Shown: one piece after another, positions 1 through 49,272 of the stretch
Position numbering within the stretch: position 1 is the stretch's first letter
How the letters are laid out: each line of letters opens with the position of its first letter
From: Rotaria socialis
Lineage: Eukaryota
Length of the DNA: 49,272 nt
Direction of reading: 5' to 3'
NCBI GenBank assembly: GCA_905331485.1
Contig: CAJNYT010000219.1
Span: forward strand, 1 to 49,272
Program-made: the position numbers and the translations under genes
Notes under the pieces: generated by a model
Databases searched by the model: none
Seen by the model: the letters and a program-made list of their open reading frames with translations, nothing else
Told to the model about the DNA's origin: nothing

Positions 1-618
1 TCGATATCTTTCTTATTTCTCAACTAATCGTTGAAAACGCAGAACAAAAAATGATCAGCGCAAAAATCTCTACAAGATGAAACCAATAAAACGGGATTTG
101 AAAACTTTTCTGTAAATGGTGGGAGGAAGCTGGTGGAAACACCCAGTTAGAATATAGAAAAATGCAATGATTAGAGAACAGTAAATGATTTACCATAAGG
201 ATGTAGGGGAAGATACAGAAATGTATGAAGTGCAACTAGTTCAAGTGGCTTTTTGTAACAGATGTTTTCAAAAAGAAAACTGCCAAATTTATTGATTTCT
301 TCGACTTGAAAAGCTAGTAGTTGTTGTACGTAACATTTGACTTTGTACATTTTACAGACAAAAGCACACGTTTTACCATCATAAAGAATCCATCGAATTT
401 TACCAATTATTGGTAGATTTGGAAATTTTTCTTTTGACACATTCAAGACTGTGCTTTGTGAATATTTATGACCACCAATAATTGCTTATATCAGCATATA
501 TCAGTTTCATTTTATAAATATATCTATGAAAAGAATCCACTCGAATATAAAGACATTGTCTATATATCTAATCATTTTAAAGGATGTCGGATATAAAAGA
601 ACAAAATTAAATATAAGC

Positions 619-675
619 AGCTTTTGTTAAATTATTTATTAAATGCCAAGATTTATTTTTCTGATCGATAGAATG
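619..675. repeat. 57-bp unit duplicated in direct orientation at 14473-14530
   Basis: agcttttgttaaattatttattaaatgccaagatttatttttctgatcgatagaatg recurs at 14473-14530 with one extra T. Similarity stops abruptly at both ends. Confidence 0.8.
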
Positions 676-740
676 TATCACTTTTCGTTGATACGACATT
701 TAATGATATTTTTCACTCATCAATATGCCCGAACGATAAT

Positions 741-1796
741 GTGAATGAAGAAGCATTCATTATTTCGTCTGATACAGATATGTTGATGAGAAACAGTTAT
801 CAAGAAGAGACGAATGCACACTGTTTCAATGCGGTACCACCGGAATCATCTATCTTTGAAAAAGATAAGATAACTGACAATTGCGAAGATCCTAATAGTG
901 AATGTACTGTCGATGAAGATTCATTTTTATTATCAATTGCTCGTTTCATATCATCACCTATGTTTTTAAATGATACAGACAGGTTGAGTGATGGATTGAA
1001 TAGCACAAATACTGATAAACCGAAATTGAGGCGTTCTAGAAAGTTTAATTCGCGATCTTATTACTATAAGCGGAAGGTTAGTTGTCACTTCAATCAATAA
1101 AACACATGTAACCATATTGATTTCATTAGATTACAAATGATATTCGAAGAAGATTATCAACATTATCTCATCGTAGCCAATCGGGCGCTGGAAGTCGTGG
1201 TTCAGCATGTCGTGAAGATGCTTAAAAATCACCGATAGATGAACTAATTACTTGGGTTACAGAACAAGTACAAGATAAACTTATTTCTTTGAATGAAATC
1301 AAAGACAAGTTAAGAAGTATTATATGTACCCATCACCAGAAAAAACTAGATGATATACAATTGAGAAGTGATTGGGTACAGCGACAGGTGCAAAAGTATT
1401 CGCCTGAGAAGTTTTGGTTCGGCAAGATTGCTAAGCGTCTTGGAACATATATTGGTCTAAATAACATCAATGATCATTTACAAAATAGTTTGTCATCGTC
1501 CTTTTCTTAGAATTTATCGCAATACAATTTTACGGCTACTACTGAACAAGATGATTTAATACAAAGTAACGGAAAGAAACAATTGTCTAGCACTATTTAC
1601 AGCAGTTACCACGTTGCGTGAGCAAATTCGAGAGAATAATCATCTGATTCAAGTCTTCCATAAAGAACCTGAGAATATTACTAATATGACGTCTGGCTTA
1701 TTGAATAGTCTTATTCCAATGTTGTTGAGAAATTTTATTGGTATGTTAACAGCAAGCAATCGCAAGTTTTCTAAAATAAAAAGTGAATATGTGTAA
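741..1796 (+). pseudogene. Chain of + strand ORFs with no recognisable domain, broken by stops and a frame change (possible decayed gene)
   Basis: ORF 741-1100 has a GTTAGT donor at 1077 and a TAG acceptor ending at 1129 (53-nt intron). This joins it in phase to an open frame 1130-1510. That frame carries an in-frame TAA at 1223-1225. The next ORF, 1614-1796, lies in another frame. Confidence 0.25.
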
Positions 1797-2172
1797 GATA
1801 CATATATATTCAAGCCATTACACTAAATATGAATATGTTGTTTTCTATTTTTAGATATTTAGATACATTTGATATTGATTTGTTTCGTTGTAGTGAAGAC
1901 TGGCTCAAAAATACTTCTATTTGCTATGACATCATTAATATTCAAAAGTACTGGTAGATAATACTAACTAAATACTTTACATACCCTCGACTCATGATTA
2001 AGTCAAGCGAATTCTTTTTTATTCTAATCGGATAGAGCCGATTACTGACTATTCAATCGACTGATACTACAAGATAATCATCTAGTATCTGAATTGATCT
2101 TATTCATGAAATGTGGCAAGCAGCACCAGTCACCAAAAATTGTCACAATGTCTTCTTTGATTCATGTTACTT

Positions 2173-2771
2173 ACGAGGGAGGATCACCAGCTGTTCAATC
2201 CCTTTTGCATTGAAACTATTTACATTATGTAGCTCCCAAGGAGTTATGGATACGCTGAAAATATTTTGGGCGGACAGTTTGTTGTTATGAAAATAGTCCA
2301 TCTTAAAGGTATGGTTTTTAATGAGTACCTGGACTCCCCTCAGGAACCTTGAAAAAAATTGATTTTTGAATTTCGACTTGAAACTTTACATAGAAATACA
2401 CCTCAACAAGAATAGTGTTTTGTGAATGTTTTTGGTCAGTGAATTTGTTTGTTTCATAAAATCTGCTACCTTATTTAAAAGATGTAAAATAAAAATTTCA
2501 TAATAGCTGTGTGTACTGATAGGATATCGTAGAATGGTCTGAAACGGCCACGAAACACTATTCTCGTTAAGGCATATTTCTATGTAAATTTTCAAGGTTC
2601 CTGAGCGGAGTTCAGGCACTCACTAAAAACCATACCTTACAAATGGGCTATTTTCGTAACAACAAGCCATCCACCCAAAATATTTTCAGTGTATCCATAA
2701 CTCCTTGGGAGCTACATAATGCAAATATTTTCAACGCAAAAGCGATTGAACAGTTGGTGACCTTCCCTCGT
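2173..2771. repeat. Fold-back (long imperfect inverted repeat), arms 2173-2424 and 2549-2771, loop about 124 bp
   Basis: The reverse complement of 2549-2771 aligns by eye with 2173-2424 at roughly 85 percent (for example gttcaatcccttttgcattgaaac / gttcaatcgcttttgcgttgaaaa, and tgtagctcccaaggagttatggatac in both). The left arm has an extra insertion of about 30 bp. Confidence 0.85.
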
Positions 2772-3267
2772 TAGATATAATTATTTTCTGTAACATAAAG
2801 TTAGACAAGTAAGTAATCATTCATAAGCAGTAACAAATTGTTTTCATGACACACTTGCCAAAAAAGTCCATAGTGGTCCATAGAGTATGATTAAAAAGAA
2901 TAAGTAAATGAGCATTAATTGAATACATGGATATCGACTATTATCTAGATGTGATACATATCGGATGATGCATAAAGAATTATTCCTGTTGTGTTTTTGG
3001 TATTTTTCCTGTATTATCCTGTTAAGTCAAAATTTCTTTTAATCAAAGATAACACTTGCAATTCTACAAAAAATTAAGTAGCCTATTTAATTAATATATA
3101 TATAGCTTCTTCCATTTTACTGGATTCACATCAATTGTACAGTTAGATCGAATATAAAATGTAAATTTCTTATTTTTCTCTTTTTCTCACGACAGACTAT
3201 ATTTCGTCTACCGATGTTGCCGTTGTGATAGCATGATCTCAATAGATAGCTTCAATCAATTAATTCT

Positions 3268-3328
3268 AGGGTATGCGTGTCGGTGTAGATGTTATTTAGT
3301 TATTTTTGCACAATCACACCCACACCCT
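3268..3328. repeat. Inverted telomeric-repeat junction (degenerate G-arm, spacer, C-arm)
   Basis: G-arm agggtatgcgtgtcggtgtag (3268-3288); C-arm cacacccacaccct (3315-3328). Confidence 0.7.
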
Positions 3329-3360
3329 CAAGAAGTTAAGAAAAAGATGTTTAATAATTT

Positions 3361-3555
3361 CTAAGTTTTGCTCGTCAAAGCTTTGCTCGCATGTTGAATG
3401 TTCTTCTTAACTTTAATGATTGCGTGATGATTGTCTTCAAATGTTTTGTGGTAAATAAGCAAAGCTTTTAAAAAACAATGGAAGGTTTGCGGATAGTTTC
3501 CAGTTGAAAAATGAATACTTCCTGTATTGTTGTAAATAAAATCAATAACAGGGCC
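3361..3555 (-). pseudogene. 3-prime terminal fragment (last 64 codons plus stop) of a TPR-protein gene, truncated at a telomeric tract
   Basis: The minus-strand translation VIDFIYNNTGSIHFSTGNYPQTFHCFLKALLIYHKTFEDNHHAIIKVKKNIQHASKAL aligns with the C-terminus of the ART-TPR protein at 25833-27707 (ATYNNIGSVYLCKGDYAKALENFEIALNIGLKSLPADHEHIQTYRENIKHAKERI). Upstream of this point the ORF is only a translation of the telomeric hairpin at 3559-3620. Confidence 0.7.
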
Positions 3556-3558
3556 TTG

Positions 3559-3620
3559 AGGGTGTGGGGTGTACATATATTTATCACCTATAAATACACA
3601 TCCACACCCACACCCACACC
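3559..3620. repeat. Inverted telomeric-repeat junction
   Basis: G-arm agggtgtggggtgt (3559-3572), 23-bp AT-rich spacer, C-arm acacatccacacccacacccacacc (3596-3620). Confidence 0.85.
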
Positions 3621-4127
3621 AACGATAAAAAAGGATATATAACTGTATAAATTTATCAAACAAGACTCGATGTAATACCATTTGTGTCTGAAACTGTTTT
3701 TACTTTTTTCAGAGAGCTCATATTCTAACCAAGTTTACCATTGTAAATGGTAATTAGCAACAAAGTTTAATAAGGTTATGCCATACATGGTTTTACTCAT
3801 CGATTCAAATAGTTCTCTCTCTCTCTCAAGTTAGATTAGGAAGTTCTTCTGATTAGAATTTGACTTTCTGCGTCGATTTGTACAAGCAGATTTTTCTATA
3901 GCACATAATTAGTTTCAAGTAGTACCGTTTGATCGCTCTTGGGTGTTCCTGTATTAATGGTTTTGAGCGGAACACAAATCAACATTCACATCTACAACCC
4001 ATTCGAAATATTTACAAGCCCTGTTGTTTTTTTTTGTGAAGTTTATAATAGAGGTCAATAACGACGAAAACATCACACACACAATCTTGTTTATTTAAAT
4101 CTTAATAATGTAGATTCTGGTGGGGGT

Positions 4128-4156
4128 TCTTTTCACGCATACCCTCCCCCCCCCCC
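4128..4156. repeat. G5 ... C11 homopolymer inverted pair (same G-first polarity as the telomeric junctions)
   Basis: ggtggggg ttcttttcacgcatacc ctccccccccccc. The C run of 11 is at 4146-4156. It is followed by (CT)n at about 4184-4200. Confidence 0.7.
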
Positions 4157-4279
4157 ACTAAACCCTAAATTTCTGTCTCCCCGTCTCTCTCTCTCTCTCT
4201 GTGTTGTCGATAAATCAATATGTAGTCTTGTTTTTAACAGTAGCATCCAGTCAAAACTAGTGTGATAGTATTTCGGTGA

Positions 4280-5362
4280 TCAAATTGATCTATCTATTAC
4301 TTGGTTGTTTCTTGGGCCTGTACCTATCAGCACCACAGGAATGCCTGTTTCACGTTCCATCATTTCTATATACTGCTTGGATTTTTCTGAAAGCTGATCA
4401 TATTGTGTGATACCAGCATCATCATAGTTGATATACTGTATGAAGTTAACTGCCAATTTGTTAACACCTGTCAGTTTCACTGCACGTTTGATACGATTCA
4501 CATCAATTTCAAATACCCGTCGTAATTTCTTAGTAACAGTTGTTAATTCTTTCGAAGAAAATGTCCCAATAGGGGCACCTGCTCGTTGTTCTACTTCTTC
4601 CCATGTGATTTCTTTTCCACCATCCCCTGAATATGCTTCACCTCCATCAGATTTAGCCATGTCATTAGAAATACGAATTGGATATGTACGAATGACACCA
4701 TAGATATCTCGAATATGTTTCGGAGGAATACCGTTATCTGAAAGTCCTTGCATTGGTGAACATTCTCTGCTGGTACAATGTGGATATTGAAAACCATGAT
4801 TAATACCTAATTCAAAACCTTGTGCTATTTCTAAAATACCTGTTTTTCCTTGTTCCAAATCATCGCAAGCCATTTCAGCTGTGTCTGCCAAAAAATTCGA
4901 CCACTCTCGAATGTCATGCATTAATTTATGATCTGGATGCCGCATTACTTTGAATGCACTAGCTGCACCAACACCTTTAAATGTACTTCCAGAGCGTATA
5001 TTCTCCTTTTCCCAATCACGATGTGTTTGTTGGATAACCGATGCTCTTGGATGAATAAAAAGACGGCCTTTTGCTTTTTCTTTGCCGCCAAGATACTGAT
5101 CAACTTCATTTTCAAGCTGTACCAAATCGATAACAGCGCCAGCACCTATATATAATTTCGTACTATCATTAATTAACGCTTGTGGCAACTGTTGGAAAAC
5201 ATATTTGGTGCCATCTTGTTTTATTACCGTATGACCTGCTTGTACACCATAGCTTTCAATAGCAAAATCATATTTGTGCTTTGTAGCTAAATATCCACCA
5301 ATAAGTCCTTTCCCGCACGATCCAAAGCAGAGATCAAGAATAATATCCAACGATCGTTCCAT
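4280..5362 (-). CDS. Adenylosuccinate synthetase family protein, short form (360 aa), PurA/PurZ-like, intronless
   Basis: Uninterrupted ATG..TGA ORF. By-eye alignment to E. coli PurA (query / PurA):
- LDLCFGSCGKG / LGTQWGDEGKGK (P-loop)
- QAGHT / NAGHT
- GSTFKGVG / GTTGRGIG
- EIAQGFELGINHGFQYPHCTS / [21 protein letters not shown]
- TTVTKKLRR / ATTGRRRR
- IGTGPR / ISTGPD
The P-loop Asp is replaced (GSCGKG). The TKLD guanine-specificity motif aligns to NFIQ. Confidence 0.85.
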   Translation of the reverse strand: MERSLDIILDLCFGSCGKGLIGGYLATKHKYDFAIESYGVQAGHTVIKQDGTKYVFQQLPQALINDSTKLYIGAGAVIDLVQLENEVDQYLGGKEKAKGRLFIHPRASVIQQTHRDWEKENIRSGSTFKGVGAASAFKVMRHPDHKLMHDIREWSNFLADTAEMACDDLEQGKTGILEIAQGFELGINHGFQYPHCTSRECSPMQGLSDNGIPPKHIRDIYGVIRTYPIRISNDMAKSDGGEAYSGDGGKEITWEEVEQRAGAPIGTFSSKELTTVTKKLRRVFEIDVNRIKRAVKLTGVNKLAVNFIQYINYDDAGITQYDQLSEKSKQYIEMMERETGIPVVLIGTGPRNNQVIDRSI

Positions 5363-5819
5363 CTGAATGCGTACCTAAAGTTGAACAAATATACATCATA
5401 TCATATAACAACAGCTATAGTGTTATTATGTGTGTACAATTGTTCTAAATAACAACGTATGATACAATACGAATGAATTCAAGTCGTAACCATTTTTCAT
5501 TATACAAAGCATTGATTGAGAGCTCTCATGTTAGTCATTTAAAAGTATCCAATTTAAAAAATAATGGTCTAAGATGATTACAAGGTAACTAAACAGATCT
5601 ATGTTTTTCTATAGGTTTCATAGGGCCTATTAGGATCTGCTAGAATCAAGCAGAGTCTAAAGGCTCGATTAAACTTCATAGAATCAACTAGCGCCCTCAT
5701 TATATGGATTCTATCTGAGGCTTTCGTGATCCCCTCACCCTAGAGATAATATATGTTGTCTTCTCTTCCATCCTCGTTCTGAAGAGTATTACAGACTCTA
5801 GCAAACCCTGTTAGATCCT

Positions 5820-5829
5820 GGGGGGGGGG
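5820..5829. repeat. G10 homopolymer, inverted partner of the C11 run at 4146-4156
   Basis: cctgggggggggga. Together with 4146-4156 it brackets the PurA-like ORF as 5-prime Cn ... Gn 3-prime. Confidence 0.7.
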
Positions 5830-6470
5830 ACTATTATGACTTATTACATAAATTATATAGAATAGAATTGTTATGGAGTTTATTTGTGCCATTCAGTGAA
5901 AACCAATCTAGAAGCTAATCCCATACGTCACAGCCATCTCATCAGTTTTAATCCAAACAGAAATAAAGCTAAGACGACGAATAATATGAAAACCACAAAG
6001 CTATTTGCATGTAAATATATTACTTTAGAAGCAGTCTCGCGCTTCCCATCTCTACTATGTTTAAAATTATGATATCATCTTTCCGCTGAAAGTTGTTTTG
6101 CAGATTTTTATTGATGCATTTCAAGCAAAAGAAACATTTTTTTTAAAAAGGAATACAAACTGGGTACTATGAAAAGAAAAGTAATCCTACATTTTCTTGT
6201 TATTTCTCGTAAATTCGTTTTGATAACTAGTGTTTTGTCTTCACCTAGCTTGTATCTTTGCTAGACGTTGACATACCTCTTCGTTTGTTCTTTCGGTAGG
6301 AAGCACCTTTATATATATATATAAGTCGATATCTTGGAAATTTTCAGTATATCTACAAAACAAGGGAAAAAATCATGGCTATAATATGGATGGTATTGGC
6401 CAGCCCAGTGCTGGATCAATGTTTATTTATTTTATTTCTTTATGTCACTCTCATCATAATCAATTAGGTA

Positions 6471-6850
6471 TCCGTATCACCAATATCAGTAACTTTATTT
6501 TTATATTTAATTAGACGGGCAATTTTCTTACTCATCGCATTTACCTATTCTTTTTCTTCTTCTCCATTAATAGACAAATATACTATATGTCTTTTACTTT
6601 TACTGACCGAAAACACAACACATGTAACATATGTTATTCGATGTCTATACAGATAATGAGGATAGAAATGCAAAAAAAAGAGAAAGAATTGGGGAATATA
6701 TGCTATCAATTGGGACACTTTCTCTTCTTTTCTCTAGTATATGTGTCTATTAATGGAGAACAAGAAAAATAATAGGTAAATACGATGAGTAAGAAAGTTG
6801 CACCATCATATTAAATAAGAACAAGAAAATTACTGATATAAGCGATACGG
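6471..6850. repeat. Fold-back inverted repeat, arms about 6471-6586 and 6735-6850, spacer about 148 bp, abutting the telomeric junction at 6864
   Basis: The reverse complement of the right arm (tccgtatcgcttatatcagtaatttt...cttactcatcgtatttacctattatttttcttgttctccattaatagacacatatacta) matches the left arm (tccgtatcaccaatatcagtaacttt...cttactcatcgcatttacctattctttttcttcttctccattaatagacaaatatacta). Confidence 0.8.
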
Positions 6851-6863
6851 ACATTTTATCACT

Positions 6864-6958
6864 GGGCGTGGGTGTGGGTGTGTGGATGAAGCAGAGAATA
6901 TGCAACACCCACACCCACACCCACACCCACACCCACACCCACACCCACACCCACACCC
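6864..6958. repeat. Inverted telomeric-repeat junction with the longest tract, (ACACCC)9
   Basis: G-arm gggcgtgggtgtgggtgtgtgga (6864-6886), 18-bp spacer, then nine perfect ACACCC units (6905-6958). Confidence 0.95.
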
Positions 6959-7575
6959 TGGTATTGCACGAAGTCTAGCACACTTCGAAACTTCTAAATG
7001 GTTTCACTCGTTAGTATGATTATAAATGCTTCTTTTGAAAGAGGTGAATAATAAACCCTTCTAATCAAAATATGATATTTACAACTCTAACTCTTAATTC
7101 TGTCTCATTTTTTTATGATGTACATTAAATAGATCAAAAAATGAGCATTGAAAAATATTTTAAAGACAAAAAGAAAATATTATTAAAATTCGAATAAAGA
7201 ACACTTGCCGAATTTAACCTTACAAATTCCACTGTTAAGCCACACATTTGCATTATGTTTGAAGAAAACAAATAAAATTTAAAATGAACATCTGGTTTAT
7301 TGAATATGTGAGTGAGAGAAAAGACAGCGCATAACTTATTTGTTAAACTGATAGATTGAAAAAAAAGAAAACCCTTAAAATGATCACTCTATCAATAAGT
7401 ATATGAATGCAGTGACGAATTCGAAAGTACCAAAAATTGGTAACATGCAGTAGAACGCATAGGCGCAGAAATTATTCAAAAATTGGATAGTCACTACATA
7501 ACAATTTTCGGGATTATATGCAAGCAGGTAACACAAAATATAAACATATCGTAAATTAAAAACACTAATAATAAA

Positions 7576-9954
7576 TTAGACTTCTTTAAATAATATTCCG
7601 TAGGGTCGAACATTCTGTGAATTGTTACACGTCCATATATCTCGATTGTGCTTTGCGATCGAACTATTATTAATTCTCACTTGAAACATAACTTGCAATT
7701 GTCGGCCATTGTATGGTGTTGGCCTAGAGTAGTGTCTACTCCCGGAATATGATGGATTAGGCGATAAATATATGCCTCGACCATGAGCAGAACCATTAAC
7801 AATAGGTATCCCATTACTACCTCCAGCAATTAAACCATTACGTAGTATAGCTAAAGCATTGGCAGTTGCAGTACCATGATAAGCTACAGGCCATGCATCT
7901 TTGCCCTCCGCTAGCCATTCAGCATTTTCATATTTTCCAAGTACTTTAATAGCCTTTCTATACCATCCGCATGGCCTTGTATAAGGTTCTGGTCCACGTT
8001 GAAAAGTTCGACCGGCATCATTTCTTGTTGTAAAATCGTAGTCGTAAGTGCTATCAAGAAACTCTTCATCTAGCATAACACGATTTACAAAACGATTAGT
8101 CCGAGCAGTAGCACTTGAAAAATGTGGAATATAAGCTGCAATTGAACTCTGATTGTATTGATAAAATCGAACGTTTTGATCATCTTCCCATCGATTTATA
8201 TCATTATCAATATTCCAATAACTTAATCGAATACTTTCAGGACATGTATATTCAGATGGTTCATTTATTATTAATAGTGGACAATGCTCTTTTTTATCAC
8301 TAAATTGAATATGATCAGCTTTGAAATGAATAACTGATATAATTCGATTATAATTTTCTTCTAATGTTCCTTTGTCCGGTACATAATCTTCGTTTTTCCA
8401 TACAGTATTTGGTAAGGATTTACTTACTACGGACTTTGATTCTGATTCTTGTGCTATTTTATATTCCATTATTCGAGAAGAATAATACATAACAGCATTA
8501 CTTTCATACATATCAGCCTTTTCACACTGAGGACACTTTATTTTTACAGTAGAATTAGACTCTTGTTTAATGGTTGATGTTAGTTTATCATTTAATCTTT
8601 TACAGCACTGGTAACAAAATAAAGCTGAACAATTTGGATTAAGACATAATCTATGTTTTTCAGGTATTAAACGACAATATAAACATTCTAAAGCCGAAGT
8701 TCCTTCCATTTCAAATTTATCAATAATTTTTGATTTACGGTATTCTGATAATCGAACTTTCTTGTAACATGTTGGACAATGATGTTCATGATTTGTATTA
8801 TCACAACTGGATTCAATACAAATGCGACAAAATACTTGTGTACAATATGGGCATTCTAAATTATCATCATTAAGTTGTGATAAACAATTTAGACATTCAG
8901 GTTTATCTATGAAAATTAATGAAGATGTTGACGGTTTATTAATTAAAGTAGCTGAATTAAAATCCGTTTCAACTGCTTGTGCTAAATTAGTTTCATTGGA
9001 TGGCGTTTCTTTTTTTGAGGATATAATTGGATTTGACTGAGTAGGATTTATTTTCTTAATGTTAACTTTATCAATCTGATTATTCAATTCATTGATTTTT
9101 GTTGATATCTTCATCCAATTGCATGATGATTTTAAATTATCGATCAAGAAATCGTTGCTCCCAATAGAAATTGTTGTTGATTTTTTATTTCCAATTGTTT
9201 GTTTTGCTTGCTGGGCGGATTTAATCACATTGATGGTCTCAACTGGAAACATTAAAATAATTGTATTATTATCCAATCGAGCTTCACATTCATAATTTAT
9301 TATAGCAAATTTATCCTTATTGATGTCTGAAACTTTTTGACAGCGATCACTAGGTTGGACTGCATTAATCTGAGATGACCCTATATCTCCGTCGACGATA
9401 GTATCAGGCTGAATATTAAATTTTAATTGAACAATAGAACCAGGATTAATTCCTAAATCCAACATTGGAATATATGCATTTTTATTTAATGAGTAATATT
9501 TTCCATTAGCCATAATTCCTTGCGCATAGCGACCGTCGCAACATCTTACTTTACAAAATTGAGATAACAATAAACGATCATAGGGTAATGCTATTAATAA
9601 TGGATAATCATATATTTGGACTGATTTGAACATGGCCGTTTTTATTAATTTAATATGTGACACGTCAGCATTAGCTGAAATGAATATTTTTTCTAGTAAT
9701 TCAAAGTAATTTTCTACATTCATTGTAATTTTTTCTGATAAATGATTAGTTTGAATCATTTTACCAATATGTTGACATAATTTATTATATCTGAGTGGAT
9801 GAATTAATTGGGACGAAGGAATAATTCCCATTTTAATTTCAGTTATTGGCCAATATCTGAGATCTTGATCTTTACTAACAGCGCTAATAGGTTTATTATA
9901 ATCAGAATTTTCACTTTCTAATTGATTAGTGTTATCGGCAATTAAATGAAACAT
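7576..9954 (-). CDS. 792-aa protein: two Cys/His zinc-finger modules (RING/IBR-like) plus a C-terminal ADP-ribosyltransferase-fold (H-Y type, PARP/NEURL4-like) domain
   Basis: Single uninterrupted ORF starting at ATG.
- Zinc modules: CLNCLSQLNDDNLECPYCTQVFCRICIESSCDNTNHEHHCPTCYKK and CLYCRLIPEKHRLCLNPNCSALFCYQCCKRL...KCPQCEK.
- C-terminus: RPCGWYRKAIKVLGKYENAEWLAEGKDAWPVAYHGTATANALAILRNGL...AHGRGIYLSPNPSYS...VRPYGILFKEV. This shows the His (xYHGT) and Tyr (GxGIYxS) signatures of the PARP-type ART fold. Confidence 0.65.
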   Translation of the reverse strand: MFHLIADNTNQLESENSDYNKPISAVSKDQDLRYWPITEIKMGIIPSSQLIHPLRYNKLCQHIGKMIQTNHLSEKITMNVENYFELLEKIFISANADVSHIKLIKTAMFKSVQIYDYPLLIALPYDRLLLSQFCKVRCCDGRYAQGIMANGKYYSLNKNAYIPMLDLGINPGSIVQLKFNIQPDTIVDGDIGSSQINAVQPSDRCQKVSDINKDKFAIINYECEARLDNNTIILMFPVETINVIKSAQQAKQTIGNKKSTTISIGSNDFLIDNLKSSCNWMKISTKINELNNQIDKVNIKKINPTQSNPIISSKKETPSNETNLAQAVETDFNSATLINKPSTSSLIFIDKPECLNCLSQLNDDNLECPYCTQVFCRICIESSCDNTNHEHHCPTCYKKVRLSEYRKSKIIDKFEMEGTSALECLYCRLIPEKHRLCLNPNCSALFCYQCCKRLNDKLTSTIKQESNSTVKIKCPQCEKADMYESNAVMYYSSRIMEYKIAQESESKSVVSKSLPNTVWKNEDYVPDKGTLEENYNRIISVIHFKADHIQFSDKKEHCPLLIINEPSEYTCPESIRLSYWNIDNDINRWEDDQNVRFYQYNQSSIAAYIPHFSSATARTNRFVNRVMLDEEFLDSTYDYDFTTRNDAGRTFQRGPEPYTRPCGWYRKAIKVLGKYENAEWLAEGKDAWPVAYHGTATANALAILRNGLIAGGSNGIPIVNGSAHGRGIYLSPNPSYSGSRHYSRPTPYNGRQLQVMFQVRINNSSIAKHNRDIWTCNNSQNVRPYGILFKEV

Positions 9955-10016
9955 AATTAATTGTAAAACTGAAATGGACTCATTTTCTGATAATAGTGTT
10001 TTTGATTCTTTACGTT

Positions 10017-10688
10017 CTAATAATAATAATCGGATTTATGAATAATTAATAATCGAAATGGTGGTAATGCAACACGATTTAATCGAAAAGAAAGTTTTAA
10101 AATTTCTTCGTATAATTCTTTTGCTTCATTTTCTAATGAAATCATTATATTTTCATATACTAATACATAATCAGCAAGATCAACAGGTATTGTGTCAATG
10201 TTATCACTATATAGTATAGTGGATAATATCAGATGAGCTGCACCAATAGTCATAGATTTCGGCAACCAAATCGATTTTAATTGACTATTTTTTGTTGTAG
10301 AAGATAATGAATTTAATGATTTAACTGAATAAATTTCATATTTAACCATACCAGCATCAGTGGTCTGATTTATATTATTAACAGTAATAAAATTACTAAA
10401 AGTTGTATAGAGATCATTGACAAATTCGTGTAAGATTGGATTGCCTTTTAAGTCTAAGACTTTTGTTTGTGCTTGTTGTTGAGATTTCTCAATTGTTTCT
10501 TTAACTATTTTACCGTGATCTTTTGATGAAAATGAATTAAAACAATACTTTTCACTTTCAAATAATGCTTTTAATATATTGACAGTTGTTGGGGTGTCAT
10601 AGATAATATTACTTATTGTGTTGTTTCGGTTATTCGCATTAAGATCATTAGTATCGCTTTGATTGGGAACAGTGGAGGAATTACCCAT
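10017..10688 (-). CDS. 223-aa protein of unknown function with an N-terminal myristoylation-type motif (MGNSSTV)
   Basis: ATG-initiated ORF on the same strand as the zinc-finger-ART gene, ending 62 nt upstream of it. No domain recognised by eye. Gly2 plus Thr6 fits the MGxxxS/T pattern. Confidence 0.45.
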   Translation of the reverse strand: MGNSSTVPNQSDTNDLNANNRNNTISNIIYDTPTTVNILKALFESEKYCFNSFSSKDHGKIVKETIEKSQQQAQTKVLDLKGNPILHEFVNDLYTTFSNFITVNNINQTTDAGMVKYEIYSVKSLNSLSSTTKNSQLKSIWLPKSMTIGAAHLILSTILYSDNIDTIPVDLADYVLVYENIMISLENEAKELYEEILKLSFRLNRVALPPFRLLIIHKSDYYY

Positions 10689-11449
10689 TTTTTATTCGTT
10701 CGTAGGCAGAAAATCTGAAATTGTAGTCAAACTATAAAAGTAATACTAACATCGGATTAACTATAAAAATTTTGTGCTAATGATTCGAACAGAAACTCTT
10801 CTAATCGTCGTCCTTCTTCTATCTTAAGAAATTAAAAGACAAAAAGACCGCTTGATAACAGATAAAGAAGAATATTAAAATAAATAGAAGGATGTTTTCA
10901 TATTATCTAATCATTGCTGCTAGATCCTAATAGATATATTTGGCATTTGAATAGATAATTTTAACTTGTGTTCAATATCATATAACACTGTTGTATGGAA
11001 AAAATTTTTATTGCCAACGAAAAATCGTCAACCCACTTGTTTGAACAAGAATTTAAATATTTCAATTTTTTATTGTAGTGTTTTTTATGGGTCACCCTGT
11101 ATATAAACGAAACGAAAAGAAAAATGTAATATGAATCATTACTAACAACAAGAGACATGAAGAGAAACTCAAGGACACGCATATATAGTGAAATCTATAA
11201 TAAAGAAAGTACCAATAGTCTCCTCTGAACACAGTACAGATCATAACTATCTAATATAGATGAATAAATTATGAATATATCAGTGGCTGGCATGTGTAAG
11301 ATTTGCATAACTTGATGCAACCTAATTCACATATTCTTCAGTTCTATCTGAGTCGATTGAATGTAAAAGCTTTTCAGAATAAAGTAAAAATCATGCCAAC
11401 TTTAAAAAATTATTTCCTATGTAATGTTAACTGGCTGTCTCTTGTTTCA

Positions 11450-11508
11450 GCGGATGTGGATGTGTGTGCGCTATCTTTAACCCAGCCTACGCCCACACCC
11501 ACACACCC
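11450..11508. repeat. Inverted telomeric-repeat junction
   Basis: G-arm gcggatgtggatgtgtgtgcg (11450-11470), spacer, C-arm cgcccacacccacacaccc (11490-11508). Confidence 0.8.
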
Positions 11509-11542
11509 TTATGATACTTGACGTCTCTTATTGATCCTTGTA

Positions 11543-12551
11543 TTAGAGATCTGAGCTACGTAAACTCCAGAGTTTAATTATCCATTTGTTTGCGATTTCA
11601 TCAAAGTGGCACGATGTTACCTTAGCAGGAAAACCATCGAAAATCAAAAGTTCTTGTTCATCCGGATAATTTGAATATGGGGACATATCCAGAGAGCCGG
11701 TATCTTTTTCGAGGTCAATGACAAAAAGAAAGTTGCTGCCAAAGAATTCGGCCACGTTCGGATTAAGAGTAGTTGAGGTAAACGCCGGTAATTGGATTTT
11801 TCTTTCAGAGACAACGCATAGTCGAAATTGTTCAATTTGTTCGTTAGTCATCGTTGCTCCTCGATATACTATCATATTAGTGGGAGTAAAATTCATAGCT
11901 GAATTCAATAGTACAGCAAATGGGCCGTTTGGCCATCCATTCACCTTCTCGTTGCTTCCCCACCTTTTTCGCTTCGATTATAAATCCTTCCGCTGCCTTT
12001 TCTATCCACATCTCAAGTACTGACTGACAAGTGATACCTTTCTCCCAACCAACGCCGTAATGAGAACAAGCTTCTTGAACAAAATCAGGAGTTGTTGGTT
12101 CAATTTGCCAGTTTATGAAACTGTTCGAAGGCAAAACTGAATCTTCCAAGAAACGTTCCGCTCTTACTCGTTTCTCTCGTTCATCCTTGTTACGATCAAC
12201 TATACGTTTCACTGGCCGTTGTTTCTTTTCGTCATTATTAGAGATTTGCATAGAACGTGCAAAAACGATATGATAGTCGTCGAGAAGAGCTTCTGGTAAG
12301 CCTTGTTGGAATGCTTCTTCGATGATTTCAGTTTCTACATCGGTGTATTTTCGCCATTCAGCAGGTTCTGCAAAACAGAAAGGAAGCGCATTAGATTGCC
12401 ACAGCCACTCTATATACTGCTTGGCAATCAATGCAGTAGTAGTCATATACGCAACGACCAAACGGTAGCAGTAAAGATTAGATGTGATAGTAAAAAGAAA
12501 GAAAATGAAAGATATATTTCGTTTCATTATTGACTCTTTTTGTTGTTCCAT
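11543..12551 (-). CDS. WWE domain plus R-S-E (arginine-type) mono-ADP-ribosyltransferase, 2 exons (12551-11945, 11898-11543)
   Basis: - N-terminal part: YIEWLWQSNALPFCFAEPAEWRKYTDVETEIIEEAFQQG...YHIVFARSMQISNNDEKKQRPVKR matches the WWE pattern (W-W...W-x-Y...E-x-A...Q...R-x-V-K-R).
- C-terminal part: VYRG (Arg), FTSTT (STS) and PDEQELL (ExE) ART motifs.
- The two ORFs overlap in different frames. A 46-nt GTGAAT...TTCAG intron (11899-11944) joins them in phase, giving 963 nt = 320 aa. Confidence 0.8.
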
Positions 12552-12797
12552 TCTGTGGCTGGAAGAAAGAAAAAAAAGAAAGGAAATGAAAGGAAATGAA
12601 AGGAAAGAAAAGAAGGAGACAATGTTGGTTAACTTCTGTTATGACACGTCTATAAGCTGTGTCATAAGATGAAAGGTATCACCCAAATATCTTGAGGATG
12701 TGTATAGTAAACAGAGACGTGCACAGGATATAATTTTTTCTCCTGCTCTTGCCTGTCCTGTTACCTACCTTGGTTCTGGTGGGCGGCAGGACAGGAG

Positions 12798-12868
12798 AGG
12801 GTGTGGGTGTGGGGTGTGTAGAGGTGGATGTGTGAGGTGATGCTTCTCTTCACTCACACTCACACCCT
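12798..12868. repeat. Inverted telomeric-repeat junction, preceded by a GC-rich CCTGTCCTG/CAGGACAGG hairpin (12752-12797)
   Basis: G-arm gagggtgtgggtgtggggtgtgtagaggtggatgtgtgaggtg; C-arm cactcacactcacaccct. Confidence 0.8.
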
Positions 12869-13386
12869 AAAAATGGAAAGAAAACAAAAACGTATGACGA
12901 AAAAGCAGTAGGTCTCATTAAGTTTTGAGTCTCGATATATCTATAACAAAGGTTGAAGAGGAGCTGGCCATGCAATTTTGGCAGAGAAAAATTTGCTGTA
13001 TCAAACGAAATATTATTCAAAAAGGTTCTGATAGCTTACTACAAAAAACATAACTAAATACTAACTTAACCAATTTTCTATAAAAAAAAGTCGTTTTATT
13101 GAACTGTTGAGTGCGCATTGTTTTTTATTTTGCCATAACTGACGACCTGTAGATCCTTACATGTTGAGGGCGTATTCAATGCGTACTTCATAACATTTTA
13201 GCAGTGACCTAGAGTAAGCTAAATATTTGGATTTGTAGGTTTTTTTATCTTGCTCTTTCATTTCCTATCACAAAGTATAGCGTCTAAAATTTTTGGAAGT
13301 GCGATCCTGTGAAAAAAGATTCGATTTTCTCACGGAGCGTCTCTGAATTCACACTATTAAAATTCAGTATTTAGCGGGTGACTAAG

Positions 13387-13510
13387 GATGTGGGGAGTGT
13401 GGTGTGGGTGTGGGTGGGTGTGGGTGTGAGTGTGTGTGAATCGCCAAACAAAACACCTATAGGGCACCCACACCAGCACCAACTCACGCCCATACACCAA
13501 CACCCACACC
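13387..13510. repeat. Inverted telomeric-repeat junction (long, degenerate arms)
   Basis: G-arm ggatgtggggagtgtggtgtgggtgtgggtgggtgtgggtgtgagtgtgtgtg (13387-13438); C-arm cacccacaccagcaccaactcacgcccatacaccaacacccacacc (13465-13510). Confidence 0.85.
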
Positions 13511-14461
13511 AGAGACCGTCACAGGGCAGGGCAAAAGTTTTTGCCCTGCGCCCTGATAATTTTTCCTATAAACTGATATACAGCATATTTTTCAGTAGAT
13601 TATGCTGACATGGTGATGGATTATAATGTATGTCATTATGCGCCAGTCACTGTGAAATTTGTTACTATGTCTAGTTCGGACAATACCAGTTTACTCATTT
13701 ATTATCATATAATTCAATTATAAAAATAAAATACTGCTTCTAAGAGAAATGCAAAACATGGTAGAATCATTTAATATTGTATAAGAGAACGAGCTAATTT
13801 AAGAATTATGTGTATGATGAGCTTTTTTTCTAAATGATTTCAGACATGAGCTTAGTATTCCAGAGGAAATTTCACTTGAAGATTCAACATGTTCTAATGG
13901 TAACTTTCTTCGCATGTTTTAGTTTTGTATGCTTAGTTCTCTATGTTTTAAATTATTTTCACTTGATATGAACTCGCCCGGTTTTACAAAATTAGAAGAT
14001 CTCTTATTTCATGATAAATCTTACCGCCCCATAATACACAATGAATCTCTTGCTACTGGTACATTTTGAAGAGTCTTTATTTACCCAGCACGATGAGTTG
14101 AGGAGAATACATGTGAAAGATTTACTTGATTTCTCACTTATTCAAATTATGTACATATTCAATCGCCAGATCACGATAAGCGCATTATTTTTGCAGTGAA
14201 CTGATTTTTGTGATAATCTTAATTGCTGTTTGCTACTCATACTTAATTATGTTTTCAGCGCATATCTATATTTTCTCGAATATAGATAAATAAAAATACG
14301 AGTACTTTACTTTTCAGCGGTTACAACATTTTCATTTAGTCTTTACCTTTTTCAATATTTCAGTTCAATTTATAATCACGCCCTGTCCTGCCCTGAGACA
14401 GGGCAGGATATAGCAGGGCGCAGGGCAGGACAGGGCAAAAAGTTGCCCTGTGACGATCTCT
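13511..14461. mobile_element. Non-autonomous element of about 950 bp with GC-rich CAGGGC-palindromic terminal inverted repeats, apparently inserted into the telomeric C-arm
   Basis: The left end is agagaccgtcacagggcagggcaaaagtttttgccctgcgccctg. The reverse complement of the right end is agagatcgtcacagggcaactttttgccctgtcctgccctgcgccctg. The interior is AT-rich with no ORF. C-strand telomeric sequence lies on both sides (..cacccacacc | element | gatccacaccc). Confidence 0.65.
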
Positions 14462-14472
14462 GATCCACACCC

Positions 14473-14530
14473 AGCTTTTGTTAAATTATTTATTAAATGC
14501 CAAGATTTATTTTTTCTGATCGATAGAATG
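14473..14530. repeat. Second copy of the 57-bp unit at 619-675
   Basis: Starts immediately after the solo telomeric C-arm ccacaccc (14465-14472). Confidence 0.8.
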
Positions 14531-16377
14531 GTATTTGTGTATTGAATGAGAAGGGAAATGAAAATTTTTCACTTCTATAAAAACATAGTTGTAAAATATT
14601 TTAACAGTTAAAATAAATATTAAATTCGATTTTACTCATCAATTAATTGAAATTAATAGTTTAGAAAAATCTATTCTATTATGAGCAGAAATTATCAAAG
14701 GTTAAATGAATTTACATAGTACAGAACAAAAATATATGAATCGTTACTATTGCGATGTAATCGAACAAATGCTTCGAGTGCTAGAGGCATCATTATATAT
14801 TGAACTATGTAGAAGTTTATTAATAATAATCTATGAAACTCATTTAGTCTCGGAATATTATCTTCGTAGACATTGAAATTTTGTAAAAATACAATTTTAG
14901 TTTTAGTTTTCTATCATTTGAAATAGGAAATGACTTTTATTGTAATTAAGAAAGCAGTAAAATATCTTATCATCGAAGTCATCCATGATATCTAAGTGAA
15001 ATTATTAGAGATAATCAAGTTGATTTGTTCCGAATTTCATTTCAACACGTTTTGTATTCGTTTTCAATTGTATTTAATAACTGATAAACATGGTCAAGTA
15101 TTATTCAAATATGAATAATTCTGTTGTATTTAAACATAAAGATTTCGATTGAACATACGAAGAGAAACTTTCATTGCTAATGAAAAATATTGAATAATCA
15201 TTGAGACATTTGAACGACTTGTCTTCGCTTTTAAGAATGACGCCAAAATATAAACCTATTTTAATTAGTTCGACACACAGCTATTTAGTCACGCTCGATT
15301 AAATATATATAATTATTTACTTGTAAACAAATTATTTTTTAAAAAATAATTGTATATTTAAATGGCAAATATATTTACAAAAAAAAGTGTTGCTTGAAGT
15401 TCACTGTGATAATGGTTGTGGTTTACTTGTCAATGAAAATTGTCGAGAAAATCTTTTGTTTTTTTTCTTTATTGAATAATCTTTCTCTTCATTTTTGTTA
15501 ATTAGTCAATACATTTATTAAATTATATTCGAACTCATTATTATTTGTCATCATCAATAAAAAATGGATTTATGTTTAATAAATAGTGGAGAACCATTGC
15601 ATCTTTCATCATCTGATACAAAAATTATTTCATCAGGAAGATATTGTTTTCCGTCTCTTTTTCATTGAAGATCTGGATGCATGATATTCACCTCACACAT
15701 TCTACTCTTGTCTTAGTGCATGGGAAAAGACACATATATTTTTGTTGAACAGAAATCTTATTTTCAATCTTTTTTATTTGCTTAGTTTAACAGCTTTGGT
15801 GTGAATGAGAGATGAGCACAATATGCTCTCCCATCCACACGTTTGCCTTCGAGCTATTTTTAATTATTTGTCTCTAGAATAATGATAAAATTGTTAAACT
15901 TGAAAAAAAATCATTCATAAATATGAAATATCTAATAACTTATCAATATATATTCGAGTTTTATGATAGCACATCAATATGCGTATAAAATTCTCCATAG
16001 GTGCACACTTATCAATAAGGAAATGGATGATCTTAACCATTCTATCGTTTCTAGTACTATAATGGGCCACTTCTACAGTTCGATATATCAAAAATTAATA
16101 GATTACATCTACATTGAAAATATCTGGTAAATAGTTTCATCGGATTAATTCACCTATATATTTCTTTTTTTCTATAAGGAATCTTTTTGTTAACATAATT
16201 GATTATCAATGATCGGCTATCATTTAGACGATGTCCGTCAAGCATTGTATAAGTATACGTCTATTCTATTATCCGATAGACACATTATATCGACAATGAA
16301 TTCTTTATCAGGTATGAGTATGTGTAGCTCTTTGATAATATCATTTATTTGTATTATTCTTCTGTACAGAAGACTCC

Positions 16378-17900
16378 ATGCAGCTGGTCGATTTACTTGA
16401 TGAGTTAATTTTAATTATCATGTACAAAGTGAAACCTAAAGTGTTATTGCTTTGTTCTACTATCACTATTGATAATAATCGTTTAGCAAAACTTGCACTT
16501 GATATGTATCATTCAATTGATTTAACTTTTAAGTATTTTCAATCACCATATCAATTTATTATTCCACGTTTTTACACACATTTTATGCCTTGTATCATTA
16601 ATAATATTCAACTTACACATTAGGTAAACTATGATTAACTATCGCTTTAGTTCATTTTCTACTTATAAAATAAGATAAATTCTTATTTTTTCAGAATTAA
16701 AAAAAAAGAACTCTACTTTAAATATAGAAGATTCAAGTGGCTTTTTAGGAACATTTAAGCAGAAAAGATGTGAGACTTTTTTAAGTATTCATTGCGATAA
16801 AAACTTTATGATCAAAATTGTGTTCCTTAAAAATCTTATATTTCGATCATAATACATTTAAAAAGAAGGAACCATTAGATGATATGCTAGTCTACTAGCC
16901 TCCTATCTCTGACCAGAATATGAGCTTTAAACATTATAATAACCTGGTTGATTCTTCTTCTCCTTAGATATTCCTAAAAAACAACTCGAATCTTCTGTAT
17001 TTCGAGTGGAAGTCGACAAAAACCTTTTCCAAAAAAATGGTTGAATACCGATGATTTTACCCTTCTGATAAAATCTATACTTAGGAAAACATTGATATTT
17101 GTATATATTATTAGGCAATAACCTTTACTGTGTTTCGCGGTGTTTTACTCTCTTCTCAAATATACCTCAATTTTCTGTACGTACTGGATAAGAGCAATAC
17201 TGCTCGCACTTGATCTAAATTCTTTTGTTCACTATCTGTGTCTTCTATTGTATCTTTCGAATTGGATGATGATTGTATTTTAAAAAATATATTTTAAAAT
17301 GGCGATGATTTAATTTTTCCTGAATCAATCCATCTGACTCTTATTCGAATAATATTATTTGAATTCGAACGTTGCATTTTTTTACTTAATCAATTGGGCT
17401 CATAATTATGTTCATTCGTTGTAAGTGTGTGGTGTTTGTTTCTGCATCAGATGTTGGTATTTTTTCTAAAATTAAATCAGTAAGCAATATTTAGTAATTG
17501 CAAATCTCATTTAATTAATTCATAAAGATTTCATGTCCTAATTTGAAACGATTGGCAATGAAAATTTGTTTCTTCCTGTTTTACAATGTTGATCAAATTT
17601 CGAATATTTAATATTATTATTAGCTATTGAATTCAAAAGAAATACACCCAAACGTTTTATTGATGGATTTGATTTGGATAAACACATTATTTTATGCATG
17701 CCTCATTTATGTCAATTTCATATTCGTTCAATATTACCAAATGCTGCTCATGTAGAAATCGAGAATGAACTTGAGCGACAAGAAAAAATAGAAACGACAA
17801 CAAATAATCTTGAATTTACTCATTTAACTACTCTGATTTTATTTGATATTCATTTGGATTATGCTGAACAATTACTTTGTCGAAGCCATTTTCCTTCTCT
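16378..17900 (+). pseudogene. Decayed F-box-like / leucine-rich gene
   Basis: - ORF 16378-16623 begins LVDLLDELILIIMYKVKPKVLLLCSTITIDNNRLAKLALD (F-box-like LxxLPDEILxxIF...N-x-R-L pattern).
- ORF 17674-17916 ends ...LEFTHLTTLILFDIHLDYAEQLLCRSHFPSLI.
- The 1 kb between them has leucine-rich stretches in several frames, interrupted by stops. Confidence 0.35.
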
Positions 17901-18720
17901 TATTGTGCAGCGGTAGGCTTTTCATTTAAGGAAATGTGCTCCAACCGCATTAGACCATCCATACGTATAGGCTTCTGTTTTTGTTTACTTTCAATACAAA
18001 CGCCATTAGCTACAGTACGAAATAGCTGCGTAATATCTTTATTTGGCTTTGCTATGTGTTTCAATAGATGTTTGGCGAATAATCCATTTCTATCAGTAGT
18101 ATCACCATCAGAGGCAATTTGATTTGGGCTACATGCAAAGACGACGTAGCTGCCATCCGGTACTTCCATTGCATGTAAACTAATACCTTCGAGCTTCGCT
18201 AAAACAACGATACGTGATACATCTTATACGGCACAATTTTGACTAGTTTTTGCTACCAACCGTTTCTTTGCCTTTTGTTTTTTGGATAGTGTACTCGACA
18301 ACAATCTAGTATAAATACCGTCACAAAGGATGGATTTTTTTGTCTTAATTGATGAAGAGTGCGTTCGGCACAAGTACAATAATCCTCAACATCTTCATCA
18401 GATTTAATTAAATCATCATCTACGTGAGCCAAATATGTTCTGCCATTAACGTGATAGCCATGGCCAGAAAAGTAGAACATAACCAAATCGCCGTCAACGA
18501 TTGTCTCAGCAAAAGCGGATATTGTAGAGGCCATTTGTGACTTTGTAAGATCACGTGCCGTTTTTACCTGAAATTTAATATTTCGTAGCACGTTACTAAG
18601 ATCATTAGCATCATTGATACAATGACGAAGTCTATCTTCAGATTGAATATAATTCTGGTTTCCGATAACTAATGCTATTTTACGGCGAGGCCTTGAGGCA
18701 GTAGAATTCAGAGTAGCCAT
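17900..18720 (-). CDS. Caspase-fold (peptidase C14) protease, paracaspase/metacaspase-like, 2 exons (18720-18261, 18198-17900)
   Basis: - KIALVIGNQNY...NDANDLSNVLRNIKFQVKTARDLTKSQM...LVMFYFSGHGY (catalytic His).
- FILDCCR (catalytic Cys).
- Second exon: SYVVFACSPNQIASDG...NGLFAKHLLKHI.
- A 62-nt GTTGGT...TTTTAG intron (18199-18260) joins the ORFs in phase, giving 759 nt = 252 aa.
- The layout resembles the MALT1 paracaspase core (ALLIGNxxY...YYAGHGY...FLLDMCR). Confidence 0.8.
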
Positions 18721-18885
18721 GAGAATTATTTTTTTCTAAAAGAAAATAACTCAGTTAAATTACACGGCTGATAAGTATCGGACACTCAGGATACTTTAAT
18801 AAATAGACTGCAGATAGATTTTTGATGTATTTTAACTTTGTATCTGTGTGATACACTTACATATTGTATTGTTCTCTTAGAACGG

Positions 18886-19505
18886 TTCTCAATAGCATAT
18901 GAGCGCATGCGGTAAGTCTTTTTCCTGAAAAACTCTTCCACTCATTCTCTGCAAATGGCACTTGTACTTTTCCGCGGCACAATCAAACACATCATTTAGT
19001 ACGAGCAATGTCGTAATCAGTTTTCCTTCCCGTTTCGCCATATTTCAGTCCATGAGCATCGCGAAAAATAAAGTACGCTGAAGGATGGACTAGTAGACGT
19101 TTTGATTGTAAACGATCAGTATTATTCATGTATAGAAAACGATTTTAGAGAATATTAATTATGCTGAATATTTACTTATAAACAATCAAAAGCACAACGA
19201 AACCTTGTCAAACCGTTTTCTATACATGAATAATACTGATCGTTTACAATCAAAACGTATAATAGTCCATCCTTCAGCGTACTCTATTTTTCGCGATGCT
19301 CATCGACTGAAATATGGTGAAACTGGAAGGAAAACGGATTCCGACATTGAAACATGTAAATGGAATAATATGTTTTTGAACGCTGCTCGTGCTAAATGAT
19401 GCGTTTGATTGTGCCACTGAAAACTACAAGCGTCAATTGCAGAGAATGAGTCGAAGAGTTTTTCAGAAAAAAGGCTTACCATATACGCTCATATGCTGCT
19501 GAGAA
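18886..19505. repeat. Long imperfect palindrome, arms 18886-19142 and 19213-19505, spacer about 70 bp
   Basis: The reverse complement of the right arm matches the left arm almost throughout (ttctcagcagcatatgagcg.. / ttctcaatagcatatgagcg.. ; ..gattgtaaacgatcagtattattcatgtatagaaaacg in both). The right arm carries an extra segment of about 35 bp. Confidence 0.9.
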
Positions 19506-20126
19506 GCATGCAAAATACAAGGAGGCCTATTATTTTTGTCTGTCCATTATAAGAGTGATTTATAAGCAGCTACGTAAAGAACATGATATATTTTTTCACC
19601 TTAGGCAAATATTAGTTTTGGCTCATGACGCGAACTTTCGAAATGTTTTATTAATATTTCACAATACGTATTTTTGATGACGTCATTACTCTGAATAACA
19701 GATGAGATATGTTTTAATCACAGTCAAGTTATTAGAATTTTCAACGTTGTTTTAACAAAAAATACGTCTAAGTGATATAGGTAAAGTTAGCACCAAATTC
19801 GGTTATTTTTTGTCCGGATTAGCTCAAGAACGTGCGTTCGATGTAAAATTAAATTCTACGTCGAATTGCATTATTTTCAATAGTGGTCATCGAGCAAGAA
19901 AAGGGGCTCAGGATGAAATACTAGAGTTCGGGTGCACGATACCATAATCTTGATAGGCATTATTGAAGTTGGTCAAAAGATTTCAATCGCCACATAGGGT
20001 TGGACCGTTTGTTAGCTATAATATGTATAGAATGAAAGAAAGATATAAGGAATGAAAGAGGGATATATAGAGAGTGAAAGAGACAAGCAGTGTCACTGAT
20101 GTTATGTGACAGAACGAAGAAAAATA

Positions 20127-20198
20127 TGACCTTCATGGAGATCGAACCCATACCTTCTGCTATCCAGGCAGATGTCCTACCAGTTAGACTAGAAGAAC
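20127..20198 (-). tRNA. tRNA-like sequence (probable tRNA pseudogene or tRNA-derived element), nominal anticodon GGA
   Basis: Minus strand: GTTCTTC TA GTCT AACTGGTA GGAC A TCTGC CTGGATA GCAGA AGGT ATGGG TTCGATC TCCAT GAAGGTC A. The cloverleaf is drawable and has A-box-like and B-box-like (GGTTCGATC) motifs. Anomalies: a U2-U71 mismatch, G53-U61 in place of G-C, a pyrimidine at position 37, and a Ser anticodon without the long variable arm. Confidence 0.3.
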
Positions 20199-20616
20199 GT
20201 ATTAATCTTCGTTTAGCGTTATTGTGATCCGTCACTAACGCTATCACCGTTGATTTTAATTTGAGTTAATTAAGAGAGTTAATTAAGTGGTTTTACTTAA
20301 CACTTAATATTACATTAACGTAAACTGACACCCCTATAGCCACGTGACAGACGAGATCCTTCTTCATAGGAGAGCAAATCTAGCTGACAAGAAATTGAAT
20401 CAATAGCACACGAAATTAGCTTTATTCTCGACTCGAATGACTCGATCAACACTACTGTTTTAACGAGGAGCACCTTTTATGGCAAGACTATCATGATATT
20501 GTTTCAGAACAACAAATTTGGCCAGTAAGTGATACAAAAATTGAACTAACATGGCAGAAGTAGCTGTTCCCGTCTCTTGAATATAGGATGAGATGATAGC
20601 TACACTGTAAAAAAAA

Positions 20617-20771
20617 GAGGGTTTATGAAAGTGCAACGTGACACATACCCTTTTTTCCGTTTTTGAAATATCTGATAAACCCCTTTTCCAAATCATAAAC
20701 CTAAAAACTGTTTATTATCTTCGTCATATGCGGAAAAAAAGTTTATGACACGTTGCACTTTCATAAACCCC
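20617..20771. repeat. Short inverted repeat (26-bp arms, spacer about 100 bp) next to a solo telomeric G-arm
   Basis: gagggtttatgaaagtgcaacgtgaca (20617-20643) pairs with tgacacgttgcactttcataaacccc (20746-20771). It is followed by gggtgcgggtgtgt (20779-20792). Confidence 0.7.
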
Positions 20772-21250
20772 TTTTATTGGGTGCGGGTGTGTAAGAAACT
20801 ACCACGACGCTTTTCGACTGATGCTTAGTCAGTCTCATCAGGTGACTTAGTGTCTCTAGTTCGATTCAAAAAAATTTGAACAAAAAAATTCAAAATCAAT
20901 TCGAGAATATTATTCTGCTCTAATTCACGATGAAGTAGAATGGTAATATCTTGATGGTGTGGGTGTGTATTAAGTTTAGAAATTAACTACAACTAGTTTC
21001 GATTTTTCTGATGGGTCTTCATCAGATGGTTTAAGCGCTGTATAAGATATCAAATTGAAAGGAAAATTTCAAAAAAAAAATTCCTGGAACTTTTAATATC
21101 AAAGCAAAGAAGAGAATTCTCAACACTTAGTACAATGCTTGATCCAAAGATCATTGCAAAATACTTAGAAGAACTAAAAGTGTACGCGGAAGTGAAATTT
21201 TTAGCTAAAATAGACAAGCGAGTGTGAGAAGAATAATCATAGTAAATTTT

Positions 21251-21303
21251 GAGGATGTGGGTGTAAGCAATCTTTGTATTAACAATCCCACTCACACCCA
21301 CAC
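21251..21303. repeat. Inverted telomeric-repeat junction
   Basis: G-arm gaggatgtgggtgt, 22-bp spacer, C-arm cccactcacacccacac. Confidence 0.8.
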
Positions 21304-21720
21304 TTTACAGTATCTGAGCTTTGGATGAACCCATTTTCTGACTAATGGAAGATCGGATAGGAAAAATGACGGTGGATTCGGGTTCCTGGATCTCCATGAC
21401 CTATTGCAAATTTTGATAGTTTCGAAGAATCTGTTTCGCGTCTTGGTGTAAGCGTGTGTCTCTTCACGACATAGAGCATCTGTGAAACCCGTAAGAAACA
21501 TGAAGGAATACAAGCATAGTTTTTCATAAAAATTTAGCGTTAAATGCTGATGTGGTTTGTATTAGGTTTGATACAGGAGCATTGACTATGTACAGGAAAT
21601 GTAGAGATGGTGATCGGATCCTATTGAAAACTGATCGAAAACGATAGTAGGAAAGTATATTGATTCCGACTTTTGAATCCGTTGTCGGATTCTGTATAGA
21701 ATTGATCGAGCTGATGAGTT

Positions 21721-22010
21721 GTAGTCATTAGAAACAATCGATTGTTAATCAAACAATTCGATTGTAAAATATTTGGATTTCAATCGGTAGAGAAGATTTT
21801 AATCGATTGTAAAATTAAAATCAGTTTCAACTGCTGTAATTAGAAATAACCGATTGATAATCTATCAATTTGATTTTCCAAGATTGAAATTTCAATTGAT
21901 TGGGAAGATTTCAATCAATTGTTCGATTAAAATCAGAGTTTAAGGGGTAAAATCATCAATAATTGATAGAATAGATTAAAACTTGAATCAATTGCTGGAT
22001 TTTAGTCGGA
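21721..22010. repeat. Degenerate tandem repeat, about 2.5 units of about 114 bp, rich in CAATCGATTG-type palindromes
   Basis: Unit 1 (21721-21835) and unit 2 (21836-21947) align at about 70 percent (gtagtcattagaaacaatcgattg.. / gtaattagaaataaccgattg.. ; ..attaaaatcagtttcaa / ..attaaaatcagagttta). A partial third unit follows. Confidence 0.65.
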
Positions 22011-22258
22011 TTAATTATATTACAAAAAGAGGTAGTTTGGTTCGAGAAATCGGATTTGGTCAACCATAATTAAACATAATCACGATTTTATGAGGGATAT
22101 TTTTCACTGGAAAGTAATAACAAACAAACAAACAACAAATAAGTAAATACAATGATCGAAAAGAAAGAAAACATGAAAGAGTTACACATAACGACGATAA
22201 AGATAGATGCTGTAACTTGAAAAAGGTATAGACATATTCGTCAATTGATTAAAAGATA

Positions 22259-22933
22259 CCCTAGACAAACATCTTGTAAGCAAGATCTTGGTCAAGATAC
22301 AAGGTACAGATATGTTAACAGATCTTGGAAATTCAGGTACAAGATAACTGTATTATCTTGTACCCAAGATCTAATTACAGATCTTACATAAGAATTCATT
22401 AAATCTTGGATGCACACTAAAATAATACCTGCTGCATTCTTTTATATTTTTTCAATATATTTTCATTTTAATTATTCCTCTTCCGAATTCCAGCAAGTCA
22501 GATGTTGCGATCTGACTGGCTATAAATTGGTCTGATATCCGCCGGACCAATTAGGGAAGTCCTCTCTCGATCATCGATCGAGATCAGCATTCTCTCGAAT
22601 AATCGAGAAATAGTTGAGAAAAAAAATTTTGAAAATTTGTATTTTGTATGTTCAACCATGCTGTTTATATACAGCTGTGTATCCATTTTAAAACGGTGAA
22701 TGACTAGAGAGCATGTAAATACACTAATGATGTCGCTTTCTGTTTCGCTCAAGATCTTATCGGAAGATAATAGTACACGATATTTTTTCCATGATCTTGA
22801 CAAGTTCTTAAGTACAGATTTATCCGATACAACCAAGATATGTACATGCAAATTATCTTTTTAAGACCTTAATAAGATCTTACTTACCGATCCCAAGATT
22901 CCCAGATCTTGCTTACAAGATGTTCGACTAGGG
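22259..22933. mobile_element. Non-autonomous TIR element (675 bp) flanked by TA, Tc1/mariner-like MITE candidate
   Basis: The left end is ccctagacaaacatcttgtaagcaagatct. The reverse complement of the right end is ccctagtcgaacatcttgtaagcaagatct (29 of 31 identical). TA lies on both flanks (22257-22258, 22934-22935). There are subterminal caagatct repeats. The internal ORF 22498-22851 has no recognisable transposase motif. Confidence 0.65.
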
Positions 22934-23097
22934 TAGACCATATGGCAATCTCGGAGTTGATCGTTTCTTCGTTCTAATAACAACTTCGTTCAGTATTATT
23001 TTTAAATTATTAGCATTCAGCAAGGACTTCTTATTGAATACTATAGTTCATTTTATCAGTCGCCTTAAACTTTTGGAAGTTTGACATTCATTCCGAT

Positions 23098-23162
23098 TTG
23101 TGTGTGGGTGTGGGTATGGGCTGATCATGAGTCAGATAGGCACCTGCACCCACACCCACCCT
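23098..23162. repeat. Inverted telomeric-repeat junction
   Basis: G-arm ttgtgtgtgggtgtgggtatggg, 26-bp spacer, C-arm cacccacacccaccct. Confidence 0.85.
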
Positions 23163-24861
23163 CGTGACTCACGCATGGTGAAAACCCCACCTCGCTATCT
23201 TGTTCCTATCAAAAGTTATTCAAAAAATACCCACCGCCTTTTTTTAAATGGGCAGTAGGTTCTTTTAGAATTTAGTTAATATACTGTGCAGATTATTGCA
23301 CTTTGTTTGTGATTTCTTTTGAATAAATTGAAATCATTTAAAACACGTATGGCAGAGTCATTACCATCTGATGACTTCATTAAACTAGGACGAAATCTGG
23401 ATCATGGTATGCTTGACACACCCACAACGTCTTTTTATCACACACCAAATCCAGTAATTAATCAACTGTTACACAAAAACAACTCGTCAATTCTGTCGCC
23501 ACCTCATCAATCACCATTGCCACATCATCCACCACTAAATCAGATCGTATCATAAACATTTTTATTCATAATCAGCACCTAACGTTTGCTTTTTTTCATC
23601 GTATTTGAATTACTTTATCATCAGCTTTTCTCTTTTTAATCATCTCGCATATTGTTTCTAGTGAACAATATGAATTATCTGAAGTTTTTCGTTCTTTTTA
23701 CTCTTACTATATTCTTTTCGGTTTTGTGGAACTCACATATATTTTCGAAGAAAATGGTGAGAGTAAGTTTAAAAGCGAGATTTTTGCGGCTCCCCACCCC
23801 CTCCCCATTACAGGCATTAATTAGCTTAAAATTGTGCTAATTAGGAGCTTGACTAATTAGGCTGCTGTTTCTTCCTTTTTTAAACTACAGACTGCACGAA
23901 AAAGCGATGCTTGCCCATTACAGACCATAGAAACTAGTATCTGTCATTGATAAATATACGAGCTAACAATTAATACTCAATTACAGATATAAGCAAATAG
24001 GCAATAACCTAATTATAAGCTTTGGAAATCAGGGTAGATTTTTTAGATGAACTATTTTGAATTATTTTAGTAAGCCAAAGGGATATATGTGAGTTCCACA
24101 TTTTAGCCACAAAGGGGCTGTACTAATAAGCTTTTCTTCTTCTTCTTATCATGGTGTTTGAATCGTTTCAATCTCGTATTCTATTGTTATGTGAAGGTCC
24201 TTACTACCTTTCCGCTGTATATATATTCAAATAAGTAAACCCAAAAGTGTCCCTACTACATAACTAACTAGCTATATATAGCGACAGAGAGAACACAGAG
24301 AGAAAGAAGATAGACCATGAACATATAGATAGTACGAATCAAACAACAGGCGAGATGTAGGAAGATAATAAGAGATACTGTAGATGGGGCGACTCTACGA
24401 CCTAACCGGAGAGCAGGTCGTAACACCACCCCGCAACTAACAAGATGCGCGCCCGCGCATCAACAGAAATGGAAAAAAAACCAGGAATACATAGGAGAAA
24501 AAAGAAAGTGGAAAAAAAACGAAAAAAACGAGAAAACTAGAAAAGGGTTAATGAGATTGACAGATGATTGTAGTCGAGGACAAAACCCTAACCAATTTGG
24601 CTTGTCATGTTGTCGATCGATGTCGATGATTGACATAAAGTCATTTCCTCGGACGATCGCCATTGCCACACCGTCGAGCCGCCTTCGCCACCTTGTTGAA
24701 GGAAGACAATGATAATGAAGAATGGGCACCGTCGCCACCCCGGCGACACCTGCTTTGTTGAAGCATATGCTGTTGAGAAGAGGATCACAACAGGCTCGGT
24801 TAATCTGCCAACAATGCTACGTTGTGCCGCTCTAGCACTTGTCGAAGTTGACTAACATGGC

Positions 24862-24954
24862 TGGGTGTGGGTGTGAGATGTGGGCGGGCATAATTTTGAT
24901 TGTGCGTACATGAGACAATAGAATAATATTCATACCCACAACCACACCCACACC
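24862..24954. repeat. Inverted telomeric-repeat junction
   Basis: G-arm tgggtgtgggtgtgagatgtgggcggg, 45-bp spacer, C-arm acccacaaccacacccacacc. Confidence 0.85.
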
Positions 24955-25438
24955 GATTTAACCATAAACTCGCTGATGGAATTAGTTAGGCATTCTTTTT
25001 TGAAATTATATTTATTTCAAAGCAAATTTTGAAATTATTATTTTGTTGTCAGGTAGGACGATTATTGAAACTCTAGAGTTAAGACTAACAGATTGATTTA
25101 TATGAAAGACATACGGATAGGAATTCACTAGTACAGTCGGACTGGTACACCCACCTTCAATCTCATCCCCAGTCTGACCCTTCGAGTGGGGAACCCAAAA
25201 CGGTCCCGTTCCGGATGGGACTGAATTCGGAACCAAAAAATAATTTTTTGTGGAACCGGGACTAAATACTTTTTTAGTCAGTCCCGAGCAAATTTTTTAA
25301 AGAAAAAAAATCGTCTATAGTACTTGGTTCTTTTATTTTCAAGAAGTAATTTCACTATTTTCCCTTTCATATATTTTATAATACAAGAAAATCTTCACAA
25401 ATAAATATTCAAAATTTTAAAACAACACGATAAACTTG

Positions 25439-25495
25439 AGGGTGTGGGTGTAGACTGAATTAAAAACAGCGTATCCACATCGACACCCACACCCA
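25439..25495. repeat. Inverted telomeric-repeat junction
   Basis: G-arm agggtgtgggtgt, 21-bp spacer, C-arm atccacatcgacacccacaccc. Confidence 0.85.
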
Positions 25496-25832
25496 AAATA
25501 GAAGTGTGTTTCAGAAAATCGGGACCTGGACTGAAAAAAATTAGTCGGGCTTGGGATGGGATCGGGACCAAAAAGGGTGGTCCCTCATTTCCCTACCTTC
25601 CAGAGATAAGGCTTTATTTTGAAACTAGTTTTTGTATGCAAACTCACATGTTGTAAAATGTTTTTTTTTATTCTGTGCGATGATAATATTAGGAAAAATA
25701 GATAAGAGAAATTGCGTTGTACAGAATGAAATAAGCACAACGGAAAAATTATTTATTTTAATATTTGATATTCAACACAAGAAGACAGGCAAAAATACAT
25801 TATATTTTAACGAAAATTCATTTTAGGAGTTC

Positions 25833-27707
25833 ATGACTTCATTAACGAAAAATCTTGAAGGTCTGACTATTGTATGGCTTGATGTTGATCGTATTCATCA
25901 AAACACCGATGATTATTTTGATACGAAAAATCGTCTACGACAATGCAATAATTATATAGAAATATATCATGATCCAAATGAGTGTATTCATGGTATAATA
26001 GCGAATGGATACGTTTTTCTAATCGTTTCTGGTTCAATCTGCGAAACATTTATTCCGCTGATTTTTGAAATCAAACAGATCGTATTTATTTACGTTCTAT
26101 ATTCGGATAATCAATTGACGGACACCTGTGAACTAAAAACTATTTCAAAACTTCATGGAATATTCTCAAGTAAAAACCAACTTATTGAAAAACTGAAACA
26201 AGACGTCAAATCATATTTGAAGAGTTTGCCACTAACATGTATCGTCAATGAAAAGTCAATTCGTGCTTTAAACAAAGAATATTCTACGTTTATGTGGACT
26301 CAATTGCTTATGGACGTTTTAATTCAAATACCTCAAACAGATCGTGCAAAAATGATGATGTTAGAAGATTGCCGATTGCATTATGCTGATAATAAAGCTC
26401 AATTAGATGATATTAACGAGTTTCAAGAAAAATATGAACCAGACTTTGCAGTTTGGTGGTATACACGTGAGAGTTTCGCATATAAACAATTAAACCAAGC
26501 ACTACGTACACAAGATATTGACATTATTTTTAAATATCAATTTTTTATAAGAGATCTTTATGTACTATTGAAAGAATTATATGAAGAATCTATGCCATCC
26601 TTAGAAGAAATATCGATTGTCTACCGTGGCCAACATATCAATTGTGATGAATTGGAAAAAATAAAAAATAATGTGAACGGTCTTATTTCAATGAATTCAT
26701 TTTTATCAACAACTCGAAACAAGAATCGAGCTTTAATATCCGCCGGTGATGGTTCAAATAGGCCCTCGCTTGAATCCATCTTATTTGAAATTACGATTAA
26801 TAAAAATGTTGCTGCTAAAACTAAACCATTCGCTGACATTACAAAGATGAGTCAATTTGGCAAGGCAGAAGAAGAAATACTATTATCGATTGGAAGTATA
26901 TTCAAGATTCAGTCAGTTGAACAGTTAGCTGAAAATGCTCATGTTTGGGACGTTAAGCTAATATTAAATGAATCAGTGGTGATTAATGAAATAGACATGT
27001 TATTCAATTATTTCAAAATGAATTCAACTACAAGTATATCGAATGTCGGTACATTAGGTTTACTATTAGGAGAGATGGGAGAATATGAAAAAGCGGAAAA
27101 ATATTATCAAATGATGCTTGATGAATTATCAACAGATCATTGCGGAGTTCCAATAATATTAAATAATATGGGAGTATTATACAATGATATGGGTAATGAT
27201 GAAAAAGCATTAGAATATTATAAGAAATCATACGAAAGTTATAAAATGCAAAACGTATCAGAAAATGATCTTCTCTTAGCGAATTTATATCATAATATGG
27301 GTTCATTGTATTATGAAAATGAGTATAATAAAACAGCATTGAAATATTTTAAAAAAGCTTTTAAAATTTGTAATAATAATTCTACGCTACCCAGTCTTTT
27401 ATTATCTGCAACATTATATACAGACGTGAGTGGAATATATCAAGATAATGAAGATTCTGTTAATGCATTGGATCAGTTGCAACACACATTTGAAATCCAA
27501 AAAAGAATTCTACCATCAACTCATTTCAGAATCGCTGCAACATACAATAACATAGGAAGTGTTTATCTTTGTAAAGGAGATTATGCAAAAGCATTAGAAA
27601 ACTTTGAAATAGCCTTGAATATTGGATTAAAATCTTTGCCAGCCGATCATGAACATATTCAAACATATCGTGAAAATATAAAACATGCTAAAGAAAGAAT
27701 AAAGTAA
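25833..27707 (+). CDS. 624-aa R-S-E ADP-ribosyltransferase domain protein with C-terminal TPR repeats
   Basis: Single ATG..TAA ORF.
- ART motifs: VYRGQ (Arg), FLSTT (STS), GKAEEEILL (ExE).
- C-terminal third: repeated TPR-type units (NNMGVLYNDMGNDEKALEYYKKS, YHNMGSLYYENEYNKTALKYFKKA, YNNIGSVYLCKGDYAKALENFEIA).
- An AATAAA at 27698-27703 overlaps the end of the ORF. Confidence 0.85.
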   Translation: MTSLTKNLEGLTIVWLDVDRIHQNTDDYFDTKNRLRQCNNYIEIYHDPNECIHGIIANGYVFLIVSGSICETFIPLIFEIKQIVFIYVLYSDNQLTDTCELKTISKLHGIFSSKNQLIEKLKQDVKSYLKSLPLTCIVNEKSIRALNKEYSTFMWTQLLMDVLIQIPQTDRAKMMMLEDCRLHYADNKAQLDDINEFQEKYEPDFAVWWYTRESFAYKQLNQALRTQDIDIIFKYQFFIRDLYVLLKELYEESMPSLEEISIVYRGQHINCDELEKIKNNVNGLISMNSFLSTTRNKNRALISAGDGSNRPSLESILFEITINKNVAAKTKPFADITKMSQFGKAEEEILLSIGSIFKIQSVEQLAENAHVWDVKLILNESVVINEIDMLFNYFKMNSTTSISNVGTLGLLLGEMGEYEKAEKYYQMMLDELSTDHCGVPIILNNMGVLYNDMGNDEKALEYYKKSYESYKMQNVSENDLLLANLYHNMGSLYYENEYNKTALKYFKKAFKICNNNSTLPSLLLSATLYTDVSGIYQDNEDSVNALDQLQHTFEIQKRILPSTHFRIAATYNNIGSVYLCKGDYAKALENFEIALNIGLKSLPADHEHIQTYRENIKHAKERIK

Positions 27708-27722
27708 TCGAATATTAATAAT

Positions 27723-27778
27723 GGGGTGTGTGGTGTGGGTGTGGATATGATCCAGACTGGAAAATTCACCCACACCCA
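27723..27778. repeat. Inverted telomeric-repeat junction starting 15 nt after the ART-TPR stop codon
   Basis: G-arm ggggtgtgtggtgtgggtgtgga, 21-bp spacer, C-arm cacccacaccca. Confidence 0.9.
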
Positions 27779-43084: not shown

Positions 43085-44470
43085 TTGCAACAAGAATCAT
43101 TAGAGGAATATGAAAAGGCTGATTCAGATAAGGGCAAGGGCACTGACGCTGGCGATGGCAATAGTTTCAGTGGCGATTTACCTTCGCTTCGGTTTACAGA
43201 CACTCGTGGGCCTTCGCCGATGAGTCATGATTTTCCCACTTGGAAGACCACTCTAGATAATGGAAATGAACGCTTAAAAGAACCGACTGGTCTTAATATA
43301 TTTTCGAAATTAGAAGATCAACCGGTACCAATATCTACTGTTTATAACAAACTGGCAGGAAAGAAGAAGAGAGGTAAGGTCATCATTATTATCAAGCTTA
43401 TTACATTATATCCGTTATAGGGTCATTGTCTGCGCCACTATCAGGGCTATCACTCGAACCGCCTCCAAAACAATCAAGTAAGATTTGAATAATAGATTGT
43501 TTGTATACGATCAAGAGTTCCGAATGTTGTACACTTATTTCCGAGAAGAAAACAGCAATTTATGAATTTGATTGAGTTTTAGTGATTTTTGCCCGATATT
43601 TTAAATTCAGAGTTACTGAGACTCCATCGAGTTTACAAAAAGTAATTAAAAGTTAGAAATGTTATGTTTCGACTACTGTCACTGATAAGTAATATTCGTG
43701 TTCTTATTCATATTATTGCTAACCTTTCCCTAACGAAAGTTTGAAGTTTACAAGTTCAGAAAATTACCTTTACATGAATGTGAATAACGGTGAATCTTCC
43801 TGTTACGTATATCTACCCTTACATTCGCACTCTCTTAAATATTTTTGCTGGAGTAGAAAGAACGATGGTAAGAAATTGAGCTATCAAAGTGCGGCACCCT
43901 TATTAGTTTGTTGCCAGCTGTGCACATTAAACATGCTACGTTCTGATTTGCTATCCATGTTAGGCGTTGAATTGGCAGAACCATTCGATTTTTACGGCCT
44001 TATCACTGATACTTCTGCATGGGCTTCTCTTTCTTTTCCCAAGCCACTGTCACCAGACATATCATGTCGAACAATATCATCCTGCACTAATGACAGCTAT
44101 ATGCCATCTCCAATAGCATTAAAACCGAACCCAAGTGTTGGTAAGTTAGAACCACATAAATTTCTCGATTACTTTAATTAATGGATCATGAACATAGAAC
44201 CATCTTTAGAAATGTCGTCATTTGGTGGTAGACACGATAGCATACAAGTTGCTACAAGTGAATCAAAAAGCTCGGAAGAAGCGAATATGTCAACGAAAAA
44301 ATCAGTTCGATACACTAAAGTACGTACATTAAAATGCAAGTTTTACAGAAACATCATCCAATTTTAGGAGCACCGATATGACGATAGAACGATAGACTTT
44401 GCACGTGAAAGTGCGCAACCAAAATCCACGATTTGTAAACAGACAAGAGAATTAGAGACGTGAGTTTTAA
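43085..44470 (+). other. Probable upstream exons (Ser/Pro/Glu-rich, no recognised domain) of the Hsp70-SBD-containing gene
   Basis: Several open segments are bounded by good splice signals. Examples: 43085-43371 ends AAGAGAG|GTAAGG; 43421-43487 encodes GSLSAPLSGLSLEPPPKQS then GTAAGA; and ..GVELAEPFDFYGLITDTS...KPNPSV then GTAAGT at about 44140. I could not build a complete in-phase model. Confidence 0.3.
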
Positions 44471-44578
44471 AAGGCTTGACGAGGATATGCAATGATTCGT
44501 TATTGATTGTCATTTTCGATCGATGGCTCTTTCTTTTTAATGATAACGAAATGAAAATTTAGATTTATGAAAATTTAG

Positions 44579-46216
44579 ATTTCGAAGACAATTTGCACTT
44601 AATTTAACGTCCAACATATCTGTCTGTAATCTACTTCTTCTGGACGTATGCCCACTTGGTCTGGGCATCGAAGATATTAAGGGTGAGATGCATACATTGG
44701 TACGCCGTAATACAGTTATTCCAACGCGAACTCAACTTTATCCTATATTCACAAATGCTTATGCCTATCAGGCAACAGCTACCATTCGAATATTTGAAGG
44801 TGAACATTATCTCACAAAATACAATGTATATAGTGTTCTAACTTCATAAATTTTATTTTCTAATCGTCCTCTATTGCAGAGATTATTGGGCGAGTTTAGT
44901 CTTCCTGGTCTAACAAGCAACTTCTCTGCTCAGACACTCGAAATAGCTATTCGTATGGATATTGATGCTAATGGGATACTTCATGTCGATGCTGAAGAAG
45001 CACGTTCGGGCGCGAAAGCTTCGTTTATTCTTGGATCTGATCAGCAAAGTTCGACAATTACTCAGATATTTCATACCATCGCTAAATGCCTTTTATATTT
45101 ATCTAGGATTGAGCAAAAATGATATTGAGCGACATATTGCATATGTAGAAAGTGATGCAAATGTTGCAGCTAAATCTGGTTAGTGTGTAAAAAGGATAAA
45201 TGATGTTCAATTATTGTTATTTTGTAGTTCATGATCACAAACCCAATGATCGATTGTATTTAGTTCGTATTATGTCATCTTTTCATAGTTCGATTGTTCA
45301 CTTTTTCTGTTTTTTCTCAGCTGGCTGGCCAAATTACATCTGTAATACGTGACTTTTCTGGTGAACTTATAACATCATTCGGTAATTTGTCCTTCGTTGT
45401 TGTTTGAAAGATATAGCGAAAATGGTGTATGAATTCAGGTCAAACAATTGGTGCTCCACTTCTCATTCAACTGAAAAATGTTCGATTTTCAAAAACGTTA
45501 ACTGAAGAGCTCATCAAAATTCAATCTGAGGTAATTGATACTATTTTCAAGTCTTATTACCAAATCATTGTTTTGCATTTGATTCGAACATAGGACGGTT
45601 CATTTACGTTGAATAAAGATTTAGCTGATATACTTCATGTCAATGTTGATATTTTCGATGGCCTAGAACAATACTTACGCGCACTAGGTTTTAACTCGCT
45701 CGGTAAGATCGTAAGATTTATTATAGAGATATGACCTTTAATTTTTTTTTAGCTTTGAACACACAAAATGAAATTCTTCGTTTAATTGGTACAGGTGTCA
45801 TTCTGTTTTGGCTCGCTCTTCAAATGCAAGACTCACCACAAAACACGTGTCCATTTTTATTTAACATTGAACAAATCAAAGTGAATTGATTTTTTCCAAT
45901 CTTTGCAATTTATATCCTACTCTCTTTATGTTGCCACAAAACACGTGTCCATTTTTATTTAACATTGAACAAATCAAAGTGAATTGATTTTTTCCAATCT
46001 TTGCAATTTATATCCTACTCTCTTTATGTTGCTAAGGCTTTTCTCTGCAATCATTTATCTGCTAACACAAGTGAAAAACTTGACAAAGCGATCGGATTCT
46101 ATCAACAAATAAGTCAACGTAATCGTATCTATTGTAAACAATTAGAATTGAGCGATTCATCATGGGACATGTTTATTCAACGTATAGTTATCGGCATCGA
46201 TCATGGCGATAACTAA
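44579..46216 (+). CDS. Multi-exon gene segment: Hsp70 substrate-binding-domain-like module followed by a PARP4/VWA5A-type C-terminal region
   Basis: - Exon 44579-44825: ..SNISVCNLLLLDVCPLGLGIEDIKGEMHTLVRRNTVIPTRTQLYPIFTNAYAYQATATIRIFEGEHYLTKYN.
- Exon 44880-45048: RLLGEFSLPGLTSNFSAQTLEIAIRMDIDANGILHVDAEEARSGAKASFILGSDQQ.
- Exon 45107-45178: LSKNDIERHIAYVESDANVAAKS.
- These three match Hsp70 DLLLLDVxPLSLGIE...RNTTIPTK...YEGER...LLGxFxLxGIPPAPRGxPQIEVTFDIDANGIL...LSKEEIERM.
- Further exons (about 45289 or 45321)-45381, 45439-45530, 45594-45702, 45753-45880 and 46037-46216 encode ..KIQSEDGSFTLNKDLADILHV...LRLIGTGVILFWLALQ... and the stop.
- The junction after 45178 is unresolved. Confidence 0.65.
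45837..46032. repeat. Perfect 98-bp tandem duplication (45837-45934 and 45935-46032)
   Basis: cacaaaacacgtgtccatttttatttaacattgaacaaatcaaagtgaattgattttttccaatctttgcaatttatatcctactctctttatgttgc occurs twice back to back without a mismatch. It covers the last 44 nt of an exon, its GTGAAT donor and 54 nt of intron. Confidence 0.95.
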
Positions 46217-46666
46217 AAATTGATTTTCAGTGCCATCGATTGTTTTAATAATTTAACCATTACACTTTTATTATTCTAATCATGAATCACATCGATATTG
46301 TTTATTCTTGAGCACAAAAAAAAGCAAAGCATTCAAGCGTGCCGGTGGAAATGTGTGAGGGTAATAGTAAACATAAGGCGTACATCCTCATGTTTTTCAT
46401 GAGTCAGGTGTTGGAAAAAGTAGTTGCAAGAATCCTCAGTGCAAATTTTGGCGCGTTAGTAATTATGCTTGGCTTACGACTAAGAGGCATTGCACGTAAG
46501 CCACGACCAATTGCCACAGAACGTTGCTCAATGAATTTCACTGATTTGAGTGATCTTTTTACTGTGGGTAGATACCATAAAGTTATGGAGAGTCCCAAAA
46601 TTTCAACTCAAACGAATAAGCCGTTCCCGAAATATGAGTTTTGAAAATATGGAAATTTCAAAAAAA

Positions 46667-46775
46667 GGGGTGCGTGTGTGGATATTCCTGTAATTTGTTG
46701 TCACACCGAAACGCACGCTCCAGGCCCCCGACACACACCCGTCTACGCACCCGTCTACGCACCCAAAACCCATAC
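46667..46775. repeat. Degenerate inverted telomeric-type junction
   Basis: G-arm ggggtgcgtgtgtgg. The C-rich side is cacaccgaaacgcacgc ... cgacacacacccgtctacgcacccgtctacgcacccaaaaccc, which includes a 12-bp tandem acccgtctacgc x2. Confidence 0.5.
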
Positions 46776-48315
46776 TCCGGTATGTTTCCGACAGGAATAC
46801 TGATTGCATCTTACGGGAATCTTTTCAGTAGGAATCAGCCGAAAAAGACGATGTTACCGGCGGGCCCCCGCCGGATTCTGTCAGAGAAATCATCGGCTTG
46901 TGTTTATTCACTCTGTAAATTGTCTTCTTTGCACACATGCATATACCTATAAGACTGTTTCTCGTTCCTTGTGATGAAATCATTTTCTGTTAGCATAATA
47001 ATCAAACGCTTTGGCGCTCTCCGCATCCAAATACAACACAGATTTTGTGTGATTTTTGCATGTGAGGTATCATCTTATTTCATGACCATGGTGAAAGTAT
47101 GCAAGGGTGTGTGAGTGTGGTGCAGGGTGGTCAGATCTTCTGAAAACCAGGGAAAATTTCTAAATTTTGAACATGTTCCTGATTATTTCTGAATTTGAAA
47201 TATTTTCAGATCGCTGCTTTGTCACTGAAATTAGGTACGATTATAACCCATTACTATAATAAATCAATTGCGTTTGATCAATTTTCTGTTTTAATCATCT
47301 TTTTATTCCTCGTTCAAATTCTGGAGTCGAATTGATTTTCGGTTATATGAAGCATTTATAGTTCGATTATCGTAATCTAGTAATACAAGTAACGCTCGTC
47401 GCTGTGCGATTCGCTTAACCCTCGACTGAAGAGTTTAAAGCAAGAATATATTATTCAATCTTACCCGGAAGAACTTTAACAATATCAAAGTACCGAATCT
47501 CCTCTACCACAATTATGTTATAGTTGACTTTCAAAACGTCCGCAGCTTCAAATGATAGTAATATCTGGATATAAAATTGATACGTTGCGCTAACATTTTG
47601 ATTAGATAAAGTCTTACAAAGATATATATCATAAAATTCTGATTTTCATATCACGATGGTCACAACAATATCTTGAAATGCTCTGAGATTTTTAATATGA
47701 AAACAATGTGTCTGTCAACACAAACTTATTCAGAATATGATACAGCGACCATTCATACTAGCGTTAGTTGATAAAGCCATTTGCCAAGACAAATATTATT
47801 CTATGGGGCAAATAATGAACTGAAAGAAGTTGATTCCAATTATCAGAAGTGGATATGGTTCTCCAGGGCTAGTTCGAATGTATAGCCAGAACACATGTAT
47901 ACCAAAATATTAGCTAAAAATGTACTTAAGATGAAACATGATTTCATTGTCGAATTTATGGGCCATCCTAGTCACATAGTACCATAAAATGATTTAATTA
48001 GAAGTATAAGATGGTATTGTAGCAGAGTGTGTTTATTCGTGAAATTCGATAACTAATCATGAATTACAAAGATATTAAATTTATAATGAAAAAAAGGAAT
48101 ATGGGATGAATATATAGAACAAAAGTAGTACCTGAATATTTCGCATATCATTTCATATGACGATAAAAAAAAGGAGACTACAGCTAATACATGCAATACG
48201 AGCAACAAAGTATAGTCAAATGTATAGATCATAGAGTAACTAATATAGAAAAGAAAATCATATACATAAAAATTGACACAAACTAGAGCAGTTTTCATGC
48301 AAAGCAGAAAAGATG

Positions 48316-49272
48316 TTACAACCATTCTGGAAAGCGTGCTTGGGTCTCTAAATATAGTTTATCGAGTCGTTCAATTTCTGTCAGTTGTGACTTGCTGGGT
48401 TTAATTAACAACACCTTGTAATCAAAATATCGCAAAATAACCAAATCAGTTAAGCGTTTTACCCGCGATAAGGGTACATAGACTGCAGCAATATCATCGG
48501 TTTCATTTGGCAGTTTTAAATCAATCACAACTTTATTCAATGTTTGACCTTGACTCTTGTGTGTTGTAATGCAATAAGCTGGTACAAGTGGTAATGCGCG
48601 CCGTTTAATTGATAACAGTGTTTTTCTATTTGATTTTGGTTTCTTATCTTTTGGAAGCATATCGCCTATATCGACTCGAAATGTTTGTTCCATTACCGGT
48701 ATTGGAATCAGTTTTGGCTGAAGTTGTTCTAAATTGCATTCGATCGTTGATTTGCTAATTTCCACCAAGGCGTACAGAGGTCGATGGACATATCGTGCAT
48801 TCTTGGAAAATTCTTCTGAAATAATATCAGTTGACACGGAATCTTCCTGGTAGACAAGCTGCCGAAAGATTCCGTTCACACCGTTGATAAGACCCAATTC
48901 AATTGCAATATTTTGCGTTAAAATTACAGGCATTCCAGGAACAAGAGGTAATAGACCTGGTAGATGCTCTGTTTTACTATCAGATAATTCTAATCATTTT
49001 TTAATAAGTGCTCGATCTTCAATTGGTTTGCCTTTGCAGGTGTCTTGGGCAATGCATACTATAGGTGTCTGTCCCACTTGTTGTGCTTTGTGACTAAGTG
49101 CCTTGTGATTTAATTGTGTTCGTATTTCGTTACGAAATACAAGAATCGGAGCCTAAAATGATGAAGATAGTGAATTGTCTAAATCTAGAAAAACAAATTT
49201 ACTTTATTCCATGGTGAATCACTTAACAAGGGTACGGAAGATTGCCCCACTATTCGTGTTAACAATAATTCG
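48316..49272 (-). pseudogene. Pif1-family (Helitron-type) helicase C-terminal region, interrupted by an in-frame TGA; runs off the window edge
   Basis: - Minus strand: ..APILVFRNEIRTQLNHKAL...KGKPIEDRALIKK*LELSDSKTEHLPGLLPLVPGMPVILTQNIAIELGLINGVNG...LPLVPAYCITTHKSQGQTLNKVVIDL...AVYVPLSRVKRLTDLVIL (Pif1 motifs TxHKSQG and YVAxSR).
- The in-frame TGA is at 48994-48996.
- A candidate 75-nt intron is at 49153-49227. Confidence 0.7.

Follow-up and report, generated by a model that had tools for sequence, protein, structure and literature searches.

The window analyzed here comprises the 49,272 nucleotides of contig CAJNYT010000219.1 (assembly GCA_905331485.1, positions 1 to 49,272, forward strand) of the bdelloid Rotaria socialis. 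It is cut into blocks by junctions, each of which consists of a G-type arm (G arm), a spacer and a C-type arm (C arm). The following features were found:

3268-3328: junction 1; degenerate G arm at ~3269-3288, spacer TAGATGTTATTTAGTTATTTTTGCACAA, C arm at ~3309-3328
3329-3558, minus strand: block B1; fragment of a TPR-family gene
3559-3620: junction 2; G arm at 3556-3569, C arm at 3596-3624
3621-6863, minus strand: block B2; PurA/PurZ-like adenylosuccinate synthetase gene at 4280-5362
6864-6958: junction 3; G arm at 6862-6885, spacer at ~6886-6904, C arm at 6905-6958
6959-11449, minus strand: block B3; zinc-finger/PARP-like gene at 7576-10688 with one intron
11450-11508: junction 4; 34 nt beyond the stop codon of the WWE-ADP-ribosyltransferase (WWE-ART) gene
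11509-12797, minus strand: block B4; WWE-ART gene at 11543-12551 with one intron
12798-12868: junction 5; identical in the R. magnacalcarata locus L137
13387-13510: junction 6; longest degenerate arm pair of the window, G arm at ~13399-13438, C arm at ~13463-13512
13511-21250: block with multiple features
20778-20791 and 20955-20968, plus strand: solo G-type tracts, partner not recognisable
21251-21303: junction 7
23098-23162: junction 8
23417-23428, plus strand: solo C-type tract
24862-24954: junction 9
25439-25495: junction 10; 337 bp upstream of the ART-TPR gene
25496-27722, plus strand: block B10; intron-less ART-TPR gene at 25833-27707
27723-27778: junction 11
27779-39770: block with a glycosyltransferase gene, a PARP4-like gene and exon 1 of a calmodulin-like gene
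39771-39827: junction 12; inside the intron of the calmodulin-like gene
39828-46666: block with multiple features
46667-46775: probable decayed junction; G-type start GGGGTGCGTGTGTGG, then a C-type region with the 12-bp tandem repeat CACCCGTCTACG
47105-47130, plus strand: solo degenerate G-type tract

The 12 junctions named in a preliminary description of this DNA all exist, to within a few bases, and 12/12 have the same layout of a (TGTGGG)-type arm, a unique spacer of 10–45 nt and a (CCCACA)-type arm. The solo tracts of that description are real, and its degenerate thirteenth site (46667-46775) is plausible as a decayed junction. With ≤1 mismatch, GGGTGTGGGTGT matched the window 40 times, compared to 0.00 times expected from 100 dinucleotide-preserving shuffles, and a 12-mer scan in all six repeat phases identified 13 G and 13 C tracts at ≤1 mismatch and 17 G and 17 C tracts at ≤2 mismatches. 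TGTGGG is the bdelloid telomere repeat (PMC7943196, PMC8494291), as had been supposed. The longest arm in the window was correctly reported as an exact (ACACCC)9 at 6905-6958 (9.0 copies and 100% by TRF). Arm length ranges from 12 to 170 bp, and the longest arms at related loci (i.e., 170/140 bp in L015 and 97 bp in L144) mark these arms as relics of real telomeric tracts.

Wherever arms of opposite type lie at short range in the window (12/12 pairs), the order is G-to-C, with gaps of ~10–45 nt, and the 12-mer scan in all six phases detected no short-range C-to-G pair in the window, which agrees with the earlier statement that the G arm always comes first. Further, independent G-to-C junctions are found in L008 (424-476), L015 (1-118, 1285-1606 and 9009-9078), the R. 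magnacalcarata locus L138 (3454-3497 and two degenerate pairs), L143 (3847-3889) and L144 (6-135), and two apparent solo tracts of L138 have degenerate G partners. Overall, ~21 G-to-C pairs vs. 0 C-to-G pairs were counted in ~150 kb of related, non-random loci, a count that is not genome-wide. This polarity is, as proposed before, the one that arises when two telomere-capped ends are joined head to head. The spacers share no consensus (mean pairwise local alignment score of 5.58 vs. 5.45 for shuffled spacers), and nowhere else in the window do they match over longer stretches than shuffled spacers do, so the claim that they do not represent a repeat family stands. That each block holds one gene or gene pair is only roughly true: the blocks at 13511-21250, 27779-39770 and 39828-46666 hold more.

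Block B1 carries the 3′ part of a TPR-family gene on the minus strand: its final ~65 codons with the stop codon, followed by 32 nt of 3′ flank, so that the C arm of junction 1 lies 32 nt beyond the stop codon. On the 5′ side, an arm directly abuts the coding sequence and the remainder of the gene is not adjacent; this is a gene broken inside its coding sequence. A ~260-bp piece of L144 that is homologous to window 32330-32486 and lies between two junctions is a second captured fragment. On the PurA side of junction 2, the repeats begin directly after ...ATCGTTGG. At 3620 the window reads ...ATCGTTGG followed by TGTGGGTGTGGG, while the R. magnacalcarata equivalent reads ...ATCGTTGG followed by TGGATATAGTGGGTATAC... 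and continues with 120 bp of unique DNA up to its own, different junction. In this sole nucleotide-level empty-site comparison (n = 1), 3620 is marked as a site of de novo telomere addition. The PurA block shows 96% identity in R. magnacalcarata, and its neighbours differ on both sides between the two species. The spacer of junction 3 is kept in R. magnacalcarata, where the far arm is ~15 bp vs. 54 bp in the window and the DNA beyond it is different.

Junction 12 is located inside the 833-bp GT..AG first intron (39136-39968) of the calmodulin-like gene, whose exon 1 (39124-39135) encodes MKIK and whose exon 2 starts at 39969. In the collinear relative L013, the intron is 129 bp long and contains no telomeric repeats. 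Both flanks of the junction are collinear with this repeat-free relative and synteny is kept on either side; thus, a break was rejoined in place. The idea that every block was once an independent capped DNA fails at this junction.

Where the preliminary description had suggested looking in other copies and other bdelloids for breakpoints inside the repeats, homology between paralogs and between sister-species copies repeatedly halts exactly at an arm. In a 90% R. magnacalcarata paralog (L138) of ART-TPR, homology spans exactly 24956-27722: it begins at 24955-24956, directly after the C arm of junction 9, of which only a remnant (GGTGAGTG...TTCATAC) is present there, and stops exactly at 27722, where junction 11 follows. 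Within this span, junction 10 is kept, but some positions are substituted and one ACACCC unit is missing; these changes match those of the flanks, as neutral decay would give. The arms and spacer of junction 4 (11450) are kept in R. magnacalcarata and in a 96.6% R. socialis WWE-ART paralog, which diverges completely just past the far arm. At both 11450 and 6864, one block retains the spacer together with both arms, and the neighbour past the far arm changes. Given that a fresh round of healing and fusion would make a new spacer, these two rearrangements need a second process; they would fit recombination or breakage within the arms, or a different mechanism altogether.

The junctions, arms and spacers alike, decay about as fast as their flanks or faster. 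Several are found also in the sister species R. magnacalcarata, and, judging from loci that are 96–98% identical, these junctions including their spacers probably predate the species split.

We therefore favor, with a probability of roughly 0.65, the reading that the junctions are scars of breaks at which telomerase healed both ends and end joining then linked them, either to each other in situ or to new partners. The 3′ ends would be exposed by one double-strand break, or by two that free a fragment, and telomerase would add (TGTGGG)n to each of them, preferentially at TG-rich sites. After C-strand fill-in, end joining would ligate the two neo-telomeric ends with insertion of 10–45 nt of filler, which is presumably needed as two G/T-only overhangs cannot base-pair. 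Simple telomere-telomere ligation does not predict the spacer, which measures at least ~10 nt at every junction, and this account of it is therefore inferred. Healing and joining gives a G arm, a spacer and a C arm on either strand, and thus blocks bounded 5′-(CCCACA)n...(TGTGGG)n-3′. Joining the two sides of one break would leave an in-situ scar, such as that in the calmodulin-like intron, while joining unrelated ends would create new neighbours and, as with the 230-bp TPR piece, captured fragments; foreign DNA might also be brought in this way. The arms would later expand, contract and decay as neutral microsatellites and, as fragile or homologous sites, would be the hotspots at which further rearrangements break, so that blocks duplicate and reshuffle as units, as in the paralogs and the sister species. 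If this reading is true, the genes of the window now lie in blocks that get reshuffled.

The junctions belong among interstitial telomeric sequences (ITSs), and their form is new. In vertebrates, short ITSs are inserted by telomerase at break sites, and rare head-to-head ITSs, which are a precedent for the R. socialis junctions, have been explained by the action of a second telomerase on the opposite side of the break (PMC8537989). In A. vaga lines, telomeric repeats were found at deletion breakpoints (PMC13564844). R. socialis and R. magnacalcarata are bdelloids without desiccation, and so the usual bdelloid source of massive breakage does not apply to them today. The first hypothesis of the preliminary description, that DNA fragments were healed at both ends and then ligated, is largely right with regard to the comparison at 3620, the truncated gene fragment and the stops of homology at arms. 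It does not extend to 39771, which was rejoined in place, or to 11450 and 6864, which fit arms that recombined or broke at a later time.

Ectopic recombination between interstitial telomeric tracts could also have made most of the cassette pattern, with junctions themselves arising rarely and by any route. Blocks would be exchanged, inverted, duplicated or lost, with the G-spacer-C layout intact, if arms of separate junctions underwent homologous recombination, single-strand annealing or break-induced replication with one another; by reasoning, the polarity would also survive an inversion that involves a C arm and a G arm. This is consistent with copies whose homology ends at or within the arms with the spacer and both arms retained, with the highly variable arm length between species and with findings in yeast that interstitial telomeric sequences are fragile and promote gross rearrangements (PMC11626172). 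Such recombination cannot, however, make arms that abut truncated coding sequence or let arms begin de novo on a unique sequence that runs on in the sister species, and it leaves the uniqueness of all spacers unexplained. As the source of most of the pattern it is doubtful; it complements healing and joining and does not replace them.

Somewhat less likely still is retro-mobilisation by an Athena/Terminon-type reverse transcriptase, via a transcript that reads out of a block across its G arm and spacer, stops within the C arm that follows and so has a 3′ (CCCACA)n tail. As in the model for Terminons, this tail could pair with a G overhang of telomeric repeats, whether at a healed break or at the end of a chromosome, and cDNA synthesis would be primed there. 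Each copy would consist of far arm, spacer, near arm and block, its far arm merging with the target repeats and its other end being variably truncated and then capped by telomerase. This would explain the 11450 and 6864 copies, in which arms and spacer are kept, far-arm length differs (54 vs. ~15 bp) and new DNA lies beyond, as well as the differing other end of the PurA block between species and the 5′-truncated TPR fragment with its intact 3′ end beside a junction. The introns and upstream regions retained in the blocks speak against it, although introns are no obstacle where Penelope-like elements are concerned, which can disperse intron-containing genes (PMC3846280). It requires a pre-existing junction and leaves the origin of junctions unexplained, and it fits neither the in-situ intron junction nor the ART-TPR paralog, in which the junctions at both ends are missing. 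No hammerhead ribozyme was detected in the window (E ≤ 1), nor any reverse-transcriptase domain in the tested ORFs or in the Pfam listings of the called genes of these loci. Terminon arrays, in addition, carry tracts in one orientation only, in contrast to the inverted G-to-C pairs of R. socialis.

The second hypothesis of the preliminary description, selected elements acting as hairpin or cruciform boundaries, insulators, terminators or paired sites for telomere-binding proteins between genes, is very unlikely. All junctions can form hairpins, with 7/12 folding better than all 200 of their shuffles (z of −3.0 to −5.2), three further junctions at z of about −2.1 to −2.3 and two resembling shuffles (z of −1.1 and −1.7). 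Most are intergenic, and three lie 15–34 nt beyond stop codons, including that of ART-TPR (15 nt upstream of the next G arm). One junction, however, lies within an intron and others border a dead fragment of a gene, junctions are missing from related genes in L013, L014, L016 and A. ricciae, and arms of 12 to 170 bp are combined with spacers that lack a consensus. The junctions, moreover, accumulate changes about as fast as their flanks or faster, as seen in substitutions and unit losses at 11450 vs. L137 and also at 25439 vs. L138. There is no sign of selection for a hairpin function.

A miniature foldback/TIR transposon family whose terminal inverted repeats mimic telomere repeats, inserted many times, would account for the inverted-repeat anatomy and for the outer ends of the arms, which are often AGGGTGTG... 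and ...CACACCCT. It is largely refuted by the absence of an internal consensus, by target-site duplications not above random (mean of 4.2 nt vs. a null of 4.6), by the highly variable arm length and by flanks that are not contiguous across junctions in sister-species comparisons, which show different neighbours, lost sequence and a truncated gene.

Chimeric joining of telomeric reads, which only the general difficulty of assembling repeats would favor, is next to impossible, as identical junctions occur in at least 12 independent R. socialis assemblies from different individuals (UK and Italy) and with differing technologies, including a 960-kb contig, and orthologous junctions of a second species show point differences. 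Besides that of the window, assemblies with the junctions at the same positions are GCA_905332275.1, GCA_905332285.1, GCA_905332265.1, GCA_905331495.1, GCA_905331295.1, GCA_905331475.1, GCA_965120325.2, GCA_965120295.2, GCA_965120305.2, GCA_965120315.2 and GCA_965120245.2, which answers the earlier call for independent assemblies. The region occupies 342-364 kb of the 960-kb contig, 342 kb from its nearest end, and is thus not terminal in the contig.

With regard to foreign DNA, which the preliminary description had also considered, an origin outside the bdelloids is plausible only for some genes, namely the PurA/PurZ-like and macrolide-type glycosyltransferase genes. There are no telomeric tracts near the relatives of the B3 gene in Adineta ricciae and in a more distantly related bdelloid. 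A relative in Rotaria sp. Silwood1 has no other neighbours in common with the window, and G-to-C junctions flank it there too.

At all 13 sites of the preliminary description, namely 12 junctions and a degenerate thirteenth at 46667-46775, the sequence had the claimed layout, in which an arm of TGTGGG-type repeats (G arm) is followed by a spacer and then by an arm of CCCACA-type repeats (C arm); the arms consisted of TGTGGG/CCCACA and variants of this motif. In a 12-mer scan of the window in the six phases of (TGTGGG)n, G and C tracts were equally numerous, with 13 of either type at ≤1 mismatch and 17 of either type at ≤2 mismatches. As had been claimed, all 12 short-range pairs ran from G to C, with gaps of ~10–45 nt, and the same six-phase scan found no C-to-G pair at short range in the window. 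Over all the bdelloid loci fetched, the independent junctions amounted to ~21 in the G-to-C order (12 in the window and ~9 in related loci) vs. 0 in the C-to-G order. Matches to GGGTGTGGGTGT at ≤1 mismatch numbered 40 in the window, whereas shuffles that preserve dinucleotides gave an expectation of 0.00. TGTGGG has been reported as the telomeric repeat of bdelloids and is present at the scaffold ends of A. vaga, and on this basis the repeat in the arms is taken as the organism's own telomeric repeat.

Arm length ranged from 12 to 55 bp in the window and reached 170 bp in relatives, and TRF bore out (ACACCC)9 at 6905-6958 as the longest arm. Every junction in the window had a unique spacer of 10–45 nt. 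The spacers had been described as lacking a consensus, which agreed with their pairwise alignment score (5.58 vs. 5.45 for shuffled spacers), and no templated filler was detected, as the longest spacer matches elsewhere in the window were no longer than those of shuffled spacers. We noticed that TAGA or TAGC directly followed 5 of the 15 G arms in the window and in the related locus L015, and that most of these G arms ended in the register ...GGGTGT. This motif and this register could reflect a telomerase that stopped at, or read slightly past, its own template.

The features identified in the blocks, i.e., the DNA between two junctions, were as follows (ART, ADP-ribosyltransferase):

3329-3558: 3' fragment (230 bp) of a TPR gene with its last ~65 codons; an arm abuts the coding sequence
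4280-5362, minus strand: short adenylosuccinate synthetase, archaeal/PurZ-like, 360 aa
20127-20198, minus strand: tRNA-like gene of 72 nt (Rfam tRNA, 49 bits; ARAGORN, Ser-GGA)
28479-30079, minus strand: macrolide-type glycosyltransferase with Glyco_transf_28/EryCIII-like domains, closest to bacterial macrolide-type models
Other block genes: zinc-finger PARP-like gene, WWE-ART gene, caspase-domain gene and intron-less ART-TPR gene
A single block: the macrolide-type glycosyltransferase gene, a PARP4-like VIT-VWA gene and exon 1 of a calmodulin-like gene
The next block: the remainder of the calmodulin-like gene and further sequence

Two models, PRK04293 for archaeal-type PurA and that for phage PurZ (2-aminoadenine pathway), gave the protein encoded at 4280-5362 the same score of 218 bits, which is below the curated cut-off of each; the protein also matched PHROG 1211. 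This gene, whose type is unusual for an animal, is a candidate for horizontal acquisition, and the glycosyltransferase gene at 28479-30079 is another candidate foreign gene. The stop codons of three genes were 15–34 nt short of an arm. In the recorded gene models at ~33100-41700 (plus strand), a ~2170-aa protein extends across junction 39771 (junctions are named by their starts) and combines the PARP4-like VIT-VWA-PARP gene with the EF-hand exons of the calmodulin-like gene. An ATG exon at 39124-39135 belongs to the calmodulin-like part itself, so this fused model is probably a mis-merge. The tRNA-like gene was without the long variable arm expected for a serine tRNA, and two solo G-type tracts were found nearby. 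At a paralogous locus of R. magnacalcarata (L138/L139, 1-3139), TIR-domain and further ART-TPR genes adjoined junctions. Considered alongside the caspase, PARP and ART genes of the window, these genes suggest that expanded, immune-like gene families reside in junction-rich regions. Short junction-bounded blocks rich in GGATCC/GGATCCGA-type palindromic repeats were also found in related loci (L015, 119-1284; L008, 477-950), and these two blocks were not alignable to each other by BLAST.

Junction 39771-39827 is within an 833-bp GT..AG intron between exon 1 (MKIK) and exon 2 of the calmodulin-like gene. The related bdelloid contig L013 (~80% nucleotide identity) is collinear with 32916-46285 of the window and free of telomeric tracts, and its counterpart gene has the same exons (exon 1, MEIT), a 129-bp intron and no junction. 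Given the collinear flanks and the junction-free intron of L013, junction 39771 does not part independent DNAs; judged from this alignment, it is two sides of one break that were rejoined. The 3' side of the PurA-like block in R. socialis reads ...ATCGTTGG|TGTGGGTGTGGG, where the repeats start abruptly. At the same point in R. magnacalcarata, the sequence is ...ATCGTTGG|TGGATATAGTGGGTATAC... and runs on for another 120 bp before a different junction and a Radial_spoke gene. At the sequence level, the start of the repeats at 3620 bears the mark of a break that was healed at a TG-rich site. Empty-site comparisons could be made at two places, 3620 against R. magnacalcarata and the calmodulin-like intron against L013, and the repeats were absent from the relative at both. 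Between two junctions of R. magnacalcarata, one of them with a 97-bp arm, there was a ~260-bp piece with homology to 32330-32486 of the window.

In the R. magnacalcarata locus L137 (~97% identical), junctions 12798 and 11450 were kept, as were their spacers. The collinearity of L137 suggests that it is the ortholog, in which case these two junctions would be older than the split of the species. A 90% paralog had retained junction 25439, where substitutions had accumulated and one ACACCC unit was missing, and this change was comparable to the divergence of the flanks. The differences in junction 11450 were more numerous inside the junction than in its flanks. Nothing in these alignments suggests any constraint on the junctions.

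The comparison with related copies that the preliminary description had proposed revealed that homology repeatedly ended at the arms, as was found for the ART-TPR, WWE-ART and PurA-like blocks. An ART-TPR paralog of R. magnacalcarata was homologous to exactly 24956-27722, the interval between the end of a C arm and the beginning of the G arm that follows it. A WWE-ART paralog in R. socialis (96.6%) had the near arm (adjoining the block), the spacer and the far arm (beyond it) of junction 11450 in common with the window and diverged completely beyond them. Junction 6864 in R. magnacalcarata had kept its spacer, with a far arm of ~15 bp vs. 54 bp and different DNA beyond. While the flanks were contiguous across junction 39771, the neighbors differed between copies at junctions 3559, 6864, 24862 and 27723, and the flanks were likewise non-contiguous at the TPR fragment.

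The ZnF-PARP gene of Rotaria sp. Silwood1 had its own G-to-C junctions on its flanks, one with arms of ~170 and 140 bp, and no other neighbor in common with the window; the flanks of the junction downstream of this gene were too diverged between R. socialis and Rotaria sp. Silwood1 for a judgment on orthology. No tracts were near the relatives of ZnF-PARP from A. ricciae and a more distant bdelloid. Telomeric tracts were also absent from A. ricciae L145, the distant bdelloid scaffold L016 and the PARP4-like loci L012 (Rotaria sp. Silwood2), L013 and L014. Thus, the density of junctions, as far as these loci indicate, is local and lineage-specific and is not a property of these genes. Among 120 metagenome loci with exact (TGTGGG)3, almost all had 45–70% GC and same-orientation microsatellites and were hence non-bdelloid; these loci included 5 G-to-C vs. 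0 C-to-G pairs, in unrelated organisms, and yielded no bdelloid sample usable for an unbiased polarity test.

As the simplest account, we propose, with a probability of about 0.65, that the junctions originated from ends that were both extended by telomerase and then joined. Telomerase would extend both 3' ends due for joining, the C strands would then be filled in, and the two neo-telomeric ends would be ligated head to head. Head-to-head ligation of extended ends results in a G arm followed by a C arm on either strand and in blocks that all run from a C arm to a G arm, as observed. The partners would be either the two sides of one break, as in the 39771 intron, or unrelated ends, as in the PurA-like, TPR, ART-TPR and WWE-ART cases. 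A G/T-only overhang would have no Watson-Crick partner in another G/T-only overhang, which may, we infer, be the reason for the constant filler nucleotides. Given that arms and spacer were kept at junctions 11450 and 6864 while the neighbor changed, a second process in the arms is needed. Candidates for this process would be recombination or breakage at interstitial telomeric tracts or, less likely, telomere-primed reverse transcription of transcripts ending in a C arm. The preliminary description had hypothesized from the polarity of the arms that DNA fragments were healed by telomerase at both ends and ligated end to end, each block having the polarity of a free, capped DNA. The hypothesis and its polarity argument appear largely right, except that junction 39771 was rejoined in place, so that not every block was a free, capped DNA, and that healing and ligation alone would not suffice without later arm-mediated rearrangement at junctions 11450 and 6864.

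A bolder reading, which we consider improbable, is that the junctions form a cassette system and are more than passive scars. They would serve as outward telomere seeds at both ends of a block, such that a break in any spacer or arm would free a gene-sized piece that telomerase could cap at once and that could be re-ligated elsewhere, or such that a transcript ending in a C arm would be copied by an Athena-type reverse transcriptase. If this were true, bdelloids would possess a specialized route for the shuffling, duplication and perhaps import of genes, among them foreign genes and the fast-evolving ART, PARP, TPR and caspase families, and the arrangement would resemble the gene-sized chromosomes of ciliates, kept linked.

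It had also been suggested that the junctions are functional hairpins, selected as boundary or terminator elements. In single-strand folding, 7 of the 12 junctions beat all 200 shuffles, 3 were marginal and 2 (3268 and 11450) were indistinguishable from shuffles; this folding is due to the inversion of the arms. The location of a junction in an intron, the absence of junctions from relatives, their decay at about the rate of the flanks and their variable arm length all disfavor selected hairpins.

In the Athena/Terminon arrays and subtelomeres of bdelloids, which share the repeat and the animal group with our locus, short telomeric stretches are found amid repetitive or foreign genes, telomeric repeats cut copies short at the 5' end and host genes are caught between units (PMC6431247, PMC2861651, PMC3846280). 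Terminon chains are head-to-tail, with a hammerhead ribozyme beside (ACACCC)n (PMC6431247). That such chains give single-orientation tracts is our derivation from the priming model of this source, which itself says "head-to-tail" only. Terminon-type arrays are disfavored, given that the pairs here are strictly inverted, that neither a ribozyme nor a reverse transcriptase (RT) was found and that the locus is 342 kb away from the nearest contig end. No hammerhead ribozyme was detected with Rfam (E ≤ 1) anywhere in the window, and no RT domain was found by Pfam in 20 ORFs (of ≥90 aa, with some but not all of those in 40–49 kb) or in the Pfam listings of the genes called in 15–37.7 kb. A TIR/foldback transposon (MITE) family is likewise disfavored, given the lack of a spacer consensus, the lack of target-site duplications (best flank repeats, mean 4.2 nt vs. 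4.6 for the null) and the non-contiguous flanks; no repeat family common to the blocks was found. An assembly artefact is excluded by the region's recurrence at 99.7–100% identity in at least 12 independent R. socialis assemblies, including those of individuals from the UK and Italy, with every junction at the same position in each, a check that the preliminary description had recommended.

The proteins encoded in the window match R. socialis proteins exactly. The locus corresponds to 342,434-364,308 of the 959,733-bp contig CBCPMT020000001.1 and is therefore internal and not at a contig end. In GCA_965120295.2 (L004, 1-1768), an inverted copy of 10870-12637 of the window is joined straight to 17596 with a 7-bp overlap. 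A misassembly or a true inversion/deletion haplotype would account for this join, whose breakpoints are not at telomeric arms.

The junctions resemble the fusion-type interstitial telomeric sequences (ITSs), such as human 2q13, in that both consist of the organism's own telomere repeat, G strand then C strand, are degenerate and are no longer ends (PMC8537989, PMC7215372). In contrast to the one site per ancient chromosome fusion, however, a dozen sites are found here per 49 kb, with tiny arms, a constant 10–45 nt unique spacer and joined pieces that are gene-sized or smaller rather than chromosome arms. Vertebrate short ITSs are put in by telomerase at sites of double-strand-break repair, as found in the Nergadze/Giulotto work, where deletions, random nucleotides and rearrangements occur at the break sites and head-to-head loci are ascribed to a second telomerase on the other side of the break (PMC8537989, PMC7215372). 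As in those cases, repeats appear suddenly here relative to an orthologous locus without them, and the break sites likewise bear deletions, random nucleotides and rearrangements. Head-to-head loci account for 3 of 41 vertebrate TERC-ITS loci, one orientation being the rule (PMC8537989), whereas head-to-head is the rule here (~21 pairs vs. a handful of solos), and many junctions part non-syntenic DNA, not only the two sides of one break. Deletion breakpoints carrying telomeric repeats were also described recently in A. vaga lines (PMC13564844), and in yeast ITSs are fragile and act as telomere seeds (PMC11626172). Chromosome healing likewise places telomeric repeats straight onto unique, TG-rich sequence at a break, but it normally yields a terminal deletion with a working telomere, whereas here both healed ends would have been re-ligated internally, with the repeats fossilized in pairs. 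Spirotrich ciliates possess gene-sized chromosomes capped by telomeres. Our blocks are similar to these in their C-strand-to-G-strand polarity, their one or few genes and their very short 3' flanks (15–34 nt, three cases), but they are covalently linked in a germline assembly, one junction splits an intron, and the rotifer blocks are known here from assemblies alone. No description of inverted telomeric pairs in rotifers was found in the text-searchable literature, a scope beyond which some key bdelloid papers lie, so that an earlier mention is possible. With this proviso, serial, strictly head-to-head pairs with unique spacers, which delimit gene-sized blocks that act as rearrangement units between sister species, are apparently new.

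For a massive content of foreign genes combined with an extreme tolerance of DNA breakage, bdelloid rotifers are the classic example. The scars described here are a sequence-level record of single break-and-join events, including where ends were capped and fused and which pieces moved, and they can be dated by species comparison. If the pattern is genome-wide, how often telomerase acts at internal breaks could be counted, and it could be tested whether scars preferentially flank foreign or fast-evolving families and whether ITSs drive later rearrangement. Neither R. socialis nor its sister R. magnacalcarata, both obligately aquatic, undergoes desiccation (PMC7943196), and the scars in these two species bear on whether desiccation is needed for such genome remodeling.

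In addition to the telomeric arms, the window contained large non-telomeric palindromes or inverted repeats at 2170-2774, 18886-19505, 42505-42724 and 40244-40448 with 40860-41187. The inverted repeat at 18886-19505 was rearranged in GCA_905331495.1 (L002). The pair at 40244-41187, in the second intron of the calmodulin-like gene, resembled a foldback or MITE-type insertion, and L013 had ~35 bp at this place. An ORF at 48316-48933 (minus strand) with a weak match to the helicase C-terminal domain UvrD_C_2 may be a Helitron or Pif1-like remnant, and 45836-46032 is a perfect 98-bp tandem duplication (2.0 copies, 100% identity).

Follow-up and report, generated by a model that had tools for sequence, protein, structure and literature searches.

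The DNA analyzed here, a contig stretch of 49,272 nucleotides (hereafter the window), is subtelomere-like DNA from the bdelloid rotifer Rotaria socialis. Its genes are interspersed with tracts of the rotifer telomere repeat, TGTGGG (PMC7943196, PMC8494291). The genes and hexamers considered below are as follows.

3350–3355, minus strand: ATTAAA, 21–22 nt before the tract in the sense of the TPR fragment
3361–3559, minus strand: 5'-truncated TPR gene fragment (about 66 codons plus stop)
4280–5362, minus strand: short adenylosuccinate synthetase gene (360 aa), stop codon 656 nt from H2
7576–10688, minus strand: PARP-domain gene (3113 nt, two ORFs), stop codon 617 nt from H3
11527–11532, minus strand: AATAAG, a non-canonical hexamer 18 nt before the tract in the sense of WWE-ART
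11543–12551, minus strand: WWE-ART gene, two overlapping ORFs
25833–27707, plus strand: ART-TPR gene (624-aa single ORF; Pfam TPR_12 and related families)
27698–27703, plus strand: AATAAA, 19 nt ahead of the G arm of H11

Inverted pairs of telomeric tracts

Allowing two mismatches per 12-mer, we called 17 G-type and 17 C-type telomeric tracts in the window, compared to 0–3 per strand in shuffled sequence. Each tract is one half of an inverted pair, in which a G-tract is followed by a spacer of 13–58 nt and then a C-tract. The window holds 12 such pairs.

H1, 3269–3328: degenerate G arm 3269–3290, C arm 3315–3327; z −3.68
H2, 3560–3623: left junction preceded, at 19 nt, by a plus-strand AATAAA that belongs to no gene
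H3, 6864–6958: G arm 6864–6885, spacer, 56-nt canonical C arm adjoining the PARP 3' flank
H4, 11452–11508: degenerate G arm 11452–11472 on the PARP side, C arm 11492–11508 on the WWE-ART side
H5, 12799–12868: upstream boundary of the WWE-ART segment; 98% identity in R. magnacalcarata
H6, 13392–13511: long, degenerate arms
H7, 21254–21303: head-to-head pair
H8, 23100–23161: head-to-head pair, also carried by loci L001 and L002
H9, 24863–24954: head-to-head pair, also carried by L001 and L002
H10, 25440–25494: upstream boundary of the ART-TPR segment; z −5.16
H11, 27723–27778: G arm 27723–27744, 22-nt spacer, C arm 27767–27778; RNA fold −27.5 kcal/mol, z −3.25
H12, 39771–39827: head-to-head pair

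All 12 closely adjacent tract pairs in the window show the G-to-C order, and none of the 12 shows C-to-G. The pairs divide the window into segments that read C...G on either strand, so any gene has a G-tract downstream in its own sense. They are not an assembly artefact: they are present in independent R. socialis assemblies, are kept (with substitutions) in R. magnacalcarata, and the same structure is seen in Rotaria sp. Silwood1 and Silwood2 and in low-GC metagenome contigs. Segment contents vary. The 12-kb segment has PARP and VIT/VWA genes on the plus strand and, on the other, a glycosyltransferase gene that is broken into two ORFs; the 7.4-kb segment has an intron-containing caspase gene and a tRNA-Ser gene; and some pair-bounded segments have no recognizable gene.

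Palindromic units of 50–120 bp, with TTGA...TCAA recurring next to the arms, bring to mind a small foldback transposon, that is, MITE-like copies with telomere-like TIRs inserting near gene ends. We consider this origin extremely improbable, the synteny breaks already contradicting it. Internal sequences are all different, and comparison of the spacers with each other revealed no relatedness beyond chance; arm lengths run from 12 to about 180 nt; and the two flanks of a pair are not contiguous in relatives, synteny breaking at the pairs.

Gene ends and poly(A)-like hexamers

Three segments end close to a stop codon. The ART-TPR protein exactly matches an annotated R. socialis protein on NCBI contigs, and its TAA (27705–27707) lies 15 nt before the G-tract that begins at 27723. 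H11 is identical in two other R. socialis assemblies. The AATAAA here is coding, specifying the final Ile-Lys codons, and is not conserved, the Silwood1 homologue having GACTGAAC and Silwood2 AATAAG at this position. In a paralogue (L015), AATAAA starts 5 nt before the end of the stop codon, and no telomeric tract is nearby.

For WWE-ART, the C arm of H4 (tract 11492–11508) lies 34 nt past the TAA at 11543–11545. The gene is intact in R. magnacalcarata (354 aa, single exon; L079, gene 2908–3972), and relative to it the window copy lacks 158 nt (a gap in the blastn alignment), causing a frameshift. The window copy is thus apparently a pseudogene. The AATAAG is identical in R. magnacalcarata, and H4 is kept there at 97% identity. 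The TPR fragment fills a 230-bp segment between H1 and H2, which is also present in R. magnacalcarata (L085, 88.7% identity). Its TAG (3361–3363) is followed 33 nt later by H1 (tract 3315–3327), the junction reading CTTCTTGA/GGGTGTGGG in the sense of the fragment (slashes mark junctions throughout), and ORF 3361–3681 reads through H2.

A preliminary description of this DNA had placed the ART-TPR and WWE-ART junctions where we find them, and set the end of the TPR tract one base too far, at 3328 rather than 3327. The gaps between hexamer and tract (19 nt for ART-TPR, 18 nt for WWE-ART and 21–22 nt for the TPR fragment) are near the 18–21 nt it gave. Its "cassettes" do end in added telomeric repeats, three of them 15–34 nt past a stop codon. 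The first of its two readings was that they may have passed through an RNA or cDNA intermediate: mRNAs would have been cleaved at the poly(A) site and copied, with telomeric repeats in place of the poly(A) tail. The gaps equal the usual distance from signal to cleavage site, the ART-TPR, WWE-ART and TPR genes are intronless, and the spacing is nominally enriched in the window: 3 of 24 segment ends have AATAAA or ATTAAA 18–21 nt upstream (P about 0.0025 given a background of 1.14% per position, the interval having been picked post hoc, after the data were seen). The spacing is thus weakly above chance in the window. One of the three counted ends is that at H2 (below), the hexamer of ART-TPR is coding, and that of WWE-ART is non-canonical.

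Other observations run counter to the cDNA proposal. Equal spacing is found at H2, where no gene is served by the AATAAA upstream of 3560 (it lies antisense to TPR coding sequence), so that H2 acts as a control for chance. Beyond the window, the enrichment vanished in a set of 39 independent junctions drawn from further Rotaria loci and from metagenome contigs of rotifer-like character: a hexamer lies at 18–21 nt in one (0.49 expected) and at 10–30 nt in one (2.4 expected). At one locus (L040) a real 157-aa ORF ends 17 nt before the junction with no hexamer, and at another (L085, below) the PARP gene is cut by a tract inside its coding sequence. Segments keep 234 to about 760 nt upstream of start codons; for ART-TPR, these 234 nt are covered by the Silwood1 alignment described below. 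The same boundaries surround multi-gene, intron-bearing, tRNA-bearing and gene-free segments, which no single mRNA could yield, and no poly(A) remnant was found at the junctions. ART-TPR, WWE-ART and TPR are single-exon in every close copy seen, so the missing introns say nothing about a cDNA origin. The orientation of the G strand, which the preliminary description had noted, is correct in that the G-tract comes first after the gene, but it is uninformative, since it follows automatically from the inversion of the pairs. Calling it opposite to an Athena-like arrangement was incomplete, as a C-tract in the Athena-like orientation lies 13–58 nt beyond each G-tract. A cDNA origin is already largely contradicted, and we regard it as very improbable.

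Junctions in related genomes

Alignment of the ART-TPR region to Silwood1 (80.6% identity) stops at 27723; Silwood1 carries 170 more non-telomeric bases beyond the matching position, and its 3' flank is unrelated to the right flank of H11. Similarly, the Silwood1 alignment upstream of PARP ends at 11449, while the Silwood1 DNA goes on for about 800 nt. Silwood1 DNA is thus uninterrupted past both junctions tested (27723 and 11449). The exact coincidence of homology loss with these two junctions indicates that they are lineage-specific DNA truncations.

The PARP gene provides a second view of junction change. It is intact in other R. socialis assemblies (1037 aa, single exon, 3114 nt), and the window length of 3113 nt, not a multiple of 3, implies a 1-nt indel, which would account for its division into two ORFs. 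Across the window and two R. magnacalcarata loci, the junction 3' of PARP occupies three positions. At L087 it lies about 656 nt past the stop codon, the PARP flank being 40 nt longer than in the window; the H3 spacer and the arm on the adenylosuccinate synthetase side are kept, and an extra pair and a segment of about 320 nt intervene at the H3 site. In the window the junction is 617 nt past the stop codon, the tract is longer (a perfectly canonical 56 nt) and a segment of about 0.4 kb is lost. At L085 the junction falls inside the coding sequence (...AATCGTGT/GGGTGTGGG), with a 122-nt canonical tract followed by a spacer and C arm. Judged from these alignments, the PARP junctions record repeated events at the DNA level.

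An Athena-like retro-addition could also move genes together with their repeats. A gene beside a pair would be transcribed through it, giving an RNA that ends in G arm, spacer and (ACACCC)n; this C-rich tail would anneal to a telomeric G-overhang, and the RNA would be copied onto the chromosome end by a reverse transcriptase supplied in trans, either telomerase or one of Athena type. After capping by telomerase, the cDNA, possibly 5'-truncated, would have inherited the near arm and spacer and gained a new far arm. A second R. socialis copy of WWE-ART (96.6% identity) has this form: it agrees with the window copy in its 3' end, in the near arm and in the 18-nt spacer, but its far arm is canonical and its flank is unrelated and carries core genes. 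The 230-bp TPR segment likewise resembles a 5'-truncated copy retaining its 3' end and pair. Gene 3' ends point the same way in 7 of the 8 segments with a recognized gene; the four leftmost segments share this direction, as do the caspase, tRNA and glycosyltransferase genes. This polarity and the second WWE-ART copy also fit RNA-mediated addition. Athena and Terminon elements have C-rich 3' tails and capture host genes (PMC6431247, PMC5537684), and introns can survive Penelope-type copying (PMC3846280).

Other data are difficult to reconcile with retro-addition. Neither a hammerhead ribozyme nor a reverse-transcriptase ORF was found in the window, the 12-kb segment has genes on both strands, and the ART-TPR segment has the opposite polarity. 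At H3 the spacer has remained with the flank toward adenylosuccinate synthetase, although the PARP junction is shifted by 40 nt and a segment is gone; retro-addition predicts the opposite inheritance. Moreover, the near arm would still require earlier healing at the DNA level, and the second WWE-ART copy is explained equally well by break-induced replication or by annealing to a telomeric tract inside the chromosome. We therefore view retro-addition as rather unlikely.

Origin of the pairs

With moderate confidence, we favor the view that the pairs are scars of broken chromosome ends that were capped and then rejoined. Breakpoints and added repeats can be read directly at the junctions. Counting back from the first GGG in 56 junctions, the commonest bases at positions −1 to −5 are, in turn, A (36 of 56), G (28), T (31), T (26) and C (19), a microhomology signature (CTTGA/GGG) that fades with distance from the tract; the left junction of H10, AACTTGA/GGGTGTGGG, is an example. 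How these ends were joined, in what sequence the steps took place and whether selection acted is our inference, as follows. Telomerase would first cap an end with a short (TGTGGG)n tract, starting where the last bases of the end pair with the RNA template of the enzyme, and this pairing would account for the signature. Capped ends would then be joined head to head with other capped ends, or a capped end might anneal to the complementary strand of an internal telomeric tract. The scar left would be a G-tract, a short unique spacer and a C-tract. Several points count against healing and joining. Plain telomere-to-telomere fusion should leave no spacer, and all pairs have one of 13–58 nt of non-telomeric sequence. 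The spacers are enriched in the pentamer AAGAG (10 of 44, versus 1.6 expected), a hint of some shared process. The common direction of most gene 3' ends and the second WWE-ART copy, both described above, weigh on the same side.

If the pairs arose by healing and rejoining, the tracts probably lie close to poly(A)-like signals as a side effect, and not as the trace of an RNA copy. Three segments would simply happen to end 15–34 nt past a stop codon, in AT-rich DNA where AATAAA-like hexamers are common. However, among six placeable 3'-facing gene ends, the distance from stop codon to junction is 15–34 nt in three and 617–698 nt in the other three; neither these two classes nor the 18–21 nt hexamer spacing is predicted by random breakage without added selection. 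Possibly, ends survive only where erosion halted just past a poly(A) signal that could still be used, the GU-rich repeat taking the place of the downstream element.

The downstream elements of poly(A) sites, bound by CstF-64, are GU-rich. Since the telomere repeat is GU-rich too, its putative reuse in 3'-end formation, the second reading of the preliminary description, is plausible: the (UGUGGG)n tract or its hairpin would act as the terminator, or as the downstream element, of an AAUAAA-like hexamer close by, and only truncations that recreate a working poly(A) site would keep the gene alive. Such reuse would add to healing and rejoining rather than exclude it. Along with the two distance classes, the hexamers 18–22 nt upstream of three gene-adjacent junctions and the predicted stability of the hairpins as RNA (RNA fold) speak for it. 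Yet, of the three genes, WWE-ART (158 nt missing) and the TPR fragment (5' part missing) are dead or decaying. Compared with R. magnacalcarata, H4 has changed at a higher rate than the DNA on either side, and just one pair of its substitutions is possibly compensatory. In L017, where a pair is duplicated, one arm differs between the copies with no compensating change. On balance, we think reuse unlikely, though it deserves some credence.

Arrangements of this kind have partial parallels elsewhere. Human 2q13 is an ancestral head-to-head telomere–telomere fusion, with a G-strand array followed by a C-strand array on one strand. There, as in the scars proposed here, G array then C array represents two chromosome ends joined; in Rotaria, however, the arms are 12–56 nt (occasionally about 180 nt), a unique spacer of 13–58 nt is always present, and there are a dozen sites in 49 kb rather than one. 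Ciliates and nematodes add telomeres de novo to developmentally fragmented chromosomes, near gene ends. The Rotaria segments are similarly gene-sized, with C-strand repeats on the left and G-strand repeats on the right and addition near gene ends, but they are concatenated in the germline genome and show no sign of programmed fragmentation. De novo addition at fragmented chromosomes in these groups is mentioned in PMC13564844.

In Athena and Terminon, telomere-attaching Penelope-like retroelements, units are strung together at rotifer chromosome ends with telomeric repeats between them, host genes lie captured between the units, telomeric repeats truncate units at the 5' end, and, read in sense, a folded structure is followed on its 3' side by a C-rich tract (PMC6431247). 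The window differs in lacking reverse transcriptase and hammerhead ribozyme, in having the G-tract first after the gene (so that repeats are inverted, not direct), and in that differences between sister species appear as DNA truncations. Also comparable are bdelloid subtelomeres, for which short telomeric stretches, TPR genes, foreign genes and a proposed role of break-induced replication have been described (PMC2861651), and the telomeric repeats at deletion breakpoints in A. vaga (PMC13564844). Shared features include the same (TGTGGG)n repeat, TPR and other repeat-protein genes, foreign-looking genes and structural polymorphism. The regular head-to-head G/spacer/C bracketing and the junction consensus are not described in those two papers; both may already have been described in the primary papers of 2007, 2008 and 2017. 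In bdelloid subtelomeres, as described in PMC2861651 and PMC13564844 (which also represent the work of Gladyshev and Arkhipova, 2007), such repeats mark former chromosome ends. Likewise, the window would be a mosaic of segments from a dynamic rotifer subtelomere, each segment end having once been a broken or eroded chromosome end.

Telomeric tracts and the segments between them

(TGTGGG)n is the telomere repeat of rotifers (PMC7943196, PMC8494291). In the window, which has a GC content of ~33%, there are 17 telomeric tracts of each polarity, compared to 0-3 in shuffled sequence. Their layout is that of a G-tract, 13-58 nt of unique sequence and a C-tract. Counting a pair wherever a G- and a C-tract stand within 100 nt of each other, we obtained 12 pairs (H1 to H12, from left to right). 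All 12 show the G-then-C order, and zero cases of the C-then-G order were seen among window tracts at this distance.

Head-to-head telomeric pairs in the window
~3269-3328, H1
~3560-3623, H2
~6864-6958, H3
~11452-11508, H4
~12799-12868, H5
~13392-13511, H6
~21254-21303, H7
~23100-23161, H8
~24863-24954, H9
~25440-25494, H10
~27723-27778, H11
~39771-39827, H12

At 24/24 ends of the segments (the DNA between two pairs), G-strand repeats are directed away from the retained DNA, as at sites of de novo telomere addition. Because a G/spacer/C unit stays a G/spacer/C unit when reverse-complemented, the segments of the window read from C-tract to G-tract on either strand and form a chain, like small linear chromosomes placed end to end. 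It follows that any gene, in any orientation, has a downstream G-tract in its own sense. The preliminary description had taken this sense-strand G-orientation as an argument, and as one that sets the window apart from Athena-like elements. The orientation is automatic from inverted pairs and carries no information, and a C-tract in the Athena-like orientation comes ~13-58 nt further on. Telomere-telomere fusion, in which a G-strand array passes directly into a C-strand array, matches the orientation of 12/12 window pairs, but these always carry 13-58 nt of non-telomeric spacer between the arrays.

Pairs recur in independent assemblies, and the five that were folded, including the three beside the focal genes (ART-TPR, WWE-ART and a truncated TPR fragment), form stable single-strand hairpins (z -3.3 to -5.2). 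Between R. socialis and R. magnacalcarata, the H4 arms show one T-A to C-G double change, possibly compensatory, and duplicated pairs in locus L017 differ without compensation; compensatory cases are too few to claim selection on arm pairing.

Genes were sought with a Pfam scan of 30 of the 36 window ORFs of at least 85 aa. Of the other six, three share sequence with scanned genes in antisense or in a different frame, one is the TPR-fragment ORF (3361-3681), and two measure 103 and 112 aa.

Genes in the window (Pfam, except the tRNA gene)
4280-5362, minus strand, adenylosuccinate synthetase, 360 aa, single-exon
7576-10688, PARP-domain protein
WWE-ART, minus strand
caspase-like peptidase, over two ORFs, intron-bearing
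25833-27707, plus strand, ART-TPR
glycosyltransferase, over two ORFs
second PARP
VIT/VWA
EF-hand protein
20127-20198, minus strand, tRNA-Ser (GGA), inside a telomere-bounded segment (Rfam, 49 bits, confirmed by ARAGORN)

The ART-TPR ORF (624 aa) is identical to an annotated R. socialis protein and is present on several NCBI contigs of the species; window 1542-22465 is collinear with another R. socialis assembly at 99.86% identity. WWE-ART in the window is without 158 nt (site 11924-11926) present in the intact 354-aa R. magnacalcarata gene, and the TPR piece is a fragment of 66 codons; two of the three focal genes are thus under no obvious selection now. PARP measures 3113 nt, versus 3114 nt in other R. 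socialis assemblies (an intact 1037-aa gene), which implies a 1-nt indel. The WWE-ART and PARP defects represent either gene decay or errors of this assembly. Since 360 aa is shorter than expected for an animal adenylosuccinate synthetase, that gene may be horizontally acquired. Polymorphisms among R. socialis assemblies include an 88-nt deletion in L081 (versus window 7468-7554) and a 234-nt tandem duplication in L083 (window 17498-17731).

The window also contains other repeats. Single unpaired G-tracts lie near the tRNA-Ser gene (20777-20792, 20952-20970). Two long inverted repeats (19006-19349 and 42532-42696) look like foldback or MITE-type elements and give weak plant microRNA-like Rfam matches; one is 140 nt long (94% complementary, with a 64-nt loop), the other 64 nt (89%). 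A perfect 16-nt inverted repeat, GCCCTGTCCTGCCCTG / CAGGGCAGGACAGGGC, occupies 14380-14436, with related GCCCTG-rich sequence beside H6 (13515-13560), and a weak telomere-like CCACACCC is found at 14462-14474. The motif CCAGAGA(C/T) occurs four times. It sits right at the C arm in H6 (13512-13520) and in locus L007 (8094-8103), closes a long degenerate C-rich stretch in the Silwood1 ART-TPR locus L003 (3744-3751), and is found again at window 25599-25606, ~100 nt from the H10 C arm, where homology between ART-TPR and Silwood1 starts.

Poly(A)-signal-like hexamers at the gene ends

A junction is a segment end where a telomeric tract starts, and the three reported next to focal genes lie where the preliminary description had placed them.

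Focal junctions
27698-27703, plus strand, ART-TPR: AATAAA; stop 27705-27707; G-tract from 27723; gap 19 nt
11527-11532, minus strand, WWE-ART: AATAAG (reverse complement); tract ends 11508; gap 18 nt
3350-3355, minus strand, TPR fragment: ATTAAA (reverse complement); tract 3315-3327; gap 21-22 nt

A strict AATAAA or ATTAAA stands 18-21 nt upstream at 3/24 window segment ends, and AATAAG at one more. Against a background of 1.14% per position, 3/24 corresponds to P ~0.0025, for an interval (18-21 nt) that was picked post hoc. One of the strict cases, upstream of 3560, belongs to no gene and runs antisense to TPR coding sequence. The AATAAA of ART-TPR is itself coding, specifying the final Ile-Lys; the Silwood1 homologue has GACTGAAC at that place, and in a paralogue that lacks any telomeric tract in its vicinity, the stop codon is likewise overlapped by AATAAA.

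For an independent sample, we took homologous loci of other Rotaria species together with low-GC metagenome contigs found by a scan for the pair pattern, which gave 39 non-redundant junctions. High-GC metagenome matches, perfect palindromes in non-rotifer contigs and probably bacterial terminators, were removed by a GC threshold; a bacterial promoter/terminator scan was likewise set aside, the host being a eukaryote. No hexamer enrichment was seen in the 39 junctions: the 18-21 nt interval holds one hexamer where 0.49 were expected, and the 10-30 nt interval one where 2.4 were expected. Only one ORF ending beside such a junction is clearly real (157 aa, locus L040); it stops 17 nt before the tract and has no hexamer. 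The metazoan poly(A)-type pattern, an AAUAAA-type hexamer 10-30 nt upstream and GU-rich sequence downstream, is found at the three focal junctions and also at a gene-free site, and is missing from 38/39 independent junctions. Within spacers, AATAAA or ATTAAA occurs in 5 of ~46 independent cases versus ~3 expected, which is not significant.

The poly(A) spacing is at best a secondary effect. The position of three junctions near stop codons and hexamers reflects either chance in AT-rich 3' flanks or survivorship, whereby erosion would stop where a usable poly(A) signal persists and the GU-rich repeat may substitute for the downstream element. One caveat here is that the six gene 3' ends that could be placed fall into two classes, three at 15-34 nt from a junction and three at 617-698 nt, so a residue remains beyond the chance account. 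Putative reuse of the repeats for 3'-end formation would be compatible with the breakage account developed below; we consider it rather unlikely.

Junctions as DNA breakpoints

ART-TPR has its closest homologue in Rotaria sp. Silwood1, and this too is bracketed by pairs. The alignment to the window shows 80.6% identity, takes in 234 nt ahead of the start codon and ends exactly at 27723. Past the equivalent point, Silwood1 has 170 further non-telomeric bases and then its own pair, and the sequence beyond H11 in the window is unrelated to this 3' flank. The H11 spacer was considered as a remnant of the ancestral flank, and its local alignment score fell within the shuffle range. The Silwood1 PARP locus (L080) aligns as far as window 11449, the edge of H4, and continues in ~800 nt of unrelated DNA. 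In each of three comparisons, homology to an uninterrupted relative stops at the first repeat base (window 27723 versus L003, 11449 versus L080, and the R. magnacalcarata locus L085 versus window 8078, in PARP coding sequence). The sister species R. magnacalcarata is collinear with the window at 96-98% identity and keeps H4 and H5; these pairs are therefore inherited and old, and H4 has decayed by 4 changes in ~60 nt. The homologue in Didymodactylos carnosus (L010) shows 76.7% DNA identity across the ORF, which is odd between distant bdelloid families; it has no TGTGGG pairs, and a short (CTCACC)n-like stretch lies upstream of it (3366-3379). For WWE-ART, no homologue above 47% identity was found outside R. 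socialis and R. magnacalcarata, which precluded a flank comparison.

The 3' junction of PARP can be compared at three stages. In the R. magnacalcarata locus L087, the PARP flank is 40 nt longer than in the window and closes in its own pair, beyond which lies an additional segment of ~320 nt. The window lacks this material, and a perfectly canonical 56-nt tract links the shortened flank to the same spacer and the arm on the adenylosuccinate-synthetase side. In L085 (7018-7179), the break falls within the coding sequence of PARP (...AATCGTGT|GGGTGTGGG...), and a 122-nt canonical tract leads on to a spacer and a C arm; the telomeric repeats are read straight through in the public gene model (945 aa). 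From sequence comparison, then, the differences at the PARP 3' end are best read as gene-blind truncations with subsequent telomere addition and rejoining, not as poly(A)-site events. The extra small segment of L087 (6138-6550) contains 157 nt that are 90% identical to window 32330-32486, inside the 12-kb segment; fragments have therefore been reused between segments.

The preliminary description had also proposed that the cassettes may have passed through an RNA or cDNA intermediate, capped by telomere addition where the poly(A) tail would be. A spacing like that of poly(A) sites had suggested it. ART-TPR, WWE-ART and PARP are single-exon in every close copy seen, so that lack of introns does not set the window copies apart; two more distant paralogues have one short intron. 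The cDNA reading is not supported. The three junctions have no A-run between 3' UTR and G-tract, and segments retain DNA upstream of the genes (234 nt for ART-TPR, ~760 nt for PARP). Elsewhere, boundaries of the same kind enclose multiple genes on opposite strands, a tRNA gene and a caspase gene with an intron, and several segments thus cannot be single transcripts. The cut within PARP coding sequence in L085, and gene-blind truncation generally, argue further against it.

The junctions have a signature of their own. In 56 junctions pooled from the window and loci L003-L080 (e.g. window 3555-3562, 25435-25442, 3326-3334), position -1 relative to the first GGG is A in 36/56, -2 is G in 28, -3 is T in 31, -4 is T in 26 and -5 is C in 19, giving a consensus CTTGA|GGGTGTGGG (CTTGA|GGG) that weakens with distance from the tract. 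ATCTTGA is frequent before the tract in moss-metagenome contigs. The consensus would fit extension of broken ends whose terminal bases anneal to telomerase RNA next to its template; it predicts, and may mirror, the template-adjacent sequence of rotifer telomerase RNA. Under this healing model, UCAAG would directly follow the CCCACA template on its 3' side. Spacers are mutually unrelated, and the longest words that they share do not exceed those of shuffles in length. AAGAG, a pentamer reading CTCTT on the other strand, is present in 10/44 spacers versus 1.6 expected (e.g. window 6886-6902, 12836-12850; loci L076, L030, L046).

Possible routes to a mosaic subtelomere

The segments differ from Athena/Terminon elements in three respects. 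Those elements have a hammerhead motif immediately upstream of reverse-complement telomeric repeats, whereas no hammerhead family matched when the full window was scanned with Rfam (E up to 1), and the pairs gave only weak microRNA-like matches far below gathering scores. Their unit includes an Athena-type reverse transcriptase ORF; no Pfam reverse transcriptase match was found among the scanned window ORFs (30/36). Finally, both flanking repeats share the same C-strand orientation in element sense, whereas the order in the window, in gene sense, is C-tract ... gene ... G-tract, spacer, C-tract.

WWE-ART has a second copy in R. socialis (96.6% identity), whose contig also carries KH-domain and radial-spoke genes. 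Both copies have the gene 3' end, the near (gene-side) arm and the 18-nt spacer in common; in the second, the far arm is canonical and the flank beyond it unrelated. Such a copy would result if a read-through transcript with its end in the C arm were copied onto a telomeric G-overhang, but telomere invasion or annealing at an internal tract with DNA copying would give it equally, and break-induced replication has been proposed for bdelloid subtelomeres (PMC2861651). At H3, moreover, the spacer stays with the neighbouring segment, contradicting the inheritance rule of the RNA model, and the segments that cannot be single transcripts weigh against it too. Retro-addition through the C arm appears improbable. 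Inversions and rearrangements apparent in scaffolds L081 and L084 of R. socialis fall at single-N joins and were not used; the joins (L081 8729; L084 7952, 11538), which belong to newer assemblies of the species, set a second, inverted WWE-ART beside the first, representing a real palindrome or a scaffolding error.

It would be a long shot that head-to-head pairs turn ordinary genes into mobile cassettes. A read-through transcript would end in a folded G arm and spacer, then a C-rich (ACACCC)n tail, the same 3' design by which Athena/Terminon retroelements attach to telomeric G-overhangs. Host genes, together with their near arm and spacer, could then be copied onto new chromosome ends by a reverse transcriptase supplied in trans, and the GU-rich near arm would also provide the downstream half of a poly(A) site. 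If true, the pairs would be a eukaryotic analogue of the hairpin recombination sites behind integron gene cassettes, and a mechanism for expansion of subtelomeric gene families in bdelloids.

The account that we favour, and judge probable, is one of repeated breakage and healing. Chromosome ends would break or erode repeatedly, telomerase would cap them at microhomology, and the capped ends would join head to head or anneal at internal telomeric tracts, producing a mosaic subtelomere. Interstitial telomeric stretches and neotelomeres are already known in bdelloids (PMC6431247, PMC13564844, PMC2861651), and in A. vaga new breakpoints have been sequenced following irradiation or desiccation (PMC13564844). 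The regular inverted-pair geometry, the junction consensus and the stage-by-stage comparison were not found in the part of the bdelloid literature surveyed. The window shows, base by base, a chain of segments joined via short telomeric tracts in one fixed geometry, and comparisons with the sister species and the second copy catch individual stages: a junction shifted by 40 nt, a segment lost, a gene cut in its coding sequence. Foreign genes and expanded gene families accumulate in bdelloid subtelomeres. Breakage or erosion, capping, and joining or annealing would provide a concrete model, testable genome-wide, of how DNA enters these regions.

Follow-up and report, generated by a model that had tools for sequence, protein, structure and literature searches.

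Two putative kinds of telomere-associated scar around a truncated ART-TPR gene in a subtelomere-like region of Rotaria socialis

The chromosome ends of bdelloid rotifers are fast-evolving mosaics sprinkled with telomere repeats and, to our knowledge, bdelloids carry more foreign genes than any other animal. Rotaria socialis is a bdelloid that is not known to tolerate desiccation. TGTGGG is the telomere repeat published for bdelloids (PMC7943196, PMC8494291). In these animals, short telomeric stretches occur beside foreign-looking or repetitive genes and TPR proteins (PMC2861651), subtelomeric regions carry telomeric repeats and are prone to rearrangement (PMC8494291), and telomeric repeats have been found at deletion breakpoints of Adineta vaga (PMC13564844). 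Terminons, which also reside in rotifers, form chains in which host genes are captured between units and copies are 5'-truncated by telomeric repeats (PMC6431247). Outside rotifers, human cancer genomes contain a defined class of neotelomere fusions, or inward (TTAGGG)n-(CCCTAA)n fusions (PMC11293586), and short telomeric insertions, some of them with deletions, are present at repaired double-strand breaks of primates, rodents and horse (PMC7215372).

Here we analyzed positions 3315-3620 of a 49,272-nucleotide stretch of R. socialis DNA, hereafter the window, using the sister species R. magnacalcarata as reference. We propose that this region is a subtelomere-like part of the R. socialis genome that carries two kinds of telomerase-associated scar; these are probably a neotelomere fusion on the right and a deletion scar on the left, both arising from breakage and telomere addition. 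An earlier note on the same DNA had read the region differently, as a 230-bp gene fragment capped on both sides by telomeric repeats.

The locus shares with the bdelloid subtelomeres and neotelomeres described to date the same TGTGGG repeat and a similar setting, in which TPR, repetitive and foreign-looking genes abound. In contrast to those reports, the R. socialis events are resolved to the base through comparison with the sister species, and the tracts come as facing pairs instead of lying beside Athena elements. As in the fusions of cancer genomes, two ends that telomere addition appears to have healed are joined so that their G strands face each other, with short tracts at the fusion point; however, those fusions are somatic and belong to tumours, whereas the R. 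socialis junction is germline-fixed, shows no difference among the R. socialis assemblies that span it, and belongs to a set of nine such junctions in 49 kb. The left tract recalls the mammalian insertions, in that a few repeat units are found at a site that is 'empty' in a related locus, together with a deletion and in-register bases (the native GGGTGTG). It differs from them in its length of only 9 nt and in beginning with the variant unit TGAGGG, and the 'empty' locus may be a paralogue.

Window positions 3100-3900 are 100% identical in contigs of five different assemblies, which makes an assembly chimera very unlikely, and the ART-TPR and adenylosuccinate synthetase (AdSS) proteins of the window have identical sequences in NCBI assemblies labelled Rotaria socialis by their sources. 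We note that the contigs of five assemblies all stop within ~200 bp of window position 1, and that the repeat scan detected no telomere repeats in the first 400 bases of the window; a long repeat or a chromosome end probably lies just past it. The R. socialis assemblies also vary structurally elsewhere. Differences were seen at L004 1-1768, L001 1-1689 and L002 2880-3947: one assembly has positions 10870-12637 inverted beside 17596, another has a duplicated 17498-17731, and a third is rearranged around 18955-19824.

Telomere-like sequence is strongly over-represented in the window. With one mismatch allowed, the 12-mer CACACCCACACC occurs 37 times in the 49 kb, as compared to 0.03 expected from shuffles, and the repeat unit of the tracts, TGTGGG/CCCACA, is the organism's own telomeric repeat according to the published bdelloid sequence. 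When two arms lie close to each other, their order is G-then-C in 9 of 9 pairs and C-then-G in none, as seen in the repeat scan, with arm lengths that range from 12 to 54 nt. Within 3315-3620 the scan identified a C-type tract on the plus strand at 3315-3327 (CACACCCACACCC), a G-type tract at 3560-3572 (GGGTGTGGGGTGT) and a second C-type tract at 3597-3620 (CACATCCACACCCACACCCACACC). These three tracts span 13-24 nt, which is far too short for working telomeres, and they were either eroded before fusion or joined almost at once. The length of a given arm also varies: it is 54 nt at window positions 6904-6957, 36 nt in another R. socialis assembly (L019 6677-6712) and 12 nt in R. magnacalcarata (L016 212-223), indicating that the repeat number is unstable or has been collapsed in short-read assemblies.

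The starts of some arms are themselves alike. Three copies of the 13-mer CTTGAGGGTGTGG are present in the window (0.00 expected), at 3320-3332 on the minus strand and at 3555-3567 and 25435-25447 on the plus strand, each time at the start of an arm. Two of these copies thus lie in inverted orientation at the two ends of the TPR stump, where they produce the perfect 14-nt inverted repeat CCCACACCCTCAAG / CTTGAGGGTGTGGG (3319-3332 / 3555-3568) returned by the repeat search. A related start, TGAGGGTGTGG, begins an arm in R. magnacalcarata (L020 5541-5551). By contrast, a direct repeat between 3309-3354 and 3597-3642 (72%) was discarded as merely two C arms with A-rich flanks.

The sequence between the left tract and the right junction holds the end of a protein-coding gene on the minus strand. 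An open frame runs over 3364-3558, with the product ...PVIDFIYNNTGSIHFSTGNYPQTFHCFLKALLIYHKTFEDNHHAIIKVKKNIQHASKALTSKT, and is closed by a TAG stop codon at 3361-3363 in the ORF list. Taken together, BLASTP, Pfam, phmmer and cross-species alignment place in 3364-3552 the 63 terminal codons of a gene of the ART-TPR family, comprising the final TPR unit and the C-terminal tail. The stump matches the C-terminus of the 624-residue ART-TPR protein encoded at 25833-27707 with 34% identity over 53 aa (E=3e-8, BLASTP), and Pfam TPR_12 with E=1e-4 and 22.9 bits, under the 30.1-bit gathering cut-off of that family. A phmmer search of 1.84 billion proteins with the stump returned 3303 TPR matches at E<=1e-3. 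The minus-strand tail of a TPR protein related to the ART-TPR C-terminus, as described in the earlier note, is therefore well founded, and the TPR similarity is significant in a profile search with phmmer, the TPR_12 match being sub-gathering. The extent given there, of 64 codons, a stop and a 32-nt trailer, requires trimming: the stop codon is confirmed, while homology supports 63 codons and, of the trailer at 3329-3360, the 30 nt of 3331-3360.

The nearest homologous locus is found in R. magnacalcarata, on contigs L012 to L015, which were aligned to the window in reverse complement; L013-L015 agree with L012. Window positions 3552-3331, which include the trailer and stop codon (3331-3363), align to L012 2133-2354 over 222 nt with no gaps and 88.3% nucleotide identity. 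Further downstream in the sense of the gene, 3321-2771 aligns to L012 2538-3046 (85.9%) and 2173-1948 to L012 3044-3268 (93.8%). At the protein level, the R. socialis and R. magnacalcarata tails are 76% identical (E=3e-33). We note that the identities of 86-88% at the TPR locus, as compared to 96.4% for the AdSS block discussed below, may mean that the R. magnacalcarata sequence used here is a close paralogue and not a strict ortholog.

This comparison indicates what is missing from the window. In L013, an uninterrupted ORF of 151 aa crosses the point equivalent to window position 3552, indicating that this position is not an exon boundary; an upstream part of the gene joined to the stump through a spliced exon, the case raised in the earlier note, becomes less likely. 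Two ORFs of L013 upstream of the breakpoint, 2449-2748 and 2808-3233, align to ART-TPR residues 164-267 and 308-435 (each E=5e-16), from which it follows that the stump derives from an ART-TPR family gene. The stump retains a TPR_12-type repeat and a C-terminal tail homologous to members of the family, and the upstream ART-domain coding sequence is present in the R. magnacalcarata homologue only, being absent from the window locus.

A word-indexed protein search with the 64-residue stump gave no match; the exhaustive phmmer search identified a relative, P0030, a 133-residue TPR protein of R. magnacalcarata whose contigs are L012 to L015; as a query, P0030 returned only its own cluster, with members all from R. 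magnacalcarata. Of the donor and the breakpoint that the earlier note suggested finding by alignment to paralogues, the breakpoint was placed at 3552 by alignment to R. magnacalcarata, and the protein searches yielded no donor among the annotated R. socialis proteins. In the absence of a close annotated R. socialis protein, the stump looks like a remnant that stayed in situ and not like the copy of a gene located elsewhere. Its dN/dS of ~0.64 points to relaxed constraint, and we propose that the 222-bp stump would be a non-functional remnant left in place. A 106-aa ORF at 3361-3681 was also considered as a gene and rejected as fortuitous, as it spans both arms and the spacer, shows no TPR similarity upstream of the break, and is uncalled in every assembly.

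At the right end of the stump, homology to both L012 and L013 stops at 3552. Beyond this point R. magnacalcarata continues with TPR coding sequence, and R. socialis reads GCCTTGA (3553-3559, plus strand), seven bases that have no homologue, followed by GGGTGTGGGGTGT; in a right-justified comparison made by eye, 5 of the next 14 positions match R. magnacalcarata, which is the level expected by chance. Breakage and telomere addition at this end, as put forward in the earlier note, thus find clear support in an ART-TPR gene truncated at 3552 with telomere repeats from 3560, but the homology does not run exactly to the G arm at 3559 as stated there, ending 7 nt before the G tract. The seven bases may be filler. 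Their last three, TGA, together with the following GGG, read as a variant repeat unit, TGAGGG. Permuted and complemented, the TCACCC variant reported at some Terminon 3' ends (PMC6431247) gives this unit. Speculatively, TGAGGG may be a variant first repeat, or a copy of sequence that lies beside the telomerase template; insertions derived from telomerase RNA do occur in mammals (PMC7215372).

The G arm at 3560-3572 (plus strand) has its G strand pointing away from the retained sequence, as would be the case for a neotelomere on the broken TPR gene. It is followed by an AT-rich spacer of 24 nt (3573-3596) with no detectable source, and then by the C tract at 3597-3620, which in the sense of the AdSS gene (minus strand) reads GGTG TGGGTGTGGGTGTGGATGTG. 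Aligned with what follows the AdSS breakpoint in R. magnacalcarata, the spacer scored as shuffled sequence does. We also examined the spacer as templated filler; the sole match, of 17 nt with one mismatch at 7758-7774, was reached by 8 of 300 shuffles, and this candidate was abandoned.

The sequence on the far side of the spacer is a block of 3617-6864 (minus strand) that contains the AdSS gene (4280-5362) and is the fusion partner of the TPR stump. Its alignment to R. magnacalcarata contig L016 (208-3155 versus window 6919-3978) shows 96.4% identity, and its neighbours differ between the two species on both sides. Both species share the sequence ...TATCGTTGGTG in AdSS sense. R. socialis then continues with TGGGTGTGGGTGTGGATGTG. 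R. magnacalcarata has 124 nt of unique sequence here, beyond which lie a G arm of its own, a spacer of 16 nt, a C arm and finally a radial-spoke gene. The comparison with L016 thus identifies GGTG at 3617-3620 as native and 3597-3616 as the added tract. The facing arm at 3597-3620 accordingly qualifies as a second, independent truncation with telomere addition, the AdSS block being cut where R. magnacalcarata runs on for 124 nt. We note that the gene at 4280-5362 encodes an adenylosuccinate synthetase and that at 28479-30007 an EryCIII-like glycosyltransferase (family 28); both are of types that are typical candidates for horizontal transfer in bdelloids.

The two sides of the right junction can be compared directly. 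On each of them the tract starts where homology to the unbroken R. magnacalcarata reference ends (3552 on the TPR side, 3617 on the AdSS side), and the G strands, those of 3560-3572 (plus strand, right of 3331-3552) and of 3597-3620 (minus strand, left of 3617 onward), run 5' to 3' outward from the retained DNA, as expected for healed ends. At the TPR break there is no microhomology with the repeat and the seven bases GCCTTGA intervene, while at the AdSS break the native GGTG is in register. The G tract and the C tract lie on one strand, 24 nt apart, and their flanks are not neighbours in R. magnacalcarata, where the TPR gene is on other contigs. Two native sequences are thus each cut and followed by a tract, and the two tracts face each other, which argues that 3553-3620 represents a head-to-head fusion of two neotelomeres with 24 nt of filler between them.

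The left tract has a different character. In the sense of the gene it reads TGAGGGTGT GGGTGTG and covers 3315-3330 (minus strand), as defined by cross-species alignment and repeat scan. Its last seven bases, GGGTGTG (3315-3321), have a counterpart in R. magnacalcarata; the nine telomere-like bases TGAGGGTGT (3322-3330) stand opposite 183 bp in that species (L012 2355-2537). In other words, R. magnacalcarata reads 183 bp, GGGTGTG and attgtgc, and R. socialis reads TGAGGGTGT, the same GGGTGTG and attgtgc. The sequences that flank the tract are contiguous in R. magnacalcarata (L012 2133-2354 and 2538-3046), and the left flank, 1948-3321 (minus strand), is the sequence that natively lies downstream of the TPR gene. 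It keeps synteny with the R. magnacalcarata locus and is interrupted by a foldback insertion of ~600 bp (2174-2770). The latter has inverted arms of ~186 nt (2170-2355 / 2589-2771) that are 88% identical, and its absence from the R. magnacalcarata homologue makes it look like an R. socialis-specific, foldback or MITE-like insertion.

The contiguity of the left flank in R. magnacalcarata indicates that the left arm is an internal deletion scar and not the end of a cassette, and consequently that the truncated block extends at least over 1948-3552 and is not a free piece of 230 bp. The repeat scan found no facing G arm left of 3315, unlike at every true block junction in the window. Thus, the C arm that the earlier note placed at 3315-3328 is indeed present (3315-3327), but it does not terminate a cassette, its GGGTGTG being native; a fragment capped on both sides is at odds with a fragment and left flank that are contiguous in R. 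magnacalcarata, with 183 bp there facing 9 nt here. Regarding polarity, a 183-bp insertion in R. magnacalcarata would leave TGAGGGTGT on the gene side of the insertion, where it is absent. R. socialis may carry the derived state of the left scar. For the locus in general, parsimony, applied to a comparison of the two species, suggests that R. socialis is derived.

These observations suggest the following course of events. The ART-TPR gene would have been broken in the linker that precedes its last TPR unit, the sequence 5' of the break being missing from the locus, and the broken end would have gained a short TGTGGG tract. The neighbouring AdSS block would have been truncated independently at its native GGTG and would also have gained a tract. 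The two short neotelomeres would then have been joined head-to-head, G tract then C tract, with 24 nt of filler, and would now persist as a fixed interstitial scar. On the left, the 183 bp between the 3' trailer of the gene and the native GGGTGTG heptamer would have been lost, with the nine telomere-like bases TGAGGGTGT in their place; telomerase may have begun extension at this break, after which the end would have re-annealed to the heptamer across it. Breakpoints, tract orientations, loss of homology and synteny of the left flank are all observed directly. Telomerase as the maker of the tracts, end-joining or annealing as the joiner, and the order of the events are inferred. Independent healing events leave the CTTGAGGGTGTGG shared by both stump ends and 25435 unaccounted for.

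Other explanations of the locus were weighed against this scheme. In a strict cassette, a free 230-bp double-stranded fragment would have been capped by telomerase at both ends and ligated between unrelated blocks. Its arms do form an inverted pair, the left one being C-type and the right one G-type, with the perfect inverted repeat of 14 nt (3319-3332 / 3555-3568), and every other block of the window likewise has a C arm on its left and a G arm on its right. We nevertheless consider a cassette very unlikely, given that the left flank from 3321 down to 1948 is the native downstream sequence of the gene, lying 183 bp away in R. magnacalcarata, and that the facing G arm seen at all true block junctions is missing left of 3315. 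Ectopic recombination between pre-existing interstitial telomere tracts could also have placed the stump beside the AdSS block, with no new telomere addition. At 6865-6957 both species keep the AdSS-side arm and spacer but have different partner blocks and partner-side arms of unequal length, a pattern that resembles an exchange of partners within an arm. At the locus itself, however, 3560-3572 and 3597-3616 sit where R. magnacalcarata has native, non-telomeric sequence at both positions, so that the tracts had to be created there, and recombination of this kind is a distinctly improbable source of the junction. An account by artefact or chance, in which a chimeric assembly join or low-complexity CA/TG sequence gives the appearance of a junction, could draw on the short-read scaffold of an alternative R. 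socialis haplotype (L019), which has Ns over part of the region, including the right junction. The identity of five assemblies over 3100-3900, the 37 matches to the 12-mer CACACCCACACC versus 0.03 expected, and breakpoints that coincide with the ends of cross-species homology all speak against it, and artefact or chance is extremely unlikely.

Mobile elements offer two further origins for the arms. Were they derived from the (ACACCC)n found at the 3' end of Athena/Terminon RNA, a host gene fragment would have been trapped between element units. As in Terminon/Athena chains, pieces of host genes lie between telomeric stretches at rotifer chromosome ends, and a variant (TCACCC)n, whose complement contains TGAGGG, is reported at Terminon 3' ends (PMC6431247). 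Such a capture is nonetheless highly improbable here: no hammerhead ribozyme was found in the window at Rfam gathering thresholds or at E<=1, scans of the called genes and of 10 of the 28 ORFs of at least 100 aa gave no reverse-transcriptase domain, and addition by a retroelement predicts head-to-tail repeats in one orientation, whereas the arms here are inverted and face each other. Rfam scans of the window returned only one tRNA and sub-threshold hairpin look-alikes at arm pairs. Telomere-bearing elements are known in ciliates, comparable to a DNA transposon with telomere-like terminal inverted repeats, and the 14-nt perfect inverted repeat of the stump does reach 6 nt past the canonical repeat. 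The probability of a transposon is almost negligible, however, as there is no transposase and no target-site duplication (flanks ...cacaat and acatat...), neither internal nor subterminal sequence is common to the blocks, the arms measure anywhere from 12 to 54 nt, and the interior is a truncated host gene that is contiguous with the outside flank.

Breakage with telomere addition, the reading that we favour, can also be compared with other block boundaries of the window. Homology of the ART-TPR block starts at 24955-24956, immediately after a C arm (24937-24954), and at the other end a G arm lies 16 nt past the stop codon of the gene (27724-27744); it is absent in R. magnacalcarata, where native sequence continues. 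At the far end of the AdSS block, marked by the arm pair 6865-6882 / 6904-6957, the AdSS-side arm and spacer (within 6865-6957) are conserved between the species and the partner block differs. The arm pair 25441/25482 is kept in both species, indicating an old junction. R. magnacalcarata in turn has a mini-block of its own, of 268 bp, cut at the equivalent of window position 32330 and followed by GGGGTGTGGGTGT; it lies on L017 (134-401) with a C arm of 94 nt on one side and a G arm on the other, and its right part matches window 32486-32330. From sequence comparison, this mini-block appears to be the R. magnacalcarata counterpart of the TPR-type stump. Since these boundaries behave alike, breakage, capping and re-joining seem to be recurrent in this region in both lineages. 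The wider idea of the earlier note, that blocks bounded by telomeric tracts are reshuffled, is upheld in that four further boundaries compared with R. magnacalcarata agree with it.

Additional features of the window were recorded. A tRNA gene is predicted at 20127-20198 (minus strand; 49 bits, Rfam), and its surroundings (window 20063-20175; L020 15253-15365) are upstream of the ART-TPR gene in R. socialis and downstream of it in R. magnacalcarata, a switch of side that indicates another block rearrangement. The WWE-ART gene (11547-12450, minus strand) has a G-type tract, in gene sense, at 11492-11508, ~40 nt past its stop codon. A G-type tract close to the stop is thus found in two other ART-family genes, the tract at 27724-27744 being specific to R. 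socialis. The arm pair 39773-39826 is enclosed by a ~2174-aa gene model (PARP-VIT-VWA-EF-hand) with its start near 33101, and an EF-hand ORF (39978-40337) lies just past it; either this pair is intronic, or the gene model merges two blocks. Finally, sub-threshold Rfam matches to microRNA precursors at 42559-42669 and 14373-14443 coincide on the two strands, and therefore probably mark hairpins that are nearly perfect palindromes and have no relation to the telomere arms.

By itself, the stump of 230 bp is a pseudogene remnant of an ordinary sort, and short telomeric tracts and neotelomeres have already been described in bdelloid subtelomeres; the R. socialis locus is a well-resolved new instance of them. 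Its value lies in a before/after comparison of sister species, resolved to the base pair, in which genes are seen to have been cut, then capped by telomere repeats, then re-joined, more than once and in the recent past. As a tentative possibility, Rotaria could possess a standing pathway that builds and reshuffles its subtelomere-like arrays, in which any DNA end gains a few repeats added by telomerase, and neotelomeres join each other or dock at interstitial tracts, the arm pairs then being seams of gene shuffling and capture in the germline of a desiccation-intolerant species. Such a pathway would act on the ends of very small pieces as well, and possibly on the ends of foreign DNA, and CTTGAG, which recurs ahead of the first repeat, could be a copy of telomerase RNA beside the template. 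The facing-pair pattern, if it holds genome-wide, would provide a testable mechanism for what has been a loose link of telomere repeats with foreign or expanded gene families.

What the first reader, a model, noticed from the sequence alone, without database searches (positions are those of the whole stretch)
4128..5829. The PurA/PurZ-like gene is bracketed by inverted homopolymer caps (C11 left, G10 right)
A run of 11 C (4146-4156, itself preceded by GGTGGGGG 17 bp upstream) and a run of 10 G (5820-5829) flank the 1.08-kb ORF. The polarity is 5-prime Cn ... Gn 3-prime. This is the same C-left/G-right rule as the telomere-flanked cassettes, but with homopolymers in place of TGTGGG repeats. Such long G/C runs are conspicuous in DNA that is otherwise AT-rich. 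They could be relics of the capture mechanism, for example tailing or aberrant telomerase products. They could also be the termini of a small element that delivered the gene.
Basis: seen in the sequence. Interest (0 to 1): 0.5.

Follow-up and report, generated by a model that had tools for sequence, protein, structure and literature searches.

The report
Poly-C/poly-G telomere-type scars flanking purZ
The two long C and G runs around a phage-derived purZ-like gene in the rotifer Rotaria socialis are real, and they most likely are degenerate telomere-type junction scars like a dozen others in this subtelomere-like region, not the ends of a mobile element that delivered the gene.

Summary
Observation confirmed. 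C11 (4146-4156) and G10 (5820-5829) exist. They are the only C or G runs longer than 5 in 49 kb, and 10 further assemblies of two Rotaria species carry them at the same positions (lengths 9-13, sometimes interrupted).

Interpretation partly supported.
- The window is a chain of cassettes separated by at least 10 head-to-head junctions: (TGTGGG)n, a 16-59 nt spacer, then (CCCACA)n. No close pair has the reverse order.
- C11 is the C arm of one more such junction (GGTGGGGG, 15 nt, CCCTC11AC).
- In some R. magnacalcarata assemblies the runs read GTGGGGGTG10AGGGG and TGGGGGGTGGGGG.
- An unrelated environmental contig carries G12..G6..C10ACCCACA.
- I therefore read the runs as G-stuttered or decayed telomere-type tracts at old break or fusion junctions.

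Not supported: termini of an element that delivered the gene.
- There is no inverted repeat beyond the runs and no target duplication.
- Homology to phage and to Adineta stops within about 20-50 nt of the ORF.
- Adineta copies lack the runs.
- Sequence outside the runs is co-conserved with sequence inside.

Side result: the gene is a PurZ-type synthetase (Ser replaces Asp13). It is 82% identical to genes on phage-like metagenome contigs, and I found no paper describing it in rotifers.

The parts
4119..4126 (+). Short G-type telomere-like arm. It reads GGTGGGGG here and GGTGGGTG in other R. socialis assemblies and in R. magnacalcarata.
   Evidence: A G-type octamer at 7/8 or better within a given 30 nt is expected with probability about 0.03.
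4127..4141 (.). 15-nt non-telomeric spacer of the junction (TTCTTTTCACGCATA).
   Evidence: It resembles the spacer at 39791-39806, but the similarity is statistically weak.
4142..4158 (+). C-type arm CCCTC11AC, which contains the C11 run (4146-4156). CCCCCAC (4152-4158) is the exact complement of GTGGGGG (4120-4126).
   Evidence: The R. magnacalcarata orthologue reads CCCCTC10ACCCCCAC.
4159..4279 (-). 3' flank of the gene, including a (TC)8 tract. It is 91.5% identical between the two Rotaria species. Only about the first 50 nt after the stop codon align with A. ricciae.
4280..5362 (-). Intact 360-aa PurZ-type (2-amino)adenylosuccinate synthetase gene of phage origin.
   Evidence: PF00709 at 8e-42 and phrog_1211 at 3e-64. 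Best solved-structure matches are the PurZ of phage phiVC8 (6fm1) and of S-2L (7odx). The motif FGSCGKG has Ser at the position of PurA Asp13; the Ser rule is stated in PMC12884076. The protein is 82% identical to P0003 on phage-like contigs.
5363..5817 (-). 5' flank, presumably promoter and 5' UTR. It is 98.0% identical between the Rotaria species. About 50 nt next to the ATG align with A. ricciae. TTAGGTAC sits where the phage-like contig has its ribosome-binding site TTAGGAGG.
5818..5829 (+). G-type arm CTG10, which contains the G10 run (5820-5829). In R. magnacalcarata it reads CTGGGGGGTGGGGG followed by CCC (L013-L015), or G12 followed by CCC (L017/L018). R. socialis has no C-arm partner here.
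3557..3623 (.). Canonical head-to-head telomeric junction (G arm 3557-3568, spacer, C arm 3597-3623). It is the left limit of the block shared with R. magnacalcarata.
6863..6959 (.). Canonical head-to-head telomeric junction (G arm 6863-6884, 18-nt spacer, C arm 6903-6959 with 9 repeats). It is the right limit of the block shared with R. magnacalcarata.

Best explanation
The C11 and G10 runs are telomere-type G-strand tracts that stuttered or decayed into near-homopolymers. They sit at two old junctions in a chain of DNA segments.

Inferred process: in this Rotaria subtelomere-like region, broken or free DNA ends received short G-rich additions on their 3' ends. These were normally (TGTGGG)n and here were TG5-10-like. 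The ends were then joined to other such ends. Each segment therefore reads C-rich on the left and G-rich on the right. Each joint reads G arm, short filler, C arm, which is the signature of a telomere-to-telomere fusion or of a break healed on both sides.

The purZ segment (4142-5829) is one link of this chain and lies nested inside a larger block (3597-6884). The runs later changed length by slippage.

Shown directly: the architecture, the orientation rule, the interrupted orthologous forms, and the presence of the runs across assemblies. Inferred: that telomerase or another end-adding activity made the tracts, and the order of events.
For: 1. Twelve to thirteen telomere-repeat patch pairs lie in the window. 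Ten close pairs (16-59 nt apart) are all in G-then-C order and none is C-then-G. Shuffled sequence gives no patches. R. magnacalcarata loci show the same junctions.
2. C11 has a G-type partner 19 nt upstream, which gives the same G-arm/15-nt spacer/C-arm layout. The polarity of both runs fits the chain.
3. Some R. magnacalcarata orthologues read GTGGGGGTGGGGGGGGGGAGGGG and TGGGGGGTGGGGG, that is, T-separated G blocks. A 6-7-nt GGGGGT(G) indel separates the two species.
4. Independent AT-rich metagenome contigs, selected only for a canonical junction, also carry homopolymer junctions. L050 has G12-CATT-G6-ATCGAT-C10ACCCACA. L061 has G13-TTTGAA-C6. L061 also has a canonical C arm followed about 870 nt later by G11.
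5. Canonical arms already show over-long G runs. Counts are G3 x291, G4 x15 and G5 x3, with two of the G5 cases at the first repeat of an arm.
6. Synteny between the two Rotaria species ends at the telomeric junctions near 3597 and 6884-6959. Such junctions are therefore rearrangement points.
7. Other R. socialis gene regions lack both telomere patches and G or C runs.
8. Literature: short telomeric stretches are typical of bdelloid subtelomeres (PMC2861651). Telomeric repeats have been seen at deletion breakpoints in A. vaga (PMC13564844).
Against: - The runs are homopolymers, not TGTGGG repeats. A telomerase origin is inferred from context only.
- G10 has no C-arm partner in R. socialis, and only CCC in R. 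magnacalcarata.
- The interruption in the upstream run is seen in some R. magnacalcarata assemblies (L013-L015) but not in others (L017/L018). It could be a later substitution or a sequencing error.
- Neither cap coincides with a synteny break between the two Rotaria species, so nothing shows directly that they were ever free ends.
- The metagenome contigs with homopolymer junctions could not be assigned to an organism, because they have no long ORFs.
- Non-telomeric spacers of 15-60 nt are longer than expected for simple end-to-end fusion.
- Only about 170 kb of bdelloid or bdelloid-like DNA could be sampled. The genome-wide frequency and pairing of G and C runs is unknown.
Confidence: 0.5

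Rival explanations
1. The two runs are unrelated to telomere biology. They are ordinary G-rich tracts that expanded by replication slippage. They may be kept because they help expression of the gene, for example as a nucleosome-excluding poly(dG:dC) tract upstream and a 3'-end element. Their inverted polarity would be coincidence.
For: Run lengths differ among assemblies, as expected for slippage. The 455-nt stretch between the upstream run and the ATG is as conserved as the ORF (98.0% against 98.7%) and more conserved than the neighbouring segments at 94-96%. This suggests a constrained promoter region that begins at the run.
Against: No other G or C run exceeds 5 nt in 49 kb, so there is no general tendency to expand. 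The joint chance of two such runs lying within 1.7 kb, in C-left/G-right order, with a G-type octamer beside the C run, is my estimate of about 0.07 x 0.25 x 0.03, taking the last factor. Homopolymer G-then-C junctions fused to ACCCACA occur in unrelated contigs. Adineta copies of the gene function without such runs.
Confidence: 0.2
2. The runs are homopolymer tails added to both 3' ends of a free linear DNA fragment carrying purZ. A non-telomerase activity would have added them, such as a terminal-transferase-like or Pol X/Pol theta-type polymerase, before the fragment was ligated into the chromosome. In that case the runs mark the true limits of a captured piece.
For: C-left/G-right is exactly what dG tailing of both 3' ends followed by fill-in would give (inference from the geometry). 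The segment between the runs holds a single foreign gene.
Against: Donor homology is detectable only in the ORF plus about 20 nt. The 457-nt and 123-nt flanks inside the caps cannot be shown to be foreign. Adineta orthologues share about 50 nt of flank with Rotaria, which points to an older shared insertion, yet they lack caps. So the caps arose after the gene arrived. The interrupted forms and the adjoining CCCAC/GTGGG units look like telomere repeats rather than pure tails.
Confidence: 0.12
3. The runs are the terminal inverted repeats of a small mobile element that carried the gene in.
For: Only the inverted C/G polarity supports this.
Against: There is no inverted repeat beyond the homopolymers: the inner-flank alignment scores below the shuffle mean, and the outer-flank alignment scores at the shuffle mean. 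There is no target-site duplication. No transposase or reverse transcriptase was found among the ORFs of at least 150 aa, and no hammerhead ribozyme. No second copy of the unit was seen. The same flanks lie outside the caps in both Rotaria species.
Confidence: 0.05
4. The runs are sequencing, assembly or polishing artefacts.
For: Assemblies misbehave at both runs: G96+N with a local duplication in L004, and N10 in L017/L018. Lengths vary from 9 to 13.
Against: The runs are present at identical positions in 11 assemblies or run assemblies of two species, including the window. Only their exact length is doubtful.
Confidence: 0.02

Closest known systems
Short interstitial telomeric-repeat stretches in bdelloid rotifer subtelomeres, and neotelomere scars at breaks (Gladyshev and Arkhipova work as cited in PMC2861651; Terminon review PMC6431247; A. 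vaga repair study PMC13564844)
   Same: Same organism group and the same repeat (TGTGGG)n. The genomic setting also matches: a subtelomere-like region rich in foreign and repetitive genes. Repeats mark former chromosome ends or breaks.
   Different: The descriptions I could read report head-to-tail chains (Athena/Terminon units 5'-truncated by repeats of one orientation) or unspecified 'short stretches'. Here the patches come as head-to-head G-then-C pairs, and two of the arms are near-homopolymers. I found no text describing either feature. The key subscription papers (Gladyshev 2007/2008; Arkhipova 2017) were not readable.
Head-to-head telomere fusion relics, such as the human 2q13 ancestral fusion site (TTAGGG)n-(CCCTAA)m, and NHEJ telomere fusions (general knowledge; PMC2847243 was listed but not read)
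   Same: The G-strand array meets the C-strand array head to head, which is the arrangement expected when two capped ends are joined.
   Different: Here the arms are only 8-57 nt long, they are separated by 15-60 nt of unrelated filler, and they recur every 0.5-12 kb. This is a chain, not a single event.
Irregular or stuttered telomerase products, such as the variable G runs of fission yeast and Dictyostelium telomeres and poly(dG) synthesis by ciliate telomerase in vitro (from my own knowledge, not checked here)
   Same: G-run length varies within telomere-type tracts. Canonical arms here already show G4 and G5.
   Different: Runs of 10-13 G are far beyond the variation seen in the canonical arms sampled. 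No biochemical data exist for bdelloid telomerase.
Gene-sized macronuclear chromosomes of spirotrich ciliates (C4A4 at the left end, G4T4 at the right; from my own knowledge)
   Same: Each short gene-bearing segment is bounded by a C-rich tract on the left and a G-rich tract on the right.
   Different: Those are free linear molecules with functional telomeres. Here the segments are concatenated inside a chromosome, and the tracts are short relics.
Phage PurZ (2-aminoadenylosuccinate synthetase of Z-genome phages), for the enclosed gene
   Same: Adenylosuccinate synthetase fold. Ser replaces the essential Asp13. The best structural-sequence matches are to PurZ of phiVC8 and S-2L. The nearest relatives lie next to a family-A DNA polymerase on phage-like contigs.
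   Different: The gene is encoded in an animal genome as a lone gene. No phage gene other than purZ from contig L008 (family-A polymerase, thymidylate kinase and the rest of its called genes) has a match in the window or the rotifer loci. It is only 31-40% identical to PurZ of cultured phages. Its activity is untested.

Membership tests
Interstitial telomeric junction (healed-break or telomere-fusion scar) | The tract is built of the species' telomeric repeat unit (TGTGGG). | tested here: inconclusive
   The runs are C11 and G10, not hexamer repeats. Some R. magnacalcarata orthologues read GTGGGGGTG10AGGGG and TGGGGGGTGGGGG. In L050 a C10 run continues directly into ACCCACA.
Interstitial telomeric junction (healed-break or telomere-fusion scar) | A G-type arm is followed within 80 nt or less by a C-type arm (head-to-head). 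| tested here: met
   Met for C11: GGTGGGGG 4119-4126, 15-nt spacer, CCCTC11AC 4142-4158. For G10 the partner is absent in R. socialis and is only CCC in R. magnacalcarata. Ten of ten canonical close pairs in the window have this order.
Interstitial telomeric junction (healed-break or telomere-fusion scar) | The polarity fits the chain (C-type at the left end and G-type at the right end of each segment). | tested here: met
Interstitial telomeric junction (healed-break or telomere-fusion scar) | The junction coincides with a rearrangement or synteny break in a related genome. | tested here: not met
   Both caps lie inside a block that is collinear between R. socialis and R. magnacalcarata. The breaks are at the canonical junctions near 3597 and 6884-6959. 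No more distant Rotaria genome could be fetched.
DNA transposon or other element with terminal inverted repeats | Inverted repeat extending beyond the homopolymers, a target-site duplication, and a transposase or further copies. | tested here: not met
   The inner-flank alignment scores below the shuffle mean and the outer-flank alignment at the shuffle mean. There is no direct repeat at the borders. There are no transposase domains in ORFs of at least 150 aa. No other copy is present in the loci held.
Athena/Terminon retroelement unit boundary | C-rich repeats immediately after a hammerhead ribozyme at the 3' end, repeats of one orientation at both ends, and a reverse transcriptase ORF (as described in PMC6431247). 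| tested here: not met
   No hammerhead match even at E up to 5. The patches are head-to-head, not head-to-tail. There is no reverse transcriptase among the large ORFs.
Boundary of the horizontally transferred fragment | Similarity to donor DNA extends up to the caps. | tested here: not met
   blastn and tblastx similarity to the phage-like contigs covers 4292-5362 only. About 20 nt upstream resembles the phage ribosome-binding-site region. With 73% identity in the ORF, non-coding homology may simply have decayed.
Assembly artefact | Absent from independent assemblies or reads. | tested here: not met
   Present in 11 assemblies of two species.
PurZ (for the enclosed gene) | PF00709 fold with Ser in place of the essential Asp13 of PurA. 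| tested here: met
   PF00709 at 8e-42. FGSCGKG aligns with FGSTGKG of phiVC8 PurZ. The rule is stated in PMC12884076.
PurZ (for the enclosed gene) | Condenses dGMP with aspartate; accompanied by DatZ/MazZ/DpoZ functions. | not testable with these tools
   Activity needs an enzyme assay. No phage gene other than purZ from contig L008 has a match in the window or the rotifer loci. DatZ and MazZ themselves were not searched for.

The most novel reading that the evidence does not exclude
Rotaria subtelomeres are built by a capture pathway in which free DNA fragments, including a phage fragment carrying purZ, are capped on both 3' ends by telomerase. The caps are sometimes stuttered into poly-G. 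The fragments are then joined head-to-head onto chromosome ends. Alternatively, repeated telomere fusion, breakage and healing cycles produce the same pattern. Either way, C-left/G-right cassettes and G-spacer-C joints would be the readable footprint of how bdelloids take up and shuffle foreign DNA.
Probability: 0.2. Interest if true: 0.8.

Novelty: new variant of a known kind. Interest (0 to 1): 0.4.

Why it matters
How bdelloid rotifers incorporate foreign DNA is an open question. If the G-then-C junctions, including their homopolymer variants, are scars of ends that were capped and then joined, every junction would record an end-joining event that can be dated and mapped. The homopolymer forms would also report on the fidelity of the end-adding enzyme.

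On its own, the pair of runs is a minor variant of a known feature of bdelloid subtelomeres. It is also a practical warning, because assemblies break at these runs.

The enclosed gene may matter more. It is an intact phage PurZ-type gene, conserved across bdelloid genera, which raises the question of whether an animal makes 2-aminoadenine nucleotides.

Tried and rejected
- Hammerhead ribozymes or other Rfam families at the junctions: only a tRNA reached the curated threshold, and sub-threshold hits were generic hairpin (miRNA) models.
- TIR and TSD around the caps: none.
- Extension of phage or Adineta homology to the caps: none.
- Co-transfer of neighbouring phage genes: the thymidylate kinase next to purZ in Adineta is not similar to the phage one, and only purZ is shared.
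- A shared spacer motif among junctions: the 4127-4141 and 39791-39806 spacers look alike, but the best pair score is reached in 45% of shuffles overall. It is reached in 1% of shuffles for that one spacer only. I treat it as unproven.
- The AAACCCT/TTTAGGG motif near both caps: not conserved in R. magnacalcarata, so judged to be chance.
- Organism assignment of metagenome contigs L050 and L061: no usable ORFs.
- Close relatives in IMG/VR by peptide patterns: none.
- Look-up of P0133: not on record.
- The Terminon paper PMC5850863 is not held.
- A C-then-G control scan of the metagenome collection was impossible because the cap is one scan.
Full report
**Source and setting.** The exact protein of the ORF at 4280-5362 (minus strand) is recorded as Rotaria socialis. 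Five other R. socialis assemblies carry the same locus (L001-L005). The window is 33.7% G+C. It encodes PARP-like, WWE, caspase, TPR, glycosyltransferase and VIT-VWA proteins and one tRNA. It is peppered with the bdelloid telomeric hexamer TGTGGG. This is the known make-up of bdelloid subtelomeric regions (PMC2861651; PMC7943196).

**Observation.**
- C11 lies at 4146-4156 and G10 at 5820-5829. GGTGGGGG lies at 4119-4126.
- All other C and G runs in the window are 5 nt or shorter. A Markov model expects about 5e-5 runs of C11 or longer and about 5e-4 runs of G10 or longer.
- Both runs recur at the same offsets from the gene in five more R. socialis assemblies, with lengths 10-13 and 11-12.
- They also recur in five R. 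magnacalcarata assemblies. There the upstream run is C5AC6 or C12, preceded by GGG, and the downstream run is G9-G11.
- Three assemblies break at the runs. L004 has G96+N and a 19-nt duplication. L017 and L018 have N10.
- The runs are therefore real, but their exact length is unreliable.
- About 45-50 kb of other R. socialis loci (L071-L076), the A. ricciae locus, L016 and the rest of L013 contain no G or C run of 8 or more.

**What surrounds them.** I mapped 12-mers with at least 11/12 identity to (TGTGGG)n on both strands. This gave 26 patches, against none in shuffled sequence.
- Ten pairs are close neighbours (16-59 nt apart). All ten are in the order G-type then C-type: 3557/3597, 6863/6903, 12797/12855, 13400/13494, 21253/21289, 23099/23146, 24861/24934, 25437/25481, 27731/27766 and 39771/39807.
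- No close C-then-G pair exists.
- The region is therefore a chain of segments of 0.5-12 kb. Most begin with a C-type tract and end with a G-type tract, and most are joined by head-to-head junctions. The PARP-like segment from 6903 has no G arm of its own.
- R. magnacalcarata loci show the same junctions.
- The A. ricciae and L016 purZ loci and ordinary R. socialis gene regions show almost none.

**How the runs fit.** On the plus strand, 4119-4158 reads GGTGGGGG, TTCTTTTCACGCATA, CCCTCCCCCCCCCCCAC.
- This is a G arm, a 15-nt spacer and a C arm, the same layout as the canonical junctions. GTGGGGG and CCCCCAC are exactly complementary.
- Other R. socialis assemblies and R. magnacalcarata have GGTGGGTG as the G arm.
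- G10 is the right-hand G arm of the same segment. In R. magnacalcarata it reads CTGGGGGGTGGGGG followed by CCC (L013-L015), or G12 followed by CCC (L017/L018).
- The orthologue of the C11 arm reads, in gene orientation, GTGGGGGTGGGGGGGGGGAGGGG. It differs from R. socialis by a 6-7-nt GGGGGT(G) indel.
- Within canonical arms, G3 dominates (291 cases), but G4 (15) and G5 (3) occur. Two of the G5 cases are at the first repeat of an arm.

**Independent examples.** I made one metagenome scan for GGGTGTGGGTGT-N10-40-ACACCCACACCC. It returned 52 contigs, about half of them AT-rich. The contigs were selected for a canonical junction only, yet several also carry homopolymer junctions.
- L050 3845-3889 reads G12-CATT-G6-ATCGAT-C10ACCCACA.
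- L061 10225 reads G13-TTTGAA-C6.
- L061 (the same locus as L019, L056 and L060) has a canonical C arm followed about 870 nt later by G11.
- L048 has C14ACACCCAC.
- Their organisms could not be identified.
- L027 comes from the same metagenome (Ga0116226) as L050 and matches the window's tRNA region at 83%.
- Poly-G or poly-C at the ends of contigs L048 and L064 are artefacts: the same sequence ends in G38 in one and C27 in the other.

**Tests of the 'delivery element' idea.**
- Similarity to the phage-like contigs and to the Adineta copies is confined to the ORF (blastn and tblastx).
- About 50 nt on either side still align between Rotaria and Adineta. About 20 nt upstream resembles the phage ribosome-binding-site region, TTAGGAGG against TTAGGTAC.
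- The caps lie 457 nt upstream and 123 nt downstream of the ORF.
- There is no inverted repeat beyond the runs and no target duplication.
- Adineta copies have no G or C run of 6 or more within 6 kb.
- Between the two Rotaria species the sequence outside the caps is conserved along with the inside. Identities are 94.3% for segment A, 91.5% for the 3' flank, 98.7% for the ORF, 98.0% for the 5' flank and 95.7% for segment C.
- Collinearity ends at the canonical junctions near 3597 and 6884-6959, beyond which the two species have unrelated sequence.
- The caps are therefore internal joints of a larger shared block. They most likely post-date the arrival of the gene in bdelloids.

**Mechanism.**
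- Shown: the head-to-head architecture, its strict polarity, the membership of C11 in one such junction, the T-interrupted orthologous forms, and rearrangement at such junctions.
- Inferred: 3' ends of breaks or free fragments were extended with G-rich repeats, and the extended ends were then joined. Candidate routes are telomere-telomere fusion, rejoining of a break healed on both sides, or fusion-breakage-healing cycles. The G runs would come from stuttering of the adding enzyme, from later slippage, or from both.
- Telomeric repeats at deletion breakpoints have been reported in A. vaga (PMC13564844). A head-to-head G/C arrangement is the classical signature of telomere fusion (my own knowledge).
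- Terminon or Athena chains would give one-orientation repeats next to a hammerhead ribozyme (PMC6431247). Neither is seen here.

**The enclosed gene.**
- It matches PF00709 at 8e-42 and phrog_1211 ('2-aminooxy adenylosuccinate synthetase') at 3e-64. Its best solved relatives are PurZ of phiVC8 and of S-2L.
- Its P-loop reads FGSCGKG. The Asp13 that is essential and 99% conserved in PurA is Ser here, as in all 147 phage PurZ sequences analysed in PMC12884076.
- The nearest non-rotifer relatives are 82%, 77% and 75% identical at the protein level, and 73% at the nucleotide level for the closest. They lie on 31-239 kb metagenome contigs with compact same-strand genes, including a phage-type family-A DNA polymerase, ribonucleotide reductase, a DNA methylase and thymidylate kinase.
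- Cultured phages reach only 31-40% identity.
- The gene is intact in R. socialis, R. magnacalcarata, A. ricciae and the unidentified L016. Synonymous codon differences outnumber non-synonymous ones by about two to one.
- I found no paper mentioning purZ in rotifers.

**Verdict.** The 'termini of a delivering element' reading is not supported. As a feature, this is a variant of the known interstitial telomeric scars of bdelloid subtelomeres. The broader head-to-head chain and the phage purZ gene are the more interesting items.

Noticed in passing
window 4280-5362 (-); L006, L007, L013-L018, L016; phage-like L008-L012: An intact PurZ-type gene (Ser in place of PurA Asp13) sits in an animal genome. 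It is 82% identical at the protein level to genes on phage-like metagenome contigs. It is conserved in Rotaria and Adineta, and a relic of the phage ribosome-binding site lies upstream. No paper on it was found in the library.
   Followed up: partly
window 3557-3623, 6863-6959, 12797-12867, 13400-13511, 21253-21304, 23099-23161, 24861-24956, 25437-25497, 27731-27780, 39771-39826: Ten head-to-head telomeric junctions (G arm, 16-59 nt spacer, C arm) divide the window into C-left/G-right cassettes. No close pair has the reverse order. The same junctions occur in R. magnacalcarata and in 52 metagenome contigs.
   Followed up: partly
window ~3977/3978; L013 and L014: R. magnacalcarata carries a MITE-like insertion of about 240 bp that is absent from R. 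socialis. Its TIRs are CAAGGGGGAAACGGCAGACTT and AAGTCTGCTGCTTCCCCCTAG, and its 8-bp target duplication is ATGTTGAT.
   Followed up: no
window 6519-6585 and 6735-6801: A 67-nt inverted repeat, 93% complementary with arms 149 nt apart, lies in the non-coding segment next to the purZ cassette. A second 43-nt pair (6471-6513 and 6809-6851) encloses it.
   Followed up: no
L004 9417-9543; L017 and L018 near 2660-2690: Public assemblies break at the homopolymers. L004 has G96+N with a duplicated 19-mer beside the upstream run. L017 and L018 have an N10 gap beside the downstream run.
   Followed up: yes
window 5363-5817: The 455-nt stretch between the upstream run and the ATG is 98.0% identical between the two Rotaria species. 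That is as conserved as the ORF and more conserved than the flanking segments (94-96%), which suggests a constrained promoter or 5' UTR.
   Followed up: partly
window 4127-4141 and 39791-39806: The spacers of two junctions resemble each other (TTCTTTTCACGCATA and TCTTTTTCAGCGCATG). A third spacer (25454-25480) has ACAGCGTATCC. The similarity is statistically weak.
   Followed up: partly
window 45836-46032; 21727-21936: An exact 98-bp tandem duplication, and a 112-bp tandem repeat (1.9 copies, 77% matches).
   Followed up: no
window 28479-29555 (-): An ORF with an EryCIII-like/UDP-glycosyltransferase domain. It may be another gene of bacterial origin.
   Followed up: no
L048 4213-4250; L064 2174-2200: The same metagenome sequence ends in G38 in one contig and in C27 in another. 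These are contig-end homopolymer artefacts and should not be counted as biological runs.
   Followed up: yes

Follow-up and report, generated by a model that had tools for sequence, protein, structure and literature searches.

The 49-kb window analysed here (49,272 nucleotides of a Rotaria socialis contig) carries on its minus strand, at positions 4280..5362, an intronless coding sequence for a protein of 360 amino acids, which starts with ATG and includes its stop codon in the coordinates. The protein matches the Pfam family PF00709 (Adenylsucc_synt) with an E-value of 8.3e-42 and is an exact match to annotated R. socialis proteins (CAF3338393.1 and others), the identical protein being encoded on nine contigs of this species of up to 181 kb. 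In comparison with E. coli PurA (432 aa), two segments are absent, and the same two are absent from the PurA of P. horikoshii. An AATAAA hexamer located 185 nt 3' of the stop codon (4090..4095, minus strand) is a weak candidate for a polyadenylation signal.

The window is AT-rich, and the neighbouring genes encode PARP, WWE, caspase, TPR and VIT-VWA domains. The upstream neighbour is a PARP-domain gene which is not part of the enzyme (7576..10688, minus strand). Its product in the NCBI model has 1037 aa, whereas the longest uninterrupted ORFs measure 792 and 223 aa, which suggests that the gene is spliced. The sequence GTAAAG...TTTCAG (10013-9969) in this neighbour is a doubtful intron candidate, as it sits behind an in-frame stop.

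A first-pass annotation, made from the sequence alone, had described the ORF as a PurA-family gene without introns among neighbours with introns, short like archaeal PurA, with the P-loop GDEGKGK changed to GSCGKGL and the catalytic Asp gone, with NFIQ opposite TKLD, and with no DatZ/MazZ/DpoZ-like partner in the flanks. This description was borne out. The ORF belongs to PF00709 and runs uninterrupted over 360 aa, whereas the PARP-domain neighbour is split, and the two deletions are those of P. horikoshii PurA. Alignment places Ser15 at E. coli Asp13, and NFIQ opposite both TKLD of E. coli and TMLD of P. horikoshii. With respect to partner genes, tblastn of the window at E <= 1 returned noise only.

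The protein is also annotated in R. magnacalcarata and Adineta ricciae, these three being the only named bdelloid species for which the protein collection shows the gene. The A. ricciae copy is found at 260 kb within a contig of 456 kb, where JmjC, kinase and PDZD8 genes with introns surround it; the flanking gene models cover far more DNA than the size of their products requires.

Active-site residues and relation to characterised enzymes

The P-loop FGSCGKGL (residues 13-20; 5303..5326, minus strand) displays Ser15 at the site of the catalytic Asp of PurA, which is the counterpart of Ser23 in S-2L PurZ and of Ser14 in phiVC8 PurZ. Each of 147 phage PurZ/PurZ0 sequences (100%) has Asp replaced by Ser (PMC12884076), and this replacement has served as a working criterion to define dZ genomes (bioRxiv 10.1101/2025.10.22.683976). 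The motif QAGHT (residues 41-45; 5228..5242, minus strand) retains the catalytic His44 and has Gln41 instead of Asn. Among related sequences Asn is 96% conserved at this position, and Gln is common only to the clade of donor-type elements presented below. Ile231 and a long insertion loop (ISNDMAKSDGGEAYSGDGGK; 4613..4672, minus strand) occupy the site of Val241 and the insertion of S-2L PurZ. The loop, with 20 residues, exceeds in length that of the characterised PurZ enzymes and is the least confident region of the structural model. In S-2L numbering the dGMP pocket comprises Ser131, Cys204 and Val241, the latter together with the insertion being described as disfavouring the ribose 2'-OH (PMC8342488).

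The aspartate-loop motif TTVTKKLRRVF (residues 274-284; 4511..4543, minus strand) is in the PurZ state, the PurA counterpart being G(T/A)(V/T)TGRRRR(V/T)GW. Together with the residues T274-T277, K278 and K279 of this loop, the dGMP pocket residues S126 and C196 are present, with I231 as a conservative exchange for Val. The base pocket for the phosphate donor is formed by NFIQ (residues 306-309; 4436..4447, minus strand), equivalent to the adenine-specific N305-F306-x-Q308 of S-2L PurZ, while the same pocket in PurA and PurZ0 is the guanine-specific T/S-K/M-x-D. It is completed by GTGP (residues 347-350; 4313..4324, minus strand), of which Gly349 and Pro350 correspond to the adenine-base contacts G335 and P336 of S-2L, so that N306, F307, Q309, G349 and P350 are all in place. 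The earlier view that NFIQ argues against GTP as donor is in agreement with the S-2L-type pocket. The residues were mapped onto 33 positions named for ligand contact or specificity in S-2L PurZ (PMC8342488), and the rotifer protein agrees with S-2L or phiVC8 PurZ at 29 of them. The other four are Gln41 for Asn, His195 for Tyr, Ile231 for Val, and Asp234 within the insertion loop. All nine positions that discriminate PurZ from PurA (S15, S126, C196, T274, K278, K279, N306, F307 and Q309) are in the PurZ state, and no ligand-contact residue specific to PurZ is missing.

Profile searches gave a match to PHROG 1211 ('2-aminooxy adenylosuccinate synthetase') at 2.9e-64. The top sequence matches among solved structures were phiVC8 PurZ (6fm1/6fko, 3e-42), followed by P. 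horikoshii PurA (1.5e-39), while the human, mouse, plant, fungal and Plasmodium enzymes were among the weaker, partial matches. The NCBIfam PurZ model NF038379 scored 218.1 bits over residues 6-297, below its cutoff of 300 bits, which is the annotation threshold of a narrow 'exception'-type model and not a biochemical criterion. The archaeal PurA model NF003295 scored level with it (218.3 bits, cutoff 368). PADLOC gave no match for the rotifer protein.

An AlphaFold2 model of high confidence (pLDDT 91.4, pTM 0.91) shows the adenylosuccinate-synthetase fold. Foldseek aligned it to PurA and PurZ structures with TM values of 0.79-0.85. The predicted backbone is slightly nearer to P. horikoshii PurA (TM 0.85) than to phiVC8 PurZ (TM 0.80). 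Comparison of folds fails to discriminate PurZ from archaeal PurA, and the active-site residues alone separate the two.

With the PurZ of phiVC8 (PDB 6FM1/6FKO) and S-2L (PDB 7ODX), the rotifer protein shares the short fold, the Ser that substitutes for the catalytic Asp, the TTVTK(K/L)xRR aspartate loop, the adenine pocket N-F-x-(Q/N) plus G-P, Cys196, Ser126 and other dGMP-pocket residues, and an insertion behind the PIR(V/I) strand. It differs from them by Gln41, Ile231 and the longer insertion loop, is just 28-34% identical, and retains the archaeal-type C-terminal segment that is shortened in the phage enzymes. The rotifer gene is moreover part of an animal genome and has neither DatZ nor MazZ nor DpoZ near it. 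The GTP-using PurZ0 enzymes (Gordonia phage Archimedes, PDB 7VF6; Arthrobacter phage Wayne) likewise combine a short fold with Ser in the P-loop and with the TTVT loop. However, they carry S/T-M-x-D and RRVG(Q/D) where the rotifer protein has NFIQ, not SMAD or TMLD, and RRVFE, and the identity is 27-29%.

P. horikoshii PH0438 PurA (PDB 5K7X/2D7U) is the best backbone match (TM 0.85/0.91), lacks the same two segments of bacterial and eukaryotic PurA and has a homologous C-terminal helix region, but its GDEGKG, GTVTGRRRRVGW and TMLD provide the catalytic Asp and the GTP pocket, in which the rotifer protein differs. Canonical PurA and ADSS1/2 are members of the same superfamily, with His44, Gln181, Arg141 and the GST motif conserved. 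They are 72-100 aa longer, have Asp13 and TKLD, and gave partial and much weaker sequence matches. Against the features of a canonical eukaryotic ADSS (about 430-460 aa, GDEGKGK, TKLD, introns), the rotifer gene has 360 aa, GSCGKGL, NFIQ and a single exon.

Relatives on mobile elements, phylogeny and selection

The nearest relatives are genes encoding proteins 75-82% identical over the full 360 aa, located on uncultured conjugative-type elements of 31-303 kb from metagenomes (sequences P0003, P0004, P0005, P0006 and P0139; loci L006-L010 and L100). Every motif is identical between the element and rotifer proteins, including Gln41 and Ile231. The element genes are found in dense, operon-like same-strand arrays with genes for an exonuclease, Sak4-like and SSB-like proteins, PolA (a family-A DNA polymerase) with an exonuclease domain, a DNA methylase, TMPK and an ADK-like kinase, and they are followed by a Tcp-type conjugation module. 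Unlike these, the rotifer gene stands alone between animal genes. An NDT-dUTPase fusion of the elements aligns over its full length to gp53 of Arthrobacter phage Wayne (E 2e-28), an NDT-dUTPase fusion characterised in PMC12884076. It resembles DmtZ-DutZ of Z-genome phages and is an accessory gene that the elements have in common with PurZ0 phages, where it is typical. From their gene content the elements appear to carry a gene set for DNA containing 2-aminoadenine (Z).

With regard to the host of the donor, no relative above 45% identity was detected among species-representative genomes. Catalogued phages offer nothing close to the element PolA, and no tRNA genes were found in the 21-kb element loci.

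Partner genes were searched in the window and in the other rotifer loci L003, L004, L005 and L011 by tblastn with DatZ, MazZ, PrimPol, DpoZ-type PolA, DmtZ-DutZ, the NUDIX domain and the whole gene set of element locus L006 as queries. At E <= 1 none of these queries gave more than noise in any of them, those for Z-pathway genes (DatZ, MazZ, DpoZ, DutZ or DmtZ) included, and co-transfer of partner genes was therefore rejected. Likewise, the element NDT-dUTPase fusion had no rotifer homologue among 5.8 billion proteins, where only element-type matches were retrieved. Association with Z-partner genes is thus seen for the closest non-rotifer relatives only.

A neighbour-joining tree (a distance method; 158 sequences, 338 columns, 200 bootstraps) grouped the rotifer copies (two from Rotaria, three from Adineta) with 100% support. 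They are joined by P0003 and P0004 at 98% and, with P0005, P0006 and P0139 added, at 100%. A larger clade of 123 members holds the rotifer copies together with phiVC8 and S-2L PurZ, apart from PurZ0, P. horikoshii PurA and E. coli PurA; its support of 78% is moderate and comes from the distance method. The donor motif N..N/Q/E is present in 94 of the 123 members, and the guanine-type Asp in 34 of the 35 sequences outside.

Strong purifying selection acts on the rotifer gene in at least two genera of bdelloids. Among the rotifer copies dN/dS is about 0.09-0.10 (0.088-0.103) at a dS of 0.9-1.2, comparisons involving L008 being left out owing to a one-codon offset. Neutral drift is excluded by a dN/dS of about 0.09 at a dS of about 1. 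The GC content at third codon positions is 15-29% in the rotifer copies and 37-53% in the elements. Between five rotifer and five element sequences only three residues show fixed differences, none of them at a listed contact. Linkage, nested tree position, composition and purifying selection are together those of a horizontally acquired, domesticated bdelloid gene.

The first-pass annotation had taken a stand-alone PurZ-like or novel-specificity enzyme, acquired horizontally, as its working idea. The animal-gene flanks, the nested position in the tree, the purifying selection and the PurZ residues uphold acquisition and the PurZ-like part, while novel specificity is not needed, since NFIQ is an S-2L-type adenine pocket. 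The alternative that it had named, an ordinary PurA with its substitutions due to pseudogene decay, does not agree with placement in the PurZ clade or with the dN/dS, which rules out a decaying pseudogene.

Proposed reaction and alternative readings

Taken from sequence and predicted structure, the R. socialis gene is probably a functional member of the ATP-using PurZ clade, acquired once from conjugative-type elements carrying Z genes, whose product would make the precursor of dZMP. The donor would belong to an uncultured lineage of bacterial mobile elements, large and of conjugative type, with a gene set for Z DNA, and a single transfer would have preceded the divergence of Rotaria and Adineta. 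The enzyme would bind dGMP, phosphorylate its O6 from ATP (or dATP), and let L-aspartate displace the phosphate to give N6-succino-2-amino-2'-deoxyadenylate (dSMP). The adenylosuccinate lyase and nucleotide kinases of the animal could then yield dZMP, dZDP and dZTP. It has been reported that host enzymes finish the pathway and that Z and A are treated alike by most polymerases (PMC8342488).

A real and horizontally acquired enzyme acting on another substrate is an unlikely reading, but one with arguments of its own. Such an enzyme, for example ATP-dependent on GMP, IMP or dIMP, could interconvert or salvage purines, or produce a small-molecule nucleotide, instead of precursors of dZ. Gln41 at a near-invariant Asn, the unusually long insertion loop at the ribose site in a part of the model of low confidence, and the score below the NCBIfam PurZ cutoff could be read in this sense. 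The Ser-type family is also functionally heterogeneous and occurs in non-phage settings: NUDIX fusions (40-45% identity) lie among housekeeping genes in bacterial chromosomes, and kinase fusions adjoin the Gabija defence genes GajA and GajB, in one case on an Agrobacterium plasmid. Moreover, 79 of 80 loci in species-representative genomes lack a PolA, DatZ, MazZ or DutZ relative in flanks of up to 10 kb. Against this stand the complete set of discriminating PurZ residues and the lack of any active-site change after the transfer. Ile231 has a larger side chain than the Val for which a clash with the 2'-OH has been described (PMC8342488). In addition, Gln41 and Ile231 are common to elements whose cluster of PolA, NDT-dUTPase and kinase genes typifies Z-genome phages.

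It is very improbable that the gene encodes an ordinary rotifer adenylosuccinate synthetase (IMP, Asp and GTP), or a redundant copy of it, which merely looks divergent. Membership in PF00709 and the UniRef name 'Adenylosuccinate synthetase' would suit such an enzyme, but other residues have taken the place of its catalytic Asp and of the Asp that binds guanine. The bacterial-type PurA model TIGR00184 matched far more weakly and piecemeal (150 bits against a cutoff of 395), and the eukaryotic enzymes ranked among the weaker structure-database matches. The Asp is absent from 150 of the 150 best 50%-identity cluster representatives, and the nearest relatives are encoded by mobile elements of bacteria.

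Contamination of the assembly with bacterial or phage DNA, or a dead insertion drifting neutrally, is effectively rejected: the close relatives on prokaryote-type contigs from environmental metagenomes and the lack of introns would fit it, but the gene occurs in an AT-rich window with animal-type domains, between intron-bearing animal genes in A. ricciae and as an identical protein on nine R. socialis contigs, the rotifer clade has full support with a shifted GC3, and dN/dS is low.

Possible role in bdelloids

To our knowledge, the Z synthesis pathway has so far been reported from bacterial viruses only. The PurZ surveys consulted cover viral, bacterial and archaeal sequences only, and no published description of a rotifer PurZ gene was found. 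An intact and selectively maintained copy of the gene for the enzyme that initiates Z synthesis raises the possibility of Z nucleotide synthesis in an animal. With purifying selection in at least two genera and no change at the mapped substrate contacts since the transfer, the committed step of the Z pathway would therefore have been retained through the diversification of this animal lineage. The case is a striking addition to those of horizontal gene transfer in bdelloids. As the donor it suggests large elements of conjugative type with a Z-DNA-like toolkit, a class that had gone unnoticed and of which no member has been characterised.

That the domesticated PurZ supplies bdelloids with 2-aminoadenine deoxynucleotides in vivo is a tentative proposal, possible although rather doubtful. 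If true, natural synthesis of Z would for the first time be known from a cellular organism and from an animal. The gene raises the question whether Z nucleotides are ever made naturally by eukaryotic cells. The product might stay in the nucleotide pool, enter rotifer DNA at some level, or act as a weapon against viruses, transposons and other invaders. Yeast engineered with PurZ, a dATPase and DUF550 contains Z in its DNA (PMC13128860). Since the rotifer loci have no partner that removes dATP or supplies dGMP, any incorporation of Z would compete with dATP. Which selectable function a solo PurZ could have without removal of dATP, be it DNA modification, control of nucleotide pools or immunity, is a further question. 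A role in defence would fit the PARP, caspase and TPR genes of the window and the kinase genes next to the gene in Adineta.

Apart from the gene itself, no synteny was found between the Rotaria window and the Adineta loci. In Adineta the gene is arranged head-to-head with a gene of the thymidylate-kinase family, followed by a deoxynucleoside-kinase gene. Co-transfer of the thymidylate-kinase-like neighbour from the same donor was rejected, because its identity to the element TMPK is no more than about 22%; a separate search gave no hit either. A structure-database search with this neighbour gave no match, and a homologue search retrieved close rotifer-type relatives only; it may resemble animal CMPK2.

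Sequence and active site of the rotifer protein

The PurZ-like gene at window positions 4280..5362 (-) is an uninterrupted ORF of 360 aa with an ATG start. The protein matched the adenylosuccinate synthetase family of Pfam (PF00709, E 8.3e-42) and PHROG 1211, '2-aminooxy adenylosuccinate synthetase' (2.9e-64). In NCBIfam, the archaeal-type PurA model (218.3 bits against a cutoff of 368) and the PurZ model (218.1 against 300) were nearly tied and neither cutoff was reached; bacterial-type PurA models gave far lower scores and piecemeal matches. Among sequences of solved structures, the top match was phiVC8 PurZ (6fm1/6fko, 3e-42), followed by P. horikoshii PurA (1.5e-39), S-2L PurZ (2.7e-36) and PurZ0 (7vf6, 2.6e-28), and the animal, plant and E. 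coli enzymes were weak partial matches only.

The protein was aligned with the PurA enzymes of E. coli and P. horikoshii and with two sequences each of PurZ and PurZ0. The motif changes reported in the first-pass annotation proved real by alignment and coordinate check: GSCGKGL replaces GDEGKGK in the P-loop, and NFIQ stands at the TKLD/TMLD position. Its shortness, said to be as in archaeal PurA, is also real, the same two segments (about 70 residues) being absent from the archaeal enzyme. The loss of the canonical Asp in phage PurZ, stated in that annotation, is borne out by an Asp-to-Ser change in 100% of 147 phage PurZ/PurZ0 sequences (PMC12884076); a 2025 preprint (bioRxiv 10.1101/2025.10.22.683976) takes this change as its working criterion for dZ genomes.

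The ligand-contacting residues of S-2L PurZ have been listed by Czernecki et al. (PMC8342488). They include the PurZ-specific contacts S23, T273 and Q308 and an adenine pocket for the ATP/dATP donor (N305, F306, Q308, G335, P336), while the ribose 2'-OH is disfavoured by Val241 and an adjacent insertion. After mapping of 33 such contact or specificity positions, the S-2L or phiVC8 residue was found at 29 of them in the rotifer protein; the remaining four have Gln41 in place of Asn, His195 in place of Tyr, Ile231 in place of Val and, within the insertion loop, Asp234. All nine positions at which PurZ differs from both PurA enzymes are in the PurZ state (S15, S126, C196, T274, K278, K279, N306, F307, Q309). 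PurZ0, in contrast, differs from the rotifer protein at the donor pocket (SMAD/TMLD) and at RRVG. The AlphaFold2 model was confident (pLDDT 91.4, pTM 0.91) and superposed best on P. horikoshii PurA (TM 0.85; phiVC8 PurZ 0.80, S-2L PurZ 0.79, PurZ0 0.80), which suggests an archaeal-like predicted backbone with the PurZ character residing in the active site.

Nearest relatives and their genetic context

When 1.84 billion cluster representatives were searched exhaustively with HMMER, 498 proteins were retrieved at E <= 1e-30. From the 150 best matches, 139 relatives of 300-560 aa were aligned. Ser occupies the catalytic-Asp position in all but three (two Gly, one truncated) and Asp in none. A neighbour-joining tree (158 sequences, 338 columns, 200 bootstraps), whose deeper nodes are provisional, grouped the five rotifer sequences together (100%), then with the metagenomic proteins P0003/P0004 (98%) and then with P0005/P0006/P0139 (100%). 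The rotifer clade is therefore nested within a paraphyletic non-rotifer set. All Ser/Gly-type sequences were separated from P. horikoshii and E. coli PurA (98%). The phylogenetic analysis proposed earlier, with PurA, archaeal PurA, PurZ and PurZ0, placed the rotifer protein with PurZ: a 123-member clade (78%) holds phiVC8 and S-2L PurZ and excludes PurZ0 and both PurA. The ATP-type motif is present in 94 of its members, and the guanine-type Asp is kept in 34 of the 35 sequences outside.

The reading that all matches of 75-84% identity are rotifer sequences was rejected, as P0003, P0005 and P0006 lie on prokaryote-type metagenomic contigs (31-303 kb, 41-47% G+C) with dense, one-stranded, sometimes overlapping genes. 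Their arrays encode a PD-(D/E)XK exonuclease, a Sak4-like annealing protein, a DUF669 SSB-like protein, an ATPase, DUF2201, a family-A DNA polymerase (PolA) with a 3'-5' exonuclease domain, sometimes a ribonucleotide reductase, the PurZ-like protein, a C5 DNA methylase, a thymidylate kinase (TMPK), an adenylate-kinase-like protein and, by domain calls, an NDT-like + dUTPase fusion of 330-333 aa. Over its full length, this fusion aligned (E 2e-28) with the NDT-dUTPase fusion gp53 of Arthrobacter phage Wayne, which recent work (PMC12884076) characterised as the DmtZ-DutZ enzyme of phages with Z genomes. A Tcp-type conjugation module lies downstream (TcpC, TcpE, VirB4-like ATPase, TrbL-like protein, SLT/M23 cell-wall hydrolase). 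From gene content, the nearest relatives thus appear to belong to a Z-DNA toolkit that looks complete and is carried by large elements of conjugative type. Five element loci (L006 1-21083, L007, L008, L010, L100) share the phage-like replication module and the PurZ-like gene, and their gene set looks like such a toolkit on a non-phage or phage-plasmid element. The L006 C5 methylase contains an intein. Close relatives were absent from cultured phages, PLSDB plasmids and species-representative genomes (best identities 40%, 36% and 44%, respectively).

Residence, selection and proposed role in bdelloids

Assembly contamination is untenable as the source of the gene. The identical protein is annotated in R. 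socialis (CAF3338393.1 and others) on 9 contigs of up to 181 kb, and the Adineta ricciae copy, 260 kb inside a contig of 456 kb, is flanked by JmjC, protein-kinase and PDZD8-like genes with introns. Copies are at least 90% identical in R. magnacalcarata and 83% identical in A. ricciae; no named bdelloid species in the protein collection has the gene apart from these three, which may reflect patchy retention. The window (34% G+C) has the look of animal DNA, with PARP (two genes), WWE, caspase, TPR_12 and VIT-VWA domains (7576-12551, 18253-18720, 25833-27707, 34809-36711), a set that could be called stress- or defence-flavoured. The contrast between an intronless ORF and spliced neighbours was upheld: the NCBI model of the upstream PARP gene has a 1037-aa product against longest ORFs of 792 and 223 aa, which implies splicing. 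An AATAAA hexamer lies 185 nt 3' of the PurZ-like stop codon; between the two, the presumed 3' UTR holds a (GA)n run and a G-run of about 11 nt (4135-4200, -).

Pairwise Nei-Gojobori comparison of R. socialis, A. ricciae and a third bdelloid contig (L011) gave dN/dS of 0.088-0.103 at dS 0.9-1.2. This indicates strong purifying selection since the bdelloid lineages split and answers the question whether the substitutions are pseudogene decay in the negative. GC3 is 15-29% in rotifer copies versus 37-53% in the elements, which fits a long stay in an AT-rich genome. Only three fixed differences (C12/S, R115/K, R358/L) distinguish five rotifer from five element sequences, none at a listed ligand contact, and the clade-specific Gln41 and Ile231 are common to both. 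Together with the purifying selection, this suggests that the rotifer enzyme most likely still has the activity of the element enzyme, whatever that activity is.

From homology and residue conservation, the enzyme would bind dGMP and phosphorylate its O6 with ATP or dATP, using the NF-Q/GP adenine pocket and P-loop Ser15; L-aspartate, held by the TTVTKK loop, would then be substituted in, giving N6-succino-2-amino-2'-deoxyadenylate. Dedicated enzymes would not be required beyond that point: in phage hosts the pathway is finished by adenylosuccinate lyase and nucleotide kinases, and dZTP is accepted by most polymerases (PMC8342488). Yeast with PurZ, dATPase and DUF550 incorporates Z into DNA (PMC13128860). 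As first noted for the flanks, no Z-pathway partner, dATP-removing or dGMP-supplying, was found at the rotifer loci searched, nor any rotifer homologue of the NDT-dUTPase fusion among 5.8 billion proteins. Since incomplete Z-clusters in E. coli lead to lower substitution rates (PMC8342488), a Z-nucleotide pool with at most low-level incorporation would be expected. The role could be DNA modification, pool control or defence.

The proposal of a horizontally acquired, stand-alone PurZ-like enzyme is sustained by the nesting among elements, the PurZ-state residues, the animal neighbours and the lack of partners at the loci searched. The protein appears to be a PurZ-clade enzyme that stands alone, has been domesticated in an animal and is kept by selection. 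Full-text literature searches for PurZ and rotifers, bdelloid and adenylosuccinate, and PurZ in eukaryotes found no relevant paper. The finding would surprise both the Z-genome and the bdelloid horizontal-transfer fields, and its key questions are within reach of simple assays.

In the Adineta-type loci (L004 6153-11083; L005 3307-6624; L011 1762-5670), the gene and a multi-exon member of the thymidylate-kinase family (P0308, P-loop EGIDGVGKTT) are arranged head-to-head, which is not the case in the Rotaria window. An origin of this kinase from the element TMPK was rejected (~22% identity); it may resemble animal CMPK2. A multi-exon deoxynucleoside-kinase gene (PF01712) follows it in L011, and the corresponding A. 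ricciae model has a faint dNK signal only. R. magnacalcarata P0131 (953 aa) joins the PurZ-like ORF with a downstream 597-aa gene (P0122), probably an annotation artefact; tblastn with P0122 found nothing in the R. socialis window, which therefore has a different downstream neighbour.

Two inverted repeats lie on either side of the PurZ-like gene: arms 2170-2355 and 2589-2774 (186 nt, 88% complementary, with a nested pair 2377-2431 and 2542-2596), and arms 6519-6585 and 6735-6801 (67 nt, 93%). Both could be foldback or MITE-like elements. About 87 bp (7468-7554) are missing from the otherwise 99.9% identical contig CBCPMT020001028.1 (GCA_965120315.2), an indel between assemblies or haplotypes. 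An intronless 358-aa EryCIII-like/UDP-glycosyltransferase ORF (28479-29555, -) may be another bacterial-type acquisition.

Heterogeneity of the Ser-type family

The wider Ser-type AdSS family is heterogeneous. Proteins of 508-524 aa (40-45% identity) in which a Ser-type NF-Q AdSS follows an N-terminal NUDIX (MutT-like) domain occur in metagenome-assembled genomes of gut Clostridia, Bacilli and 'Tenericutes' (L096 10001-11539, P0067; L021, L030, L032, L035-L038, L043, L055, L063). At least one of these fusions has chromosomal housekeeping genes (DisA, MutS2, RuvX, IreB) as neighbours, and no PolA, DatZ or DutZ relative was found in the flanks examined. Other Ser-type members reside in phages. 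Bacterial N-terminal kinase fusions with a guanine-type TFAD motif were also found. On the Agrobacterium fabrum plasmid pAt1D132a (L101 1-8732), a 533-aa AAA_18/ADK-like kinase + Ser-type AdSS fusion is followed by a DUF7002 gene, with GajA- and GajB-like (Gabija) genes and a PUA-like metallophosphoesterase upstream; this locus may be an unrecognised defence system. Similar fusions of 523-551 aa (P0183, P0240, P0266, P0273, P0292) have guanine-type TFAD or TFVD. Several metagenomic PurZ-like proteins (P0156, P0190, P0196; 734-798 aa) are interrupted by inteins or LAGLIDADG homing endonucleases, and P0252 carries an N-terminal HNH domain.

Follow-up and report, generated by a model that had tools for sequence, protein, structure and literature searches.

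The window, that is, the whole 49,272-nt stretch of Rotaria socialis DNA that was analysed, carries on its minus strand an ATG-to-stop ORF of 792 aa (7576–9954). A second ORF of 223 aa (10017–10688) lies upstream in a different frame and encodes the N-terminus of the same protein. The homologues are 863–1033 aa long, each of them spans both ORFs of the window, and P0001–P0010 read without interruption across the junction of these ORFs ("...LLVIHKSRLLLLERKESK..."). A BLASTN alignment with Rotaria magnacalcarata contig L001 gave 97.9% nucleotide identity to the window gene with a single gap, and this alignment together with frame translations placed the frameshift site at 10031–10033 (minus strand). 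The sole difference between the two copies at this point is TCCCGA in L001 versus TCC-GA in the window, which means that one C of a CCC run is missing at about 10032, and having CC for CCC leads to a stop at 10017–10019 in the upstream frame. No other stops or indels were found in the 3.1 kb of the window gene, and with one base restored the whole gene (7576–10688, minus strand) has about 1037 codons in a single exon. In L001, L003 and L004 each gene call is unbroken and its length equals three times the protein length plus a stop codon, which indicated that the gene is intronless. The initial annotation had described one intronless 792-aa ORF; the ORF is real and these single-stretch genes bore out its lack of introns, but as judged from the alignments it is a fragment, namely the larger part of an intact, intronless bdelloid gene for a protein of about 1037 aa that is frameshifted in the window. 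The N-terminal region, given there as 370 aa (the part ahead of the zinc modules in the 792-aa ORF), is really about 590 aa in the intact protein, the additional residues coming from the upstream ORF.

From N- to C-terminus, the intact protein consists of a low-complexity N-terminus, a predicted ubiquitin-like (Ubl) domain, a helical/beta region, a C4C4 RING, an eight-Cys module, a helical linker, a "pre-ART" domain and an ADP-ribosyltransferase (ART) domain, and the frameshift parts the Ubl-containing N-terminus from the RING-ART portion in the window copy. The predicted Ubl (beta-grasp) domain lies at 10035–10355 (minus strand, full-length aa ~112–218), about 650 residues upstream of the ART domain; it contains "LPKSMTIGAAHxILSTIL" and has the predicted order strand-strand-helix-strand-strand-helix-strand. 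It forms an island of pLDDT 65–78, its limits (112–218) being taken from secondary structure only. The AF2 model of the 863-aa P0001, built from a 28-sequence alignment, had a low overall pLDDT of 52, and that of the C-terminal 453 aa one of 57 (also low), so only islands of both were used. Alignment of the N-terminal regions and the pre-ART region with ubiquitin by hhalign gave no signal, and the Ubl call is therefore a structural one. In an exhaustive search of cluster representatives, the N-terminal region had no relatives outside the same family.

Two zinc modules follow. Module 1 (8767–8895, minus strand; ORF aa 354–396, full-length 599–641) is a C4C4 RING-type finger with the spacing C-x2-C-x10-C-x2-C-x4-C-x2-C-x13-C-x2-C, and module 2 (8524–8685, minus strand; ORF aa 424–477) is an eight-Cys module with the spacing C-x2-C-x6-H-x2-C-x4-C-x4-C-x2-C-x23-C-x2-C; all 16 Cys of the two are invariant across 12 homologues. 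When the family profile was compared with PDB, module 1 matched the TRIM37 RING at E 3.6e-4 as well as TRIM32, RNF4 and BRCA1, while the Pfam RING models matched it below threshold (E 0.02). Its eight conserved zinc ligands, their cross-brace spacing and the profile matches to RINGs make module 1 a RING, for which E3 activity is predicted. Module 2 aligned to the second RING of the fused RNF4 dimer 4ap4 and had an AF2 pLDDT of 84–89, and no Pfam RING or IBR model matched it at E up to 10. Its C-x4-C-x4-C-x2-C stretch, as in "CLNPNCSALFCYQC", is reminiscent of IBR/Rcat motifs; this likeness is local, and Pfam assigns the module to no type. Where RBR ligases have their catalytic Cys, two residues ahead of the His, the homologues have E, K, R or M. 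Of the two RING/IBR-like modules initially proposed, both are thus present as eight-Cys modules and the first is a RING, but the second has neither a RING/IBR Pfam match nor the RBR Cys. RBR E3 ligases (RING1-IBR-RING2) share tandem Cys-rich modules with the rotifer protein, but this has only two; an RBR ligase was rejected on that count, on the absence of a RING2-type catalytic Cys and on the lack of an IBR match.

The pre-ART domain (8092–8421, minus strand; ORF aa ~512–621) is conserved and beta-rich, with the signature "...PLLIINEPxEYxCPES..LSYW...W...F....A.IPHFS" and many residues invariant among homologues. No Pfam family matched it, and AF2 gave five strands at pLDDT 65–86. It is common to the non-RING relatives P0019–P0022, P0031, P0033 and P0034, of which P0031 and P0033 are known from metagenomic contigs, and the slot before pre-ART-ART is filled by a RING plus zinc module (rotifers, P0031, P0021) or by a Ubl (P0022, ubiquitin E 2.4e-5).

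The ART domain occupies ORF aa 617–792 (7579–8106, minus strand) and contains the motifs YDYDF, RG..Y.RPCGWYR, H693 (AYHGT), Y729 (GIYLSP), Q-x-R, D772-I-W774 and R783-x-Y785, with RPCGWYRKAIKV...WPVAYHGT ahead of and including H693. Pfam PARP (PF00644) scored 30.1 bits (E 4e-7), above its gathering threshold of 26.7, although the alignment spans only model positions 51–120 of 199, and nine of 12 family members passed this threshold. A PDB profile search with the ART family found PARP10 as the best match (E 4e-4). Foldseek returned 106 PDB matches at E<1e-3, the best being the ART domains of PARP4/10/16/14 (E 6e-6), and among the matches listed all 50 were PARP catalytic domains, each aligned over about 160 columns. 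Pfam, the PDB profile search and Foldseek thus confirmed the C-terminal ART fold, and the PARP-type signatures first noticed by eye (H693, Y729) proved correct. Both residues are invariant, while the third catalytic position (W-2) varies among the homologues (D, N, D, N, F, D, P, D, F) and W-1 is I or V in the RING-ART subgroup. As this position is not conserved, some RING-ART members may be inactive.

The exhaustive search found 1856 cluster representatives at E<1e-3, 924 of them at E<1e-10, from fungi, animals, choanoflagellates, amoebae and green algae, and matches beyond the rotifer family cover mainly the last ~170 aa. Eighteen residues, R-G..Y-x-R-P-x-G..R, Y-H-G, Q-x-R and R-x-Y among them, are invariant in 24 diverse members including the window protein. 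The family HMM (alignment A5) matched the window translation at E 1.1e-66, and relatives matched the full profile at E 1e-28 to 1e-45. With hhalign, the 24-sequence ART profile aligned to the NEURL4-family ART at 99.4% (E 4e-21) over 125 columns starting from the P-x-G-W-x-R strand, but to a PARP1/2-type alignment at 91% (E 1e-6) over only 73 core columns. This means that the assignment to a NEURL4-type clade rather than classical PARPs in the initial annotation holds. At equal database size the family profile gave NEURL4-family domains up to 46.5 bits versus 23 bits for PARP10, and the reciprocal NEURL4 HMM matched the window protein with 29.5 bits. These profile comparisons place the domain in a large, apparently unnamed pan-eukaryotic family that is sister to the NEURL4 ART family. 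An ordinary classical PARP of Clade 3 (PARP10/14-like) to which a RING was added would explain why PF00644 passes its threshold and why the top PDB sequence and fold matches are PARP10/14/15/16/4. However, the partial Pfam alignment and both profile comparisons speak against it, as does the P-x-G-W-x-R N-terminal extension, which is common to NEURL4 and not to PARPs, and we consider this origin very improbable.

The ART domains of NEURL4 and of the window protein are homologous throughout. Both have the N-terminal P-x-G-W-x-R strand, the motifs W...[FY]HGT and x-[FY]-x-SP, a strand with [QE]-x-R, a Trp that follows the third catalytic position, and G-[IL]-L in the last strand. NEURL4 differs in its neuralized homology repeats, a long insert after HGT and the E-x-E-W motif, and the Pfam PARP threshold is passed by the rotifer domain, whereas NEURL4 goes undetected by Pfam. 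The window has R-D-I-W and G-I-Y-L-S-P where the NEURL4 family has E-x-E-W and Leu/Phe at the second position. The Neuralized and SPRY models of Pfam matched neither the window protein nor any of its 11 homologues at E up to 1. For want of NHR repeats and of the E-x-E-W motif, and with Tyr in place of the NEURL4 Leu/Phe, the protein was rejected as a NEURL4 orthologue. An association with E3 ligases is common to both proteins, NEURL4 being a partner of the HECT ligase HERC2. The founding paper on the NEURL4 C-terminal ART family is reportedly that of de Souza and Aravind from 2012. The triad of human NEURL4 is listed as H-L-E (PMC7955679), and Cardamone et al. 2022 (PMC8932523) reported that NEURL4 is active as an ART.

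In 90 of the 130 top relatives the ART domain is immediately preceded by a Pfam ubiquitin, whose LRGG is often intact. These Ub-ART proteins of about 315 aa, found for example in Rhizophagus, Gigaspora, Rotaria, Adineta, Hydra vulgaris (LOC101237461), Bryopsis and Cladonia, carry only the annotation "ubiquitin-like domain-containing protein". They belong to the same ART family (35–45% identity, E 1e-57 to 1e-62 to the family profile, 18 of 18 invariant residues), but they have ubiquitin directly before the ART, lack the RING, the pre-ART domain and the long N-terminus, and in many of them the third catalytic residue is E or D. In the window no ubiquitin Pfam or HMM match was found anywhere, and canonical ubiquitin before the ART is absent. 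Ubiquitin serves as a cleavable tag in ubiquitin-ribosomal protein fusions. By analogy, the ubiquitin of the Ub-ART relatives could be a cleavable expression tag and not necessarily a substrate. Other fusions in the family are varied (kinase, WWE, Hint/intein, PB1, WW), and paralogues are very many among the Glomeromycota and bdelloid matches. As to whether the architecture exists outside rotifers, the ART family is widespread and not rotifer-specific, while among named organisms the RING-ART architecture has so far come from bdelloids only, with the metagenomic relative P0031 showing the same layout. No structure has been solved for any family member, and by sequence PARP10 is the best match in PDB, as above. 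No description of ubiquitin-ART fusions or rotifer RING-ART proteins was found in the searchable literature; an earlier mention in de Souza and Aravind 2012 or in the 2015 review of Aravind and colleagues is possible.

We propose that the locus encodes a bdelloid multidomain protein of about 1037 aa, a predicted mono-ART coupled to a RING E3, which is interrupted here by a one-base deletion, and we give this reading a probability of about 0.6. In the intact protein, the invariant His, Gly and Tyr would bind NAD+, and because the third catalytic position is D/N/F/P and not the conserved Glu, the expected activity is mono-ADP-ribosyltransfer. The RING would bring in an E2~ubiquitin conjugate, so that ubiquitylation and ADP-ribosylation would be joined on one scaffold, with ADP-ribose being put on ubiquitin itself or on substrates under ubiquitylation. 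The link to the ubiquitin system suggested at the outset gained support from this context, in which most of the top relatives are ubiquitin-fused and module 1 matches RING domains. In DTX3L-PARP9 and in Deltex RING-DTC proteins a RING E3 is likewise joined to ADP-ribosylation chemistry, the model being ADP-ribosylation of ubiquitin during E2~Ub turnover, but there the activities reside in two polypeptides or in a DTC domain, and the rotifer ART comes from a different clade. A Deltex-type RING-DTC ligase was rejected, there being no DTC Pfam match at E up to 1 and the C-terminus being an ART. The Dictyostelium U-box-macro-PARP (Clade 3D) also combines in one chain a RING-like domain that binds E2 with a catalytic domain of PARP type, but it differs from the rotifer protein in having a U-box in place of a zinc RING, a macrodomain and a classical Clade 3 PARP domain; earlier papers describe such fusions and further connections between PARPs and ubiquitin (PMC2964712, PMC4245714). 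It is a bolder and rather doubtful extension that an uncharacterised eukaryote-wide ART family has ubiquitin as its physiological acceptor, in which case the bdelloid RING-ART proteins would be single-chain machines using RING-recruited E2~Ub and ADP-ribosylating ubiquitin or ubiquitylating ADP-ribose, and thus endogenous equivalents of DTX3L-PARP9 and Deltex built from another ART clade.

The same features can be read in other ways. The ART may be a catalytically dead "pseudo-ART" that binds NAD+, ADP-ribose or ubiquitin within a RING E3 which ubiquitylates and performs no ADP-ribosylation; PARP13, PARP9 and TASOR are the cases for comparison. The unconserved third position of the RING-ART subgroup agrees with this, the more so as NEURL4-family members have E at W-1 and many Ub-ART members E or D at W-2. 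But every rotifer member has the NAD+-pocket His, Gly and Tyr together with the full set of 18 family-invariant residues, and the active mono-ART PARPs (PARP10, 14, 15 and 16) are also without the Glu (Table 1, PMC7955679), which makes a dead enzyme an unlikely explanation. Less likely again is a role in immunity or genetic conflict, in which the ART would modify non-self nucleic acid or proteins in place of ubiquitin and the expansions and shuffling would reflect an arms race. The abundance of Glomeromycota and bdelloid paralogues, the diverse fusions and the high dN/dS between copies suit such a role, and the conserved Arg-rich set (R-G, R-P, R, Q-x-R, R-x-Y) and weak Pfam matches to Tpt1/KptA are compatible with a phosphate-rich substrate. 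The Tpt1 matches are, however, sub-threshold, no conserved defence-specific partner genes were found around the gene in three loci, and such a role is itself compatible with coupling to ubiquitin.

The state of the window copy is a separate matter, and from its sequence it is either a recent pseudogene or a homopolymer assembly error. It is nearly an even bet, leaning slightly to the negative, that the locus is a non-functional pseudogene in this genome, the frameshift being real and neither the 223-aa nor the 792-aa ORF yielding a working product. In favour are the base that is missing in comparison with the intact copy (97.9% identical) and dN/dS, which is about 0.6 (0.61; 34 non-synonymous and 14 synonymous differences) against that copy. 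The adjacent WWE-ART gene on the same haplotype has in addition lost 158 nt including the Arg-motif region, and the deletion junction shows GGC microhomology; a sequencing error would hardly account for this loss. On the other hand, the deletion lies within a CCC homopolymer, as is typical of long-read assembly errors, the 3.1 kb are otherwise undamaged, both classes of substitution are few, and an intact copy is known (contig L001). Given the frameshift and the broken neighbour, the window haplotype may encode nothing functional, and being frameshifted, the window copy is of limited value. The WWE-ART neighbour was also considered as a conserved partner gene and rejected, as neither Adineta ricciae (L003) nor Rotaria sp. 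Silwood1 (L005) has it beside the homologue.

How ubiquitylation and ADP-ribosylation act on each other is under active study, with Deltex, DTX3L-PARP9, RNF146 and the bacterial SidE and CteC as examples. The locus leads to an ART family of more than 1800 cluster representatives, ubiquitin-fused in most of the top relatives and RING-fused in bdelloids, and the ART domain of human NEURL4, itself poorly understood, has its closest relative in this family. If it is true that the family modifies ubiquitin, it would offer simple natural enzymes of about 315 aa as models for NEURL4-type ARTs.

The 792-aa ATG-to-stop frame in the ORF listing of the window (7576-9954, minus strand) carries the motifs AYHGT (His at ORF residue 693) and GRGIYLSP (Tyr at residue 729), preceded by RPCGWYRKAIKV...EWLAEGKDAWPVAYHGT, so the ORF and motifs of the initial annotation were correct, but its gene boundaries were wrong. 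A second ORF of 223 aa (10017-10688) lies immediately upstream on the same strand, and the 792-aa frame is open 27 codons further upstream than its ATG. Database searching returned 11 relatives, the named ones from the bdelloid rotifers Rotaria magnacalcarata, Rotaria sp. Silwood1 and Adineta ricciae and the remainder metagenomic; they are 863-1033 aa long, except for two shorter fragments, and read through the 223-aa ORF into the 792-aa ORF without a break ('...PPFRLLVIHKSRLLLLERKESK...'). The closest relative, P0001 (95% protein identity), is encoded on the R. magnacalcarata contig L001 (assembly GCA_905319835.1), which shares 97.9% DNA identity with window 8101-11926 and shows one gap in the coding region, TCCCGA in L001 vs TCC-GA in the window at approximately 10032. 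Adding back one base gave an uninterrupted 1037-codon frame, so the 792-aa ORF is real, yet it covers the 3' 76% of a longer intronless gene, which carries a frameshift in the window. The absence of introns held up: the homologous genes in L001, L003 (A. ricciae) and a further locus, L004, were also called intron-free.

That the frameshift is real and the window copy a pseudogene is a reading to which we give slightly less than even odds. The one-base deletion falls in a homopolymer and is the sole defect across 3.1 kb, both of which point to error, but the upstream neighbour on the same haplotype is damaged in a way that is not typical of sequencing error. This gene (11546-12446, minus strand; compared with L001:2908-3972) encodes a WWE domain and an R-S-E-type (ARTC/exoenzyme-like) ADP-ribosyltransferase (ART) domain, and the window copy lacks 158 nt corresponding to L001 3431-3588 (aa 175-227), including the catalytic Arg-motif region 'LYCMGSFLYRKLNETMR'. 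The deletion junction has GGC microhomology. The resulting frameshift splits the gene into two overlapping ORFs (11877-12551 and 11543-11944), which means that two adjoining ART genes are broken on one haplotype. The dN/dS of the RING-ART window copy against L001, 0.61 (34 non-synonymous and 14 synonymous differences), also favours a pseudogene. A conserved pairing of the RING-ART gene with a WWE-ART neighbour was ruled out, because tblastn found no WWE-ART gene in L003 or in the Rotaria sp. Silwood1 locus L005; in L003 the neighbouring genes encode an ankyrin-repeat protein, a Tudor-methyltransferase and GTPases. The window also holds ordinary eukaryotic genes, an adenylosuccinate synthetase ORF (4280-5362, minus strand; PF00709, E 8e-42) and a caspase domain ORF (18253-18720, minus strand; PF00656, E 2e-28), in keeping with a nuclear contig from a bdelloid, at approximately 33% GC.

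The Pfam PARP model (PF00644) scored 30.1 bits on the 792-aa protein vs a gathering score of 26.7, aligning model positions 51-120 of 199 only, and it matched 9 of 12 family members. The AlphaFold2 model of the last 453 residues was poor overall (pLDDT 57) with an ART core at 70-85, and Foldseek against the PDB gave 106 matches at E<1e-3, the best 50 of which were all PARP catalytic domains (PARP4, 10, 16, 14, 15 and 12 among those listed, approximately 160 columns each). Profile and predicted structure thus confirmed the C-terminal ART fold that had been proposed. An ordinary PARP is one rival reading of this domain. When 1.84 billion cluster representatives were searched exhaustively with the profile (1856 matches at E<1e-3, of which 924 at E<1e-10), hundreds of proteins matched the last ~170 residues with E-values of 1e-28 to 1e-45, well ahead of any classical PARP. 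The N-terminal 600 residues matched nearly exclusively fragments of the same rotifer RING-ART family, plus weak secondary matches in distant relatives. Pfam found a ubiquitin domain in 90 of 130 ART relatives examined, the typical member being approximately 315 aa long with a canonical, often LRGG-terminated ubiquitin abutting the ART domain. Glomeromycota contributed many paralogues (Rhizophagus, Gigaspora, Paraglomus and others), and the other named sources were bdelloid rotifers, Hydra vulgaris, the crinoid Anneissia, the fish Scortum, the choanoflagellate Salpingoeca urceolata, the amoebozoan Clydonella, the green alga Bryopsis and the ascomycetes Xylaria and Cladonia. Alignment of 24 diverse ART domains gave 18 invariant residues (F, R-G, Y-x-R-P-x-G, R, V, W, W, Y-H-G, Q-x-R, R-x-Y), all present in the window protein. 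The family profile found no solved structure of a family member among PDB sequences, the best match being PARP10 (23 bits, E 4e-4).

Additional fusion partners were protein kinase, WWE, Hint/intein, PB1 and WW domains. P0047 (Clydonella sp., Amoebozoa) and P0226 have a ubiquitin ending in RGG with a Hint/intein-like autoprocessing domain (Cys at +1) directly behind it, then the ART domain, an order that hints at regulated self-cleavage, or at transfer chemistry linking ubiquitin and the ART domain. A crinoid protein (P0032, Anneissia japonica XP_033122888.1) carries a kinase, ubiquitin-like (Ubl) and ART unit twice within 1426 aa and a fish protein (P0030, Scortum barcoo) several partial ART copies, so deuterostomes too have family members, with unusual domain arrangements.

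For comparison, NEURL4-family and PARP1/2-type ART sequences were taken from the CLANS file in the supplement of PMC7955679. The best score of the family HMM on the NEURL4-family domains was 46.5 bits (E 3e-11 for a database of PDB size), with PARP10 at 23 bits on the same scale. By hhalign the ART family matched NEURL4 at 99.4% probability (E 4e-21, 125 columns from the P-x-G-W-x-R strand through the last strand) vs 91% (E 1e-6, 73 core columns) for the PARP1/2-type control, and NEURL4 vs PARP1/2 gave 1.7%; the window protein alone reached 29.5 bits against the NEURL4 HMM, level with its Pfam PARP score. These values argue that the ART family is the sister of the NEURL4 ART family, placed between NEURL4 and the PARPs, and they uphold the earlier preference for a NEURL4-type clade over classical PARPs. 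The second catalytic position is Tyr, unlike human NEURL4, whose triad is listed as H-L-E (PMC7955679). A NEURL4 orthologue was ruled out by this Tyr, by the absence of the long insert and E-x-E-W motif of NEURL4, and by the lack of any Pfam match to neuralized repeats in the window protein and its 11 homologues.

Alignments and the spacing to PARP1 E988, which we take as the reference, make D772, two residues before W774, the candidate third catalytic residue, unlike NEURL4, where Glu is immediately ahead of the Trp. The rotifer RING-ART group has D, N, D, N, F, D, P, D, F at this position, with I or V right before the Trp, and in the ubiquitin-fused members E, D, N, Q or K predominate. A third residue that varies alongside an invariant H-G...Y is the pattern of mono-ART PARPs such as PARP10, 14, 15 and 16 (Table 1 of PMC7955679), but it also fits a loss of activity in part of the family, and a pseudo-ART reader domain is a rival to an active enzyme.

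Of the two RING/IBR-like modules annotated initially, the first stood as RING-type. Module 1 (ORF residues 354-396, C-x2-C-x10-C-x2-C-x4-C-x2-C-x13-C-x2-C, all eight Cys invariant) matched the TRIM37 RING with the family profile (E 3.6e-4), and also TRIM32, RNF4 and BRCA1, while Pfam RING models were under threshold (E 0.02); we accept it as a C4C4 RING-type finger. Module 2 (424-477, C-x2-C-x6-H-x2-C-x4-C-x4-C-x2-C-x23-C-x2-C, eight invariant Cys) aligned with the second RING of a fused RNF4 dimer and had no match to Pfam RING or IBR models; its 'CLNPNCSALFCYQC' is reminiscent of IBR/Rcat motifs. An RBR ligase was rejected, because there are two modules only and E/K/R/M stands at the catalytic-Cys position.

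Between these modules and the ART domain is a conserved, beta-rich pre-ART domain (residues ~512-621) without a Pfam match, which is common to more distant relatives bearing other upstream modules. P0031 (791 aa, approximately 20% identical) has RING, zinc module, pre-ART and ART in the same layout as the rotifer protein, P0021 has zinc module, pre-ART and ART, and P0022 has a Ubl domain at the equivalent slot (Pfam ubiquitin E 2.4e-5); P0033 and P0034 have no zinc modules and, by eye, a Ubl-like stretch there without Pfam support. This swap of RING for Ubl in one slot is contextual evidence for a function in the ubiquitin system. Further upstream, a poor model of P0001 (28-sequence alignment, pLDDT 52) contained an island at residues 111-220 (pLDDT 65-78) with the pattern strand-strand-helix-strand-strand-helix-strand, and Foldseek independently gave weak beta-grasp matches; hhalign found no sequence-level Ubl signal in the N-terminal region. 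A Ubl domain at residues ~112-218, placed by secondary-structure pattern, is probable but unproven, and it would lie wholly within the upstream ORF (10035-10355), just before the frameshift. The protein starts with MGNSSTV (10674-10688, minus strand), and this M-G-x-x-x-[ST] start agrees with the N-myristoylation consensus; an M-G start is also present in Rotaria homologues (MGNSFSV, MGNSPSN, MGNILYN) and absent from more distant ones (MSHS.., MSN.., MSC..).

The domain order, the family membership, the association of the family with ubiquitin and the conservation of NAD+-pocket residues are established. The intact protein would be a mono-ADP-ribosyltransferase tethered to a RING E3, which most plausibly would bring E2~Ub to the ART domain, where ubiquitin or a ubiquitylated substrate would then be ADP-ribosylated, so that both modifications would be coupled in one protein. 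A rival here is a conflict-system enzyme with other substrates. The coupling of ligase and ADP-ribosyl transfer first suggested was largely right as to the ubiquitin link and is unproven as to activity. DTX3L-PARP9 and the Deltex ligases are the model for RING-linked ADP-ribosylation, which the proposed rotifer mechanism would parallel. The principle of E3-PARP fusion is not new, since the Dictyostelium U-box-macro-PARP already fuses an E3-type domain to a PARP domain (PMC2964712, PMC4245714); the novelty lies in the ART clade and in the RING-ART architecture. The ubiquitin-fused ART family at large seems uncharacterised, and this wider family is a more interesting lead than the frameshifted copy in the window.

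Follow-up and report, generated by a model that had tools for sequence, protein, structure and literature searches.

A 161-nt deletion that probably disables a Rotaria socialis WWE-ART gene and leaves the appearance of an intron

The WWE-ART locus and its surroundings

The window analyzed here is the whole stretch of 49,272 nt from Rotaria socialis. Two ORFs on its minus strand, 11877-12551 (224 aa) and 11543-11944 (133 aa), lie in different frames and have 68 nt in common. The stretch from GTGAAT (first base 11944) to TTCAG (last base 11899) is 46 nt long, and its removal joins ..KKVGKQRE to AMNFTPTNMIVYRGATM.. in an ORF of 963 nt. We recomputed the ORF coordinates, the overlap, both candidate splice sites and the joined frame given in the initial annotation of this DNA, and all were correct. 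In what follows, the window copy of the gene is called A, the intact R. socialis copy B, a diverged third copy C and the Rotaria magnacalcarata gene M. The features of the locus and of the remainder of the window are as follows.

11877..12446, minus strand: upstream frame, from ATG 12444-12446 to a premature stop at 11877-11879; 189 aa, identical to public model P0089; holds the WWE domain, a linker, the first ART helix and a 15-residue out-of-frame tail, PICCTIEFSYEFYSH (11880-11924)
12204..12407, minus strand: WWE domain (Pfam PF02825), aa 14-81 counted from Met 12446
12447..12551, minus strand: in-frame upstream extension of 35 codons, MEQQKESIMKRNISFIFFLFTITSNLYCYRLVVAY, probably 5' UTR
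11924..11926, minus strand: deletion junction with GGC microhomology, as placed by the DNA alignment; blocks of the BLAST alignment stop at 11924/11926
11899..11944, minus strand: the claimed 46-nt intron, read here as an exon remnant that encodes (E)GEWMAKR (11925-11945, upstream frame) and then GPFAVLLNSA (11897-11926, downstream frame)
11869..11944, minus strand: alternative 76-nt intron of public model P0001 (275 aa; gene span 904 nt), from identical DNA in other assemblies
11543..11926, minus strand: what is left of the ART catalytic core, read in the downstream frame to a stop at 11543-11545
11452..11515, no strand assigned: inverted telomere-like repeat pair, GGATGTGGATGTGTGTG ... CCCACACCCACACACCC, shortly past the stop on the 3' side, where homology to copies B and C runs out
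12800..12840, no strand assigned: telomere-like (TGTGGG)n stretch, 5' of the gene
7576-9954, minus strand: 792-aa ORF containing a PARP catalytic domain; it lies immediately downstream of WWE-ART, and R. magnacalcarata has the same neighbour
10017-10688, minus strand: ORF in the ADP-ribosylation-gene neighbourhood, listed with the nearby ADP-ribosylation genes
34724-38538, plus strand: multi-exon PARP4/vault-PARP-like gene with PARP and VIT and probably VWA
4280-5362, minus strand: adenylosuccinate synthetase fragment (domain match)
18253-18720, minus strand: ORF with a caspase (Peptidase_C14) domain (domain match)
25833-27707, plus strand: 624-aa TPR protein, whose N-terminus of roughly 440 aa is without a domain match
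28479-29555, minus strand: EryCIII/UDP-glycosyltransferase-like ORF, which might be bacterial in origin

The bdelloid telomeric hexamer, sought as (TGTGGG)2 with up to 1 mismatch, occurs 33 times in the window against 0.03 expected, and nearly all occurrences are intergenic. Nearly all copies lie in head-to-head pairs consisting of (TGTGGG)n, an unrelated spacer of 20-50 nt and (CCCACA)n, in the same order in 9/9 pairs (3557-3618, 6867-6955, 11452-11515, 13403-13508, 23103-23160, 24866-24952, 25437-25497, 27734-27780 and 39775-39824), while single TGTGGG stretches stand at 3319, 12802 and 21291. For several pairs, a stop codon (11543, 27707) is no more than about 20-40 nt away. The pairs have the look of two telomere-capped ends joined together. 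Enrichment of TGTGGG in subtelomeric regions has been published (PMC7943196, PMC11258130); no description of the paired head-to-head arrangement was found in the literature.

The initial annotation had seen a WWE domain joined to an R-S-E mono-ART, and had suggested HMM searches. We tested the WWE domain against Pfam PF02825 and the arginine-type mono-ART against PF03496 and PF01129, using the curated cut-offs. WWE scored 32.5-33.7 bits against a cut-off of 21.1 (32.5 in the joined product, aa 49-116 there), ADPrib_exo_Tox 39.6 bits in the joined product and 41.2 on ORF 11543-11944 alone (cut-off 23.4), and ART 26.3 and 29.6 bits, respectively (cut-off 22.3). All three profiles were above cut-off and the R, S-T-T and E-x-E motifs were present, so the domain call holds. 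In the WWE half, W14, W16, W31, E38 and E43, which are invariant or nearly so in the family, are present in the window copy, and the downstream frame keeps the catalytic R (VYRG, R codon 11861-11863), S-T-T (FTSTT, 11768-11776) and E-Q-E (11651-11659); R249, S278, E317 and E319 are invariant in the family alignment of 39 sequences. The reader and the catalytic core are not, however, in one continuous frame, given the frameshift at 11924-11926 and the stop at 11877-11879, and the surviving catalytic residues are unlinked from the WWE domain, with the helical layer of the ART gone.

The family WWE profile also matches the WWE domains of Deltex, TRIP12, HUWE1 and RNF146. Y58, Q67 and R77 are conserved, with a spacing that may be that of the iso-ADP-ribose contacts Y144, Q153 and R163 of RNF146. 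A PDB search with the WWE region alone returned no RNF146 alignment, and single-sequence PDB searches gave marginal matches only, the family profile being needed for clear ones.

We favour Met 12446 over 12551 as the start codon, on the basis of comparison with homologues. All 36 of 36 homologues start 10-25 residues ahead of the first WWE tryptophans, the N-termini of the family align at Met 12446, and the public models start there. The 35 upstream codons are open in A, B and M, and 3/3 differences among them are non-synonymous. The hydrophobic N-terminal extension is absent from all 36 aligned homologues, and a signal peptide was accordingly rejected as a feature of the family. Of the two possibilities raised by the initial annotation, the internal Met before TTALIAKQYIEW (12446) is thus the one that homologues use, whereas the signal peptide is the one that they lack. 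A long tract of pyrimidines and TTTCC repeats (window 12555-12640, minus strand) ends in TTCCAG just before the ATG at 12551 and is conserved in B and M. It may serve as an acceptor for splicing or trans-splicing, in which case the mRNA would have 12551 as its first AUG.

A 161-nt gap relative to intact relatives

Relative to its intact relatives, the window copy is without 161 nt (53 codons and 2 nt), which shifts the frame. The R. magnacalcarata orthologue P0002 (CAF1984890.1, 354 aa) is an uninterrupted 1065-nt ORF on three contigs, and its protein reads ...KKVGKQREGEWMAKR-LLEQKNGSKQQVEQLCVKLYCMGSFLYRKLNETMRLQGDFAFETLWKSRVPTLG-PFAVLLNSAMNFTRTNMIVYRG..., while the intact R. socialis copies P0084, P0085 and P0093 are each a single 1065-nt ORF of 354 aa. 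When the DNA was aligned, one clean 161-nt gap set the window and four other R. socialis contigs, which come from different assemblies, apart from the three R. magnacalcarata contigs, with about 97-98% identity throughout, both flanks included. The apparent frameshift, which the initial annotation had resolved by an intron, is therefore this deletion.

The same segment is kept in the diverged copy C and is present without gaps in 36/36 other aligned family members. Since it is found in the intact R. socialis copies, the third copy and all 36 distant members, the 161-nt segment is ancestral. An insertion specific to the other copies is contradicted by this presence across the family, and the loss of an ancestral intron was rejected, as the 161 nt are coding and not a multiple of three. 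In the intact copies, the missing piece is bordered by GGC on either side (AAAC GGC TTCTC ... ATTG GGC CCATT), and the window keeps one of the two, at 11924-11926, the junction of the window allele being of the GCCAAACGGCCCATTTG type and reading ...GCCAAAC/GGCCCATTTG.... The GGC at both ends suggests that the deletion may have formed between the two trinucleotides by microhomology-mediated end joining or by replication slippage. Across the family, both GEWMAKR (upstream frame) and GPFAVLLNSA (downstream frame) are conserved. The alignments show the two overlapping ORFs to be the two halves of the old gene, and the 46 nt to be coding sequence left over on both sides of the scar.

That the frameshift might be an assembly or sequencing artefact, with the real gene intact, was considered, since copies may be collapsed or chimerised when a degenerate tetraploid is assembled from short reads of single individuals, and contigs L004 and L006 join the region differently. 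However, the same 161-nt gap with identical flanks appears in the window and in contigs of at least four other assemblies, the models P0089 and P0082 come from another contig, and 13 private substitutions set the deleted copy apart from the intact one. Assembly error was rejected because the lesion is reproducible across assemblies, and we regard an artefact as extremely improbable. As to the joins themselves, position about 949-1731 of L004 is joined to window position 13717, so that part of a B-type copy, inverted, stands upstream of the deleted one, and L006 at 4574 joins window 10870 to 17597 inverted, an inversion-like junction downstream. Such joins reflect either true structural variants of a subtelomere-like region or chimeric assembly.

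The deletion takes out residues 175-228 of the 354-aa protein. In an AF2 model of the intact orthologue (pLDDT 87, pTM 0.86), helices 165-176, 183-195, 199-208 and 214-235 occupy the part lost, and the model shows the codons missing by deletion to encode three helices of the N-terminal helical layer of the ART, including the LYxxxNxxxRL motif. By Foldseek, the ART domain of this model matches C3bot1, Plx2a, HopU1, ExoS and C2-I over about 185 columns with E of about 1e-8. The family profile matches HopU1 with E=6.5e-10, in an alignment that opens with LYkklNevmRL against LYREVNNYLRL of HopU1, and this motif is inside the deleted segment. A 46-nt splice would extend the loss to residues 168-237 (70 residues), in columns that hold 13 nearly invariant positions (L175, C190, Y194, S198, F199, L200, N205, M208, R209, L210, P229, F230 and L234). 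Consistent with this, the Pfam ART match covers profile positions 47-215 in the orthologue and only 126-218 in the spliced window product, and the spliced 285-aa product reached a pTM of 0.59 compared to 0.86 for the intact protein, with the beta-core still drawn, although AlphaFold is not a predictor of stability.

The candidate intron and the status of the deleted copy

According to the initial annotation, 11899-11944 is a 46-nt intron. On that reading, a genuine spliceosomal intron would be removed to give a functional WWE-ART enzyme (285 or 320 aa, depending on the start). The stretch has GT..AG termini and its removal restores the 963-nt frame, and the catalytic residues (R, S-T-T and E-Q-E) are all still present downstream. 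Nevertheless, the window gene contains 14 frame-restoring GT..AG pairs of 40-100 nt, and when 161-nt deletions were placed at random in the intact orthologue (400 simulated), 96% had at least one such pair to rescue the frame (median 13). Because it is expected by chance in 96% of the simulated deletions, frame restoration carries no evidential weight for the intron. Five family gene models are intronless (P0002 of R. magnacalcarata, P0084, P0093 and P0007 of R. socialis, and P0171 of Adineta vaga), the stretch itself is conserved coding sequence in two frames on either side of the deletion, and the spliced product would be without 70 residues, four helices and 13 nearly invariant positions. 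For comparison, we used the four introns of the PARP4-like gene in the window, which were validated by continuous PARP and VIT domain matches after their removal. These are 59-75 nt long with 26-37% GC; the candidate, at 46 nt, is not far below them in length (n=4), whereas its GC content of 46% (41% in its own gene) is above theirs, a difference that is supportive only, given the small sample of four.

The public gene models also bear on this question. The BRAKER model P0083 (CAF3338420.1, 285 aa), on this very contig, uses the 46-nt intron and is the 46-nt-spliced translation begun at the internal Met, but other public models of the same DNA have a 76-nt intron or split the gene without any. 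In all, identical DNA has received three structures: the 46-nt intron of P0083, the 76-nt intron of P0001 (275 aa, 8 contigs), and the split into P0089 (189 aa) and P0082 (102 aa). All R. socialis assemblies were annotated by BRAKER with the same published RNA-seq (PMC7943196). Since three discordant BRAKER structures were obtained for identical DNA, we infer that the spliced reads give no consistent support to any of them. With its relatives intronless and the stretch matching conserved coding sequence at the flanks of the deletion, the 46-nt intron of the initial annotation is not supported, and a functional enzyme made by its removal is highly unlikely.

A different use of the same sites can be envisaged, in which the scar serves as a newborn intron by "intronization" of former exon sequence (46 or 76 nt), so that a shortened WWE protein with a minimal ART beta-core would still be made. 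If true, this would be the birth of an intron caught in the act, rescuing a frameshift in an asexual animal; we give it very little credence.

These findings, taken together, make it likely, with a probability of roughly 0.85, that the locus is a recently disabled copy, that is, a null allele or young pseudogene, of an intronless R. socialis WWE-ART gene. The transcript, if left unspliced, would yield a 189-aa protein with the WWE domain only. Splicing at either pair of predicted cryptic sites (46 or 76 nt) would yield a product that is missing four helices of the ART and has very probably lost its catalytic activity. The supposed intron is best seen as a gene-model fix that appears inconsistently in public annotation, and CAF3338420.1 (285 aa) and the set of 275-aa P0001 entries should be flagged as deletion alleles, not as spliced genes.

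An investigation of the related copies gave some indication of the age of the lesion. In coding sequence, copy A shows 98.0% identity with each of the other two, the intact R. socialis copy B and M, and the identity between B and M is 98.9%. The private substitutions number 13 in A (6 non-synonymous and 7 synonymous) and 5 each in B and M; the 6N:7S ratio in A does not display relaxed constraint, and 13 changes are too few to decide the matter. Copy A contains no second disabling mutation, and the 133-codon ART frame downstream of the deletion is still open. The lesion looks young because no second disabling mutation is present, and the substitution pattern and the lack of further decay fit a very young lesion and fit a gene still in use equally well.

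It is conceivable, though unlikely, that the 189-aa WWE-only product is kept and used, for instance as a free ADP-ribose reader or a decoy, and that the deletion made a new short gene. The WWE domain and the start are intact, the allele is found in many assemblies, and short WWE-only relatives exist in the database (P0071, P0073-75, P0078 and P0079), but these entries may be fragments or pseudogenes themselves. Likewise, the 6N:7S substitutions of the A lineage are not obviously neutral, but most of them are probably older than the deletion. Moreover, an intact copy co-occurs in R. socialis, and nothing requires that the deleted one be kept.

A and M have common downstream neighbours, a 223-aa ORF and the PARP-domain gene. 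Copy B has an upstream flank like that of A (99.8%) and an unrelated downstream flank, and the identity of the window to the contig of copy B changes at 12800..12840 from 99.8% in the upstream flank to about 96.5-98% in the gene. On contig L004, the deleted copy is accompanied by an incomplete B-type copy in which the 161 nt are present; the two versions thus co-occur in at least one assembly. A and B are either alleles or recent paralogues. In the coding sequence (contigs L013 and L001), copy B resembles M (98.9%) more than it does the deleted copy A (98.0%), which hints at old cross-species haplotypes, gene conversion or faster change in the deleted copy.

The homology of copy B also begins directly at (CCCACA)n. 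The third copy (L008 about 2830-3650 in R. socialis; also P0004 in R. magnacalcarata) is 86-89% identical and has lost its WWE half; it starts mid-gene directly after a CCCACA-like telomeric stretch and has three 1-nt deletions, and the public 185-aa models P0004 and P0005 begin in an out-of-frame stretch of it. This third copy looks like a gene that was broken and then healed by telomere addition.

The bdelloid WWE-ART family and known systems

A profile search found 201 clusters (90% identity) at E<=1e-5, of which the best 120 were nearly all full-length WWE+ART proteins, and every named member among these 120 was bdelloid (Rotaria spp., Adineta spp. including A. vaga, and Didymodactylos). 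A HMMER scan of 1.84 billion representatives gave 352 clusters (50% identity) at E<=1e-30 and 1183 at E<=1e-10. Most of the best 150 HMMER matches formed one stretch across both domains, and P0001 was among the few that matched in two stretches. The proteins of the family are roughly 350 aa long, with an N-terminal WWE domain and a C-terminal R-S-ExE mono-ART of the arginine type, C3/HopU1-like. The WWE-ART fusion is thus real, and a very large family in bdelloids has it as its standard architecture.

Published fusions of WWE domains with transferases are the WWE-PARP proteins (PMC4245714), and literature searches for WWE with bdelloid or rotifer, and for WWE with R-S-E ART, found no paper on the present architecture. 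The view of the initial annotation that the fusion is unusual is therefore correct as measured against the published literature; in bdelloids, it is a routine family with hundreds of members. These hundreds of diverged members in Rotaria, Adineta and Didymodactylos are often near PARP genes and telomere-like repeats. In the intact members, the WWE domain may dock on poly- or iso-ADP-ribose or a related ligand and so bring the arginine-specific ART to nearby targets, by analogy with WWE-PARP and WWE-E3 proteins. Bdelloids are famous for surviving massive DNA breakage. Intact members of the family could link poly-ADP-ribose signalling to arginine mono-ADP-ribosylation. The window locus itself, as a broken copy of a catalogued multigene family, matters little.

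The closest known relatives of the window copy are in the bdelloid WWE-ART family itself, which is found under the automatic names "NAD(P)(+)--arginine ADP-ribosyltransferase" and "WWE domain-containing protein" (P0002, P0084, P0085 and P0093) with about 98% coding nucleotide identity. A search for similar proteins gave R. socialis and R. magnacalcarata sequences as the nearest. The window copy and the intact members have in common the order of the domains, the start codon, the catalytic R/S-T-S/E-x-E and the 3' flank, and the neighbouring PARP gene is common to the window and the R. magnacalcarata locus. The intact members, however, are single ORFs, whereas the window copy is frameshifted and lacks aa 175-228.

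The bacterial R-S-E mono-ARTs (HopU1, 3u0j; C3bot1, 1gzf and 2c89; Plx2a; ExoS; Vis; SpvB) are like the rotifer family in their ART fold and motifs, and the HopU1 profile match of the family spans LYxxxNxxxRL, YRG, (F)xSTS and EEE. On the other hand, these toxins and effectors are secreted and have no WWE domain, their identity to the rotifer family is only about 15-22%, and C3 has Q-x-E and targets Asn, where the rotifer family has E-x-E. The vertebrate ecto-ARTs (ARTC; ART2.2, 1gxy; PF01129) carry the same R-S-ExE arginine-type signature as the rotifer family, and ART2.2 gave a weak match to the family profile (E=0.019). Ecto-ARTs work extracellularly and carry signal peptides, GPI anchors and disulfides. 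The rotifer family differs from them in its WWE domain, which is of an intracellular type, and in having homologues without a signal peptide.

With regard to the reader, the WWE-PARPs (PARP11, PARP7/12/13, PARP14 and plant RCD1) and the WWE E3 ligases (RNF146, Deltex, HUWE1 and TRIP12) have the WWE domain N-terminal to an enzyme of a second modification, as in the rotifer family (PMC4245714). The catalytic partner in those proteins is a diphtheria-toxin-like PARP of the H-Y-E type or a ubiquitin ligase, whereas in the rotifer family it is an R-S-E ART.

Follow-up and report, generated by a model that had tools for sequence, protein, structure and literature searches.

The contig of the bdelloid rotifer Rotaria socialis analysed here carries, inside a run of C-strand telomeric repeat, a short stretch of DNA with GC-rich inverted ends, and the locus raises the question of what kind of element this is and whether its family is drawn to telomeric repeats. 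The whole contig, 49,272 bp, is called the window below, and all positions without another source are positions in it. The element is 953 bp long and occupies positions 13510-14462. A preliminary description had placed it at 13511-14472; it does lie there, with the left limit set 1 nt short and the right limit 10 nt beyond the terminal inverted repeat (TIR), and the right TIR arm, correctly recognised, ends at 14462 and not at the 14461 then quoted. The TIR includes the "c" at 13510 on the left and the "g" at 14462 on the right, and the "at" after this "g" is duplicated target.

The two TIR arms are 19 nt long and complementary at 18 of 19 positions (95%), a second inverted pair of 17 nt (94%) is present at 13542-13558 and 14411-14427, and when two indels are allowed the similarity between the element ends reaches about 46 nt. 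The window has just two copies of the 12-mer CGTCACAGGGCA, one at each end of the element, and 11 of the window's 16 GCCCTG/CAGGGC hexamers are found in the termini, which add up to about 130 bp and where 0.01 would be expected. As had been claimed, each end is palindromic: folded as single-stranded DNA, the left end gives -14.5 kcal/mol (z = -5.5) and the right end -29.9 kcal/mol (z = -7.3), and 0 of 200 shuffles equalled either value. The GC fraction is 0.60 and 0.61 in the ends versus 0.30 in the interior, so the earlier picture of inverted GC-rich ends around an AT-rich, ORF-free interior stands (Table 1). Nothing similar to this interior was found in other family members or in any other sequence compared.

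Table 1. Features of the element, its target and the surrounding contig (positions in the 49,272-bp window)
Feature	Position	Strand	Description
Target: head-to-head telomeric junction	13389..13509		G-run 13389-13440, unique 24-nt spacer, degenerate C-strand run 13465-13509
Left 8-bp target-site duplication	13502..13509	+	ACCCACAC; 7/8 match to right copy
Left TIR	13510..13528	+	CAGAGACCGTCACAGGGCA; identical 19-mer in at least 15 metagenome loci
Left subterminal region	13519..13556	+	4 CAGGGC/GCCCTG hexamers; hairpin around AAAAGTTTTT
AT-rich interior	13557..14379		GC 0.30; longest ORF 52 aa
Right subterminal region	14380..14443	+	6 hexamers, a seventh inside the TIR; perfect 16-nt inverted pair GCCCTGTCCTGCCCTG / CAGGGCAGGACAGGGC
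Right TIR	14444..14462	-	minus strand = CAGAGATCGTCACAGGGCA; one C/T mismatch
Right 8-bp target-site duplication	14463..14470	+	ATCCACAC
Decayed terminus, second family copy	12712..12795	+	CAGAGACGTGCACAGGATA, T-run, CCTG-type repeats, CCTGTCCTG...CAGGACAGG hairpin
Head-to-head junctions 1-5	3560-3620, 6868-6958, 12799-12870, 13389-13510, 21256-21303
Head-to-head junctions 6-10	23102-23159, 24862-24954, 25440-25495, 27724-27778, 39772-39826
Adenylosuccinate synthetase gene	4280-5362	-
Glycosyltransferase gene	28479-29555	-
PARP catalytic fragment	34809-35378	+
Helicase C-terminal fragment	48316-48933	-

The telomeric unit of bdelloids is TGTGGG (PMC7943196), and C-strand telomeric sequence is found on both sides of the element (...CAACACCCACAC / element / ATCCACACCCAG), the C-run of the head-to-head junction resuming beyond it at 14463-14473. 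When the element and one duplicate are removed, ...ACACCCACACCCAGC is restored, and with it ...CAACACCCACACCCAGCTTTTG..., a continuous ACACCC run; an empty site would be expected to read ...CAACACCCACACCCAGCTTTTGTT... at the insertion point. Because the duplicated target is telomeric repeat and excision restores a continuous run, these observations support insertion of the element into the C-strand arm after the head-to-head junction had formed, in agreement with the earlier proposal that it had landed in the (ACACCC)n arm. The insertion thus dates the junction, which is older than the element. The flanks in the window are 6-nt periodic, so the length of the duplication is ambiguous from this copy alone, and it is the family data that settle it.

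The family was sought by querying metagenome contigs with AGAYCGTCACAGGGCA. Among the matches listed, at least about 100 are chance matches in contigs of 0.4-0.76 GC (high-GC bacterial) that have no further similarity to the element. Contigs of 0.28-0.42 GC contain at least about 17 other loci at which the left TIR 19-mer is followed by a T-run and then by GCCCTG arrays, which often continue into a (GCCCTG)n...(CAGGGC)n palindrome; with the same 19-mer and the same end architecture at all of them, the element does belong to a family, as the preliminary description had supposed. Each locus has its own sequence beyond CAGAGA, and this sets the tip of the element at CAGAGA. Five further contigs (L128, L129 and L137-L139) were added through a short ORF that is common to one subfamily. 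Interiors differ from subfamily to subfamily, and very short derivatives occur (56 bp in L087, about 90 bp in L071). The family-bearing contigs are short metagenome assemblies in which subtelomeres are under-sampled and whose taxon we infer: their identical TIR, their low GC and the rotifer-like proteins in the same metagenome sources suggest that they come from bdelloids. R. socialis itself has one full copy and one remnant in the approximately 65 kb examined. Wider TIR scans gave two matches only in bacterial and archaeal genomes, both of them chance matches in high-GC bacteria, and zero matches in viral contigs. The 19-mer TIR together with GCCCTG arrays (e.g. CAGAGAYCGTCA(T)CAGGGCA) is a family signature for annotating rotifer genomes, and it could also pick out rotifer contigs in metagenomes. 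We note that nested transposons are present in several of the metagenome contigs (L129 1-1771, L120 in its oriented form at about 190-545, and L128 at about 600-725); the first of these holds a family member within a hAT/Buster-like (DUF4371) gene that has decayed, and a different small TIR element (GGCTTCCCGATT... / ...AATCGGGAACCC) occupies the same insertion position in two family members.

The TIRs of hAT elements are short (about 10-25 bp) and have the tip consensus YARNG, and the TIR of this family is 19 nt long and starts with CAGAG. In the two-ended copies the last k bases of the left flank were compared with the first k bases of the right flank for k = 2-12, and k = 8 alone stands out, with 7/8 matches in the window, 6/8 in L103, 6/8 in L071 and 5/8 in L090. 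The left flank of L012 and the right flank of L128 agree at 8/8 positions (AGATGAAT) and probably represent both junctions of a single insertion, each seen in a different sample. In three copies the 8-bp duplication is poor (L087 4/8, L120 2/8 and L137 1/8); the two long ones are members of a multi-copy subfamily, and in their case chimeric assembly of the metagenome may be the cause. Of 23 flanks, 15 have T as base 2 (P = 0.002) and 16 have A as base 7 (P = 0.0005), which gives the pattern nTnnnnAn. This is also the target pattern of Hermes, whose duplication is likewise 8 bp (PMC10368747; PMC2803484). The TIR tip CAGAGAC resembles hobo CAGAGAAC, with CAGAGA a match to hobo, whose ITR can be read from ...GCAGTTCTCTG (PMC2803484). 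Finally, hAT elements need clustered subterminal repeats, which in Hermes are bound by the BED domain (PMC10368747); the 11 hexamers of this element form a comparable cluster in its termini, and hexamer arrays are present in all family members. The 8-bp duplication, the nTnnnnAn pattern and the CAGAGA tip all point to the hobo/Ac/Hermes branch, and we think it likely that the element is a non-autonomous class II hAT transposon, its cis features nearest to those of hobo, Ac and Hermes, that inserted incidentally in an interstitial telomere-type repeat.

It is unlikely that the element is a TIR transposon of some other superfamily (P, Merlin, Mutator or foldback-like) and resembles hAT by coincidence. 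No transposase is tied to these TIRs, the ends of the L004, L048 and L079 subfamilies have long hexamer arrays and palindromes that recall foldback elements, and a foldback-like insertion is known from Adineta vaga (PMC2861651), but the 8-bp duplication, nTnnnnAn and the CAGAGA tip are together the signature of hobo and Hermes, the true inverted repeat is just 19 nt, and the hexamer arrays are asymmetric between the two ends, like hAT subterminal regions (PMC10368747). P and Merlin, the other superfamilies with 8-bp duplications, are set aside by TIR sequence and target pattern only.

As a hAT element, this one codes for nothing and would be moved in trans by a transposase, presumably of hAT type, that recognises the 19-bp TIRs and the GCCCTG hexamers in the first 40-150 bp of each end; the hexamers are the likely counterpart of the Hermes subterminal repeats that the BED domain binds. 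Staggered cuts 8 bp apart at integration would give the 8-bp duplication. The present copy would have integrated in a short interstitial (ACACCC)n within a transposon-rich region of R. socialis that also has bacterial-type genes, and its telomeric target may be a by-product of the high local density of such repeats. Class II elements are common in bdelloids and have low copy numbers (PMC7943196, PMC8494291).

Among the family loci examined there was no autonomous copy, nor a transposase with these TIRs, and the conserved internal ORF of the L014/L120 subfamily matched only proteins of 55-90 aa. The hAT-like DUF4371 gene of L129 was considered as the transposase partner and rejected: it lies outside the TIR and is therefore the target of an insertion and not a partner.

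Eight R. socialis contigs from several assemblies represent the same haplotype and all carry the element; wherever an R. socialis contig covers the site, the element is there at 99.9% identity. Two seeming rearrangements with breaks at the element, in L124/L130 (window 13717) and L133 (window 14455), are single-N scaffold joins and thus artefacts; the joins in L130 and L133, inside the element and at the right TIR respectively, lead into unrelated DNA, and the piece joined in L133 has an ORF that, we take it, resembles a MULE-type transposase. Two public R. socialis assemblies thus have scaffold misjoins at the repeats of the element. In Rotaria magnacalcarata six orthologous contigs were found (96-98% identity). 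Five of them (L001 and L143-L146) reach window position 13032, where homology is lost, and stop no more than about 1.5 kb further on; L142, the remaining one, stops before that point, inside a 740-bp insertion that the R. magnacalcarata contigs carry at window position 12683-12688. The new sequence that begins at 13032 in L001 and L143-L146 starts with TAGGGGTGGCAC and is possibly the tip of another hAT-like element (insertion and new sequence: L001 1-1583 and 1935-2673; L143-L146). An empty site was thus seen in neither species among these contigs.

A related CCTGTCCTG/CAGGACAGG hairpin had been noted near 12798, and it is real (12752-12795, fold z = -4.3) and part of a degenerate family terminus. 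The sequence at the tip of this terminus is 4 edits from the TIR, and apart from the TIRs themselves nothing else in the window comes that close (0.23 expected); the remnant as a whole aligns to the first 81 nt of the right end of the element, while nhmmer taken by itself gives a weak match (E = 0.75). The remnant breaks off about 84 bp from its start, and a telomeric G-run (12799-12818) is directly next to it. The remnant is conserved in R. magnacalcarata (orthologous sequence in L001) and is therefore older than the split of the two Rotaria species.

Both family termini in the window thus touch telomeric runs, of which there are about 28 in 49 kb (about 1-2% of the window), and this would be unlikely under random insertion within the window. 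The suggestion made at the outset, that the family has an affinity for telomeric repeats, is nevertheless not supported for the family as a whole, as at least about 17 other loci have unrelated, AT-rich, non-telomeric flanks: insertion in telomeric repeats recurs at 0 of these loci, which lie on the short metagenome contigs described above, and the family-bearing contigs, 42 kb in all, contain not one double telomeric hexamer. The contact with telomeric repeats is most likely incidental, a product of the history of the region, and we give little credence to a local link between the family and telomeric runs in Rotaria. A telomere-targeting family, one that integrates preferentially into (TGTGGG)n or is retained there, is improbable. 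The full copy does lie inside a C-strand run with a telomeric duplication, the decayed terminus does adjoin the G-run at 12799, and two contacts out of two are hard to obtain by random placement among runs that are so small a part of the window. Against this stand, besides the flanks and the lack of double hexamers at the other loci, the poor fit of the repeat to the target pattern, since the C strand has no T and so matches only half of nTnnnnAn, and the state of the second copy, which is truncated and capped rather than inserted in repeat.

Still less probable is a physical tie between family ends and the formation of telomere repeats in Rotaria, with the ends acting either as preferred sites of chromosome breaks that telomerase then heals or through preferred integration into interstitial runs. 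The first variant is suggested by the 12712-12795 terminus, cut just past its hairpin and capped by a G-run, and the second by the full copy, which sits in a telomeric run; if either were true, a DNA transposon family would help to build the patchwork of the contig, with its blocks that have a C-run at the left and a G-run at the right. It is scarcely credible that the locus is not mobile at all and that its palindromic sequence arose locally through break repair or telomere fusion, as might be suggested by its place at one of the many head-to-head telomeric junctions of the region: the identical 19-mer and end architecture are found at at least about 17 unrelated loci from other samples and the termini are unrelated to telomeric sequence. 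Incidental insertion of a non-autonomous hAT element is the reading that we prefer.

The transposon-rich, gene-poor regions of bdelloid genomes are enriched in interstitial telomeric repeats (PMC7943196; PMC8494291; PMC2861651), and the window fits this picture. It contains ten head-to-head junctions, each made up of a G-run, a unique spacer of 20-50 nt and a C-run, which split the contig into blocks that range from about 0.5 to 12 kb. Every block has a C-run at its left and a G-run at its right; it looks as though linear fragments with caps at both ends had been strung together, with filler DNA at the joins. A limited literature search found no description of such a telomere-capped block architecture. 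By itself the element matters little, and the architecture that surrounds it deserves more attention; many class II families of low copy number are known from bdelloids, concentrated where telomeric repeats abound. Just past the element and the telomeric run on its right, 14472-14727 is a truncated copy of a dispersed repeat, 97% identical over 63 bp to window 618-678 and 95% identical over 257 bp to a paralogue in L133; the longer paralogues (window 479-678 and L133, reverse complement, 14399-14812) extend further left without telomeric repeat, which is consistent with addition of a telomere at a break inside the repeat.

The genes of the window include PARP, WWE/ART, TPR, caspase and VIT/VWA genes and bacterial-type adenylosuccinate synthetase and glycosyltransferase genes. 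A 792-aa ORF with a PARP domain (7576-9954) is 95% identical to an R. magnacalcarata protein, and the product of the WWE/ART gene (11545-12446) is 100% identical to an R. socialis protein; such matches to Rotaria proteins rule out a yeast with TG1-3 repeats as the source. A PARP catalytic fragment is also present. The adenylosuccinate synthetase gene and the glycosyltransferase gene, the latter EryCIII-like, have no introns and encode bacterial-type domains, and they are candidate horizontal acquisitions. The helicase C-terminal fragment at the contig end has a weak match to UvrD_C_2 and looks Pif1/Helitron-like by eye. An Rfam search of the window gave only a tRNA, at 20127-20198 on the minus strand (72 nt, 49 bits), which ARAGORN calls tRNA-Ser(GGA). 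For a serine tRNA of a eukaryote it is unusual both in its length, with the long variable arm missing, and in its anticodon, and the identity call may be wrong or the sequence may be tRNA-derived.

Among known systems, the telomere-associated bdelloid retroelements Athena/Terminon and Hebe share with the element its setting, the same telomeric-repeat-rich, gene-poor regions. They are added to chromosome ends by reverse transcription, whereas this element has a TIR and a target duplication and its relatives are in non-telomeric DNA. Like foldback elements, it is non-coding and has GC-rich ends with internal repeats that are able to fold back; unlike them, it has an inverted repeat of 19 nt, end arrays that differ from each other and an 8-bp duplication, and its ends are asymmetric and take up 47 and 83 bp of a total of 953 bp, where foldback elements consist for the most part of long TIRs built from tandem subrepeats. 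MITEs are typically shorter than about 800 bp and of high copy number; the element is non-coding and has a TIR and a target-site duplication as they do, but at 953 bp, with a unique interior, it is larger than a classic MITE. The closest resemblance is to hobo, Hermes and Ac and their derivatives (Ds and the hAT MITEs), with which it shares the short TIR starting with CAGAGA, the 8-bp duplication, nTnnnnAn, short subterminal repeats clustered in both orientations, and, in its family, non-coding internally deleted forms that include very short ones such as L087 and L071. It differs from hobo, Hermes and Ac in that no transposase gene is tied to its ends and in that its GCCCTG subterminal motif and the rest of its TIR are specific to the family.
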